Shown here in pieces: positions 1 to 64,000 of a stretch of DNA of 64,000 nucleotides. This DNA is from an uncultured Nitrososphaeraceae archaeon (GTDB lineage Archaea; Thermoproteota; Nitrososphaeria; Nitrososphaerales; Nitrososphaeraceae). The notes below the pieces were generated by a model. The model was not told the origin of the DNA, made no database searches, and saw only the letters and a program-made list of their open reading frames with translations. Location: the NCBI GenBank assembly GCA_963729045.1, contig CAVSMN010000021.1, positions 64,001 to 128,000 of the forward strand, read 5' to 3'. The position numbers and the translations under genes were made by a program. How positions within the stretch are numbered: position 1 is the stretch's first letter; every line of letters begins with the position of its first letter.

Positions 1-680
1 TGCATAAATTCTAATCGATGATCTAAAGACTACCGAATTACTCTATCTATTATTTAGAAGTGTGGATATCTCATTATTTTCACCGAACACCCTTAGGCCT
101 ATACAATAATATATCAAATTTGGACTATATGTATTGTATATTAATTACAGAAATCTGGCCCATCACCATATCAAAATTTTGTATGCATTAAAATCAAAAG
201 AGGTTAAACGACAGTATTCGATGATGCTTTCATGATTTTAGTAGGTTATGTTTCATAATGCTTCAAAAAAAGAAGTATACTGATACAATGGAAACTTACA
301 ACATCAGAAATATTCAAATCCTTCTCTCATTTATTGAACCAGACATAGAGAAATCCGGTCTTGAATCAAAACTTGGAGCCTATGATAAAGTAACTGAATT
401 TGATTTTGTTTTACTTTATCCAAATATCGTTTTAAAGAAAAACATATCGTCTGACACTATTAACTAGTGATTGTTGTGAGTTAGAATCAAATAACAAGGT
501 CCCAGAATTGGAACACATATTTCAATTCTGAACAAAAAGAAAAGGTATAGTGCCACTATTTTTGAGGACGATTTTAGAAAGAGGACTGGAAATATAAAAA
601 AGAAAATATATGACAAATTTCTACTCGAATTAGTAATCATATACATGACTTTATATACCCATATTCGTAATAAGTGCTGA

Positions 681-2511
681 ATGAGTAGCATTATCTAATG
701 TAAATACTCTGTCTTTAGTTATAGTTTCAATATCATTCATTTTACTTTTAGGTCCAACTTCAATGACCATGAATGTATTTGCTACAACCAATACAGCCAA
801 TCAAGGCATAGGCCAATCACAATCTGCAATCCAACTTGGTGTTTGTGTATCGGGGAACGGTACACTTTTTTCGTGTAATAATTCGAATACACAAAACCAA
901 GCAAACACTGGAAACAACGCATTAGTACAACAAGGTGGCAGTGGTAGTGGTGGCAATTCAGCCAATCAAGGCATAGGCCAATCACAAACCTCCAACCAAG
1001 GTAGTGGCGTAGCCTCTGGTGGCAACACTACTAATTCTGGAAACAACGCAAATACTCAAAACCAGACTAACACTGGAAACAACGCAGCAGCTCAAAGTGG
1101 CGGTAGTGGTAGTGGTGGCAATTCAGCCAACCAAGGCATAGGCCAATCACAAACCTCCAACCAAGGTAGTGGCGTAGTATCTGGTGGCAACACTGCTGGT
1201 TCCGGAAACAACGCAAACACACAAACTCAAAATAATACCGGTAGTAACGCTGTCGGACAACAAGGTGGCAGTGGTAGTGGTGGCAATTCAGCCAATCAAG
1301 GCATAGGCCAATCACAAACCTCCAACCAAGGTAGTGGCGTAGTATCTGGTGGCAACACAACTGATTCTGGAAACAACGCAAATACTCAAAGTCAAACAAA
1401 CACTGGAAACAACGCAGCAGCTCAACAAGGTGGTAGTGGTAGTGGTGGCAATTCAGCCAACCAAGGCATAGGCCAATCACAAACCTCCAACCAAGGTAGT
1501 GGCGTAGCCTCTGGTGGCAATACTGCTGGTTCCGGAAACAACGCAAATACTCAAACTCAAAATAATACCGGTAGTAACGCTGTCGGACAACAAGGTGGCA
1601 GTGGTAGTGGTGGCAATTCAGCCAATCAAGGCATAGGCCAATCACAATCCTCTAACCAAAACGCACAATGTGTTTCTGGTGGAAATACCGCAAATTCATG
1701 TAATAACACAAGTACTCAAAACCAAGCAAATAGTGGAAACAACGCAGCAGCTCAAAGTGGTGGCAGTGGTAGTGGTGGCAATTCAGCCAATCAAGGCATA
1801 GGCCAATCACAATCCTCTAACCAAAACGCACAATGTGTTGGTGGCGGAAACGTAGCTGATTCATGTAATAACACCAGTACTCAAAACCAAGCAAACAGCG
1901 GAAGCAATGCAGTAGGACAACAAGGTGGCAGTGGTAGTGGTGGCAATTCAGTGCCAATCAAGGCATAGGCCAATCACAATCCTCTAACCAAAACGCACAA
2001 TGTGTAGCAGGCGGCTCCTTAAGCAATTCATGCAGTAACAAAAATACACAAAGTCAAACAAACACTGGAAACAACGCAGCAGCTCAAAGTGGCGGTAGTG
2101 GTAGTGGTGGCAATTCAGCCAATCAAGGCATAGGCCAATCACAATCCTCTAACCAAAACGCACAATGTGTTTCTGGTAAAGATGCTATAGTATCTTGTGA
2201 CAATGAAAACTTCCAAAAACAAGTAAATAGTGGAAGCAACGCATTAGTACAACAAGGTGGCACGGGGTAACACTGCTAACCAAGGCATAGGACAATCACA
2301 AACATCCAACCAAGGTAGTGGCGCAGCATCTGGTGGCGACACAACTGATTCTGCAACCAGCGCAAACTCACAAAGTCAAGACAACAGTGGAAGCAATGCA
2401 GCAGCACAACAAGGAGGTAACGATGATATTGATAGCGGTGATAGCGGTGATAGCGGTGATAGCGGTGATAGCGGTGATAGCGGTGATGATGGAGGAAATT
2501 CATCTGACTGA
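681..2511 (+). CDS. Secreted Q/N/G/S-rich protein with 10 tandem 55-aa repeats and an acidic (DSG)6 tail; split by indels near 684, 1951 and 2265
   Basis: ORF 763-1968 holds 7 units (ANQGIGQSQ.SNQ....VSGG.....S[CG]NN...Q.Q.N.G.NA..Q.GGSGSGGNS). The repeat resumes in a shifted frame after a 2-nt insertion (tcagTGccaat), giving 2 more units, then ORF 2257-2511. In-frame sequence upstream of 763 reads VALSNVNTLSLVIVSISFILLLGPTSMTMNVFA (signal-peptide-like). ATG at 681 is one base out of frame, with a TATA-like TTTATATA at ~650-657. Confidence 0.8.
796..2410 (+). repeat. 165-nt coding tandem repeat (10 copies)
   Basis: gccaaYcaaggcataggccaatcacaa recurs at 796, 961, 1126, 1291, 1456, 1621, 1786, 1953 and 2118, with a variant at ~2275. 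Confidence 0.95.
2431..2484 (+). repeat. (GATAGCGGT)6 microsatellite encoding (DSG)6
   Basis: Six perfect 9-nt copies, read directly. Confidence 0.95.
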
Positions 2512-3048
2512 GGCATAAGCCAATCACAAACCTCCAACCAATACAGTGGCGCAGCATCTGGTAGCGTAACAACTAATTCTAGAAAAGACTTTATGATGCT
2601 GTGACCCTTATTCATCACATCAATATTTTCAATACTTTTGTTTCTGCCTAGGAAAGAAATACCGAAGTTGATTTTGAAATATTTGATAATATAACTGCTG
2701 GCGTTCCTTTCAGGATATCCCAAATATAAGTGATAAAGATGTTTAGACCAGAAGAGAAGGATTACCTAATGAAGGAATATTCTTAAATCAAAGGAGATAG
2801 TGAGACAACATCTGTCACTATTGAATAGGTTTTCGAATTTTTTGAATTTGGAGGATGTCTTGATGAAAGGTGATATCAACTTGTAAATCTTACTGGAAAC
2901 GACTCCGAATTACTCCTGAATACAAAACCACAAAAAAGATTGCAACTTCAACATTCGAGATATGCTATTTTACTATTTACCGACTCAGTTTCTGTTAACA
3001 TAGGACTATGCTGACCTCTTTTGATATTTCTTTGGTACTATTCCCTTG

Positions 3049-3618
3049 TCACTTTTCTAACGATGTATCTATTGTAAGTGTATTAGATACCTTTTCTGAA
3101 CCTTGAGTATTAGTCAAATAAACTTCCGCTTTGATTTTTTGTATTGATTTATCTGTAAAAGAAGTTGCAAATTGAATTATGCCTGATTGACCAACTACGT
3201 ATCCTTTTTGAATAGATGATGTTTTTAAAGGAGTTCCATCAGACAAATACACTTTCATAGTTCCTTTCATAGGGGTGTTTACCAATGATTGGTCATTTGT
3301 TTGATAATTAACAAGAACCTTAAGCTGATTAAAATTACTATCTGTCAGAGGAGCAAACTTTGCAGAGTCTAGTTGAATTGTTATCTTGTCCTGTGAGGTT
3401 GGAATATCAACCTTTTGTTGGGCTTGTGCGTATACATCGTTAATAATTCCAAAATTCTCACTATTTATGACAACAGATAGCGAAATTATCAACGTAATTG
3501 CAATAGTGATGATAGCAATTTTCGGGTTTGGGATAAAAATAAGCCGGTTGCAATTCTTGTCTATGGAGTTTATGGTTCTCATTAATACGTTTGATATACA
3601 TTCTACATTTACAGACAT
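3049..3618 (-). CDS. Secreted or membrane-anchored hypothetical protein
   Basis: 189-aa ORF; hydrophobic segment followed by VYA-QAQ, then a beta-rich domain; true start may be further downstream. Confidence 0.65.
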   Translation of the reverse strand: MSVNVECISNVLMRTINSIDKNCNRLIFIPNPKIAIITIAITLIISLSVVINSENFGIINDVYAQAQQKVDIPTSQDKITIQLDSAKFAPLTDSNFNQLKVLVNYQTNDQSLVNTPMKGTMKVYLSDGTPLKTSSIQKGYVVGQSGIIQFATSFTDKSIQKIKAEVYLTNTQGSEKVSNTLTIDTSLEK

Positions 3619-5054
3619 TAAATTAAGAGTAATACTATATTATATAGCCAATAATGCAAATATATAATTAAACATAATTAGAACAAAAAGAGATCGTCCT
3701 TTTTTCTTTTATTTTCTTCTCTTCAGGTATTATGGTTTTAAGATATTTAACAATTAATCAATTGCATTGATTCGTATTTCTATGCAGAATTTCATTCATA
3801 AAATAATCTACCAATCCTTTGAAAATATCTCATCTTGATAAAAATAGTGCTTTCTAGATAATTACAAATCTACTAGTACACATAGATATCAGTTAACAAT
3901 TATTAGTGACTGCTTGGTTTAATCCAAAATAACTATGTTATCATATTGAAATAAAAAATAGAAAATCAATAGGGGATTAAATTAAAGCTTGCTTCGTATA
4001 ACCTGAAATATTCTTTTTCTAGCTAATATGCCCACAGAAATTGATATAAACAGTACCCATAGACCTACCATCGTGGATTCTGAATACTCTATCACTTTCT
4101 ATTTAGTATGCTAGTATAATTATATGTTTTATCCTCTCTTGTGAATCTATTCATATTAAAAAAGTATTTATTATTTTTTGAGATCCAATTACTGCAATAC
4201 TTGTTCGATAATTATTAATAACTTAATCTTGCCTTTGCAAATTTTACCCACATAAAGATTGTAAGATTTATAAAATATATTTTCTTGATTCCGTCATGTT
4301 ATATAAATAAATCATTTACCAGATAAAATATGTATTTTCCCACCCTTCATTCAGAGGTTGGTATCATTGATTATACCCTTAATCGATTTCAGATACTGGT
4401 AATCCGTCTATACAAACCAGCAATATCTATTTCATCCTGTCTTATGTACTACATAGTAGAAAAATTAAATGTCACACTTTAATAGCCACGCATAGATACC
4501 AAAGGTAACAAATAAATCCAATGTGCATTTTTTTAGATTTGGAACTCACAATTCTAATCCATCAATATGCTATCTATAGAACTTGTGGCTGAATTGAAAA
4601 TAACTATGTAGTTATTTTAATTATTAGTAACATCATGTACTCAATCACCTACTTTGAAAAATTATTTTGCAGAACCTTATGAGACAAAAGCCTCTAATAC
4701 CAAATTGGAAGATACATCTTTTTTTTGATTTGACCTCATCAACAAAAACTCTGTTTTCTATTTAATTTATGAGATAAATATTTCGATAATCTGAAAAATC
4801 TTCGAGTATAGTTCTTTTAGATTGATTATCGTTAACTTGTATCCTGCCTTAAATTAAATTCAAATAGAAAATATCGAAAATTAAGATAGATGCTTATTTC
4901 ATTGTGATCTCCGGTACTAACACCTTCCATATTGATTCAAAACAATCTTATTATTTATTAGAATAAATTACTCGTCATTTAGTATAGAGAAAAATTGCAG
5001 TATCAAGTGTCTAAACTGTGATATTGGTAATTTCACTTATAAATTATAATTACA

Positions 5055-5327
5055 ATGAGTAACATAACAAAAAACTATAAGGTTGGACTTTTTGCAATGT
5101 TTATCGCAGCTGCTTTAATAGGTTCAGTAGTAGCATTTGGAGATAACATGGCATATGCAGGCGGAAAACACAAAAAATCTAATGACGCAGAACAGGCAAT
5201 TGAACAAGACCAAGAGAACGAACAGAATGCACAATGTGTGTCTGGTGAATTTACAATAGCTGGATGCAACAACTTAGGCTTCATGTTCCAAAACAACGAA
5301 GGTAACTTAGCCTTAGGTCAAAGATAG
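5055..5327 (+). CDS. Small secreted protein: signal peptide + one Q/N-rich repeat unit (Cys pair)
   Basis: Signal peptide ending AYA, then KKSNDAEQAIEQDQENEQNAQCVSGEFTIAGCNN...QNNEGNLALGQ, homologous to the 763 repeat; T-tract after the stop. Confidence 0.85.
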   Translation: MSNITKNYKVGLFAMFIAAALIGSVVAFGDNMAYAGGKHKKSNDAEQAIEQDQENEQNAQCVSGEFTIAGCNNLGFMFQNNEGNLALGQR

Positions 5328-5635
5328 ACCTCTTTTTTTTGCTTTTATTAAGATAATATTTAAAAAGTAATTATTAAAATTGGTAAAACTTCGTGCAATC
5401 CAAGTTGATATTATCTTCCAATTTATCTTACTTATTTCCAAAGATTAAATTTGTTAGTAAATACTAAAATATTCTAATTAAGCAAGAGATCTAATGAAGC
5501 AGAATTTCAGAGATAGAATTTGATAGATTGTTTGTAAATATGTATAGACAATAATGGAATAAGCATAGGATACTAACGGTCTTGTGAAGATATACTATAT
5601 AGTTTCTTAATATACTATTAGTCAAAAGAAGATAT

Positions 5636-7153
5636 ATGAATCCTAATACTAAATTAAATAAAAATAACCATATTACAAATACCAATACCAATGATGATCA
5701 TGTCAAACCTCAATTAATGGAAACCTATATTGATGCCTTTGCTTCTTCAATCGAATTCTATTCTAGGGTAAACCGAGCGTTTATTGACGCCTTCTCTGTG
5801 CCATTAATTGATGCGAGAGAAGATCTAAAAGAAATAAAAAAGGAAGCCATAGCTGGAAAGGACTTGATGTTTAATAGCTATGATAAACAACAAGAAATCT
5901 ACGATAAATCTGAAAAAATAATACTTTCTAAAATACGTAATAAATTTGATACAAACTTTAGAGATAAAACATTTGTGGCATCTCTTTCAGAATTTATTAA
6001 AAGCTATTGCGACCTTGCAAAAATTACAGGTACTGGATTGATATATCAATATATCTCCAATGTAAACTCCTTTTGGAATACTGAATTTATCGAACCTTTG
6101 AGAGACGTAATATATAGAACCCCATCTCACAAAATCCACTCTGAAAACAAATATTCTCTGTTTCATTATGATTTGCCTCAAGAAAATAATGATAGACAAA
6201 AAAACGATGAAGATAAGATTGTTAAAAAGAGGATATCAGGTACAAAACTAACAACTGGTGGATATACTACACCTGTTTCTACACCACTACTGATTATCTA
6301 TGCCTTTATTAACAGAAATTACATACTTGACCTTCTTCCCGATTCGAGTATCGTTAGAAATTTTCAAAAACAAGGCTTTGATGTATTTACAACAGATTGG
6401 GGGACTCCAAGTGCATATGATAAGGAATTAACTGTGGGACATTATGTGAACCATTATCTTACCGACGCAATCGATCACATATTAGAGCATTCAAATTCTA
6501 AAAAGGTTTCATTATTGGGTTATTGTTGGGGAGGTGACCTGGCTCTTATGCTAACAGCACTCCATCCTGAAAAAATAAAGAATATAGTGACTTTTGCAAC
6601 ACCAGGTGATTTTAGCATTGATAATAATCTTTTAAGTGTGTGGACAAAAAGTATAAACGCAGATTCTATTGTAGATACTTTTGGTAATACGCCTAGTGGG
6701 TTTATTAACAGTTCATTTTTGCTAAGAAGTCCAATAGATTTTCTGCACAAATATCCTCACTTTTTCTTTGAGGGAAAACCTAAGGACATGGATTCTATAA
6801 TCCAATTCTTTGCAACAGAGACTTGGCTGTATGATAGTCCTCCTATAATAGGTGAGATATACAAACAATTCGTAAATGACTGTTATAAGAAAAATCTACT
6901 AATAAAAAATGAAATGATAATAGGGAAAAATGATAAGATTGATTTGAGTAAAATTAAACAGCCTTTCTTAAATGTAATAGCAAAGAGGGATGATTTGGTT
7001 GATCCTGCATCAAGTAGAGCGATAAATAATGCGATAGGAAGTTTAGACAAATCGACTATAGAATTCAATTCAGGTCATGTTGGTGCCTGCATAAGTTCTA
7101 GGGCACATGAACAGTTATGGCCCAAGGTAGGCGACTGGTTAAAGAGCAGATAA
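5636..7153 (+). CDS. phaC: Class III poly(3-hydroxyalkanoate) synthase PhaC with a long N-terminal (possibly PhaE-like) extension
   Basis: PLLIIYAFINRNYILDL, TTDWG, lipase box GYCWGG, DDLV (Asp) and GHVG (His). Confidence 0.9.
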   Translation: MNPNTKLNKNNHITNTNTNDDHVKPQLMETYIDAFASSIEFYSRVNRAFIDAFSVPLIDAREDLKEIKKEAIAGKDLMFNSYDKQQEIYDKSEKIILSKIRNKFDTNFRDKTFVASLSEFIKSYCDLAKITGTGLIYQYISNVNSFWNTEFIEPLRDVIYRTPSHKIHSENKYSLFHYDLPQENNDRQKNDEDKIVKKRISGTKLTTGGYTTPVSTPLLIIYAFINRNYILDLLPDSSIVRNFQKQGFDVFTTDWGTPSAYDKELTVGHYVNHYLTDAIDHILEHSNSKKVSLLGYCWGGDLALMLTALHPEKIKNIVTFATPGDFSIDNNLLSVWTKSINADSIVDTFGNTPSGFINSSFLLRSPIDFLHKYPHFFFEGKPKDMDSIIQFFATETWLYDSPPIIGEIYKQFVNDCYKKNLLIKNEMIIGKNDKIDLSKIKQPFLNVIAKRDDLVDPASSRAINNAIGSLDKSTIEFNSGHVGACISSRAHEQLWPKVGDWLKSR

Positions 7154-7519
7154 TGACAAATAAGGACATTCGCTTAGTTCTTGGACTAGGGCAATTTATC
7201 CTTCTTGATTGACTTGCCTTCCCGTAACGACTCACTAATCAGACGAGGGGAGATACTTTTCTCACATGATTTCCTTGACATATGCGGCTAGTCAAATGCT
7301 TAAGTGGATAAATCCTATTTGTGGTATTTGCTTTTCTATGTAAGATATATATCATGCAATTCGTTCAAAGATTGATACGACAATTTTGTTATAATGATGA
7401 ATTACGGTAAGACTTAACTATGTACAAAATGACTGTATTTGCTGGATTTCCAAATGACAAATAGAAAAATAAAAATTAGAAACAGAACTATTATTAAGTT
7501 TATTTAATACAATATTTTT

Positions 7520-7899
7520 TCAGGCTGTGGAGTTGGTCTCATTTATGGTTATTAACGACACATTGTCTGAATTTTCGTTAGTCACATAGATATTACCATT
7601 ACTTGGGTTGTCATTCTAAAGTTGCGGACTTTATCTGTTTACTGCAGTCAATATGTATGGATCACTTTGTTGGTACCGCTATCTATTACAGATATATCTC
7701 CTGAATTAAAATTGGATACATAGATATTACCATTACTTGGGTTGTACTCCATATTCTGTGGAGACTCTCCCACTTTGATAGTAATCATTGTCGATTGTGC
7801 CCATACTTTCCAGGTATTCAAAAAAGTAGGAGACAAAACAATTGCCATCAGCAAAACAATATAACATATATATCTAGAAATAGATTTTTTATCTTTCAA
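7520..7899 (-). pseudogene. Short or frameshifted YVTN/YncE-type beta-propeller repeat protein
   Basis: Signal peptide, IKVGESPQNMEYNPSNGNIYVSNFNSGDISVID; a second NPSNGNIYVTN copy lies out of frame at ~7575-7610. Confidence 0.65.
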
Positions 7900-8316
7900 T
7901 TCCTCTTGTTTTTCAGGTAATCACATAAACAGATTGATAAGTTTTTTATACACTTTCATAAAATTTCTGTTCTTCGTATTAACCTCGTTAGCTTAAGGAT
8001 GTTTTTACATGGATTTATACAATTCAAAACCAGTAAAGGCGGCGGATGAAACCGTGTATAATCAAGTGGTGCTAATTCCTGTTCTATCTTTAAACAAGAG
8101 CAATCCAAAAATGATTATCATAAACTCGCAATTTAGACTCCTCAGGGTAGTACAAATAAGTCTTATTTGAGTAGCAGCTTGCAATAAAGTTGGAGATTAA
8201 AATTGAGAATATTTTAGCATAATTTAGTAGTTATTACCTCCTATTCAATGCATGAAAACTTGTTGGACTGATAAGTCAAAAAGCAATTTTATATATTATC
8301 ATTCATTGTTATTGAT

Positions 8317-8860
8317 ATGCAACCTATAATATTATTTATTATAATACTATTTAGTGCAAGTATGTTATTACAAAATGACAAAGAGGCATTCAGTCAACCA
8401 TATCAAAATGAAAATGAAACTGCAAATCACGATTTCAAGACGTTAGTAACGAACTCCTTGAATTTTTCTGCATCCAGTATATCAAGCATACTCAGGAATC
8501 TTCCTAGGAACTAAAAATTTATCATCCGGTCCACCTATAATAAGCGAAGATTATGCTATCGAAAAAGCAGTTATGAAAAACGTGGGCAATGTAACCAATA
8601 ATATGACCTTCATAAATACTCATTTATCAGATGGTACAATTCAGAGCGCAGCCAAGGGAGTGATTACATCTGAAGACGGACAGAGCATTAGTTGGATCTC
8701 TTCAGATATTGGAATGATTAATGACCAAGGTGAATTGTTTCATGGAATTGTCCAATTTGATAGTACAAATAGTTCAAGTTTCTCATTTCTAAATAATGCC
8801 ACAGGTATGGACAAACAGACTCCAGAGATTAAAAGGACAATTTGGTTAATTGAGAAGTAG
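8317..8860 (+). CDS. Secreted hypothetical protein (frameshifted near 8500)
   Basis: Signal-peptide ORF 8317-8514 followed by ORF 8573-8860 on the same strand. Confidence 0.55.
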
Positions 8861-9804
8861 ATGGAATGGTGTGGAGGGTAAACAACCCAGTAAATGAGTT
8901 AGTTGACATGTCTCTAGACCGCGTTAATATCCTATGATCATATTTGTCTGACATGCTTTTATTTTATTCTTATGCTCTATGATTCTGTTAGTTTTCCTTA
9001 CAATCTTTTAATTCTTTTTTAATTCTTTGTTTCTGTTTCTAGAATTTGATTAATCTACAATATGTATAGATGGTAGTTGTCATAGTAACAAGGTCTTGAT
9101 TAGGAATATTTCATTATCATTGTTGATAATTGGCATAATCTCAATTACAATTGCTCTCATCTTAATAGTTTATAAATTAACAAAGAATGTAAGAACGGTT
9201 ATTATCAACTTTATAAATACTGAATTGGCTATTCCTCGACTGAAAAAATTATTCATATAGTGGAGATAAAATAGCGACCTTAAGGATCGATGTTATGTTA
9301 AAAGTAGTCTTGAAATTAGAACATATTTCGCACAGTGAAGTATTTCCGATATCCGAAAATGGTTTATGTGTATTCTTCTCCATTGAAATGATTATTCATT
9401 CGAAGGCTGTGGGATCCGTATATTATGGGTGGCAACATTATGTCAAATTTGTTTTACATGCCACCAAACGCCCAATTGTATATCTCTGATAGGGGATTTT
9501 ATCTAAAAGATTTTAACATGTCCCAAAAATCTCAAACAAAAAAAAACAAGAGCTCATTTGTCAGAGAATAATAATGATTATGCCGTTAAACTATTCGCAT
9601 TGTCTATTTGCCGAGAGTTTATAATGATGTCACCTGACAGGTCAACAATTCAAACTACATTACAAGGTATGAAGTATCTGGGATAATGCCCTTCTCTGAT
9701 TAATTCATAATTCATAACAACGGTTTAAAAAGTTGAATAACAGGACAATAGAATTCCGATTTGTTTAAATATAGGTTTCAAGAAATTTCCAACGATTCAC
9801 ATTA

Positions 9805-11078
9805 ATGTCTGGAATTTTTCTCACAAGTGCGATAATTCTGGTATTCATATCTCTTATTCTAGGTAATATTATACCTGGTTATTCAATCGACAACACATAC
9901 CAAACATGGTGCACACATGTCGATGCAGAACCAACAGAATACTAACATAGAAGAGCATGGTGTGTTAGTCAATAATTCATCTAATTCATATGCAGAACAA
10001 ATTATGACATCATGCCAAGATGATGACGATCCATTGTCCTATGATGGCCCTAGACGAACTCAATAAAACAGTAAGCCGTCAATTGGTTTTAGGAACTTTT
10101 TCGGATCTTGTTCAGCTATATGATAAAAACAATTATTCTTGTCATCATGAGGGTCATCACTTGGAATGTGGTTGAATGATTATACAGGAAATTTAAAAGA
10201 GGCACTCAATTATGCTACAGTACTCTGTGGAGGTTCAGTTTACCATGGAATCTTTCAAAGCTATTTTGGGGGAGAACAATTTGTTCACAATGTAGATAAA
10301 AACCAGATCATGATTACACATCTTTGTCCTATAGGCCAGGAAAACGTCACTTGGCTACACGAACGGGACTGCATCCATGGAATAGGACATGGTTTAGTGA
10401 AATTATACAATTACAACACTACTGCTGCAGTTGATCGTTGTAATGAGTTTATACCACTATGGGCACAGAGTGCATGTTCAAGAGGTGTATTTATGGAAAA
10501 CACTGATTATTTCCTCGAAACAGGAAAAGGCGATTTTGACAAAAATGATCATTTATTCCCCTTGTAACAGAACCGTTGAAAAATTTGCACCTCAGTGCTA
10601 TTACTATTACCCGGAGTATAATTTGATAAAAAACAATCTTACCCTCGGATACAATCTCACAGATTATTTGCTCAATGCGATAATATATCTCCAGACAAAT
10701 TTGTCAAATATTGTTATCAAGGTATTGGCAGGATGTTAGCACCATTTGCCTACGCAAATCCAGAACCATCAATTGCGGCTTGTTATGTTGGAAATCAGCC
10801 AACCTATCATGATGATTGTTTGATAGGGACGCTGAAGACAATCCTGAAGACGGATGCAAAAACAGACGTTGGGGTCAAGTTCTGCAGTCTTTCAAAACAA
10901 GATTTTAAGGCGGCATGTTACGAAATAGTAGGAATGTGGATTAAGGCGTTCCTCTATCCTAACAAACAAGAATTAGTAAAGCGAATGTGCGAAGGCGCCT
11001 GATGTTGATTATGTTATCAATTGCATAAATGCAAATCCCAAGACTAGCAGAGATGTTCCTATGTTTGAACCAGTCTAA
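9805..11078 (+). CDS. Secreted Cys/His-rich repeat protein (CHxxGHxxG / CxHGxGHG motifs), multiply frameshifted
   Basis: Signal peptide from ATG 9805; CHHEGHHLG at ~10140, CIHGIGHG, CSRGVFM and CYYY across consecutive ORF fragments. Confidence 0.65.
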
Positions 11079-11319
11079 TTAGTGGCAAGTGGTGATGCAA
11101 GCGGCTGTTGTCCGGAATAACCACTAGACCATGAGAATTGATCTAAACCCACAACATTAGACAATTATTTTTTCTCATTTTATCTCTTCTTCTCATTAGA
11201 TGGTCAAACTGGAGATCATTTAATTTGAACCTCTATATTCCTCACAATATTTTAGATACATCGGAAATCTTTTTTGATAAATACCAAAATTTAAGGCTTA
11301 TCGTTTTCATGTCGTCTAT

Positions 11320-11530
11320 ATGAGTGCGACTGGAATCATGACAACCGTGAATACAAGCAATGATGAAAGTGTGTCCTGTTTTGATAGAGGAGTTATTGAG
11401 GGAGAAGGCCACCCATTAGTCAAAGAACTTTAGATAATTGTGGCGATGACAATTACCAAGGATCTATTCAAAGGTCATATCAATAGAAAGAAACAGTAGA
11501 GATTCGTGTGAAAATGCTACAGATGGTTAA
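11320..11530 (+). pseudogene. Degraded small Cys-containing protein (…CFDRG…DNCGDD.YQG…NSRDSCENATD)
   Basis: Manual translation across frames; C-terminus resembles a small-protein motif I recall from Nitrososphaeraceae (not verified). Confidence 0.35.
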
Positions 11531-11987
11531 ACGCCTTTGTAGATAATAATTATAATAGATTGAGATTAAGGCATTGTTAAATTGATATTCAATAAAGATC
11601 CATTATTTGTTAATGTGATATTTAGACCATATCGATGCTTGTAATTAAATGAAGTAGTATTGAGTTTGATGTTTTGAGTAATTTTTTACTGCACTTAAAT
11701 ATTTTAGATGATGTTTATTTTATGATTGCAAAATTGACTTGATACCTTTATCAGTGGCGGATATTCCTGTGATTGACCCAATCCCTTATTCCGCAAGGAA
11801 CTTAATCCCACCGAACTAGATACCCATGTTAGTAATGATAGTTATTAAATTAATAATAAAAAGTCATAAATCAATGACATATAAAAAAAGTCAAAAATTT
11901 ATGATAATCTCAATAATTAATCAGTTATCTATTCAGTCTTCTTTTGATATAGGGAAGTTGAATACACTAAATATTATTTTATCTGCT

Positions 11988-12836
11988 TTATCCCCTTATC
12001 GATCCCAAAGTAAATCCTTTTATCATTTGTCTTTGGAAAGCCACGATGAGAATAATCACAGGCAACAGCGCTATAGTGATCCCTGCAGCCAGGTATCCCC
12101 ATTCGATCCTGTACAAAGATATGAATTGGTATAGTGCCACCTGAAATAGAGTGGAATTCGGAGAATTTGCGAGTACGATCGGAAGAACAAATTCGTTCCA
12201 AGAAAAAATAAAAGAAAATATCGATGCTACTGCAAACCCGGGCATAGATAGTGGAATGGTGATTCTTCTCAATACTCCAATCTTTGAACATCCATCGATT
12301 AATGCAGATTCTTCTAATTCTTTCGGTATCGTTTCAAAATAATTTTTTAATAATATCACGTTCAATGGTATAATGAGTATTTGAAAGGTTAGAATCAGGG
12401 AAACTAGGGAATTAAGTAGACCTAGATTTGCAAGAATACTATATAGAGGTATTATGTTTATAACAACAGGTATCATAAATAAACCCAGTATAAGGGAAAA
12501 CAAGATCCTTTTAGCTTTAAACTCAAATCGAGCTAGAGCGTACCCAGCTAAAGCACAAATAGTAACATTTAGAATCATACTCCCAAAACTAACTATTAAA
12601 CTATTGTACAGGCTTTTTACAATAGTAGAATTTGTAAATACAAAAACATAATTTTCAAATGTAACATGTTCAGGAATTAGTTTCGGGGGAAAACTCATAG
12701 TTTCATCATTTGGTTTTAATGATGTAGTGAAAACCCAAATCAAAGGAAATAAGGTGAGCCCAATGAAGATAAATATCGCAATATAAATAAAGGATTTTTC
12801 AATTTTTTCAATCCTACTATTAGAAAGTATACTCAA
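11988..12836 (-). CDS. Carbohydrate ABC transporter permease (MalG-like)
   Basis: EAA loop IPKELEESALIDGCS, FSWNEF, multiple TM segments. Confidence 0.92.
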   Translation of the reverse strand: MSILSNSRIEKIEKSFIYIAIFIFIGLTLFPLIWVFTTSLKPNDETMSFPPKLIPEHVTFENYVFVFTNSTIVKSLYNSLIVSFGSMILNVTICALAGYALARFEFKAKRILFSLILGLFMIPVVINIIPLYSILANLGLLNSLVSLILTFQILIIPLNVILLKNYFETIPKELEESALIDGCSKIGVLRRITIPLSMPGFAVASIFSFIFSWNEFVLPIVLANSPNSTLFQVALYQFISLYRIEWGYLAAGITIALLPVIILIVAFQRQMIKGFTLGSIRG

Positions 12837-12843
12837 GTTTATG

Positions 12844-13713
12844 TTATCCCCTCCGTTTTAACGCGATGATATAGATAAAAGCAACTACTATGTTGATAGA
12901 TAGCAATATAATTCCTGATGCCGAACCCTTAGACAAAAGTCCAAATTCAAAGGCCTGTCTGTACATGTAAAGCGACGCAGGAGTACTAGCGAATAATGGA
13001 TTACCTCCAGTCATTATTAATGGTATTTCAAAAAAGTTTATCGACCAGATAGTTATCAAGATGATGTCAATTATTATAAATGATTTTATCATAGGAAGCG
13101 TTAGATAGAAATACGACTTGATTTTAGAGGCGCCATCCACCTTAGCAGATTCATAAATAGATGGATTTATAGATAATAATCCTGCAGTGAGAAATAAAAT
13201 AGTAAATGGTGTTCCATACCAAACATTTGCTATAACTATTGACCATACAACTATGTTAGGATCTGACAGCCATGCAATAGACGAAAATCCCAGATATTCT
13301 AGAATGTAGTTTATAATTCCAAAACTGTTATCAAAAATAAATTTAAATGAAAAAGCAGCAATCAATCCAGATGTAATCCAGGGGATCATAATTAAAGCGA
13401 TCAAAATTTGTTTTCCTTTAATATTTTGATTTAATAGGGATGAAATAAGTAGACCAATCAAAAACTGAAATGCTACAGATCCTCCTACAAATATTATCGA
13501 AATTTTAATTGAAGTATGAAAATTTGGATCATTTAAAACTTGTATAAAATTATCAAGCCCTACAAATTCCCATTCTTTTAAAATTGTTGTTATCGAGACT
13601 CCATGTGTGGAGATATAAATATTCCATACGAATGGAAACAATAGAAATACACACAAAATTGAAATGGCCGGTAAGAGATAAAGATAGGGCTCATATTTTG
13701 CTATAGAATGCAT
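12844..13713 (-). CDS. Carbohydrate ABC transporter permease (MalF-like)
   Basis: FVGLDNF, IYESAKVDGAS, MTGGNP. Confidence 0.92.
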   Translation of the reverse strand: MHSIAKYEPYLYLLPAISILCVFLLFPFVWNIYISTHGVSITTILKEWEFVGLDNFIQVLNDPNFHTSIKISIIFVGGSVAFQFLIGLLISSLLNQNIKGKQILIALIMIPWITSGLIAAFSFKFIFDNSFGIINYILEYLGFSSIAWLSDPNIVVWSIVIANVWYGTPFTILFLTAGLLSINPSIYESAKVDGASKIKSYFYLTLPMIKSFIIIDIILITIWSINFFEIPLIMTGGNPLFASTPASLYMYRQAFEFGLLSKGSASGIILLSINIVVAFIYIIALKRRG

Positions 13714-13747
13714 TTCTATGAAAAATAATGTATGGATGTAGACTTTG

Positions 13748-15075
13748 TTACCAGCCTAGAATTTCAGCAGTCTTTTTGGCGGCATCATCCAGAGCCTGTT
13801 TAGGTGCTTTTATGTTGTAAAAAACTTCATCGATAGCCTGTTTTATGTTCTCAGCAATTTGAGGATATTCTGGGATGTTTGGTCTACTATGACCCTCCGG
13901 AATCATAGATATCAGTTCAGAGTAATAAGGTATAGTACTATTTAGTTGGGATGAATAGTTACCCTCGCCAATTGGTTTTTGAGTTGGAAGATACCCTTCT
14001 TGTTGTAACATGGGGGTTAAAATCTCAGGATCCACCATTAGTGTCAACAACTCCCATACCAAATCCTTGTTAGGAGATGTTTGTGGAATACTTAATATCC
14101 ACCCACCCATCATTGTGGTGGTATTAACGTTTGATGATGGGGTTGGGAACAGCGGAAGCATTCCAATCTTTTCATCCAGTGAGTTCCATTCACTTTTAGG
14201 AAAAGTACCTAACAACCATGATCCTTCTAGCATAACTGCAAACTTTTTATCCGCAAATTCCTGTCCCCAAAAGTGATTAGGTTGAGGTGAAATACCTGCG
14301 TCTACTTGTTGCTTTAAGAATTCCAATGCCTTTACACCCTCCGAGCTGTTGAATGCCGGATACCAATATGATCCCTTAACAGGATGATTGTCTCTTTGTT
14401 CAAGGATTTGACCGCCTAGCATCCATAAATATGGATACCACATATCAGGAGAATGAGCGGCTCCCACAAGATGTCACTCCCTGGATCCCACGGTCTTTTA
14501 ATAAATCATTTAACTTCTTGGCGGATTCGATATATCCATTCCATGTAGTCAAATTCTCTGGATTAATCCCTGCTTCTTTGAGAAGATCTTTCCAATACCA
14601 CATCGCTCGAACATCAGTCCAAGACCAAATACCATAGGTTTTATTTTCATATTTTCCTCCTTCCCAATTGGTTGGATACCATTCATTTGCTCTTCCCCAC
14701 TCATTTACTTTATCGGTAATGTCCGATAAGAAAACCACCCTCTGCAAATTCTCCGAGCCATATTTGATCAACAGATATCAAATCTAAGGGAGTTTGTCCT
14801 GCCATAGAGGTTAAGATCTGTGTTCTGGTTGCGTCATATGGCAATACGCGATAGTCAATTTGAATGTCTAATTCTGGATGGTTTTGTCTTAATTTGTCCA
14901 ATGCCTTTTCAAATAAAATATCCCATCTTTCTTTAGGTTCTGCTACAATCGCAGTAAGTGTAACTTGCTTTTGCTGCTGCTGCTGCCCATACACCTCCCC
15001 GTAATTATTTTGTATAAAAAAAGTTACAAAGACTAATAAAACTAGTATAGAAAATGAATGCACATATAATTTCAT
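13748..15075 (-). CDS. Carbohydrate ABC transporter solute-binding protein (split by two indels)
   Basis: Three overlapping ORFs (14710-15075, 14445-14771, 13748-14467) form one family-1 SBP with a signal peptide; DQIWLGEFAE, GGWILSIP. Confidence 0.88.
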
Positions 15076-15160
15076 TAGCCTTATAAGTACACCAACTTTT
15101 TTAAGTATTACTCAATCTATAAAATTTCATCTAATTAATCTCAAAGTTTTGAAGTTGCAT

Positions 15161-16306
15161 CTACCGTATTTCTAAAAGTCGGTTCATATTACAAGCAGAA
15201 AAACACATTTTGATAAGTGTCACTCTATTCTCTCTTCCTTCATCGTCAAAAAAATGCATCTTTGAATACTCAATTCCTATTTCTATTTTATCACCCACAT
15301 GCCAAGGATTTAAAATATTATTTGTAGTAACAAGCAAATTATCCGATCCAATTTTTACTTCGATTGTTGTGTCATCACCAAGCATTTCAATAAAGACTAC
15401 AATTCCATCCAACCTGATTCCTGTTGAAATGTCAGTTTCCTTAAGGATAATTACATCTCTTGGTCTTATCCCAACAATGAATTTTGGAGTTAGTTTTTTC
15501 TCAAGTAGTATTTTATCAACTGGCTGAATAACAATTGGCTGTGAGAATAAAAATAGGGATTTATCCCTAATAGATCCATTGATCAAATTCATTTGTGGGT
15601 TACCAATAAATTGTCCAACAAAAGTGTTCTTAGGTTGATGATAGACTTCAGTAGGAGTTCCAATTTGCTGTATATTACCATTTTTCATAATGGCTATCCT
15701 ATCTGCCATACTCATGGCTTCAACTTGGTCATGAGTTATATACAAAGTAGTTATTCCAATTTTCTTTTGCAGTTTCTTTATCTCGGTTCTCATATGTGTT
15801 CGAAGCTTTGCGTCCAAATTGCTTAGAGGTTCATCCATGAGAAATAATTTGGGTTCTCTTACCAATGCTCTACCAAGTGCTACTCTTTGCATTTGTCCAC
15901 CGCTCAATTCCTTTGGTTTTCTGTTAAGAAGATCCTTTATTCCTAATAGCTCAGCCATTTGGATGACCTTTTCTTGTATGTGAGATTTAGATATCTTTCT
16001 CATTTTTAGTGGAAATGCGATGTTATCATGAATAGACATATGTGGGTATAGTGCATAGTTTTGAAAAACCATCGCTACGTCTCTATCCTTGGGGGATAAT
16101 TCGTTTACCTTTCTATTTCCCAAATAAATTTGTCCATTTGTGGGGGTTATTAATCCTGCTATGCATCTAATAGCGGTAGTCTTTCCACATCCAGATGGCC
16201 CCAACAATACCATCAATTCACCCGACTTTATATCGATACTAAATTTATCCAAAGCTGTCGTCTCTCCGTATTTTTTTGTGAGGTTTTCTATTTTGAGATC
16301 GACCAT
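15161..16306 (-). CDS. Sugar ABC transporter ATP-binding protein (MalK-like)
   Basis: GPSGCGKTT, VFQNYALYPH, LSGGQMQR, DEPLSNLD, THDQ. Confidence 0.95.
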   Translation of the reverse strand: MVDLKIENLTKKYGETTALDKFSIDIKSGELMVLLGPSGCGKTTAIRCIAGLITPTNGQIYLGNRKVNELSPKDRDVAMVFQNYALYPHMSIHDNIAFPLKMRKISKSHIQEKVIQMAELLGIKDLLNRKPKELSGGQMQRVALGRALVREPKLFLMDEPLSNLDAKLRTHMRTEIKKLQKKIGITTLYITHDQVEAMSMADRIAIMKNGNIQQIGTPTEVYHQPKNTFVGQFIGNPQMNLINGSIRDKSLFLFSQPIVIQPVDKILLEKKLTPKFIVGIRPRDVIILKETDISTGIRLDGIVVFIEMLGDDTTIEVKIGSDNLLVTTNNILNPWHVGDKIEIGIEYSKMHFFDDEGRENRVTLIKMCFSACNMNRLLEIR

Positions 16307-16733
16307 ATCTTATCTCTCCTGGTGTATATCATAATTTACCCTACATAAAGAATTACATCAGAAAAAAATTAAGAGAAAATGAAATTGCTAAAGTACTTTA
16401 ATTCATTTTTCTATCTACAATATATAACTACTTGAACAAGAAAAACATCATATCAAACCCATGTAGATTTCGAGATCACCACAGAAGTCGATATCTATAT
16501 TAGTAACGAATATATCATGAAACTATTCTAATTATTACAAAAAAAGGTCATTGCTAATGGCTATGATATCTTCGACCTTCGATGCTAATGGGTATGATAG
16601 TAGGATAAGTCCTATTGGTGAAGAGCCATACATGCTATAAAGGATACTCCAAATACCACACCCATATAAAAGGGTAGATGTCGCCCAGAAAATTACTAAA
16701 GCTCATCTATACCTTTTTGTTTTTATTTTCAGA

Positions 16734-17015
16734 TTATATTGTTTTTTCCTTATTATATTCGTCACCCAGGTCTTTGTCAGTATCTTTGACTTTATTGACA
16801 ACGGCTTTTGTTCCTGCCTTTACCTTATCAACTGCTTCAGTATCTTTGACTTTATTGACAACGGCTTTTGTTCCTGCCTTTACCTTATCAACTGCTTCAT
16901 CGAGGACACTCTCAGATTCATCTTGAGGCCTTTCATTTTTATTATAATCGTCTGTTATATCCACAAGGTTTTCACCGCGATTCTCTGTCTTTTTATTATT
17001 CTGATTCTCAGACAT
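16734..17015 (-). CDS. Small hydrophilic LEA-like protein with a 20-aa duplication
   Basis: EAVDKVKAGTKAVVNKVKDT twice (60-nt perfect duplication, ~16777-16898). Confidence 0.7.
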   Translation of the reverse strand: MSENQNNKKTENRGENLVDITDDYNKNERPQDESESVLDEAVDKVKAGTKAVVNKVKDTEAVDKVKAGTKAVVNKVKDTDKDLGDEYNKEKTI

Positions 17016-17557
17016 TGCAAATTAGATTGTATAACACAGTATAAATAATCAATACAATTGTTACCTATTTTCTCGTATCATTTGAAAGTACAACTAGTCA
17101 TCCGATGCATGGAGAAATTGGTAAATCCGGTTTGTAAAATAGCGATATGGTGAGTCAAATATCTAGTGGGAATAAATCAACAAAAGTTTGTATGAGTATT
17201 TACTTACTATTGTTCTTATTTAGATAAACAATAGATCAGATCTATTTATGCTGACACGGTCTCTTCCACTATACCCATACATTGGGAAAGATGACCATCA
17301 GATCTTATTATATAATTAAATAAATCGGCATAATGTCAGCTATTTTATTAATTACCTTTCATAGTACCACACTTTCTGATTTCATTGATTTGAACATATT
17401 TCACATCGATTTTGCATCATCACAATGAATATAATTAGACAGGTTAAAACGATGTGATTGTTTTGTATGTTGATATTATGAGAAACGAATAAAAGAAAAA
17501 TTGAATTGATATTTGAGTTTGTTTTGCTATTTTTATTAATAATTACATCAAATTTAG

Positions 17558-17827
17558 TTATTGGCTTGAGCCATTAACTACGTCTTGAATCCCTTCTAGT
17601 ACATTTCCAGTAGCATTCGAGAGGGCTTCACCAGTTTCATTCACTGCTTTTCCTAACCCTTCAGTTACATTGCCTGCAGCTTCACCAGTTTCATTCACTG
17701 CACCCTGTGTGTATTCTCCAGTTTGATTAGCATCCTCAGTGACATTTTGAGCAAAGGCGTTGACCCCTACAGTTCCCAACAATAGAGCTAGAGCACCAAT
17801 TATAGTGAACAATATGTTATTATTCAT
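17558..17827 (-). CDS. Small secreted protein with AVNETGEA repeats
   Basis: Signal peptide ending AFA; two internal repeats. Confidence 0.7.
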   Translation of the reverse strand: MNNNILFTIIGALALLLGTVGVNAFAQNVTEDANQTGEYTQGAVNETGEAAGNVTEGLGKAVNETGEALSNATGNVLEGIQDVVNGSSQ

Positions 17828-18086
17828 TAATCATGAGTGGTAAACATGCCATTTAAGCTTTATATATTTACAATGCACATTTGAGATGGAAATTAATTCA
17901 TCAAATCTGTCTGAGATAAATCTCTTTAATCCCATCTGCTGTATTTAAAAATTTTCTATTGATTGGACTATCATATCTACATGAATTTCGTTCTGATATT
18001 GAACTAGTAATACATCTTTTACAAAGTCCACCAGGCCCGCATTATATTACCTATGTTAGATATCAAGATAGAAGGGTATGTAATTT

Positions 18087-19070
18087 CTAATTAACATCTA
18101 GAAATGTTTGTACCACTTTAGTGAATTTTTCCGGATATTGGTACATCCATCCGTGTCCTGCATCCTTAATTTGTATAAGCGATGCCAAAGGGATTTTTTC
18201 AATTAGTGTTAATGCAGCTTTGGGTGTAGTAATTATATCCTCTGTACCCATCAAAACTAAAGTTGGTTGGATAATCACTGAGGGAGAATAGTATATTCCA
18301 TTCCATCCAATGATTGCTTGTGCTTGTTTTTGTGTAGTTTCAATAGATACAGTGTCTCTTGAGAAGTGGAAAATGATTAATGAAGTCGGGATTGTCGAGA
18401 AGCCAGGACGAAGGGAAAAAAAACGAAAGTATTTGTCTTGCTTGTTCCTCAGGAGTCCCAGACACTCCACCCAATGTTTGCATTAGTTCAGCACTTGAAG
18501 GAATTGCTTTGTCTCCACCAGGCCCAGAGCCATACAGAATAAGATTACTTACTTTATCCGGATAAAAGAGTGCTAATTCCTCTGCGATATATGCACCCAT
18601 TGACCATCCAATAACATGTGCTTTCTCTATATTGAGTGAATTTAACAAATCTGCAGCGTCCTTGGCAAGCTGGTTAATAGAATAATCTTTAGTTCCAGTT
18701 GAAGAGTTACCTGTACCCCTATTATTATAGATTATAACGCTACGATTAGACTGAGCAAGCTCGTTTAGTATTCTAGGTGGCCACATATCCATAGTTATCC
18801 GCAGTCCGGCAATGAATAGAAGTGGAGTATTTTCATCACTGCTGGCCAATATTTTTATTCTTGAGAATTTTATATTCTATTTCTATATCGTCTACTGTGG
18901 CCTTTTGTATAGGAAAACTGTCTACTATATCCCTAGCTTGAGATTCATTAGACATGCCTTATTCCTCCAAATATTGTATTTAATATCAGAAAATTCATAA
19001 ATAATACAGAAAATAACACAACTTTTAGATGAAATAATATATTCTTGTCAGTTTTATGAATTATTTGATT
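18087..19070 (-). CDS. Alpha/beta hydrolase (frameshifted; start approximate)
   Basis: YNNRGTG, GWSMG nucleophile, GTED, AGHG; upstream KATVDDIEIEYKIL lies in another frame. Confidence 0.8.
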
Positions 19071-19565
19071 CAATGTGTAAGTATACAGGAGTGAGTATAA
19101 GAACATTACGGGGTTGTTATCTAATCATTTCTAATCAAGGATCTCAAGAGGTATTCCTTTTTGTTGAAGTATTTTTCTTCCTTTGATTTAAGAAGATTTG
19201 AAAAGTATTGTTTAGTGGTTTACTATTTCTTAGGAATTAACAATAGATTGAGGAATCCAGAATCATAGCATATCTATTGCGAAACCGACAGGTCCTGATC
19301 TATTGAAGTTCTGATTCCTTTTCACAACGAGGACAAAAGAGGCTGACGGAATCCGATTGACACATGTCACTTAATTAGGTAAAATTCCATGATATAGTTA
19401 TTGATAGGATGGTAAAGTGATTGAATTAAATCAAGAGTATTTCACACTTCACCCAAAGCCGCTACCTATTTTAGAACCGACTCAGTAATTACCAAAATAA
19501 AAAATGTTGACTTTTAAATTAGGAAATAAATAAAAGGGTACGGTCTCAGGTTTAGAAATTAATCA

Positions 19566-19800
19566 CTAGTTTGCTTTTATTGTATTAGCCATACAGTCTC
19601 CAAGTTGCGGATTTAGATTACTAGGTAACTTTATCCATCCTTCACGACAATCCATTTCCTTCTTTTTGAATGCAGCTGCATTAACATCACCTATAGTTAC
19701 AAAAGTACATCATCATCAGTGCTAATGCAACCACTATTGCTATTGAAGCAACTACTATTCTTGTGTTTTTATTTTTGTTTTTGAGAGTTGTTATACTCAT
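19566..19800 (-). CDS. Small secreted two-Cys peptide (1-nt indel; not in ORF track)
   Basis: MSITTLKNKNKNTRIVVASIAIVVALALMMM/TFVTIGDVNAAAFKKKEMDCREGWIKLPSNLNPQLGDCMANTIKAN*. Confidence 0.55.
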
Positions 19801-20149
19801 ACGATCTAAATGTAAAAATAATTATATTGAAATTGCTAACTAATTGCAATACTCTAATACTCTAGCAACACTAGAAAATTGCTTATGTATTTCCAGCAGG
19901 TAAGGTAACTTGGAATCCACTATGAAATCTACAAGTTTTTCTTTATCAACAAAAAGGTAGTCTTATCTTTGGTAAATGTCCGTAAGTAAATCTTTTGCAT
20001 AATTAGCACCATTAAGAAAACTTGCAAAAGAATGAGACAACATAGTCGTAATTCGCAAAACAAAAATTGTATTTATCATATTTTGCTCCATAGGATGCAA
20101 AATCCATAAAGCTTTAAATGAATAACAATTAAGTCTTTAAATATTTGAT

Positions 20150-21077
20150 ATGGATATCAAGCCACAGAATGTATTAGATTATCATGGTAACAACGCCATA
20201 TTTATGGTTTGGAATTTTAAGAAAGATATAGACTTCAAAGATGGTTTTAAGAGGATTAGCAAATTGGTTATCAATCTTAATAATTCAGCTGATGACCGTT
20301 TTCCTGATTCCGGGGCAAGTTGCGTAATGGGGATTGGACATAATGCATGGCTTCGGCTTAATCTCCATGTTCCGCTCCCTAAAGAATTAGAGAACCTTTA
20401 TGCCTATTGTTGGTGAAAAACACACAGCAGTTTCTTCCAAAGGAGATTTGCATTTTCATATCAGAGGTAATGGTAGCAGTATGTGTTATGATATGGCACA
20501 TGCATTATCTGACGTGTTGGAACCGGTGGCTATAAGCACGGAAGAAATCCATGGTTTCAGATATCAGGACGGTCGTTCCATTTTAGGTTTTGTTGATGGG
20601 ACTGAAAATCCTCATGAACAGGAACGGGCAATATTTGGGTTGGTTGGAGATGATGATCCTGTTTATAAAGGTGGAAGTTATCTTTTTGTTCAAAAATTTG
20701 TTCATGATTTAAATGCATTTGAAAGATTATCAACTGAAGAACAGGAAAAGGTAATTGGCAGATATAAAATGAATGATATCGAAATGCCGGATAATATAAA
20801 ACCCTCAAATTCTCATATTGCCTTGGCCAATGTTGGTGACGAATTCAAGATTATTCGTGATAACATGCCTTTTGGAAACATATCCACCAATGAAATGGGC
20901 ACTTATTTTATCGCATATGCCAGCACATTCAGTACCGTAAAGAAAATGCTTAATAATATGTTTATTGGTTCTCCTAAAGGAAATTATGATAGGTTATTGG
21001 ATTTCAGCATACCCAAAACAGGAACTCTATTTTTTGTTCCAACATTAGATATGTTAGATGACTTTTCATCAAGTTAA
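20150..21077 (+). CDS. Dye-decolourising (DyP-type) peroxidase, split by one indel at ~20400
   Basis: DLHFHIR, GFVDGTENP, GGSY, SHI (proximal His), IIRDNMPFG, FFVP. Confidence 0.9.
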
Positions 21078-21581
21078 ATCAATATTTTTGATAGACTAAA
21101 ACTTTGTTTTATTTTGAACTTTAATTCAATAAACTAGAAAAATTGGTATGGTGATATCCATTTGAACGAGTATTAAGTGAATTAAGAATACCGACAATAA
21201 TTTTTTTCTAATGTCTAATTTTTTTGTTCATTGTTTGTGTAATTCTACCAAACTTTTGTCAATTTCATTGATGTTCCCATCATGGTGGTACTATCACGGT
21301 AAGAATATATATCTACATACCCATCTTTGACTCCACTGGATATGATCTGATTACAACAATTATTATGTCGCTCCCTGAAAAGAGATATGCTAGAATATCA
21401 TAATAAGTATCTGGCCATCGATCTTGTCAAACATATCAAGTTCGTCAGCACTCTTAGATCAGTATCAGAAAATGGGAGAGGTATGCATGTAAGGAAGGAA
21501 GCGACTAAACACAATGATTTGTTTTGTTTGCTACATTCATGTTTAAACCCATTGCTATGACATTAGAAGGCCAACCCTAAT

Positions 21582-21959
21582 TCAGCAAGTTTTCTCGACC
21601 CACTTGGATCTCCATTCAGGAGGTTCGAATGGATCTCCAAAGTAGAGTGTTTCATGTGCGATTTTTTCATCTATGAACTCCATGATACATACTACATTAA
21701 CTGGACGACCATCATAAGTTATAATATATTCAGTTACCCAAAGACTTCCTTCTCCACGCGTCCGCAGGATCTTAAATCCAAGTTTGGCAGGGTAGTGTTT
21801 CCTGAGTTCGTATAGGTTTTTTTTACCTAAAATTCGTTCACCAGACTGAGGAAATTCAACAATGACGTCGTCACGATAGATCTCGTGTGACTTGTCTATA
21901 TCTACACCAGTAAACTCCCAGTGGCGATCCAATGCAGTGCGTATTTCTAGATTGCCCAA
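21582..21959 (-). CDS. NTF2/SnoaL-like protein
   Basis: EIYRDDVIVEFPQSGERILG…ETLYFGDPFEPPEWR. Confidence 0.8.
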   Translation of the reverse strand: MGNLEIRTALDRHWEFTGVDIDKSHEIYRDDVIVEFPQSGERILGKKNLYELRKHYPAKLGFKILRTRGEGSLWVTEYIITYDGRPVNVVCIMEFIDEKIAHETLYFGDPFEPPEWRSKWVEKTC

Positions 21960-22939
21960 TCTACTCTTAAACTATTTCAAAAACCTAGATTATTAGGTTT
22001 CTCATCGATTCCGACCCTGACAAAGAATGGGAAAGGCAACTTATGGTTGGAATCAACGGATATCAAGTCCTGTCATTGATATACTGGATCCTTTTAAGAA
22101 AGCATCGTCTAAAAAGTATCAAACTCATGGAAATCCACATGATTCCACACCCACCGAATTTGTACATACTCTATTATGTCACTATTTCATTTTATAGGCG
22201 ACCTGTTAATCATTATTATGATTACACATCATCATGTTTTTGATATAGGCATTCCAATAGTTCTGACTGACAATTTCAGATGATTATCTATCTAAAATAC
22301 TGGCTACTGGCTACTGGCTCCAGATATCGAACCTGTTCGTTCATCATGGTTATACTTTCTATTCTTATAATCATGTTAAATTGAGATAAATGGATGCTGC
22401 TCGAAAATGTGAAAAAATTGTATCTTGAAAATTCAATTAAAAGCTATAATCTGATTCGTCATACTTTGATACAAATCCACAGCTAGGACAACTTTCAAGA
22501 TTTGAGAAATGTCTCTGAAAATGATGTTCTTCCAATCGATATATGTTTGAAATATGATTAAAATCACATTGTTTGCATTTTATCCTAAGCGTCATGATAC
22601 ATATGAGATGGCATAATACTTTAGTCTTTTTTATGAGAAGACATTAAACAATTGTCTCTCTAGGTTTTTTGATTTAATATATAGAAAAAACCTCATAAAC
22701 TCGTTTGACATTAATTATTATTTTGGGCTTGCAGGGGTGATACGTGTTAGAGTCAAATATTAATAAAATCTATCGAGATTATCTGAAATCGTAGTAATTC
22801 ATAATGGTGAATTCATAGATCTGTAAATCTTCCTATCGAACTGAACGCTTCTAATTTGAATTTTTGATTTGTATCTTCTTAATTAAAATGGATTAGATGA
22901 CAATAGATGAAGAGTCTGCAGATTGATTTTCCAAGTTTG

Positions 22940-23719
22940 TTAGTTACATGGTATTAGTGTTTTAGCTTCAAGGTTTCCTTTTTTTATTTCATTTCTTAAT
23001 GCATGTTTTATTATCCATTGAGTGTCAGTATTTCGAGACATCTGACCATTTTTTTAATACCTCGATTCCAATATCGTAGTTATCTTTTAGAATATCATTG
23101 AGGTTATTCGCTACCGATTTTTTTACAAATAATGATTCGTCCTGTTTTAGATTCTCGAGTATGGGTAGGATTGGTTTCGGATTTAAAATAAATTGGTCAA
23201 CTTTTTTGCCCATGGAAGTCTTGGTCTAATACCTTCAGAAGACAACCTTCTTACATGAACGTTTTTACTTTGCGACCATTTTAGCATTAAAGATGTCATT
23301 TTTTTTGGATATTTTACAAGAAAAGGACGTACTGCATATTCTCCAGTATTTCGTTGTGTTATTTGATAGATTGCATCAGTTGATATCTCAAAATCGTCAA
23401 TACCATACTTTTCTACAAGAAATGCTAATGGCATGATCCAGTAACCCTCTCTAAACATTCCAGTCTCATTTTGATTCGGAGGCCCAAGAATGCTCATCAT
23501 TATATTGATGGCTTCTTTGTAGTCTCTGGGAAGAAATTCATGTAATGTGTCGGCAATTACCTCGACACGACCCTTTAGTTCCAAATTTGTGATTTTCTTA
23601 TCCACTGTATCAATAAACTTTTGTTTTTGAAATTTCGGATATATTTTGTAAACTTTATCTGCAAGAAGTTTTGCAAGGTCTCTACCATAATAAGATTTTA
23701 ATTTAGTATATTCTGTCAT
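22940..23719 (-). CDS. DNA alkylation repair (HEAT-repeat, AlkC/AlkD-like) protein, frameshifted twice
   Basis: EYAVRPFL, VRRLSSEGIRPRLPW, FVKKSVANNLNDILKD, WIIKHALR. Confidence 0.85.
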
Positions 23720-23899
23720 TTACTTTCATTTCGCCTTACTAGTTGAATTCCAATTTTCCATTACCGATAACAAATTTATGAGTATTGTGGTTCATTCCTT
23801 AAATTTTTTATTGTATTCGATGCGAACAAATATTTTAGATGAGTTGTAATTGATTGAAAAAAGTCAAAAAGAAAGAATTTATTGCAGGAACCCTAAAAC

Positions 23900-24380
23900 A
23901 CACCTAAACCACCTGAGTTTATAAAATTGCAATCCGATATTGTAAACAAATCCCTAAATAATGTTCCAATCACTACAGAGGAATTAAAAGCACTTGTTTC
24001 TGCCTCAGTAGGATCAGGATGGATAAAACTACATCCTGAATCTGTGGACGTTCCGGCAAACATTACATCATTACAGCAATTAAAGCCGGGTTTGCCCCCA
24101 GAGGTAGCAAATAGTCACAATATCGAGGAAAGCATTGGGAGGATAACCCAAACTGGAATGGTGTTGTGATGTGCTTGCAAAATTGAATAAGCCTACTTTG
24201 GTCATAACTGTAACCGATGATGACAAAACCAACCTCATGTCAATTCTCGAAAAATCTAGATAATATTTGAGGAACATGGCTTGAGATATAAAGAGCTGGC
24301 CATGCAGTAATGGATCAATATCCCGAGGAAATTGGTACGATATTAAATACATTCCTTGCAACTACAAATGTAAATAACTG
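23900..24380 (+). pseudogene. Degraded C-terminal half of an alpha/beta hydrolase
   Basis: LAKLNKPTLVITVTDD…ILEK…QYPEEIG parallels the C-terminus of the 18087 hydrolase; internal stops. Confidence 0.5.
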
Positions 24381-24903
24381 ACCCATTTTCATTGAAACAA
24401 CCTGAAGTCTTAAAGCTCCTCCAATAACCGGCGGGCAGAATGAAATCTATTTCTGTAGGATTCGTTTACCTACAAATTAACGATAAATTTTGATCATTTT
24501 GGATCAAAGATTGTTTCAGTGACGAATTATTGTGCTTCTTAATAGAAAGTGATCTAGAATATTTGTAAAAATGTTTCCTTGGACCTGAATTTCTTTCAAA
24601 AAGATTAAAGGTTAAAACTTGGTCAATTTGTAATATTATTCATTTGCAAATTCTGCGTAGAATTATTTGGGGGTATTGTTTATCTTTGATATTTTGTCTA
24701 ATATAATTCTAATAATAACTGCAAATAAGGCTATAATTGATAATATTTACTATAATAATGGGTTCCATCATGTAACCTCCTTATGCATTTAGCAATTTCA
24801 AAATGCATATATAAAATTAAAAAAAGTTCTATAAAATTAATTTGTATAAATTCAATATTATTTGATCGAGTATTTATATAACAGTAAATTTAACTCTACA
24901 TGC

Positions 24904-25369
24904 ATGAATAAATTTAATTTATTCCTTATTATGAGCATAGGCGCAGTATTTGTCACAGCATTGATTTTTGGATCAACCATGACAACTGCATTTGCACAAG
25001 GAAATGACACAGGTGAAGTTCAGGTAGGATCGCCACTGGTATTTACAGCAGAAAATGCAACAATGGCTGCCAATAATGCGAGCAATGCTACTACAGCAGC
25101 AGCAGCAGGTGATTCGGTTGTAAGCCAAACACCCCAAGTTGATGCTCCTCAAGGCCAAGCAACCTCTGATGGTGGAGAAAACCTCTGATGGTGGAGAAAC
25201 CTCTGATGGTGGAGAAACCTCTGATGGTGGAGAAACCTCTGATGGTGGAGAAACCTCTGATGGTGGAGACGAAGGCTCTGATGGTGGAGACGAAGGCTCT
25301 GATGGTGGAGACGAAGGCTCTGATGGTGGAGACGAAGGCTCTGATGGTGGAGACGAAAACAATAACTAA
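24904..25369 (+). CDS. Secreted protein with acidic SDGGET/SDGGDEG repeat tail (1-nt insertion at ~25180)
   Basis: Signal peptide ending AFA; 5 x 18-nt and 4-5 x 21-nt repeats; T-tract after the stop. Confidence 0.75.
25163..25357 (+). repeat. Composite 18-nt / 21-nt tandem repeat
   Basis: (tctgatggtggagaaacc)5 followed by (tctgatggtggagacgaaggc)4 and a partial copy. Confidence 0.95.
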
Positions 25370-25882
25370 AATAAATTAACCAATTTTTTTTCTCCTTTTT
25401 TTCTTTTATATTTTATCTGACTTTTGTTAACCTCTAATTGAGTAGAATACAATAGAATAATTAAGACTCGGCAAAGTCCCAAAATCTAGTAAATTTAGAT
25501 CCATAGTAATCGTGCTCTTTTAGTAGGGCAAGATTGAACGGGAACTTTAGGACTCGCTATACTTTTACTATCTCATTAGGGCTTGAAATCATATCTCTAC
25601 TAATTTTAGAATTAACGATACCTGTTTGGTCTGATAGAAATTAGACATCAAGTCTTTGTGCCTACTTACAATTACACAAATGTTATGTGAAATATTTTGC
25701 TTACTTGAATTATTGGTTTGTCGTAGATGAATTTGTCGATGCAAAAGAGAATAAATGTTTTTTAATTCATCTAAATTCTAGCAAAAATTAAGAAGTGATT
25801 AAACCTCTACTTCTCGCGTACTGATGATTATATTGCTTAGAGGACCTCCTTCAGAAATCTTGGAAGAGTGAAGGGCGAGTAC

Positions 25883-26436
25883 TTACCGTGATAGGAAGGA
25901 GACTCCTCTAATATGGTGGTTGGCTATTGAAGTTGCCAGGTGGATTATATTGACAAACCAATACATTCGTTCCACCATATTGAGCGAATTAACCACCGGG
26001 TCCACTAGTGAATGCGCAACCAACCTCAGTTGAACGCTGGTCAACCATCTGAGTGTAGTGACCATTGCCAGAGCCGCAGGGTGCCAGGTACATAGTGACT
26101 CTTTTCGTTGACCCAGGACTGCTGCAGGACGTCCACAGTAGCGTATGACGGACCTCCTCCACTTGCCAAGTTCTCACCATAACCTGTGCCGGTGGAATGG
26201 ACCATCTGGCCTGTTGAAAGCAAATTATCGGCCCAATTCTGTGCGCTGGCGGCGATGCTGTCGCTCCACGTCAGCGGTGCAACTCCAACTGCAGCGCGTT
26301 CTTGGTTGTGGGTATTCAAGATGGTATTTTCTAAATCCCCTTGTGCATACGATAATTGCAGAACTGATGATGGTACTACTAGAGTTGCCGTCATAATCAA
26401 GATCATAGTAATTTTTACTGATATTTTGTTATACAT
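25883..26436 (-). CDS. Secreted CAP/SCP (PR-1-like) domain protein, frameshifted
   Basis: HNQERAAVGVAPLTWS, HS…GENLA, GHYTQMV…VGCA. Confidence 0.85.
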
Positions 26437-27448
26437 GATTTGTATCAATATTAGAAACAATTTAGTTTATTAATGAATCGATTAGTTTAAATACTAGTGT
26501 CTTAATAGGGAATTTTCGATTGGTCATTCAGGATTGTTCATAATGTTTATAACTTTTTAGCCCTCTTATTCACTAATTTATATCTTAAGGAATCACCGAA
26601 TAATAACGAAGGTCTAATCTTAGAGGACATAGTCAACAAATTGATTAGAATGTTTGTTTTTGAATTTATGGACCGTTGGTAAAAAGATATGTCTTAGTAT
26701 TTCTATGCAAAAGAACAAGGAACATACTTCTCAATCGGAGCATTCACTTAACTTAAGTTTAATCATAAAGATACTAAAACCTAGATGTTAAGTAACTTCC
26801 ACTATCTATACCTATCAAGTATTTGTCTAAAATAAATTAACTGTTGAATTTTGATTGTGAAATGTTCGAGAGTTGTGCAATAATAATAATAATAGTAAAT
26901 TCAGTATCCCATCTAATCTAATCTCCTTTAATTGTTTTGTATCTGTTCAAATAACACCAATCGGACCAACATCAAGGATGCTCTAATTAGGATATGCTCA
27001 TATCAGACAAGAGATAGTTAAAACAACTACAAAATGGATCTGAACATCAGCCTTGTGATTTAATGAAGGGCTGTATGAAAGTGTTCATTGAGTGGTACCA
27101 TTAGAAAGTATTCCTGTTATGTTCAAGACTAATTTATCGGAATGAACTATGAGGGTATGACGGGTCAATTTAATAATGAAAATTATGATATATGTGGTTC
27201 TTCCTGTATGACGGTTATGTGTTTGGATGTATATCTGTGCCAGAAAATGCTAAGTATGCATTAAAGTTTCGTAGGCAATATCAGTGTGTATTGCACCATC
27301 TATCGTACAGTCAGCTCATTCGTTTCAAATATCAAATAATGTCCATGCGAAATGAGAAGAAAAAAAAGTTAAGAGGAGGAACTCATAATCACTGTCAAAA
27401 GTAAATACGCGATTACCTTATAAATGACAAAACTATAGATACGTTACA

Positions 27449-28010
27449 ATGAAGCAAGATCGCAATAGATTTGTGAACATAGAAAGTAGCAAGTTTGTAG
27501 TAGCAGTTACATTGTGTTTTAGTCTTTTATGTTATAATAACTGCGACAAATATGATGTCGCCATCAGCCATCAAATTTCCATCTTTTGCATTAGCACAAG
27601 AGCAGCAAAACTTTACCGCAAACCTTGTCGGGCAGGATGTGGTTCCACCAACAAATTCTAAAGCTACTGGTACTTCTGAGTTTACTCCTAGCAGCGATGG
27701 AATGAGTATGAATTATGAGGTGTACGTTACGGATATAGATGGTGTCACACTTGCTCAAATATATCAAGGTCAAGAAGATGGAAATGGTCCTGCATTTATC
27801 AACACTCATACGCTTCAAAGATATAACTCCGAGCGGTCCAGTGAATGGGCTGTTAACCCAAGGCGTTATAACATTGATGATCTTCAAGGGCCATTGATTG
27901 GAAAACAGGTGTCTGATCTGACCGAACTTATGGAAAATAACAATACATACGTGGAAATCCAGACTACAGAAAATCCTAACGGAGAAATTAGAGGACAAAT
28001 AATCAAATAA
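27449..28010 (+). CDS. Secreted CHRD-domain protein (indels)
   Basis: FTANLVGQDVVPPTNSKATG…TYVEIQTTENPNGEIRGQI. Confidence 0.85.
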
Positions 28011-28468
28011 AATAATTGACTGTACATATCGATTATTTTCGAAAATAACCGATATGATTGATTTCTGATAGAATTTTATGGATCTTGATAATCAACAAGA
28101 ATCGCCTAGTCATATATAGAAACCTTTCGGCTAGCCACAATACCAAAAATATGTGCCAAACAACTGCACATGTTATGAAATATATATAATGATCTAAACG
28201 AAATATTTGAATTCAAAAACCCACTATATATAAGAAAAGAAAAACCAGTTAAAGCAGACTAATTTAATTTAAAATTTTATTTCGATATAATAAACTCATA
28301 CTGATATCCTTATTATTCCGCCAAGCTCGCAACTTATTTGAGTAGCACTTTATAAACGACTCATCTAATAGTAACACGTCCAAACATTAAAGAACTAGAA
28401 TTATCTTATTGAATGATAACTAGGAAACATTCAGATATCATTTATTTATAGTTTTGAAAAGCTAACCA

Positions 28469-28864
28469 ATGAGTAGTGACGATATAAAAAAGGGCGAGTC
28501 AACTGAGGAAGTATTAATTATAAAAAAAACACTCGCTCAAGAATTTTTTTATTTTCTAAAAACATTTGGTATAATTGGTTTAGCAATAGCCTTTGTTATT
28601 GGTCAGGCTGCCTCTGGACTAGTGACTTCCTTCGTAGACGACATCATAAATCCCCTAATTGGATTATTTTTACCTGCGGGAAATCTAGATGCAGTGTCTG
28701 TACAGGTACCTAATATATCAAGTGGAACTACAGAGTTTAGAATTGGACAACTTATATCAAGTATTATTGACTTTCTGATAATCGCTCTAGTCGTGTTTCT
28801 TGCATATAAGCAACTATCGCGATTTAAATTGGTAGATGATAAAATTATACCTGAGAAGAAATAA
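28469..28864 (+). CDS. mscL: Large-conductance mechanosensitive channel family protein
   Basis: FLKTFGIIGLAIAFVIGQA…VDDIINPLIG…IGQLISSIIDFLIIA. Confidence 0.88.
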   Translation: MSSDDIKKGESTEEVLIIKKTLAQEFFYFLKTFGIIGLAIAFVIGQAASGLVTSFVDDIINPLIGLFLPAGNLDAVSVQVPNISSGTTEFRIGQLISSIIDFLIIALVVFLAYKQLSRFKLVDDKIIPEKK

Positions 28865-29124
28865 TCTTCTATATCTTTTTTGATCTCTCATATTCTTAAT
28901 CCAACTAGTGTGAATATCCTATGATTCTCACCAAATCCTCTATACAATACTCTATTTAATCTCACCACATTATACGTCAATTATTAATCTTGGTGACAAA
29001 AGTGAATTAAATATGTGCGTACATATTAAATGATGACGGTAGGATTAATTTACATTTTATAGGATCTGACTTTGAAACAACTGGTAATCTTTTTATATTC
29101 ATAAAGAAAATAATTACTAAACAA

Positions 29125-29496
29125 ATGGACTACTATTATCGTGTTACGTTAATTGTTTTAGTCTCAATTGCAGCAACAGGTTTAATTGCAATCCCATTTG
29201 GAAATCCCAAATTTATTGATAGGGCAATTATTTTGGAATTAACATTTATCACACTATCCGTTTTAATATGGAAAGGATATGATAAAGCACTGTATGCATG
29301 TATCCCGTTAGCTACATTAATTATCATTGGCAATAGCCTTGCTCCACCACATGTTAATTTGATGATGACCTTTTCTAAACCACTAAATGCAATTGTTCTG
29401 ATTATAGGGGGATATGTATTGCAAGGTATTCTTATATATACCAGCTTAAGGTCAATACTGAATATAAGGTCAAAGAGATTGACCGCCGCTACATGA
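29125..29496 (+). CDS. Four-TM membrane hypothetical protein
   Basis: 123-aa hydrophobic ORF preceded by a TATA-like TTTTATAT. Confidence 0.7.
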   Translation: MDYYYRVTLIVLVSIAATGLIAIPFGNPKFIDRAIILELTFITLSVLIWKGYDKALYACIPLATLIIIGNSLAPPHVNLMMTFSKPLNAIVLIIGGYVLQGILIYTSLRSILNIRSKRLTAAT

Positions 29497-29702
29497 TTTT
29501 ATGAGATTTACCCTACCAGGATTACGATAAACTTGTCAGCCTAAATTTGAAAGGCAATTATCATATGAATGTTTCAATTGGTATACAAAGTGTCTACCAC
29601 TATCCAAATTTCCAATTTTTAAAAAAGGATTAATGACAGATTTGTAGATCATCCTACTGAATCTGTTAACAACTATTACAATTTTTCAGATAAACTGAGA
29701 AA

Positions 29703-30950
29703 TTACTTGAAGTTTCTAACTGGGTCTGAAATCCATTTAAAGAGGTCTTCCAGAACCTTTTTTTCTATTGGTCCTCCTACAGTGGTAACCCATTGTGATG
29801 ATGGATAAAATAGATGCCCCAGGTTTGGATATGTAATCAATGCATGATCAGGATGTCTTAGTTCTGTAAGTTTTTGTTGTAAAAGTAATGCTTGTTGTAA
29901 TGGCGTGTCTGAATCATTCTCTCCTTGAAGAATTAAAACAGAAATGTTGGATGGAACTTTATTATGATATCTAAGTTGGGTAACAAAGAAAACTGTGAAT
30001 TAACCCAAATAGGACACGGGCCGGATAGACCATTGCATTTTTCACTGGGATCATATCCGAAGAAGACTTGAGTTTGTCTACTTGCCTGGGCTTGAGCTCT
30101 CATTAATACTTATGAGAGTATCGTTGTTAATATCGTATTGGGGAACTAGTCGTTCTCCCGTACCTCCAGTTCCATTCACTGAATCAACATTTTTAGCAAG
30201 AACCAAGGTAATATTTCCAAACAGCGATCTGAAAACAGGATCCTCGGAAGCCTCTTTTACTGAAATTAAACCATTATGGTCATGGTCTAGAACCTGCTGA
30301 GCGTACAACACGGGTACCATTGCCTGGCCGTATCCTATTTCGTACAAATTTTGGGCCAAGGTGCCCATAGGTACAATTGCATCTACCTTATCTGAATTGT
30401 TAATCGCAATTCTTGGTAGTATCATCAGTACCCTCGCTATGCCCAACCAAAACCACTTTGTTAGGGTCCACTTCTGGTTGCTGGAGGAGGACATCCAATG
30501 CTTTCTGAGCATCTCGTGCTAGATCGTCAAATGTTACATTTCCCCATACATCATAATCTAAAATTGTAAAATTTGCACCTACGCCTCTTTTGTCATATTG
30601 CAAAACTGCGAAACCTCTTTCTGAAAGATATTCAGCTATATCAAAGAATGGTCTAGCAGATGGGTAGATAAAAGAATTTGTATCGTTATCTATACGAATA
30701 TAACCCGCAGTTTCATTCATATCTGTAATTCCAGAGCCAGGTACTAAAAGAACAGCTGGGTATGGGCCGTCCCCAATAACTGGGAGATTTAATCTTGCAT
30801 TAGTCTCTAATCCATTATCCAGATCTATTACCATATTTCTATATTTTGTTGTCTTTAGATCTGATTGACCATGAACTGTGAGAGTGACTACTAAATAGGA
30901 AACATAAAGTTAAAACAGAAAATACTATTGATACCTGATTTAATGACAAG
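29703..30950 (-). CDS. Secreted alpha/beta hydrolase (serine aminopeptidase-like), multiply frameshifted; start approximate
   Basis: PAVLLVPGSGITD, YDKRGVG, GHSEG, QGENDS, YPNLGH. Confidence 0.8.
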
Positions 30951-31595
30951 ACAAATGTAATTATAGGATCTATGATTTAAGCATTGTTTGGGATGACCTT
31001 ATTCGAAGAGGTGTTTATGCCTTGACTTTTTTATGGATCATCACTTTTGTAGTTGACCATATTCAAGTGACAACCACTGCAATTTGAAGAAAACAGATGT
31101 AATAACAGGATTAACACTAACAACAATAGTTAACAAAATATAAGTTAGTGGCCGTTTTAGATGAAGTGTCGACCTACAATAAAGTATATTTTAACTTTCG
31201 GCAAACATCTGCAATGGTTGTATCATCTGATCGTTGAAGAACAAATAAGTGATATGGAAAGAGAAGAAAAGTGGAAATAAACTACATTACAACTATTATG
31301 ATAGGGAATTTGATGCCTCATTAATAACATAATTAAAGATAAGAAATAGATAGAAAATAAAAAAATTCAATATGTAAATTTCCGCATCATCACTTCGTTA
31401 AAATAGCAACAGAATAAATAATATGGTTCATGTCGAATGATCCGAAATTATGAGAAAAGCGATATATTGAAGAAGAAATAACTGATATAATTGCAAGTGA
31501 CACTCCATTTGTCGTTCAATGTTCTTAATGTAATCCACATTATTGTAATAAACACAAGGTACTTACAAATATCCTCTTTATTAAGCAGATTCTGT

Positions 31596-31946
31596 TCATT
31601 TACCTTGAAATTCTAAATCATAATTATTTGATTCAACCCTGATAATAAGATCAGTATAATCTGATATTGAACTCTCACGCTGTGAATAAATTCTGTATAA
31701 GAGATCCCAACCGTTTGCCTCAATTAAATATACTTTTCTGACTCTATTATAGGATATCAATGAATTATTTACCAAATGATGCAAATGTTCTCTCAAAACT
31801 GCTTTCGATGTAGGAATAACTCTAGGAATATGTAATTCGATTTCTGAAAATGACGACCCCTTTATGCACGCTAACAAGATTGATTCCGTGATGGCTACCT
31901 TTAGACAAATCGGGTTTATGTCTTCTTTGCTGCGTTCCCGATTCAT
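31596..31946 (-). CDS. Winged-helix DNA-binding protein
   Basis: ILLAC…SFSEI…LREHLHHLVNNSLISY…YLIEANG. Confidence 0.6.
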   Translation of the reverse strand: MNRERSKEDINPICLKVAITESILLACIKGSSFSEIELHIPRVIPTSKAVLREHLHHLVNNSLISYNRVRKVYLIEANGWDLLYRIYSQRESSISDYTDLIIRVESNNYDLEFQGK

Positions 31947-32505
31947 TTAATCCTTGTCACCTTTTATTTTGTGATTTAGAAAAGTCGGAAAATCGTCCTT
32001 GTTAAATGGTTTCAATTCTTTTAAATTCATATGGGATGGTAATTAAAAAACATTTAGGAGCTATAGGCATAGCAAGATTGATTAGTCATCATGATTGCGA
32101 TTATATTTGGAATAATCATTATGGTGTAGATAAATGCCATCTTAAAATGCTAGAACTAGATTATTAACAAATCAAAACATGACTTTTTAGCAGTAGGATT
32201 ACGATAATCGATACCCTAAACTTCAAACATCACCGGATAAATTGGGCCTGATTTAGGATACCTATCTTAATCTATCTTGTATTGGGTTGAGTAATGTGAA
32301 ATTATGACGAAGAACCAAATTTTTCTGTTAATGCGATTAAGGTTTACCCAATGCCTATCAGAAAAACTAATGGGATTCTAGAAAATCGTGATCAGTATCG
32401 AATTAGGCAATATTAAAAATAAACTCTGTCTGTTAATTTTATATTGATAATATCTATTAAATTTTAATACAATATCTATAAACAAGATAACAATAAAAAA
32501 AAGGA

Positions 32506-32764
32506 TTAGTTGTTTGATTTGTCCTAAAGCATTGTTGCCTTTATTGAATTGGTCTTGGAAGTTAAAGTTATTACCAGATAAGAATGAACTTCCACCAGAA
32601 ACTACTTGGCTATTTTGTTTTGATTTTTGAGATTGTTCGATTATTTGTTTTGCTTTGTTACTCTTTTTTGCTAATGCGTCTTCTGAAATTGCCAATGGGG
32701 CTAAGACTAAAGCTAGTGCAAGAACAACTGCTGTTGATACTAGTAATGTTTTACTTGTGTTCAT
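32506..32764 (-). CDS. Small secreted protein: signal peptide + one Q/N-rich unit (Cys-free variant); 1-nt insertion near the 3' end
   Basis: MNTSKTLL…ALA-KKSNKAKQIIEQSQKSKQNSQVVSGGSSFLSGNNFNFQDQFNKGNNALGQ(SNN*); removing one T at ~32520 restores the ending of the 54338 paralog. Confidence 0.85.
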
Positions 32765-33057
32765 ACTTGTAAATTCTATTATCATAATGCAATATATATT
32801 AGGTATTTTAGAATTTTATATGAACATGTTTCAGTTGGTTTGAACAGAAAAATCTTCTAGTATTCTTACTCATATGAATGACTTCCTTACCATTGCTAGG
32901 TAGCTAAACCTGATAATTGAATGAAAGTTTCAATATTTACTACTATATTTGTATTGTCTTAGGAAAAATAAAATTACTAATAGTTTCAAGTTAGCTTTTA
33001 CAATATTTAGTTAAAAAAATTATTAGTTATATAAACAATATTGAACATCTACAATTA

Positions 33058-33216
33058 ATGACAGACAATATTATTGATGATGCAGCCAAGAAAATAAAAA
33101 ATTCACAACAAGACGCTGAAGCAAAGGCAGAAACAGCCCAAGATCACGCAGAAGGAAAGCCTAGTTCAGAGACCTTGAACAAGGCTAAAGTAAAGATAAA
33201 AGATGCATTAGATTAA
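33058..33216 (+). CDS. 52-aa hydrophilic LEA-like protein (below ORF-track cutoff)
   Basis: MTDNIIDDAAKKIKNSQQDAEAKAETAQDHAEGKPSSETLNKAKVKIKDALD*; TTATATAAA ~25 nt upstream and a T-tract downstream. Confidence 0.65.
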   Translation: MTDNIIDDAAKKIKNSQQDAEAKAETAQDHAEGKPSSETLNKAKVKIKDALD

Positions 33217-33988
33217 AGAATTATTTGGACACTTTAACAATATTTTTTTTACTATATATCTAAATACCATATCATCAATAGTTTTCATATCAAATATTCT
33301 GAACCTTGATATTCCATAGAATCTCTGATTGTATTGATTGCTCTATTATCCTTTGTTACCATTGATAATGCGGAATCATCATTAAGGTGTTTGGTATCGT
33401 ATCCGAATAAACCTTTTTTTAATTCATTGTTTTGGTTCCACTTACCTGTTCAGCGCGAATAAAGAAAGGGTTTGCGAAATTACCATTTGAAAAGTCGTTT
33501 TGGAAGCCCGATAACATATTCTTTGATTTGATTTTGTGTGTTGGAAGAGTGTTACTTATAAGTATTAGTGTGATTTCGCTTCATTTTCTGCAATTACAAA
33601 TTTATGAGTATTTTACTCTTGAAAAAGCATTGCAATATTACCTCATTGGAACATTGCTACTATTTGTTTATAGCGATGGATTGATGTGCGAGTGTTATGT
33701 TACCGTTGCTATCTACCATTATATCTACGGTAATAAGAGATAAACCCGCAAATTCCAAAAGTGAAAAACTGATGTGCTTGCTAAAATATAAAAACTACAT
33801 ATTTCAATTCATACATTAATTTATGACATAGAGACATTAAATTGAGATCATAAAAATTTCGGTGTATTCGTAGAGTATATCAGTTTGACCTCGTACCATG
33901 GATTTTTAGATGACCATTTTCTTTTATCTGTATAGTTAAGGAAATTAATGTTCAGAATATTTCTACTTTCTCTGCGCCTTGACTCTTG

Positions 33989-34930
33989 TTACTTTGCTCG
34001 TTCGAGTTCCACATATATTTTTGAAGATGTGGTATAAGGAATAGCTTGCTTAACTTTACTCTCAATGTTATCAATTATAGATTCGATAGCATCTGTACTC
34101 AAATCATCACTTAAGCTTACTTCTATTGCTATAAGGACATCTTCTGGTGCAAGGTGCATTGTACGAATTGAAATTATTTTATCTACTTGAGGTATTTTAG
34201 AAACTGCATTAAAGATAGCCTTGTAATCTCTTCTCGACATGGCTTCTCCTATAAGCAAATCTTTGTTTTCTCTGGCCAAAAAGAATGCAAATGTCATTAA
34301 CGTTATACCAATCAAGAGAGAACCAATGGCATCATACGCCATATTTCCAGTTATATCTGAAAGATAGACGGCTGTCCCTGCGATAATTATTCCCAAGATA
34401 GCTGCTGAATCTTCAACTATAACAGTCAAGACAGATGTATCCTTGCTTTCTTTAAATTCCATCATCAAAGTCGAAATAGTTAATCTTTCGCCTCTGTCTT
34501 CAATTCCCTTCTTGAATATTCCAAATGCTATTCTGAGAGCATTTGCTTCAAAAACAAATGATATCGCCAAAATTATATAAGTTATGGATACATTTTCTAG
34601 CACATGTGTCTCAACTCCAAATAACGAACTAAATCCTTGTTCTAACGATAATACTCCAGAAATACCAAAGATGAGTGTGGCTACAATAAAAGACCAAAAA
34701 AACTGTTCTTTTCCATGCCCGAATGGATGTTTTTCAGAAACCTGTTTTTTACTTGTTTTAATCCCAACTAAAAGTAATACTTGATTAAATGTATCGGAAA
34801 ATGAATGATATGTCTCAGCCCACATCGAGGAGCTACCCGTTAGAATCGCAGCCACAAGTTTGGATATTGCAATTCCTAAGTTTCCAAATAAAGCTGCATA
34901 AATTGCTCTTTTTGAACCTCCCCCTGCCAT
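33989..34930 (-). CDS. Cation diffusion facilitator (CDF) transporter
   Basis: AETYHSFSD, HPFGHGKE, EDSAA, C-terminal IYVE; likely start MAGGGSKR. Confidence 0.92.
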   Translation of the reverse strand: MAGGGSKRAIYAALFGNLGIAISKLVAAILTGSSSMWAETYHSFSDTFNQVLLLVGIKTSKKQVSEKHPFGHGKEQFFWSFIVATLIFGISGVLSLEQGFSSLFGVETHVLENVSITYIILAISFVFEANALRIAFGIFKKGIEDRGERLTISTLMMEFKESKDTSVLTVIVEDSAAILGIIIAGTAVYLSDITGNMAYDAIGSLLIGITLMTFAFFLARENKDLLIGEAMSRRDYKAIFNAVSKIPQVDKIISIRTMHLAPEDVLIAIEVSLSDDLSTDAIESIIDNIESKVKQAIPYTTSSKIYVELERAK

Positions 34931-35967
34931 TGATGATTGTATTATAACCCTCCATTTAAGATTAGACATAACTGAAAAATACTTAATTGACGTTAACTGG
35001 ATTTTCCAACCGCTTTTTATTTGTCATTTTATTCGAAATAGTGAAGGTGAGAACCTCAAAAGGTTTATCAAAAAGACCTTTCATACAACATGGAGAAAAA
35101 CCCGAATTATTCCCAGGTCTGTAAATATTGCCATCCGACCACACACTTACCTTCTGAAATCCCTTTATTGATGGTAGATAACTTGATAATTATTTCATTA
35201 TTTCTGCCACCGTGTTTTTTTAAGATGTGAATCCCAATCCTAATAGTGAATGCCAAATCAAGCTGATTGGATTTAATTTATTCTGGTGGATCCAATCCGC
35301 ACTGGTAAAATCTAATCCTACTGCCATCCATCCTTAGCCAATTTATATCATAATTTTAAAAAATTCGACCAATAATGAGAAGGATCATTCAATCTATAGC
35401 GGCGTCACTATATAATCAGGATTCCACTAACAAAGACAATTAAAACGCTAAAGAATTATAATGATAATCGTAGCGGCAATGATAATATCGATAATAAAAA
35501 AGTACCGCATAAACCGCATATTCCTGTTATTTCATTTCAGGGCTATAAACATAATCCACCTTGGAATTAAATTGAGTCAAGAATTCAATCCCCAATGAAG
35601 TTCAGAGTCAGTTAAAATACTTTTAAATCCAAAAGGATTTTTGTTAATACATGAACTTCTTGCCAAACTTCTGTAGATATACTGATGATTTCAACCAAAT
35701 CCTCGTTGTGTACGACTCTACATCTGAGTTTCATTGTTTTATAAGTAATAAGATTGGAATTCATTTCCTCTAAAATCTAATACCTAGATACAAAATGCCA
35801 ACTAATTTTCTTAATCATGTCTCAGTCAAAACGAGATCATAACATGATTGAGTAAGACGCACTTGTTGGCTCGAGGAAAAATTGCCAAACAAGTGGTGTT
35901 ATAAAACTTGTTAAATAATATGATAAATGATAATCTATCATGATGTTTATGTTTCTAAACCAAGAAA

Positions 35968-36327
35968 ATGACAATTGAAAAGCGTGAGCATAAGACTGGT
36001 ACCCACTCAAGTGGAAAGGGAAAATATGCATCCTCCACAGAAAATCGTAGATTAGTCTGGGAATATATAATATGGCCCTTAATCCTGGACCTTAACAAGA
36101 ACTATTTTACCCGAGAGGAATATCATAAAATGAGAAACAAGGTTTCAAAAGAAAATAATATTCCTATTTCAAAGATGGCTGGAGGCCTGGTATCTCTTCT
36201 AGTTAGGGGATTTCTCACTCAGGATAATAAATACTATTCAATTCATTACAAATTAATTCCATATATGAGAAAAAGAGTCCACCTAGATTACGAAACGGTT
36301 CTAAAGGAAATAAGATCAAAAAAATAA
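35968..36327 (+). CDS. Basic hypothetical protein (possible winged helix); paralog of 48640-48998
   Basis: STENRRLVWEYIIWPLIL…GGLVSLL…YSIHYKLIPYMR shared by both copies. Confidence 0.75.
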   Translation: MTIEKREHKTGTHSSGKGKYASSTENRRLVWEYIIWPLILDLNKNYFTREEYHKMRNKVSKENNIPISKMAGGLVSLLVRGFLTQDNKYYSIHYKLIPYMRKRVHLDYETVLKEIRSKK

Positions 36328-36864
36328 GTAAATCGTCTAAATAGGAAGTGATGAATATAATTACTCCAATTAGATGCTTTTTCATAATATTTCCACCTTA
36401 AAATGCTTGGCTAGTTGGTGTAATGCTCAGTTATAGTAAATTAACAACGAAGGTATAGTTGAGTGCTGAATGTTAATTGAAGATCATGACGGCAATATTC
36501 TCTCAGACTTTACTATCATAGTCAGAAAACACAAGAATTACAAATGCATTTGGACAGAGTCATGAATGAACCAAACAACAATAATACACAAGGCGAAAAG
36601 ATGCATCTTCGAGGTGCTCAAATGATGATTTCATCAATGTATGAAGGGAACAATAGTACAATGACTCATCATACAGGAGTAACAAATCATACAAGGTAAG
36701 GAGTCCAAGTATATAAGATCCTAATCGAAATTCGATAAACATCTAAATCATTAGAAATTTATATCTTATTTTTTAGATCAATTCTGTTTTGTCTGATGAG
36801 AACAATTAAACAATAGAAATATAGTTAGAAAGTGCTCTATATACACATAAATTTTTGGGATTTT

Positions 36865-37174
36865 TTGTACCTCTATTAATCAACCCGGGATCTCTGATGA
36901 CATAAAAATAATTTTTCTTCTTTGCTTATAATGTTGTAATAATGTTGTCATGAGTTTTTTAAGATTCCAAGAGGTGGTTGTTGATGACTTTTTTACATAT
37001 GTATTTTTATTTCATCAAACGTTGTAGCGTCTTTGTTATGATGCAAAAACAAAATTATTCTGTTAGGCGTATATTCTTTAAGTATCATATAATCTGAAAA
37101 TCGTCATTTGGAACAGAAGGTTTTATGAGGTCGTTTTGCTCTAAAACTTTAAGGGAATGTGATAGGACTCATTA
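36865..37174 (-). pseudogene. Degraded tandem winged-helix regulator
   Basis: Fragments LKVLEQNDLIK, TPNRIILFLHHNKDATTFDEIK and STTSWNLKKL with stops and frameshifts. Confidence 0.4.
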
Positions 37175-37419
37175 TTAGATTAAGTAATTCTAGCCAGATC
37201 ATTGTATATAATACCTAGAAAGTTGATAATTAATTTCAATATTAAATACCTATTGCTATTTATTTTGTTGTTTTCCAACATTTTCAATTCATTTACTCAT
37301 AACTTTATTTGTGATTTATAATTCCTTATTATAGTATCAATATCCTATTAGTTATACTTATTCTAAAATAAAAAAAATAATTCTTGGATAATGGGCTAGA
37401 CAAACTCTTGCTTAATTGT

Positions 37420-38616
37420 CTAATTCCAGTCAGGTGTTATTGTGTTTTCCATAGGTTTCTCCTTTAAGATAAAAGCCGTAGTTGCAAGGACATTTTTTAG
37501 GGCCCATTGAACAAACTCCTCTGAACCTATTGGTATTGGAGCATCAGCTTCAACATATGATATTCCCCTGTTGTCTAATTCTTCTTTGACAGCTTCATAT
37601 CCCATTCCTCCTGTTGCCAGAACAAGGACCACTCTATCTGCATTGTGTGCGGCTAATTTCTCTTCTATTTTGTCGGCTGCTGCAGGTACTGCTGTTTCCA
37701 TTAAATCTGGCCAGTCTTCTCTTGCCGTGACTCCAAAGGCATCAGCATAGCCTATCTTTTGCTGAACATATTTAGCAGAACTTGTTAGCTCCTCTATTTG
37801 AGCCATATCATTCAGGTCAGATCTTGCGCCATGACCAACATTTACAAATATTTCGTTGGATGGGCTTCCATCATTTTCAGAGTTTGACTTTTCTGCTATT
37901 TTGACAAATATCTCTCTTAAAATTCTGTCATCAGGACTAGCTGGTCTTGAGAAGATATGTGTTGCATCACTTGTTTCGCTTGCAGGTGTTGTCATCATTC
38001 CCATATATTGACAGGTATCTGGACCCATTGGGACACCAGGACAGTATTTGAATTGTTCAATTCCTCCAAAGTATCCTCTTGTGACATTGTGGATGACAGT
38101 AGATTCTGGTCCAAACAGATCTGAATACATAAAGATAACGTATTTTACACCTCTATCATCAAGCTTTTGTAATCCTTCATCCCAATTATATGGCATATGT
38201 GTTATGATTTCGGTTGGATATCCTAGCTTTTCAAGGGCTTCCTTAATGGGTTCGGTTTTTTCTGGATCATGACTTCCTGGGTAACCTAACCCATGTGTGT
38301 AAACCAAGACACCTATTTGACCAGGTATCCCTCCCAAATTATTCCCAGAAAATGGAATTATTTCTCTGAACTTTTCTAGGATTTCAGATACATCCATATC
38401 CATAAAGTTCCCAAGATCTATCGAACCAATCTTTTGTTGCACATCATCCAGTTTCTGGTCAATTATCATCTCTGCATTGTCTATCTGTGAATTACCCAAA
38501 ATAGATAAACCCAATGAGTTGGTGCTTTGTGCAAAAACTGATGACTGAAACCCTATTATCAATAATGTCAATACGACAGTTGCACTAATAGTAACGTTAG
38601 TTTTCACAATTACCAT
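37420..38616 (-). CDS. Secreted or membrane-anchored CbiX-like (class II chelatase fold) protein
   Basis: N-terminal signal peptide; two beta-strand-HG motifs (GVLVYTHG, FVNVGHG). Confidence 0.55.
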   Translation of the reverse strand: MVIVKTNVTISATVVLTLLIIGFQSSVFAQSTNSLGLSILGNSQIDNAEMIIDQKLDDVQQKIGSIDLGNFMDMDVSEILEKFREIIPFSGNNLGGIPGQIGVLVYTHGLGYPGSHDPEKTEPIKEALEKLGYPTEIITHMPYNWDEGLQKLDDRGVKYVIFMYSDLFGPESTVIHNVTRGYFGGIEQFKYCPGVPMGPDTCQYMGMMTTPASETSDATHIFSRPASPDDRILREIFVKIAEKSNSENDGSPSNEIFVNVGHGARSDLNDMAQIEELTSSAKYVQQKIGYADAFGVTAREDWPDLMETAVPAAADKIEEKLAAHNADRVVLVLATGGMGYEAVKEELDNRGISYVEADAPIPIGSEEFVQWALKNVLATTAFILKEKPMENTITPDWN

Positions 38617-39208
38617 ACATCTAATTTAGAATATATAATCAATATACGATTCTAAATTTAGAAAGTATATTTTTTTCAAAAAAAGTCTAATAAGATAATT
38701 TAGTAAATCAATAAGGTAATATTCTATTGATGGATGTTACTGTTATTAATTGTTAATACCAATGCTAGGTATGCTTGGTAACACCAATTAGTCTAATTAA
38801 ACACCAAATTTTAACATAACTCAATTTATGTCATTTATTGTACACTTCTCCTGTCAATTCATTGTTTTTTTTAGATTCGGTTAAAAGCATTTAGTGTTCT
38901 ATAATAGTTAATCAAATTAAGTCAATAACTTTTAAAGTGAAATTGACATATTCAGATAGTTAACCATGCTATCCACGATTTGCTGAACCTTTAATTCCGT
39001 GCAAAGATCGCTATTCTCTAAATAAACAAAAAACTACCGTCACGTCTCCGATGAGCTTTCGTGATAAAAAACAAGATCTTCCGTGTTAGGGTTATTCGAT
39101 TCTCTCTAACATGTACAATATTTTTTCTGATCATAAGGTAGAATAATTTTTTAGTTTTTAGTTTGATAATCTACATATTGGTATACGTTAAGGTGGAATA
39201 TGATTGGT

Positions 39209-39482
39209 ATGTCCACAATAAAAAACAAATCAATGATCTTTGTATGGTTACTATTTTTGCAACTACATAGTTAGTTGCAGGTTCTTTGACCTCTGGATTA
39301 GACGAACAGAGTGTCTTTGCAAAAACAAAAAATCTAATAATTCTACTCAGGGAATAGGGCAAGAAACAGTAACTGGACAAGAAGCAGTCTGTGAATCTTT
39401 GGGGGATAGTTTAGCATCATGTAACAACGTTGGATTATCGTTTAACTTAAATGATGGTAACAACGCAACAGGTCAACAATAG
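39209..39482 (+). CDS. Small secreted protein: signal peptide + one Q/N-rich unit (Cys pair); indels in the leader
   Basis: Leader MSTIKNKSMIFV/…LVAGSLTSGLDEQSVFA, then NKKSNNSTQGIGQETVTGQEAVCESLGDSLASCNNVGLSFNLNDGNNATGQQ*. Confidence 0.75.
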
Positions 39483-39831
39483 ACTGCCCAACTATATCTT
39501 TTTTTATCATTTGAATTATCCTTTAGATTTTGTTAAACTGATTTCATATCCTTAATGTAGACTGTGATGCCATGCGAAAAGGAGTTTTTCCTTTTCTTTT
39601 TCAAACTCTAATACTTTCACGCCAGAATTAAGCTGTCTATAAGTGACTCGATAGAAATCAAGTTAAAAAATGTCACTTAATACATCACCACAACAAGAAA
39701 AGTCTAACCTAATTTCAAAAATTTCTTACGATTTAAGGGACATGAAATTTGGAGTACGGAGTTAGAAGATACGTCAATACAACAGATTGCAACCATAGCT
39801 TTTTACAAGAGAACCGCCCGAAGAAGAAATA

Positions 39832-40260
39832 TTATTGATTTATTGTTTCTGGTGGCTCAACAACCACATTGCCTTGCACATTAACTAAATATATAGGATC
39901 ACCATGGAGATCAAATTTTGACGTTTTAGATACCTTAGCTACCATTGGCTGTACTTTTATTTTTGCTCCATCATCGACAACATATTCATTCCAATCTTGA
40001 GTTATTATTGTATAACGAACATCATGTGTTATTGATTGTTGCAATTCGGATGGAGAATAGGCTTTGGAATCTGGTTGTTCTCTCTCATTTGATAAAACCA
40101 CAATTATATTTTGAACATCAATATTGTAAGTAGAATTTTTTTTCCGAATTTTAGTGGCTATTAATTTAATCTTTAGAATCGAGCTATCCGATAAATCATA
40201 TCGGCACCAGTCTTCCCTTGAAACCGTAAAGTCTAATGGAGGCCTTAAGAAACTATCCAT
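39832..40260 (-). CDS. Hypothetical protein with an internally duplicated domain
   Basis: EDWCRYDLSDSSILKIK and QDWNEYVVDDGAKIKVQ. Confidence 0.7.
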   Translation of the reverse strand: MDSFLRPPLDFTVSREDWCRYDLSDSSILKIKLIATKIRKKNSTYNIDVQNIIVVLSNEREQPDSKAYSPSELQQSITHDVRYTIITQDWNEYVVDDGAKIKVQPMVAKVSKTSKFDLHGDPIYLVNVQGNVVVEPPETINQ

Positions 40261-41043
40261 TCAATTTTATGGTTCTTTGGTTATTATTAAATTCAGTGTT
40301 AGATCAGATAATTTGTGGTATTGTAGGATATTTCCATCAAACCCAAGTCATTCAGCTTCTCTTTTCGCTATGTAAGCAAAAGACGGAGAACACCTTTCAG
40401 AGTATATTTATCATGGTCTGTATTTGTACTTTCTTGGTTTATCACTTAGAAATGCTGCCTAAGCATTGTCCTTTTTACAAATTGTGCCAGGGAAGCTGTG
40501 TTGCGATATGGAATTTGATATAAAAGGACAGACCTCAAAAGGTTTCTGCAAAGAGAACAAAGATTTCAAATTTCATGTTATACGAGACATTCTTAAAAGT
40601 CTACCCTGGTTAATCTGGTTATGATTTGCAATCAAATTGAGGCTCATAGGAGGGAGATTCTCGCAATTTTGCAAAAATAACCAAAGAGAGGAACATGCTC
40701 ATCCAGAGAGGTTTCTATCAGGTTTGAGCAATATTCGTAGAATACATTAAGATTCCACATATACCGTAACATGGTAACCTCAATAATGAAGGTTCTTAAA
40801 TCGTGCTCACCATATCCATTCCTCTCTGGAAAGAAGTCTGAATGAGAGAACGATGCAATACATCAAGGACAGAATTTGGATTTGATAAGTATTTTCCCAA
40901 CAGAAAAAATGAATTGTAAGTTAAAGCATATCAAATAATGTCTCAATTCATTTGCAAGTAAGCATAACAGCAAAATAACGACAACTTTACAGGTCCAGAA
41001 TTTCCTTTAGCCTTTTATATATGCAATTTAAAGTAGACATGTC

Positions 41044-42378
41044 ATGTCTTCAAACCCATCATTTTATGTGATGATTGTATTTTTAATAGCCATCATAACG
41101 AGTCCAACGATAAATTCAGTATTAGCCTCCTCATCGACCAACATGAGTACTTCTTCTAGTTATCCTAAATCCAACATTTCTCTCTCTATTCCATCTACAC
41201 CACAAAGAGATAATAATAATTTGACTTCAACATTTGCAATAACTGACCAGATAAAAACCCTCATAGATGATCGTTTAGATGAAAATAAAACTAATGCTGC
41301 AATTGTTATCGGGCTTATCGACCCCAATGGAACTCAGTTCTATGCTCAGGGTAAAATGTCCAATTCAAGTAACGCTACCGTAGACGAAAATACCGTATTT
41401 TCCATTGGTTCTAATACTAAAGTATTTACTACAATTCTATTGGCCGATTTGGTAAACAAGGGTCTGGTTAAGCTAGATGATCCTATTGAAAATTACCTTC
41501 CATCTTATGTTACTGTTCCACAATATAATGGTCATAAAATCACCATTGAAGATTTAGCTACTCATACTTCGGGATTACCTGAATTTCCTGACAATTACTG
41601 TCCATCTTTCGATCCTGAAAGAACAGGGATTCAAGATTCTGTCCAATTCCGAAAAGATTTAATGAACTGTACCAAGAACTATACATTTGACCAATTCTAT
41701 CAGGCACTTTCTAATATCACACTTTCAAGAGAACCGGGGTCAAAAGTTGAATATTCAACATTTGGTACCGGTCTACTTGGTCACATTTTGACCTTAAAAT
41801 CAAATATGTCATCTTTTGATAAACTATTAGAACATAATATTCTGAATGTGCTAGGAATGAATGACACAAGCATTGGTCTTTCAGATTCACAAAAATCTCG
41901 ATTGGCAGTGGGACACTTTAACGGCCAAGAACTCCCTACATTGAACTTTTCGAGTTCTATTGCACCAGGGGGTGGGCTTCATTCGACAGCCAGTGATATG
42001 CTAAAATTCTTGTCAGCCAATATGGGATTAATTAAAACAACCTTAGATGATGCCATGCAAGAATCACATTTAATAAGACATAGCACCGGCCAGTTATTAC
42101 CTAATAATTTACAAGCATCTGCATCAGGTAATAACAATGAGATCGGGGTTTATATCGGTTTAGGCTGGTTTGTAACTACAAACTTTGGCCATGAAATCAT
42201 TTGGCATAATGGGGCTACTATCGGTGGTTACAATGCTTATATGGCATTTAATCCTGTTACGGAGAGAGGTATTGTTATACTGTGCAGTACCGATATAGCA
42301 GATATTAATCTTACACGTATAAGTTTCGACCAGACGGATAATTTATCATCTTTAATATGGAGTTTGCTCAATCAATAA
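41044..42378 (+). CDS. Secreted serine hydrolase (beta-lactamase class C-like)
   Basis: FSIGSNTK (SxxK), LATHTSGL, YST, WHNG. Confidence 0.9.
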   Translation: MSSNPSFYVMIVFLIAIITSPTINSVLASSSTNMSTSSSYPKSNISLSIPSTPQRDNNNLTSTFAITDQIKTLIDDRLDENKTNAAIVIGLIDPNGTQFYAQGKMSNSSNATVDENTVFSIGSNTKVFTTILLADLVNKGLVKLDDPIENYLPSYVTVPQYNGHKITIEDLATHTSGLPEFPDNYCPSFDPERTGIQDSVQFRKDLMNCTKNYTFDQFYQALSNITLSREPGSKVEYSTFGTGLLGHILTLKSNMSSFDKLLEHNILNVLGMNDTSIGLSDSQKSRLAVGHFNGQELPTLNFSSSIAPGGGLHSTASDMLKFLSANMGLIKTTLDDAMQESHLIRHSTGQLLPNNLQASASGNNNEIGVYIGLGWFVTTNFGHEIIWHNGATIGGYNAYMAFNPVTERGIVILCSTDIADINLTRISFDQTDNLSSLIWSLLNQ

Positions 42379-42807
42379 ATGTAAAAAAACCACCGATTTT
42401 ATTTTTTATCCATAATTATGGTTCTTATGTAACTTTTTTTGATTTGATTTATTAATGGAAAGTTGGTTTTTTTACGATGGATTAGTCTTTTGTCCTAGTT
42501 GTCTTTCTTTGCTAACCAGATTTATTTCCTAATCTAGAACCCAAACTACCGATTCTCCAATGAAATCTGGAAAAAAGAAACTTCTGAACTAAGGGGACTT
42601 GTTACAGGAGAGAAATCTTAAATTTGATTCCTCTATGTTGTTCAACCAAACCGATAAGTTACTTGACATTCAGATCGGCAGGATGCTTAGTCTGTGTGAG
42701 TCAATTGTGAATATAGGAAAAATGGATATGGTGTTTGAAAGGTTAGTTAATTAGATAAAAAGAAAATCATTACTGACTAGCGGATAGAAGGTAGCCTAGA
42801 AGATTTT

Positions 42808-43338
42808 TCAGTAATTTTTAGGTAGGGAAATGGCGTAGTCACCATCAATTTCTTGTTTAATTATTAATCCTTGCTGTTCAAGTAAGTCAATCATTTGAAC
42901 TAAAGGTATTACACCTAATCTGTGACGATACCGTTTTTTAAGACTACTTATAGTTACAAGATCTGGATTGAGTGTCAAATCAGATAGCAAGTTTAGAAAT
43001 GATTGCGAATACTTCTCCAAATCATTTCTTGATAAAATCCCAAAGGTTTCTGGGGATACCAAATAGTGCTCTGAAACTCTATATATCCCTTCATAGATGA
43101 TGTTTAATTCGTCTTTTTCATCCCAACCAACCAATTTCTCTTGAACAAGAATAGGTAGGATATTATCCTTAAACGCTATCTCTGTTATAGGAAAATTAGT
43201 AACATCGCCTTCAATTCCCATCCAAACTCTCTCAAATTTGACTTTTTTTCGGACATCGCCATTGACAGTTTCAGCTAATCTTTTTAGGAAATTAAAAACA
43301 TGGAATTGTTCGGCATAATCTAGTTCTGAAACCTTCAT
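42808..43338 (-). CDS. Hypothetical protein (possible winged-helix elements)
   Basis: 176-aa uninterrupted ORF; IDLLEQQGLI. Confidence 0.6.
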   Translation of the reverse strand: MKVSELDYAEQFHVFNFLKRLAETVNGDVRKKVKFERVWMGIEGDVTNFPITEIAFKDNILPILVQEKLVGWDEKDELNIIYEGIYRVSEHYLVSPETFGILSRNDLEKYSQSFLNLLSDLTLNPDLVTISSLKKRYRHRLGVIPLVQMIDLLEQQGLIIKQEIDGDYAISLPKNY

Positions 43339-43616
43339 TAAAGAGTTTTTGAATTTTATTGCATTTAAAGATAAGTTAACTGCTACTGATGACTGTCCTA
43401 AAACACTGCTAACTAGATTATAGCTTTGAAGCGATTATGATTTGGTCAAGAAAACTATGACGTAGGTATGAGGGAGGTGATATTTTTTATACACCCATAT
43501 TCATGGTATCTATGTCTTTCAGAAATCAATCCTCGGTTTTTTTTACTAATAGTTCAGATGATTACTGGTTAATAGAAAAATCAGGTACCTGTAGACAATC
43601 TCTCCACATGGGTTTT

Positions 43617-43950
43617 TCATTCAAAGTCAAATAAATCATCTACTTGTCCATTTTCAACAAATTCCTTCTTATAATAATAATAGTCTGTGTTACCATTTTT
43701 GTTCAAATCTTGATTATTGGAATTCAATGGTATGTTTGATTCAAGCACCTTTGATTCTTTGGTAGCATTCTTTATTAAATACTTTATTACAGAGGCGTCA
43801 AGCCATATGCCTTTGCATCTTGGACACTCCTCTGCATATAAAAAAGACCTGAATGTTGATTTGATTTCAGAAATACACATTGGACAAATCAGGGTATTAT
43901 CACCTTGGACTACTTGTATACTGAAATGAGTTCACTCTTTTTTTTGCCAT
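43617..43950 (-). CDS. TFIIB-type zinc-ribbon protein
   Basis: CPMC…CPRCKGIWLD…DDLFDF; 5' end probably frameshifted. Confidence 0.7.
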
Positions 43951-43999
43951 GCTTAATACATTCTGACTAATTAGTCAATTATTTTATTATGAAAAATGT

Positions 44000-44765
44000 T
44001 TAGAACATTCGGGCCTTTGCGACAACCACAATTAGGCATATACCAATCACAGGTATGATAGCTGCCATCAATGACAAATTAGCTACACTCAATCCTCCAA
44101 CTATTGCTGATAAAATATAAATAATAATTACTCCGATTGAGAGCAAGAGTCCCGATTTCCTTTCGTCATTGTCCGTTAAAGTCTTTGCAGTCTGTTGACG
44201 GGTTAAACTAATTATGAGGTTAGTCCAAGTGCCTGTGATATATGTGGTCGAAATGTGAGGTACCGCTAACGCACGAACTGCTGAACTCTGTATGCCCATA
44301 GCTATTGTCGCTAACATGATGAAAAGGTATAAGACAAACCCACCAATACTTTTACCCACCATAAACCCTCCAAGTGTGAATAGGGCTAGGACTATCACCT
44401 CTACCAATAAAGCCCTGGTAACTGTTGCCGGCCAAATTTTCTTTTGAAAATCTAGATTAGGTTCCGCAAGTCTGTTACCTAGGACTATTCCACCTATGAA
44501 ACCCGTTATTGCAACAAGAGGCACTATGATATTAAGAATATTTCCAGTACTGAATCGCAAGTCCAAGAAGAACAGTATTACCTGTTAAAACAGATGCAAA
44601 AACATCGAGTCCTATAAAGCTTATAGCATCCATGAACCCCGACATAGATGCAAGAGCAACTAATAGTATGTTTCGCAAATACAAAATCTGGGATGTGGCA
44701 TCATTGACATCTGCTGGCAACTTAGATGAATCCTTTGCAGGTGTCTTATCTGAAGGGTTATTCAT
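44000..44765 (-). CDS. YoaK/DUF1275 family membrane protein (one indel)
   Basis: SGFMDAISF…FASVLTGNTVLLG; AMGIQ…STTYITGT. Confidence 0.85.
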
Positions 44766-45692
44766 GATTGTCTTCTATCATTTTATGTACTGAGAAATAA
44801 AAGAATTAAAAACGCTAGACTGTTCCATTTCATAAAATAGATACCAAAGGATAATTTTGGCTTATCTTTTATATCAGTTAATATTCAAAACATAAATCTC
44901 TCACTAAACCTGCGGGACTGTCCTCAGGATTTCTATCGAGTATTCTATATACCTGTTACTATCTTTCCATTTGTAGGATAAATTCTTACAAATAATTATT
45001 TTAGTTCATTCTAATTATTTAAACAAGAATGATCACAAGTTAGATAGTAGGTTATGCTGGTATCAAGGATTTTCAAAAGTAATGAGAAGATTCACTTTAC
45101 TCATGAACTAGGTTCATGTTTTGACCAGTTAGACCTATTGATATAGGTCATATATTCTTTCAATCGTATTTATTTGATTACATCTAGTCAGTCAGTCTAA
45201 TCTTCCAATGCAAAGAATCTGATTAGAAATCAAATTGGATTAGAAATTTTTGGAGCGGTTCAACACTGGAATCAAATATGTATCCGTCTGACTTCATGTT
45301 ATTATTAGATAAATTTATGTTATTTTTATAAATCTTATAACAAATAATTATTTTATTCGTATTGTCATAATTTAGTGATATGTTTATTTACTTTTTTGAA
45401 TAAATATGAATAACCTAGAGAATAGTAATAAGGCTACATTCATGTCATAAAGAATGTTATAGTAAGGACTATGGCAACGAAAGGTACGTCGCAAACTACT
45501 TTCTATCGTTGAAGCAATAGATTCCTTGCTAAAACTTCTGGAAAACATGAGGTTAGATCAAACAGAATGATGACGTGGTCACAAGTTTACTGATGTCTTT
45601 TTACTATTTTCTAGGAATGCATGTAGAATCACAATATATCGGAATTTTTGTACTTTATATTTGTAATATCAAATGTAAAGTAAATATAGAAA

Positions 45693-46721
45693 ATGAATAA
45701 CGATACAAGTGAAAAAGACCAGCACTATCCACTAGCTCCTGATTTGACAATACATAGGATAATCAACGGCATGTGGCAAGTCGCAGGAGGTCATGGATAT
45801 ATCGATCATGAATTGGCAATCGAGGAGATGATGAAATATCACGAAGCTGGATTCACAAGTTGGGATCTTGCCGATATTTATGGCCCAGCGGAGGATTTTA
45901 TTGGACAGTTCCGAAGTAGATTATCTAGTATAAAAGGAGAAGAAGAACTCGATAGAATCCAAGCATTAACAAAATGGGTACCGCATCCAGGAAGAATCGA
46001 ATATTCTATCGTCAAAGAAAATATTCAAAAATCACTTTCCAGAATGGGTGTAGACTCTCTTGACTTACTTCAGTTCCACTGGTGGGATTATAATAATCCA
46101 TATTACATGGATGCTCTCAGATATTTGTCAGACCTCAGAGATGAAGGCATAATCAAGCATGTAGGCCTTACAAATTTTGATACCGACCGTATGCAACTCA
46201 TGATAGATTCTGGTTTGCAGATTGTATCAAACCAAATTCAATATTCTATCATAGATCGAAGACCCGAGGTAAAAATGGTACCTTTTTGCATGGAGCATAA
46301 TATCAAACTTCTTGCCTATGGAAGCCTGTGTGGAGGGCTATTGTCAGAACGATATCTAGGGCAAATGCAAGAACCGTCTGCTACTGATCTAGATACATTA
46401 AGCCTGAGAAAATATAAGAAGATGATAGATATTTGGGGGGGATGGGGTTTATTCCAGGAACTTTTATCCGCATTGAACGAGGTAGCACAAAAGCACAATG
46501 TGAGTATTGCTAATGTAGCAACTCGATATATCCTGCAGAAACCTGCAGTCGCAGGCGCCATAATTGGTGTTAGACTTGGAATATCCGATCATAGAAATAG
46601 TAATGCCCAGGCATTTAACTTCAGTTTAGACAAGTCAGACTATGATACAATAGATGTTGTATGCACAAAGTCAAATAACTTATTTGACATGGTGGGAGAC
46701 TGTGGTGATGAGTATCGATAA
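45693..46721 (+). CDS. Aldo/keto reductase
   Basis: GMWQ, DLADIYG, DLLQFHWW, VGLTNF, SNQIQYS. Confidence 0.92.
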   Translation: MNNDTSEKDQHYPLAPDLTIHRIINGMWQVAGGHGYIDHELAIEEMMKYHEAGFTSWDLADIYGPAEDFIGQFRSRLSSIKGEEELDRIQALTKWVPHPGRIEYSIVKENIQKSLSRMGVDSLDLLQFHWWDYNNPYYMDALRYLSDLRDEGIIKHVGLTNFDTDRMQLMIDSGLQIVSNQIQYSIIDRRPEVKMVPFCMEHNIKLLAYGSLCGGLLSERYLGQMQEPSATDLDTLSLRKYKKMIDIWGGWGLFQELLSALNEVAQKHNVSIANVATRYILQKPAVAGAIIGVRLGISDHRNSNAQAFNFSLDKSDYDTIDVVCTKSNNLFDMVGDCGDEYR

Positions 46722-47586
46722 TCATCTTAAGGTAATCTATTCTTCTTAAACATCTTGGAACCTTGTACCTCTTTGAAATTAGGATACTGGTAACACTCAT
46801 TCAATGTTAATATCAGAATACTAATAATGATGCAGGTGTGGGGAAGAGGTTTTTTATTGATTTTCCACCCTTCTTATCTAAAATAGTTATTAGCATGAAT
46901 CTTGAAAACTTACACTAACTAAACCCGATTGCAATATTATGAGTCAACATACAATAGATAGTAATTTCCGGAAATAACGAATTAGATGAAATTATGATAA
47001 CAAAAAAAGTACTAGTCCTAATAGTTGTAGACATAATATCTAATACATGTTGTGGAATCGAGGGTTACGATGTGAAATTCGGTACTGCACTTAACTAGAA
47101 TCATATCTTTTGGATTTATTATTATCTATTATTTGTGTAACCCATCTAAATATCATCCAGATTTCCTCAGACTATACGTGCTATGAGGTACTCAATATTT
47201 TAACCATATGCATATAGTAACGGCCTAAATGTATGGTATCAACTAAAGTACTCTTAAATCATGAATCGATCTATAAAATCATGTCTGCGTTCATATTAAC
47301 AAAAAAAAATTGAAGCATATTTTTTATCATACACTTTTTCCCAAACGACTATACTCAAAACAAATCATATCTATTTTGAATTTGTTGGTTGTCAATAGGA
47401 TACTGATTCATCAGAGTAAATATTATCATCACCTGATGTTTATCTTAAAAGATTACTGCCGTATCATATAATTTTGACATTTCAATATGACAGGGGTTGT
47501 TGATATTTGGCCGATGAGTTAATAGTATTGAATCGAAGATTATATATCAGTAAAAGATCATATATTTATTTTAAGGCGAATAGAAT

Positions 47587-47793
47587 ACGACAAGAGTAAA
47601 ATTTTATAATAACCAACAATTATCCGATATTGAAAAAGATATTAATGAATTTCTGAAGAAAGAAGAGGTTAAACAGTTAATTGATATTAAATTTACCGCC
47701 CTTAGCAAAAACGGTATTGATGAATATACTGCAGTAATTGTTTATCAAGAGAATATGAACCCTGGTAAAGAGGATCCTCAAATGTACGAATAG
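47587..47793 (+). CDS. Cse60/DUF2758-like small protein (ACG in place of a start codon; missed by ORF track)
   Basis: TRVKFYNNQQLSDIEKDINEFLKKEEVKQLIDIKF…YTAVIVY resembles the VKxF…LExxVNxFL…IIDIKY…AxIxY pattern. Confidence 0.6.
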   Translation, partial: TTRVKFYNNQQLSDIEKDINEFLKKEEVKQLIDIKFTALSKNGIDEYTAVIVYQENMNPGKEDPQMYE

Positions 47794-48041
47794 TATTGTT
47801 ATTATCTTATACACTATCAATTTAATTGGCATTTATTACCACATGATTTTCCCAATGTTAAAACAAAATTGGTTTCAAAGTATCGATTAATTACTAAACA
47901 AAAAACACCCTCTGTAAGATTATTTTTTTTCAAATAATCTTTAGGGCTTGGAAACAAGATATCAGACGATTCTACTTTCTTATGGAGTTTCAAAAACAAT
48001 CGGACAAATCCATAATTAATGCATAATATTCACAGAAATGT

Positions 48042-48428
48042 TTACTCTTCGTACATGTGATAAACCTTGGCGATGATGTACCAGGTCCCATCAAGTTTTA
48101 TGAGCGTGTGAAAATCCGTATAATTGGCCCCAAGCGCGTCATTCTCCATGTCGACGCGCAGTACTGCCGTTGTCGGCGTAATAGCTAACACATCTATTCG
48201 TGTCTTGATGTTGGGCGCAGGGCCATTCTTCTCAACAAAGTCGTAGAGGTTCTTGATGGGCCCATGGAGTAACTTGCCATCGGGATATCCGTACATTGTG
48301 GCATCCTTATGAAAGGCCTGGGAAAGGACAGTGACGTTGCCCATGCGTAATCCTTCTACATATAAAGCTACAGTAACAACAGCATCTTCATAGTCCTGAG
48401 TAGGCACATTTTTTATATTCTTTGACAT
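48042..48428 (-). CDS. NTF2-like (putative lumazine-binding) protein
   Basis: YVEG…AFHKDATMYG…YTDFHTLIKLDGTWYIIAKVYH; locally GC-richer than flanks. Confidence 0.8.
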   Translation of the reverse strand: MSKNIKNVPTQDYEDAVVTVALYVEGLRMGNVTVLSQAFHKDATMYGYPDGKLLHGPIKNLYDFVEKNGPAPNIKTRIDVLAITPTTAVLRVDMENDALGANYTDFHTLIKLDGTWYIIAKVYHMYEE

Positions 48429-48639
48429 GGGATTTCTTTTTCAGTGGAAATGAAGTATTTCATGTAAATAAACTTACCATATATGATAAAAATTAAGAGA
48501 TTGAGAAAATCTTAGGTTAATTGATTAGGTCACGCTTGGTAGCTCGATGAGAATTACCAAATGGAGGAAGTCTTAGAATTTGTTAAATATTATTAAATAG
48601 GAAGATCTACTATATTATTCATATTCCTAAATCAAAAAA

Positions 48640-48998
48640 ATGACGATAGCAAAACGTCGGGCAAAGACAATGTCCAATCCAATAGGAAAGGGAAATATGC
48701 AACTTCCACTGAAAATCGGAGGTTAGTGTGGGAATACATCGTATGGCCACTAATTCTAAAGATTAACAGAAATTATTTTACTTCAAGTGAATACCATATA
48801 ATCAGAGACAAAGTTTCGATAGAAAAAAATATTCCTACTTCAAAGGTGTCCGGGGGACTGGTATCACTATTGCTCAAAGGAATTCTCACTCAAGACAAGA
48901 AATATTATTCAATTCATTACAAATTAATTCCCTATATGAGAATAAGATCACAGCTAAATTATGGAACTGTTTTAAGAGAAATTTGTTCTAAAAAATGA
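48640..48998 (+). CDS. Paralog of 35968-36327 (1-nt deletion at ~48690)
   Basis: MTIAKRRAKT…GKG/KYATSTENRRLVWEYIVWPLIL. Confidence 0.75.
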
Positions 48999-49380
48999 CT
49001 AAATGGGGATATACTAATGATTCTCCTATCTTTGCAAATGATTTTTACTCCTTCTCCTTTCTGCTTGTTCACTAGTCAATTATTGTCATGACCATGTTGT
49101 AATCTATTCGTATTAAGAAAAGGCTAGGGCTTGACCCTAATATATTAAAAATATATTGCAAAGTTGGTTTATCCATCCTCAGATAACAAAAATAAACTAT
49201 GAGTAAAATTATACTGTGTCACATCCAATCTCTTCCAAGTCTCATTAATACGATACCCGATGAAAAGGATATAGTGAAACTAAAATTCGTTTATGCGGAT
49301 ATATAGTTCACTTAGTGACTTTTTTTGACAATAATCTATAGGAAAAATCTTTTTATAGATTTATGGTGATAATGACATGA

Positions 49381-49608
49381 TTGAATATGGTCATGGTGGG
49401 TAGTTATATTCAAAAATATATACCTAGAAGGACTGACTTAGCTTTATCAAACAATAAAGACAAAAATAGACAACAATTACCTTCGTGCTATATACCTAAT
49501 TGTCATTCCTATCCCTTATCGCGGTGCACCATATGTTCAAGTTATTGCTGCTATGCACATGTTTATGGTCATGATCATTCAATAGAGAATTTTGAAATAC
49601 TGAAATAA
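49381..49608 (+). CDS. Small Cys/His-rich putative zinc-finger protein
   Basis: C-x4-C-x7-C-x2-C-x3-CC-x2-H-x3-HDH. Confidence 0.55.
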   Translation: MNMVMVGSYIQKYIPRRTDLALSNNKDKNRQQLPSCYIPNCHSYPLSRCTICSSYCCYAHVYGHDHSIENFEILK

Positions 49609-50407
49609 TTTCACTTCAATATTGTTTTAAAAATATATTACTTATCGATGGATAAAAATAGAGAAAGAATATCAAAAGATCTATAATAAACAATCAAGGT
49701 ATTAGAGTTCGTCTGGCTTGCAACTGGGGCAACTTTAGAATCTAACACGATATGCAAGATTGCATCTATTCTTCTAGTTCTTGGAATCATGGTTCAATGT
49801 CTTGATTGTAAATGCTACCTGTAGTTTTATCTTGGGAATGTTTTCTATTTTATGAGTCAGCGGGATTTTAAACCCGAGATCCTCTTTCATAGTAGATATT
49901 GGATTTTGTGCTTCTCTACCACCATATCATCTCTGCTTTTGGAATTTATAGTAATGATAGAAAGTAACTGAATTCTAAATATGATGATTAATACCATAGG
50001 CAATATTGGATTTTCCTTTTTGACACTGTATGATAGAAGAATACTATTGGTTTCAATTGTCACAATAGTGCTCTTCTAGATATGACCTTGAATGAAGTGA
50101 CTAACCTATATACTCATAAAAAAATGCTAAAATAAATGGAAAGACTTGAAAAACTATCATCGAATTATTGATGAAAGAAAAGGTTCTAGACGCTATAGTT
50201 TGGTTGGGTGTGGATGGATTTGGTAGCAGATGAAAATCGGCAGTGCTTTTGGAAGGATTAGTGATAAATCAAACCATGATGATCGAACCAATAGATGAAC
50301 AAAAAAAGATTAGACTTTTGTTACTAACATTCAAAACGTTGATAGGCTACAATGATCTCATCACTATTGATAGAGTGCAAGTTGTCTGACCATCTTTTTC
50401 CAGTGTT

Positions 50408-50421
50408 TTTACATTTGTAAA
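50408..50421. promoter_or_regulatory. Palindromic operator TTTACA-TT-TGTAAA (copy 1)
   Basis: Just upstream of the TATA-like TTAAATA of the YHS gene. Confidence 0.8.
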
Positions 50422-50464
50422 GGTCTGTGGTTAAATATCTTGGTATGCCATGAGATAAGTGTAT

Positions 50465-50609
50465 ATGGCCAAAAGACCCCGTTTGTAATATGAAGGTGGA
50501 TGAAAAGACTGCAGAGCACATATCAGAAATTAACTAAAACAAGATATACCTCTGTTCTTCTGCATGCAAACAACAATTCAATCAATACCCATCAAAATAT
50601 GGATATTGA
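50465..50609 (+). pseudogene. YHS/TRASH metallochaperone (frameshift and in-frame TAA)
   Basis: MAK/DPVCNMKVDEKTAEHISEIN*NKIYLCSSACKQQF. Confidence 0.75.
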
Positions 50610-50634
50610 GACAAATCGCGAATAAATAAAAAAA

Positions 50635-51150
50635 TCACTCTGCAATTTCGGATTTATCCTCATATTTTCTTTTAATTGATTCTATTCTGCCTTGATATTT
50701 TTCAGTATATCCTGATTTGCATGATATACAACAGAAGAATCGCTCAATATCTGCAAATTTCAATATTTTAGGTTTACCATAGACAGGTCCATCACAAAAA
50801 TCACAAATAACGTTTATTGCTAGGCCACTTGCAATTCTTTTCTGAATTTCATCTATTTCATTTTTTAGAATCTTATTCTGAGGATTTTTATCGGTGTTCT
50901 CTTTTCTTTTGTTATTTTCATCAAGGTACTGCAATTGAATGAAATTCTTTTCTTTTGATTCTATCTTCTCAAAGTCAAAAACCGGTAGGATCCCCTTGAT
51001 AAATCCTACGTTAACCAACCTTTCATAACGTGCCTTTACTGTTGGAGTTGTTATTCCTGTTTCCCTTGATATTTGTCTAAATGACTTTCTGCCATTCTCT
51101 AGTAGTGATCTTAGAATGGATACATCGATTTCATCGAGGCTGAGTGGCAT
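50635..51150 (-). CDS. Lrp/AsnC-type HTH regulator with C-terminal TRASH domain (archaeal CopR-like)
   Basis: LDEIDVSILRSLLENGRKSFRQIS…; CDFC…FFCCISC. Confidence 0.88.
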   Translation of the reverse strand: MPLSLDEIDVSILRSLLENGRKSFRQISRETGITTPTVKARYERLVNVGFIKGILPVFDFEKIESKEKNFIQLQYLDENNKRKENTDKNPQNKILKNEIDEIQKRIASGLAINVICDFCDGPVYGKPKILKFADIERFFCCISCKSGYTEKYQGRIESIKRKYEDKSEIAE

Positions 51151-51185
51151 TTAACGATGTCAATTTACCCATCTTCTCATATTAT

Positions 51186-51203
51186 TCTTTACATTTGTAA
51201 AGA
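51186..51203. promoter_or_regulatory. Palindromic operator TCTTTACA-TT-TGTAAAGA (copy 2)
   Basis: 36-53 nt upstream of the regulator start codon. Confidence 0.8.
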
Positions 51204-51263
51204 GTAGCGGTATGTCTCTATGCTTGCCTGATAAGTTTAGCCAAAAAAGGAAATTAAATCTAG

Positions 51264-51494
51264 TCAATATTGTGCAGCTCTAATGAATTTGTATCCCGAT
51301 TCTTCTAATCTTGCTTTAATGTCGTGTTTAGTTATTGTTAAGGGATCAAACTCAACAATCACTGTATTTGTTATATTGTTTATATCTATTTTCTTGATTC
51401 CCTTTTTATCTTTTAATTGTTTTTCAATGATAGGTTTACATGTAGTACAATACATTCCGACAACTTTAAAGTAGGCTTTTTCAGAGGGTGTCAA
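51264..51494 (-). CDS. HMA-domain copper chaperone (CopZ-like)
   Basis: VVGMYCTTC…LEESGY. Confidence 0.85.
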   Translation of the reverse strand: MTPSEKAYFKVVGMYCTTCKPIIEKQLKDKKGIKKIDINNITNTVIVEFDPLTITKHDIKARLEESGYKFIRAAQY

Positions 51495-51602
51495 TAATTC
51501 TATTTTTGTGATTTATTTAATTAATTGAGCTGCTAAAAAGGTAAGTATTCTAAAGTGTCAGAGAATCAGCGATTCAAGAAGATTTTACCGACATAAACTA
51601 AT

Positions 51603-51616
51603 TTTACATTTGTAAA
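51603..51616. promoter_or_regulatory. Palindromic operator TTTACA-TT-TGTAAA (copy 3)
   Basis: About 10 nt upstream of the TTATATAT box of copA. Confidence 0.8.
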
Positions 51617-51654
51617 GCCTTGTTGTTATATATCTATTTATTATTATTTATTGT

Positions 51655-53896
51655 ATGGCAAAGGACCCAATATGCGGAATGTTCGTTGAAGAAAATGAAA
51701 ATTCCATTCATTATACTAAAGAAGGAATATCCTATTATTTTTGTTCGTCTCAATGTTTAAACGAATTCCGTGAACCCGAAAAGGCTCTAAAAAAATTAAA
51801 AATACATGTTATAATCAGCATAGCACTGACAATACCAATCGTGTTGCTTAGCTTGCCACATATGATTCCACAACTGGGACATCTTTATCCAATCGAAATG
51901 ATGGGATATATCAATTATGTACTTTTAGCTTTGGCTACTCCAATACAATTTTGGATTGGATGGCGTTTTTACCAAGGATTCTGGGATGGTATCAAAGCAA
52001 AAGCATCAAATATGGATACATTGATTGCTATTGGAACAACAGCTGCATATGTATACAGCGCCATAGTTACCATCATTCCTGGATACTTTCCATTTACGGC
52101 GGTATATTTCGAAACAGCTGCAATCATAATTACTCTTATCTTGATAGGAAGACTTCTTGAAACTAAGACAAAAGAAAAAGCATCAAGTGCAGTGAGAAAG
52201 TTATTAGATCTAAAACCCACGACTGCACATGTATTAAGACCTGAAATAAGAGAAAAAAATTATGCAAGCAAAGATACTAATAATAAAAGTAATAATGCTT
52301 TGGATGGTTCTAGACTGAAGCTAGTTTCAAAAGAGTTGAGAGAACTTGAAATTCCAGTGGAAGAAATCATACAAGGCGACTTAATGATCATACGCCCCGG
52401 TGAAAGAGTTCCTACTGATGGAATGATAATAGATGGTTCATCTTCGATAGACGAGTCTGCGATAACAGGCGAAAGTGTACCTGTTGACAAAGTAAAAGGC
52501 GACGAAGTAATTGGGGCAACTATTAACAAGAACGGCCTCTTAAAAGTAAAAGCAACTAAGATTGGTCAGGATACAGTATTATCACAAATAATAACCCTTG
52601 TAGAAGAGGCCAAAACAGGCAAAGCCAAAGTAGAAAGAATGGTAGACCAGGTAGCAAAGTATTTTGTTCCAGCCATTGTAATAATAGCAATTGGAGTGTT
52701 CCTCGGTTGGTATTTTATAGGTAATGCAGGATTAACTTATTCCATATTGGCATTTGTCTCTGTCATGATAATAGCATGTCCTTGTGCTTTAGGATTGGCT
52801 ACACCAGCCGCATTAATGATGGGTGCGGCAAAAGGCGCTGAAAATGGTATCTTGTATAAAGGCGGCGAGTATATAGAAATGGCAAGTAAAGTCAATTTGG
52901 TAGTATTTGATAAGACTGGAACATTAACAGAAGGAAAACCGTCTGTTACTGACATCATTACACTTGACGAAATAGATGATAACGATCTTTTAAGACTAGC
53001 AGCTATAGGAGAATCAGGTTCAGAGCATCCATTGGCTAAGGCTATAATCACAAAAGCAAACGAAAAAGGGATTTCTACAGTTTCGCCTGATTCATTTGAA
53101 GCGGTAGTAGGTTATGGCCTTAGAGCCAGATACTCTAACTATGATATAACGATAGGAAATAGAAAAATAATGTTAGACAATAATATTTCAATTTCTGGAA
53201 ACATCGAAACAAAACTTTCGGAATTAGAAAAGGATGGTAAAACTGTCAGTATTAGTCTCAATAGACAATCATTTATCGGGATTAATTGCAATATCTGATA
53301 CCATAAAGGAAGATGCCAAAGAAGCGATATTTGACTTAAAAAACCTGGGAATTAAATCAATAATGCTTACTGGAGATAATGAAAGAACAGCAAATGCCGT
53401 CGCTTCCCGAATTGGGATTGAAAGAGTAATAGCCCAAGTTTTACCAAGTCAAAAAGAAGAGATTGTAGGCAATATTCAGAGAAAAGAAAACAAAGTTGTA
53501 GCAATGGTAGGTGACGGAATTAATGATGCTCCAGCATTAGCCAGAGCAGATTTGGGAATTGCAATAGGATCTGGAACAGATGTTGCCAAAGAAACTGGTG
53601 GCGTAATTTTAATAAACAACAATATTAGAGACGTTGTAACCGCTTTAGAATTAGGAATGAAAACTGTCTCAAAAATAAAACAGAATTTGTTCTGGGCTTT
53701 TGCTTATAATACGGGATTGATACCAATAGCAGCAGGTGCATTGGTTCCTATTTTGGGACTATCTGTATTTGGGTGGCTTCCAATTCTTGCTGGGGTTGCA
53801 ATGGCCATGAGCTCTGTCACTGTTGTTACTAATTCTCTATTTTTGGGAAGATATAAACCAAGAACAAAAAATAGATTGAAAACAAAATTCGTTTAG
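51655..53896 (+). CDS. copA: Cu(I)-translocating P1B-type ATPase with N-terminal YHS domain (one indel at ~53245)
   Basis: DPICGM…FCS..C, TGES, CPC, DKTGT, SEHP, TGDN, GDGIND, YN, MAMSS. Confidence 0.93.
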
Positions 53897-54337
53897 ACAT
53901 CATCTTGTTCTATTCTACTCTATTTTGATGTTCTAAAACGACTATCCTTGGATTACCTATATCTACAGATTACGCTGTTGCAGACACTCTATCAGCTACT
54001 GCTCTTACAGAACTCTTAATTGCCTCAGAGATTCTGAAAAAATATTAGAAGTTTTGTAATAAAACCCTCATTATTAGATAGAACAAACATTTTGCTGAAT
54101 AATTATCGATTTTCGATTATTCAATTATACGGTAGGTATCTTTTCAGATCTCCTAACTTGAAGTCATTGTTGCCAATCGTTGTATTATCAAAATCCTTAA
54201 ACTGGCTGATACTCACTTTCACTTTTAGTTCAGATCTTGGTAAAAGTAATAATCTCTGTGGGCTAAATACAACCATTATATGTTGAAATTTGAAATCTAA
54301 TTAGTGATAAAGAAATAAGTGAACAATAAAAAAAAGG

Positions 54338-54595
54338 TTAGTTGTTTGATTGTCCTAATGCATTACTTCCGGTGTTAGCTTGGAATTGGAAGTTTAAGTT
54401 GTTGCCTGAAAGTATGGAGTCTCCACCAGAAACTACTTGACTATTCTGTTTTGATTTTTGAGATTGACTAATGATTTGTTTTGCTTTGTTACTCTTTTTT
54501 GCTAATGCGTCTTCTGAAATTGCCAATGGGGCTAAGACTAAAGCTAGTGCAAGAACAACTGCTGTTGATACTAGTAATGTTTTACTTGTGTTCAT
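54338..54595 (-). CDS. Small secreted protein: signal peptide + one Q/N-rich unit (Cys-free variant)
   Basis: KKSNKAKQIISQSQKSKQNSQVVSGGDSILSGNNLNFQFQANTGSNALGQSNN*; T-tract after the stop. Confidence 0.88.
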   Translation of the reverse strand: MNTSKTLLVSTAVVLALALVLAPLAISEDALAKKSNKAKQIISQSQKSKQNSQVVSGGDSILSGNNLNFQFQANTGSNALGQSNN

Positions 54596-55216
54596 ACTTG
54601 TAAACCATATCATTACAATTCAACTTATATTGGATATTTTAGATATTTCTATTAATCTTTAGAGGAAAAATTAAACAGAAAAAATTTCTAAACCTATAAT
54701 CCGAATAGCCCAAAGGTCCAGTAAAGGTGTTATGGAAAATCAAAGGTCAAGTTTATGGAAAAAGATTTAACATGGTATATAATATTTGAATGTCGCTTTT
54801 GATAGCCTTAATCATTTACCGGTTTCCTGTCGAATTCTACTTGTTTACTTTTTTTCCAAATATATGCAATCATCTCGGATGATTTTACCAATTATCATAT
54901 TTACATAAATTAATTAAAATTACATATACTAATTCTGAATTCAATCCCCCAGCTACGCTGTTCAACTAAGATATGCAAACCCTAGACTAATGAATCTGTA
55001 TTATAATCGATTTGGTCAAAGATAGTATCGGAATTTTTAGAGTCCGTTGGATTAATACTAGTGTATACACATGAAAAGCACTTTACCCGACATACCGATT
55101 TGAATATAGTCATCTGTAAATCCTACATACCTAGGGCACTTGTAATAGAGTTATAGATACGATAATCTGATTGTTAATATTATTGTTGTTGGCTTTGTTA
55201 GGAGTATAATAGTAAT

Positions 55217-55702
55217 TTGAAGTACAAAAAAGAAGAGATAAATGAAAAAAGCTCCACTAAAGAGTATTGTAGTTGGGGGGAGATAGAATTACTAACATAT
55301 ATTGTTGCAGCTAAAATACAGAATTTAAACAAAAAGTATGATATAATATTAGGAATAACAAATGGTGGAATCATTCCTGCCAGATTAATGGCCCTAGAAC
55401 TTGATATAAATCATATAGAGTTAATACCTGTTAGAAATAAAAAACTGCATATTGAAGAAATGCCTCAATTAATGGCCAATAAAAAGTATCTTGTAGTGGA
55501 TGAAATATATGATACTGGTGAAACATTTTCTAAAGTCAAATGCGCAATGCAAGATTTTGATTGTGATTATGCGTTTCTTATGAGGAGATTCCACGACCCG
55601 AATGGCAATAACCCTGGCAATGAAACAGCATTTATCGGAAAAATATTAAATCATTACAAATGGATCGTTTTTCCATGGGAACAAAAAAACATTATCATAT
55701 GA
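55217..55702 (+). CDS. Type I phosphoribosyltransferase (purine PRT-like)
   Basis: GITNGGIIPA, LVVDEIYDTGET, WIVFPWE. Confidence 0.85.
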   Translation: MKYKKEEINEKSSTKEYCSWGEIELLTYIVAAKIQNLNKKYDIILGITNGGIIPARLMALELDINHIELIPVRNKKLHIEEMPQLMANKKYLVVDEIYDTGETFSKVKCAMQDFDCDYAFLMRRFHDPNGNNPGNETAFIGKILNHYKWIVFPWEQKNIII

Positions 55703-55819
55703 TAGAAAAATGTTTAGGAATTTCTAATTTGTCAAATTGGATTGCATTAGTGATCAACGTGTCCATAAAACTATAAGAACTATGCTTCTCCAAGGAACCA
55801 AGATACCTGATCAAAAAGT

Positions 55820-56267
55820 ATGATTAATGACAGTAGCAATAAATACGATATTCAGCTAGCAGACTTGGAAAGAAAAATCAGTTTAGCTAGAGGTGAAGAG
55901 AAGGTTGATCTGATTATTAAAAATACAAGAATAATAAATATATATTTTCGGGAGATATACATCAAACTACGTAGCAATTTCCGATGGAATCCTTATAGGA
56001 TTTGGTGATGGTTATGATGCTAAATATTCGTATGATGCTCAAGGAATGTATATGTGTCCTGGACTTATTGATGGTCATATTCATATAGAATCTACTTTTT
56101 TGTCGCCAAATGAATTTTGTAATGTAGTAGCAGCTCCTGGAATTTCGGCTGTAATATGTGACCCACATGAAATAGCTAATGTCCTACGGCCAATAGGTTT
56201 GGATTATTTTATACCGTGCAGATATCGTCATAGTTTGCATCAACTACTACATATATACGAACATTGA
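55820..56267 (+). pseudogene. ade: Truncated adenine deaminase (N-terminal part only)
   Basis: ARGEEKVDLIIKN, PGLIDGHIHIEST, DPHEIANV; the sequence then ends far short of a full-length enzyme. Confidence 0.8.
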
Positions 56268-56396
56268 CTTTTGAAATAATATACCTGTTTCATTTACGCT
56301 TAATCTTCAGTTGGCTTCGACTATAAAGCTAAAATATTACCGAATCAGAAAGAAATGATCAAATATAATAAACTATGTTAATTATGAGGGGAGTAT

Positions 56397-57056
56397 ATGA
56401 GTAGTAGAGATTTTAACCCATTTGACTGGTATAAGAATTTCTTTGGAAGGCATCCAAACAAGAATAGAGGAGGGGGATTCTTCGATGATTACTTTGCCGG
56501 ATTTGAAGAGATGCAAGAGGAGATGGAGAGAATATTTAAACAATTTAATAATATACAATCCAATGCGCCCAAGGAATTGGTAAGAGAATATCAAGCGCCG
56601 GATGGTACCAAAGTGAGAGAAGTTGGACCAATAGTTTATGGATATTCGATGACAATTGGACCTGATGGCAAACCACATATAAGCCAATTTGGAAACGTTA
56701 AGAATTTGGCTGGAGGATCAAACAAGCAAGAACTAAATCTCGCTGGTATGGGCTCAGGACCAGCATTAACAGCTGAAAGAGAACCCCTAGCAGATCTAAA
56801 TACTACTGAAAAGGAAATTAAAGTTATAGTAGAAATGCCCGGAATAAAAAAAGAAGATATTAAAATAAATGCAACTGAAGGCATGGTGGAAATTATGACT
56901 AGTGGTTCTCAAAGAAAATATCACAAAAGTATAGAAATACCGACAGAAGCAGATATCGATTCAGCTAAATCTAACTATACTAATGGTATTTTAGAAATCG
57001 TTTTCAATAAAAAAGAAAATGTGAAACCAAAAGGTAAGGAGGTAAAGGTAGAATAA
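56397..57056 (+). CDS. hsp20: Archaeal small heat-shock protein Hsp20
   Basis: GPIVYGYSMTIGPDGKP…FGN, REPLAD, EMPGIKKEDI, NGILEI, VKVE. Confidence 0.93.
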   Translation: MSSRDFNPFDWYKNFFGRHPNKNRGGGFFDDYFAGFEEMQEEMERIFKQFNNIQSNAPKELVREYQAPDGTKVREVGPIVYGYSMTIGPDGKPHISQFGNVKNLAGGSNKQELNLAGMGSGPALTAEREPLADLNTTEKEIKVIVEMPGIKKEDIKINATEGMVEIMTSGSQRKYHKSIEIPTEADIDSAKSNYTNGILEIVFNKKENVKPKGKEVKVE

Positions 57057-59238
57057 TGTTGCACAATTGCCATTAATTTTTTGTTCATGCGGTACATGAG
57101 TCTTTCAAAATAATAAACTAAAATGGCAGAAGGAGAGCACTTCAAGAAGCTTCAAACCGATGTTGAAGATCTTCTTAAACGTATAAAGCAAGAACATTAA
57201 AAAGAGTCATCCTCAAAAATTGTCTCTGTAACAAGCCTAGATGAATGGTCAACTATTATGGAATATTTCTACAGGAAATGGATCCTTGGTAGTTTGAACC
57301 GGTTGTTTAAGAATATTCAATGTCTAAAACATAAGCCTTGGATTATAGATTTAGAGAGATCTACTAATTTTTTGTCTCATTTATGTACAATTTGCATTCT
57401 TTTCTGACTTTCCACTGCTATTTTCCAATGTTTGAGTAAAATACTAAAAAATAATTCATAGATTGGGTCGGTGAGCCCTCAATTCATAAGATAATGGAAC
57501 TGAGGGTTTTTTGCTTGAAATAATCTCGGTGATTCTTTAGTTTTTTAAATAATATAATGTAATGTCTATGCTGCTGCATATGCATAATGATATATTCAAA
57601 GCTTTCATAACGCCTTTGGAATTAAATCAGTCTATTATAGTTATATAACATCATGTTCAAAAGATTTGAAAGTAAATAACAGTAAATAATTTAATGACTT
57701 TGTGTGATTGATAATTGATAACCATACAAACAGTAAAGTCATTCAAGAGAATGGTCCGATTTCTTAACCTCATACATACAAAACACACCAGATCAATAAT
57801 TGTCATTGTATTTCTCTTTAGGTCAAAGATTGATGCTTCCTTCCCTAAACCTTTCTTTACAACTTGATGTTTAGTTTAGTTTCATATGATTCTATTGTAC
57901 CCATTATTCTTTTATATTAATAATGATCATATGTATTGACTATTCTACAATTCATAGTACAGTAACTGTTACCCTATATGAGTAACGAATACCCGTTAAT
58001 AAAAAGCTAGCTAGCACTGGTTGAGGCTATTGAGTAAATAGTTACTACAGTTAGATATTCTAACTTGATGATTGTAATTTACATTAATAACATTTTCCCA
58101 CAGTATATGAATACAATGGTGTTTTGACAGGTAATGAGTCGGAATTCTAGGTCACACGCTTCAACATGGCTCCTCCTTCATAGCTAGTAATAGTGATTAT
58201 TTTTTCTCAGCTTTCCTCTGAGACTGAAGAGAGTTGTATTTAGTGAATTGATAAGCATCGGCGTTATAGACATCGGCGCCAGAGAAATATCGATAATATA
58301 GAGACAAGTCTATTCATCAATTTAGGATTTTGTAGAAACCGAACTATTAGTAATTTAATGTAACGTCCAAAATCAATTGAGGTATATGTGATAGAAGTAA
58401 AATCAATAGCTAGAGTTGATCCATGTTCCATTCAAAGAATAAAAGCCGGAGGTCCTAGCACAGTTGGATGAAGACAATAGTGGACATACAACTTATCAAT
58501 GGACTCAACCATTTGTACAATCAAATACACCACCTGTTGTCCTGTGTGACCCTGTATAGTTAAGCCTACTTTTACACTATCTAATTTTTCGCCTTTAAAA
58601 ATCCTACAATTCAAAATAGAAATGGCAATTAATACTAATTTGATTTTGAGATAAAATATTATTCCTAGGTACAACACTGCTTTCACAAATAACAACTTGA
58701 TTAGCTTGATTTCCAATTCTTACTTCATCTAGTGTCGCAAATTACTATTGCATCCATAAAGCAAGGTAGTATAAGTAAAACAAGATAAAATATTTGATGA
58801 TTCGAGTTCACAATTAGTGGGTGATGATCTACGGGTCTCTCACCTCATAATCTACAATACTCTTAATGAGCAGCGTCTACCCTCTAGAGTCTATATAAAA
58901 AATCGAATATGAACAATTAGAATCATTACTTATGTTCTGAGATTTTAGGAATACCCACATGATTTTCACCATACTATAGATCTTGATGTTCATTATCGCA
59001 GTGAACTTGCACACGGATAGGGCCTTCATCTACTAAACAACACGCAAATTTAGCAGAAAAAAGTCCGATTAGGGGTTTGTCTAGTCCGTAATGTCCATAA
59101 TTTCAGTTGCACTAATAGCCAAAAAGCTTTGAAAGCCAAGCCAGAGTGAATCAGGAGGGACTATGCACGTGAATTTGCAATACTCAATTTTAAAGATGAA
59201 ATGAAAGATAAAAGCATCGGACTGTCATAGTTAAGTCA

Positions 59239-60243
59239 TTGCAGCATCCTGGAAAAAAAATTAATTTATCCATCTCAGTTCTTGATTTGGTAATGGTAAA
59301 TGCTGGCAGTTCTCCGAACCAGTCAATGCAAAATAGTTTGGATTTAGCTCGACATGTGGAACGATGGGGGTATAATCGATATTGGCTGGCAGAACATCAT
59401 AACATACCTGGTATAGCAAGTGCAGCTACCTCAGTGCTCATCGGGTTTATTGCAGGAGGTACTTCTACCATTCGAGTTGGCTCAGGCGGGATAATGCTTC
59501 CAAATCACAGTCCTCTTGTCATAGCCGAGCAATTTGGAACCCTGGAGAGTTTGTATCCTGGTAGGATTGATCTAGGTATAGGTCGAGCCCCAGGAACTGA
59601 TAGGCTTACTTCTATGGCCTTGAGGCGTGGTATTCTGGATGAATCAGAAGAAGATTTTCCCAACAGTGTAGAGGAATTAATGAACTATCTGGCACCCCAA
59701 ACCATCACGAAGGAAGTAAGGGCTACCCCAGGAGAGGGATTGAATATACCTATCTGGCTTTTGGGTTCTAGTATATTCAGTGCTCAACTAGCCGCAGCGC
59801 GGGGATTACCATTTGCATTTGCAAGCCATTTTGCTCCTGCCTACTTGGAATCTGCTGTAAATATATACAAAGAACGATTTCAGCCATCTAAAACTCTACA
59901 AGAGCCTTATGTCATGGCTGCAGTAAATGTATTTGCAGCTGATACTGACGAGGAGGCAAGTCGTTTATTCACATCTGTACAACTAATGGCATTGGGAATG
60001 ATTAGAAGAAACCATGGACTACTACAACCCCCAATAGACAACATCGATGAGATATGGGACCAACTTGAAAAATATGCAGTGGGTGAACGGCTCAAATACT
60101 CATTTGTTGGAAATCCTTCTAAGGTTAAGAAGGGTTTAGAATCCTTTTTGAACAGAACTCAGGTAGATGAAATCATGGGTGTTTCTCATATTTACGACCA
60201 TACTGCAAGACTTCGCTCTTTTGAGATTTTATCTTCACTCTGA
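59239..60243 (+). CDS. LLM-class (luciferase-like) flavin-dependent oxidoreductase
   Basis: [38 protein letters not shown]. Confidence 0.92.
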
Positions 60244-60963
60244 CAATAACAAAATATAGCAGATCACTATCCCTGAGCTATTACAAAAATAGTTAACCTG
60301 CTCCCTTTCTAAATTTGTCACATATGTCTTGATATTTCGATGATTATTTGATTCTATAAAATTGCCATTATTTGTTTTGTAATACAAGGCGATTCAAATC
60401 GTATGGCCCTAGTAATATTACCTTGTTCTATGTTGCAGTAGCGCCACGACGCCAATAAAACCAGCAACATAATAACCAAAAGTCTGATGGTTCAACTCAA
60501 TGACTTGAGAATTTTGGCATTAAATAGAATGATGTTCAAAATATTCAAAAGGGCCGTTGGTTGTATCAAGCTGGCGTTCAAATTTCGATTTAATATTGAT
60601 GTCTGCAAACACTATGTTGTATTTCCACTCAACGATAGAGATTGCTAAGTGAATCTCCTAACTTTTGACCTATTGAAGGCGCAGAACAACTCATTAATAA
60701 TACAAATTCAGAAACGGTTGATAGTTCCATCTTTGAACAAATGGATATTTGCTTGCTAAAGAATGGATCATACAATGTTAATCGACATTCAAGTTATTTA
60801 TTACCGTTGCCACTAATTACAAAACAAGATATACAAGATATGAGAACTCACCATTCTTTATTGTTGAAGAAATAAAAGAAGTAGTGATTACAGAGCTATT
60901 GTGATCAGAAAATTCCGCCAGTTGTAGACAATCTTTTAATAATTACTAATTAATCACCAATAC

Positions 60964-61924
60964 ATGGATAAAATTTCTAATTTTGACAAACAATATAGAA
61001 AACCTGCTTCTCTGATGATTGTTTTTGTAATATGGTCATCGATTTTTTCTATGATTGTTTCAATTAATACTGGAGATTTAGATATTAGTTTATTCCCAAC
61101 AGTTTTTGCTCAAAAGAATCAAACAGGAGTCGGAGATGTTCAAAAAGAGTCTTTGGTAAGAGATGAATCGTTGCAAAAACAGGACACAATAAACGATGAT
61201 AATAAACTTCAACCCGGTATAGTTACCAATCCTGGACCCCAGAACTGTGGAATAAATCCAAATGCACCGCCATGCTGTACACCTGGAGAGGATAAAGGAT
61301 GTATCGGCGAAGTACCCAGAACTGTGGAATAAATCCAAATGCACCGCCATGCTGTACACCTGGAGAGGATAAAGGATGTATCGGCGAAGTACCCCAGAAC
61401 TGTGGAATAAATCCAAATGCACCGCCATGCTGTACACCTGGAGAGGATAAAGGATGTATCGGCGAAGTACCCAGAACTGTGGAATAAATCCAAATGCACC
61501 GCCATGCTGTACACCTGGAGAGGATAAAGGATGTATCGGTAATGATGATAAGGTAAGTATTATGCAATTAGGAACAAATCCACAAAATCTAAAACCAGGA
61601 GACGAATTTAAAGTGCTGGCAACGGTAATAAATAACTTGAATGTCCCAATAAAATATACTGGAGCCCAATGTGGGGGTTCACCTTTAGATATTCAATTTG
61701 ATAACAATGTAAATATTAACTATGCCATAGCATGTCAGGCAATATCTACAGAAACACTAGATACTCATGAAACAACAACAGTACAAGGGAAAGGATATGA
61801 AGTATTAACAGCAGAAAACCCTGGTAAGGTGAATGCACAAGTCACATTCAATTATGGAGTAGAAGGCGACGACGCTAATCAGAAACAAGTAGCAGAATCG
61901 TTTTCATTCGATATAATAAATTAA
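60964..61924 (+). CDS. Secreted protein with four 26-aa Cys-rich repeats and a C-terminal Ig-like domain (C-run indels)
   Basis: Hydrophobic leader ending VFA; (PQNCGINPNAPPCCTPGEDKGCIGEV)x4; beta-rich C-terminus. Confidence 0.75.
61238..61539 (+). repeat. 77/78-nt tandem repeat x4
   Basis: Copies begin at ~61238, 61315, 61393 and 61470; identical except CCC vs CCCC at the junctions. Confidence 0.95.
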
Positions 61925-62160
61925 CAGATAACATCCATCGCAATTCACCTTTCCTCAAAATCTTTATCAAACAACTTTTTTTATCTGTCTATATGTTACC
62001 TTCTGTCATATAATTATTAAGTTCATAGGACACTTTTATGATTTCCACCGACTCAGCGCTATGTTCTATTAAATAGGCTGGTAAGTTTTTTTATCCTCGT
62101 TCATTAACAATTACACATAAGCTTAATAGTTAATCTCTCATCCTATTATCTGACAAAACC

Positions 62161-63855
62161 ATGAATAAGTCAACACAATCGATTACCTTATTTGTCCTTT
62201 TGTTTATCTTATTTTCATTTAGTTGTTCATCGTCTACTATTTTTCTGTCATACGGCGCTTATTTCAAAGCACCTGCATCACCCGATGGTCCGGTTCTAAA
62301 TGACCCTAACCTTGTGGTCGAAAAAGTCAACGACAAACCTTTAAACATTCCTACATCCTTAGCGTTCTTTGGACACAATGATATACTTGTAACTGAAAAA
62401 GAGACGGGTAAGGTAATTAGAGTATTGGATGGACAAGTTAAAGAGAATGTTCCTCTTCTAGACGTTGAAGTGGCTACTGCCATGGAGAGAGGATTGTTGG
62501 GATTGGCTCTTTCAAAAAGCATGAACGACACTAAAACGTATGTTTTTCTATATTACACAGAATCAGGTGGTGGTAAAGATGGTGATGATTTTAATGCCGG
62601 TGTAGAGCCTGTGGGTAACAGATTATACAAATATGAATATCATGACGGAAAATTGATAAATCCTACGCTTCTTTTGGACTTGCCTGCTACCCCTGTGAAC
62701 AATAAAGGGGAGCACAATGGGGGCAAGGTGATAATTGGCCCTGATAGCAACATTTACACGGTAATTGGAGATGTGGGTGCTCACAGAACACAATCTCAAA
62801 ATGTTGTTAATGGTCCTGCAGCTGATGGTACAAGCGGCATCATCAGGCTAACTCCTACTGGTGAATTTGCCGGAGACCCTATTTTTGGAACTGAGGGTCC
62901 ATTAAGGTACTATTATGCAATGGGTATCCGCAACAGCTTTGGTATGGACTTTGATCCTGTATCAGGTACCTTATGGGCAACAGAAAACGGACCAGCAGCG
63001 GGAGACGAAATAAATATGGTTGAACCTGGCTTTAACAGTGGATGGGCTCAAATCCAAGGATTTGCTGATAGCGATATTCTTAATCGCGGTAAATCTGCAG
63101 AAGATTTGTTGATTTTAGGAGATGCCAAATACAGTGACCCTGAATTTTCTTGGAACACTACTGTTGGAATAACCGATGCTAAATTTTTCTCATCTGACAA
63201 ACTAGGTAAACAGTATGAGAACAACCTATTTGTGGGGGATATTAACAACGGCTATATCTACCGATTCACTCTAAATTCAGAAAGAAATGCTATCGAAATA
63301 AACAGAAGCTCCTATGAGGGAAATTTGGATATCTTGGCTGATAAACAGGTAAATACTCCGAAAGAGGTTATTCCACTCATATTCGGAAGTGGTTTTGGAG
63401 GTATTACAGATTTAGAAGTGGGACCAGATGGATATCTATATGTTTTGACTTATTTCGGAGAAATCTATAGAATCATTCCAAAGTTAGACCTTATTGATTC
63501 CGATAATTCTTTACATGCAAATAAATCACAGTCACCACTGACCCAAACCGCACCTTCCGTTTCTAATTCAACCATAGTACAAATAATGGGTATTGAGGGT
63601 GACAGGTCCTACAATCCTAATCCTGTAGTGGTCCAAGAAGGTCAAACAATTCTATGGGTAAACGGTGATGCAATCTCTCACACAGTAACCTCAAATTCTC
63701 ATAAAAATGGATACGAAAATAACTCTGGAATATTGTTTGACTCTACCGCAATATTGCCGGGACACTTTTATAGTAAGGTGTTTGATCTATCTGGCACTTA
63801 TTCGTATTATTGTTTCTACCATCCTACCATGATTGGGCAAGTAATAGTAGAGTAA
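62161..63855 (+). CDS. PQQ-dependent glucose/sorbosone dehydrogenase-family protein fused to a C-terminal type-1 copper (cupredoxin) domain
   Basis: ERGLLG, HNGG, GIRNSFGMDFDP, ENGP..DEIN; C-terminal HTVT…YYCFYHPTM. Confidence 0.9.
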   Translation: MNKSTQSITLFVLLFILFSFSCSSSTIFLSYGAYFKAPASPDGPVLNDPNLVVEKVNDKPLNIPTSLAFFGHNDILVTEKETGKVIRVLDGQVKENVPLLDVEVATAMERGLLGLALSKSMNDTKTYVFLYYTESGGGKDGDDFNAGVEPVGNRLYKYEYHDGKLINPTLLLDLPATPVNNKGEHNGGKVIIGPDSNIYTVIGDVGAHRTQSQNVVNGPAADGTSGIIRLTPTGEFAGDPIFGTEGPLRYYYAMGIRNSFGMDFDPVSGTLWATENGPAAGDEINMVEPGFNSGWAQIQGFADSDILNRGKSAEDLLILGDAKYSDPEFSWNTTVGITDAKFFSSDKLGKQYENNLFVGDINNGYIYRFTLNSERNAIEINRSSYEGNLDILADKQVNTPKEVIPLIFGSGFGGITDLEVGPDGYLYVLTYFGEIYRIIPKLDLIDSDNSLHANKSQSPLTQTAPSVSNSTIVQIMGIEGDRSYNPNPVVVQEGQTILWVNGDAISHTVTSNSHKNGYENNSGILFDSTAILPGHFYSKVFDLSGTYSYYCFYHPTMIGQVIVE

Positions 63856-64000
63856 GTGACTATTTAGTTCTGATGAACTAATAAATAAATCAGAAAAAAT
63901 AGTTACCATTGTTATGTCGACTCGTTTTATGTCTTCTTTAATCTCTTGTTTTTTGGGAAAAGTTATCGAATTTCCAATCATATGTCTGGATTTCTGCCTT

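Follow-up and report, generated by a model that had tools for sequence, protein, structure and literature searches.

A dispersed, multi-copy family of predicted-secreted 47-residue repeat proteins in Nitrosocosmicus, a candidate component of the cell coat

Five loci sharing one repeat unit

The window, a stretch of 64,000 nucleotides from an uncultured Nitrososphaeraceae archaeon, contains five loci whose translations have a 47-aa unit in common. The genus label Nitrosocosmicus used here rests on homologues, and the source genome is 87% complete. Fourteen full units lie in the window, at 73–102 bits against an HMM made from the units of this genome (best score on the reversed-sequence background, 21.5), which confirms the preliminary description of a shared unit of about 47 aa found in 14 copies at five places. 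The features are as follows.

681..2511, + strand: long member, with signal peptide, 10 units and acidic (GDS)n tail; three indels in the assembly
681..783, + strand: predicted Sec signal peptide ending in V-F-A (inferred cleavage site), from the translation and the family-wide pattern; frameshift near 690-693
790-930, 955-1095, 1120-1260, 1285-1425, 1450-1590, 1615-1755 and 1780-1920, + strand: units 1-7 of the long gene
790..1920, + strand: block of units 1-7 with GGSGSGG linkers between them (HMM), modelled as a 7-rung two-sided beta-solenoid
1947..2252, + strand: units 8-9, with Cys pair, in a second frame downstream of the indel near 1947-1953
2269..2508, + strand: unit 10 (without Cys) and acidic tail, the frame being regained past the indel near 2262-2264
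2512..2592, + strand: degenerate 11th unit, 3' of the long gene's stop codon (HMM, 25.5 bits)
5055..5327, + strand: intact single-unit member, 90 aa; unit 5181-5321, with Cys pair
32506..32764, − strand: single-unit member; unit 32519-32659, V/G type
39209..39482, + strand: single-unit member; unit 39336-39476, with Cys pair
54338..54595, − strand: intact single-unit member, 85 aa; unit 54350-54490, V/G type

In agreement with the earlier description, the translation shows the signal peptides, the KKSN-type starts, the linkers (GGSGSGG) and an acidic tail, the last of (GDS)n type. Within the long gene the Cys pair is present in units 1, 6 and 7 and replaced by V/G in units 2-5. The 5055-5327 gene is followed on its 3' side by an oligo-T tract, and its product is 83% identical to N. 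franklandus VFJ13373.1. The product of 54338-54595 shares 84% identity with N. franklandus VFJ14909.1, an accession that maps to NFRAN_2587; the gene itself has 86% nucleotide identity with that at 32506-32764.

It should be noted that 681-2511, initially taken for one gene frame, is not open: the ATG at 681 meets a stop after five codons, and indels near 690-693, 1947-1953 and 2262-2264 split the gene. Nor are all five genes intact; as assembled, only 5055-5327 and 54338-54595 are. The gene at 32506-32764 has one extra base ahead of its stop, so that the frame runs on to 32378, and the signal region of 39209-39482 contains two frameshifts and an in-frame TAG. The extra bases of the long gene are missing from contigs of other runs, which may stem from relatives or paralogues (693 in X1 and X4, 1947 in X4 and X16, 2264 in X1 and X4); the cause is therefore either assembly error or decay in this strain. 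Unrelated genes of the same assembly are affected as well: 3 of 21 test genes are frameshifted, three more have in-frame stops, and a P-type ATPase at 51655-53896 is also split.

Size, range and anatomy of the family

What had been described as a five-gene family is real but far larger. Genome-wide, there are 101 unit matches at 48 loci with a cut-off of ≥22 bits, while at ≥35 bits 43 loci remain, of which 30 combine a signal peptide with a single frame through all their units and 13 are broken or incomplete in this assembly. Genes carry 1, 2, 3, 4, 6, 7 or 10 units, one-unit genes being the commonest; they are dispersed and look monocistronic, most with oligo-T tracts on their 3' side. The unit is present in all 34 Nitrosocosmicus genomes, at 3–113 units each, a spread of about 30-fold in which the profile may under-count divergent copies. 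Among the other genera of Nitrososphaeraceae, unit matches occur in 3 of 106 genomes, so the family is found almost nowhere outside Nitrosocosmicus. One match, in genome G100, covers 47 aa at the very start of a contig and is possibly misbinned. In a phylum-wide search of 401 genomes the sole match outside the genus (G288) is a frame of 40 aa enclosed by a longer ORF that reads in a different frame, and we regard it as chance.

The genes share a simple layout: a signal peptide, a short K/G/H/D-rich leader, 1–10 units and a stop. Of 347 full-length homologues, 332 begin with a hydrophobic stretch and 312 show an A/V-x-A motif behind this stretch, while a lipobox and a hydrophobic C-terminus are each found in a single one; 327 end within three residues of a unit. 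No C-terminal wall-sorting signal was detected on the long forms among these homologues. Some homologues carry passenger domains fused to a unit. The units are poor in Lys and Arg (3%) and, over 501 units, in Pro (0.2% of residues), and N-glycosylation sequons are depleted in them (0.38 versus 1.30 per unit).

The preliminary description recognised no named family, and searches agree with it. Pfam gave no match for four family ORFs and the N-terminally extended frame of the fifth (44 window ORFs scanned). Only scattered weak matches were obtained for 93 full-length members searched against Pfam and NCBIfam and for 51 units searched against NCBIfam; among the first 25 families listed, the strongest was at E 2.6e-5 in one member, and no listed match was shown above its curated cut-off. 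The unit profile finds none of the PDB chains at E≤10, FapC structures included, and the ESM Atlas returned unnamed Nitrososphaerota clusters and no usable named one. A literature search short of most subscription journals, the PMC11559005 supplements and PMC12448741 Datasets S5/S6 found no description of the family. Nothing relevant was found in the Nitrosocosmicus proteomics literature, nor any protein-level, fibre or localisation data on the family.

Predicted fold and comparison with known systems

In an alignment of 501 units, every second position is conserved and avoids charge (mean charged fraction 0.02 versus 0.18), and the two Cys covary: both are present in 297 units, neither in 187 and one only in 17. 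The Cys pair is the top MI-APC pair and the sole clear long-range covariation signal, a measure that alone cannot tell a hairpin from an arch. With the register set by this pair, side-chain volumes facing each other anti-correlate weakly (r −0.54, permutation p 0.049). AlphaFold2 models of a 7-unit chain (pLDDT 62, pTM 0.58) and a 3-unit chain (pLDDT 68.7, pTM 0.46) agree on two long strands per unit; their confidence is moderate, no residue exceeding pLDDT 90. In VIA-align, the 7-unit model is matched best by parallel solenoids of the two-sided kind (SufB/D-type with Z 14.9; rmsd 2.7 for 205 residues), and curli CsgA is matched with Z 10.7 and rmsd 8.9 over 164 aligned residues; the 3-unit model matches CsgA with Z 5.0 and FapC with Z 3.8. 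Foldseek against the PDB gave no match at E≤0.001, and ice-binding solenoids are among the weak fold matches. A viral-fold match at E 4e-4 had a TM of 0.17 and is meaningless.

The alternating uncharged residues, the covarying Cys pair and the models together lead us to predict that each unit is one rung, strand-arc-strand, of a two-sided parallel beta-solenoid. The earlier proposal of a cross-beta fold like that of curli or Fap is supported by both models, and a solenoid was indeed among the outcomes it expected from AlphaFold; in place of an antiparallel hairpin, the models give a parallel rung.

Curli offer an obvious comparison. In the available part of PMC10192328, CsgA and CsgB are described as two-sided parallel beta-solenoids of strand-arc-strand rungs, whose N/Q ladders point inward and whose outer faces are polar, an architecture also predicted for our family; their repeats have 23±5 aa and 7-residue motifs, and CsgA homologues have 4–62 repeats. 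Variable repeat number and many paralogues per genome are common to curli and our family, as is secretion, predicted in our case, and CsgA is among the top fold matches of our models. In contrast to curli, the unit here has 47 aa, predicted strands of about 20 residues and a Cys pair in the arc, which would make a beta-arch about twice as long, and one-unit proteins dominate, from archaeal genes dispersed outside any operon. The curlin repeat PF07012 (about 23 aa) has no match in this 87% complete genome, with a positive E. coli control, and CsgG PF03783 has none either, in a search that detected 4 of 14 controls; the earlier remark that the window lacks a csgG-like gene agrees with this. FapC, in the available part of PMC12459412, consists of three repeats, each of about 30 aa, that adopt an irregular fold in three layers, and it belongs to a six-gene fapA-F operon. 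It resembles the family in its Q/N-rich imperfect repeats and linkers, and in secretion and a beta-solenoid cross-beta fibril, both of which are predictions for our family. The fold match to FapC is weak (Foldseek E 1.1), and our family differs in its 1–10 regular units and in lacking a FapC sequence match; no fapA-F-like neighbours were found among the 44 window ORFs scanned.

The closest functional analogue would seem to be the archaeal sheath (SH) proteins, an amyloid-like envelope family of Methanospirillum, Methanothrix, ANME-1 and Thermofilales, for which the available part of PMC11576556 reports up to 40 copies per genome, a few of them top-transcribed, with repeated cores, passenger domains and disulfides. 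Both families appear to be without conserved assembly genes nearby. However, the SH core is one large domain of two sheets with six antiparallel strands each, encoded by clustered genes (PMC11576556, available part), whereas a 47-aa rung is here predicted to stack in parallel, the genes are dispersed and single-unit proteins are too short for an SH core. Our models match parallel solenoids, and SH chains are absent from the VIA-align matches listed. The text of PMC11576556 contains no mention of Nitrososphaerales. In lepidopteran chorion, a protective amyloid coat is made from many paralogues sharing one conserved domain; it is an analogy only, being eukaryotic with a beta-serpentine fold, and a warning that predicted amyloid folds may differ from the solved one (PMC13252134, available part).

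The window family comes in short and long forms with a Cys pair in many units, as do Streptomyces chaplins and rodlins, small secreted amyloid-forming proteins of the surface coat that often have a Cys pair; unlike long chaplins, its long forms lack a sorting signal. ChpA-C (PF03777) and rodlin (NF041022) have no matches in the genome, though no positive control passed the cut-off. Rodlin matched 1 of 93 proteins at E 2e-4 and none of 51 units; ChpA-C is absent from the best 25 of 47 families listed in the Pfam scan, and neither was matched in the unit scan.

Transcription and a candidate cell coat

We took RNA-seq values for N. franklandianus from PMC12448741 Dataset S3 and mapped the family by accession. 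The matching 28-gene family there, FAM004011_0, accounts for 5–6% of TPM (sums 49,421 and 57,062); accession and length tie 2 of the 28 tabulated genes firmly to the unit family and one more approximately. Twelve of the 28 are within the top 100 transcripts, and the best, at rank 4, is NFRAN_2587, the single-unit gene whose product is the homologue of the 54338-54595 protein. The idea that short proteins supply the bulk of the material agrees with this rank, while nothing marks the long gene as a nucleator: unit counts vary from gene to gene, and a 924-nt member is likewise highly transcribed. Between biofilm and planktonic cells the median log2FC is 0.12, and 1.0 is reached by 1 of the 28 genes, so the proposed biofilm-specific matrix is unsupported. 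The N. viennensis S-layer gene behaves similarly (22,694 and 32,376 TPM, rank 5, log2FC −0.22); transcription of the family is constitutive and on the scale of an S-layer gene. Public RNA-run contigs also cover family genes, with repeats collapsed, and since such contigs give no ranking we did not use them as evidence of expression. We are dealing with a multi-copy, predicted-secreted family with top-ranked transcripts and passenger domains.

Cryo-ET of Nitrosocosmicus finds the S-layer missing and shows a wall about 18 nm thick with hair-like filaments of about 30 nm, and the composition of wall and hairs is stated as open (PMC11559005). We propose, with a probability of roughly 0.55, that the family products form a cross-beta co-polymer that is a structural part of this thick wall or hair-like coat. 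As family proteins have no lipid or membrane anchor, they would be exported by Sec and released by signal peptidase. The two strands of each unit, about 20 residues long, are predicted to lie against each other, joined by inward-pointing Q/N/S/G/I/A ladders, and in about two units out of three the Cys pair would close the arc, presumably as a disulfide. Solenoid ends would stay open and, the inward face being common to all, single-unit peptides, multi-unit chains and unit-bearing fusions could stack on one another; outward hydrophobic positions of strand 2 would allow side-by-side packing into amyloid-like ribbons, which may be part of the coat seen by cryo-ET. On the other side, the authors of PMC11559005 compare the hairs with a glycocalyx of glycoprotein or glycolipid and report an envelope resembling a double membrane, and the depletion of sequons speaks against the units as carriers of glycans. 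The spread in copy number is also large for an essential wall.

No cell anchor is evident, which counts against a coat and suits a rather unlikely alternative, close to the earlier proposal, that the same polymer is released as loose intercellular matrix gluing together the biofilms and suspended aggregates for which Nitrosocosmicus is typical. N. franklandianus lacks the adhesins of S-layer-bearing ammonia-oxidising archaea and attaches as preformed aggregates with granular EPS, in a mode stated as open (PMC12448741). It aggregates in planktonic culture too, which possibly masks induction and keeps a general matrix role as a candidate. Against loose matrix stand the flat biofilm response, a transcript level and constancy matching an S-layer gene, and SEM, in which EPS is thread-like in N. 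viennensis and granular in N. franklandianus. A constitutive cell coat fits the expression data better than a biofilm-specific matrix.

It is less probable still that the products do not polymerise and work in soluble form, as peptides looped by a disulfide or as small solenoids (in metal or ammonium binding, ice or mineral binding, redox buffering, signalling or antagonism). Small secreted Cys-pair proteins with His/Asp/Lys-rich leaders and a diversified outward face would suit such roles, as would the ice-binding fold matches, and multi-unit chains could form self-contained solenoids. However, to our knowledge a lone strand-arc-strand rung has no stable fold by itself, yet genes with one unit form the largest class and reach the highest expression. 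Roughly one unit in three has neither Cys, the window genes are linked to no transporter, immunity gene, processing protease or capping repeats, and the sole bacteriocin-like HMM match is noise (E 0.06). A largely neutral or selfish spread of a low-complexity ORF, now decaying, might account for the broken loci and for near-identical recent copies, but is largely refuted and very improbable given a dN/dS of 0.17, the Cys covariation, presence throughout the genus and very high transcription; the long gene's indels are missing from other runs, and unrelated genes are frameshifted too.

On the coat reading, we consider it possible, though somewhat doubtful, that Nitrosocosmicus swapped its S-layer for a new envelope of single-rung beta-arch peptides from 30–50 dispersed paralogues, with a shared inward Q/N zipper, locked by disulfides, assembled without chaperone or pore and displaying passengers by unit fusion. 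The family is among the most transcribed genes, yet is annotated only as hypothetical; with so few Lys and Arg, an insoluble polymer of units would easily be missed by tryptic proteomics. If our reading is true, Nitrososphaerota would possess a functional amyloid of the solenoid type, for which we found no earlier report in the literature; its fibre, simple and programmable, would consist of one-rung subunits and do without an export machine of its own. For Nitrosocosmicus, a soil nitrifier without the S-layer of other ammonia-oxidising archaea, the family is a testable candidate for the coat, and would then matter for ammonia tolerance, for aggregation and for the access of viruses to the cell.

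Window genes and the source genome

The preliminary description placed one shared unit at five sites of the window and counted 14 units. Six-frame translation returned the unit at 5 of 5 sites, and an HMM iterated on the source genome found 14 full window units at 73-102 bits (reversed sequences reach 21.5 bits at most), together with an additional degenerate unit at window 2512-2592. Three of the five gene models as drawn need correction, for indels, a missing stop and an in-frame TAG:

681-2511, ten-unit member (the long gene), broken by three indels
5055-5327, member of the unit family
32506-32764, single-unit member, stop lost through one extra base (translation)
39209-39482, single-unit member, two frameshifts and a TAG (translation)
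54338-54595, member of the unit family

For the long gene the claimed unit repeats stand and the single open frame does not. Contigs from other runs do not have the additional bases found here at 693, 1947 and 2264 (four runs compared, two per indel), and frameshifts also occur in 3 of 21 unrelated genes tested in the source assembly (87% complete). On these two grounds we take the gene to be intact, with ten units, in close relatives, and probably in the source organism as well. Indel errors in the source assembly would also fit the state of a YHS-domain P-type ATPase and of a solute-binding protein, each split into two ORFs, and that of a DyP peroxidase, seemingly cut N-terminally (51655-53896, 13748-15075 and 20150-21077, respectively). 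The window also encodes a PhaC-like alpha/beta hydrolase (polyhydroxyalkanoate synthase-like; 5636-7153) directly downstream of the 5055-5327 member, a glucose/sorbosone dehydrogenase-type domain with a C-terminal cupredoxin fusion (62161-63855) and a 398-aa protein with a signal-peptide-like start, His-containing motifs and no Pfam match (37420-38616).

Across the source genome (G000) the same HMM gives 101 unit matches at 48 loci; a stricter cut-off leaves 43 loci of 1-10 units each, 30 of them intact. Most of these genes are directly followed 3' by an oligo-T tract, as judged by eye. One two-unit gene is present in four copies (G000:C13:142, C13:42080, C18:41447, C18:53592), whose identical first unit suggests recent dosage amplification.

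Taxonomic range, sister family and fusions

Judged from sequence, the unit family, its architecture and its near confinement to Nitrosocosmicus are well established. Homologues bearing names belong to Ca. Nitrosocosmicus or unclassified Nitrososphaeraceae/Thermoproteota, and one homologue-bearing MAG carries its depositor's label Nitrosopumilus. A profile of 51 units matches 34/34 genomes of the genus (3-113 units per genome) and 3/106 from other genera of Nitrososphaeraceae, these three being a contig-edge fragment, a half unit within a 277-aa protein and a sister family in the genome G018. A phylum-wide sample of 401 genomes gave a single hit outside the genus, dismissed as a chance match. 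Among 1.84 billion representatives, 314 sequences were found at E<=0.001; those readable among the best 150 have the unit-family architecture, and taxonomy is missing for most. Copy number is uneven across the genus (73-113 units in 13 genomes, 27-53 in 8, 3-16 in 13), and some genomes with only 3-16 units are near-complete; this possibly reflects two sub-lineages, or divergent units overlooked by the profile.

The G018 family is a genuine sister, with shorter strands and an unchanged Cys arc (HHalign 96%). Its genes are clustered, and its proteins L111, L114, L108 and L113 have a signal peptide, a His/Lys leader and 1-3 shorter units that keep the C-x-S-G-x5-S-C-N-N arc and the swap of C/C to V/G. 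The sister profile matches 15 times in G018, weakly in 24/29 genus genomes and once, again weakly, in G015; there were no matches in the other 152 genomes searched, nor in 3 further genomes of G018's genus.

Units lie C-terminal to RTX calcium-binding repeats in 3 proteins (Pfam) and N-terminal to other domains in source-genome fusions. Passenger fusions with one to three units are found at G000:C11:102266-103304, C10:116828-117355 and C12:66149-66728 and in the homologues P0162, P0226, P0249, P0258 and P0142, passengers other than RTX being unassigned or recognised by eye only. Two loci outside the window, G000:C13:105148-105981 (a beta-propeller/PKD fusion by eye) and the fragment G000:C21:10991-11200, end in an apparently permuted unit, also seen by eye, in the order strand 2, linker, strand 1. 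Such permutation is what a continuous solenoid would permit, and it suggests that proteins ending this way may be displayed by co-assembly.

Unit anatomy and predicted fold

Anatomy was called by simple hydropathy rules, with no trained predictor, on 347 homologues (many of them close kin) with a Met start and >=27 residues ahead of the first unit. The N-terminus is hydrophobic in 332, an A/V-x-A motif is present in 312, and the last unit lies <=3 residues from the protein end in 327. A lipobox occurs in one; long-form chaplins and rodlins have a C-terminal sorting feature, whereas just 1/347 homologues has a hydrophobic C-terminus.

Alternation runs through columns 2-20 and 30-48 of 501 ungapped units (175 effective). 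The even columns are conserved as N, A, Q, I, Q, Q, S, Q, S, C and as C, N, N/S, Q, Q, N, G, N, L/A, Q; charged residues make up 2% of them versus 18% of the variable odd columns. Columns 33 and 35, which point outward, hold 80-89% hydrophobic residues, and sequons are depleted. Cys20 and Cys30 are both present in 297 units, both replaced (mostly by V and G) in 187 and single in 17. In the register set by this pair, large residues stand opposite small ones (I8/G42, A4/L46, S14/Q36; r -0.54, p 0.049; six alternative registers, r -0.17 to +0.57), an anti-correlation of volumes weakly suggestive of sheet-to-sheet packing. Purifying selection on the family is evident at the sequence level, with a dN/dS of 0.17 over 159 non-independent pairs of paralogous units.

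In the AlphaFold2 model of window units 1-7 (48 rows; pLDDT 62.4, pTM 0.58) every unit contributes two long strands, one of 21-22 and one of 19-20 residues, 14 in all. The model of a natural 3-unit protein (71 rows) has the same strand pattern (pLDDT 68.7, pTM 0.46; the best model, alone of five above 60). VIA-align places SufB/SufD-type two-sided beta-helices first for the 7-unit model (Z 13.8-14.9), followed by P. korlensis CsgA (Z 10.7, rmsd 8.9), whereas the 3-unit model is best matched by CsgA of E. coli (Z 5.0) and by FapC (Z 3.8), each a middling match; CsgA and FapC also rank highest in Foldseek, neither significantly. From these matches the predicted fold class is a parallel two-sided solenoid, with each unit a predicted beta-arch rung, and a common fold is proof of neither homology nor function. 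On geometric grounds, strands of 20 residues would make a ribbon ~7 nm in width, and it would take 60 rungs to cover 30 nm.

Transcription and proposed place at the cell surface

Two homologues could be linked to a published N. franklandianus expression table (Dataset S3, PMC12448741). P0100 (N. franklandus VFJ13373.1/WP_134483263.1; 83% identical to window 5055-5327) is placed at NFRAN_1051 of FAM004011_0 by accession order and its 270-nt length, and P0298 (VFJ14909.1; 84% identical to window 54338-54595) at NFRAN_2587, 258 nt, of the same family by the same offset; P0299, a further homologue, maps four tags away from a third member. FAM004011_0 comprises 28 genes, all 'hypothetical', marked present in N. 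franklandianus and not in N. viennensis or N. maritimus; its firm links to the unit family are these two members, six more gene lengths (258-924 nt) matching one, two or about five units as a length check only. Its TPM, a measure biased toward short genes only in that it counts transcripts, sums to 49,421 for biofilm and to 57,062 for planktonic cells (median log2FC 0.12), with 12/28 genes in the top 100 of 2,768 and NFRAN_2587 at rank 4. The N. viennensis S-layer gene has a like profile (rank 5; 22,694 and 32,376 TPM). Transcription of the two members mapped with confidence, and of the family to which the table assigns them, is constitutive and on the scale of an S-layer.

Although a lone rung is expected to be unstable, genes with a single unit are the commonest type and also show the highest expression; the simplest reading is therefore that units stack between molecules (probability about 0.8). 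The proteins would be exported, polymerise and co-assemble; soluble roles seem unlikely. Such a polymer would somewhat more probably than otherwise form part of the cell coat. Five Nitrosocosmicus genomes are reported to lack slp and slaB, and cryo-ET shows a ~18 nm wall with thin ~30 nm hairs, which the authors compare to a glycocalyx, describing a double-membrane-like arrangement (PMC11559005). A loose matrix instead of a coat is the less probable destination. Attachment of N. franklandianus is described as aggregation first, without known adhesins (PMC12448741).

By analogy the family, a candidate functional amyloid, may resemble curli, Fap and the sheath proteins of archaea in how it works. 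Neither the sequence nor the gene context of curli, nor the sequence of Fap, was found in it (features as given in PMC10192328 and PMC12459412). Archaeal sheath proteins are described as amyloid-like proteins of the envelope that occur in multiple copies and carry passenger domains, but their core is antiparallel, unlike the predicted parallel solenoid; that account makes no mention of Nitrososphaerales (PMC11576556). Our literature searches turned up no description of the unit family. Tentatively, it may underlie an archaeal envelope of a new type.
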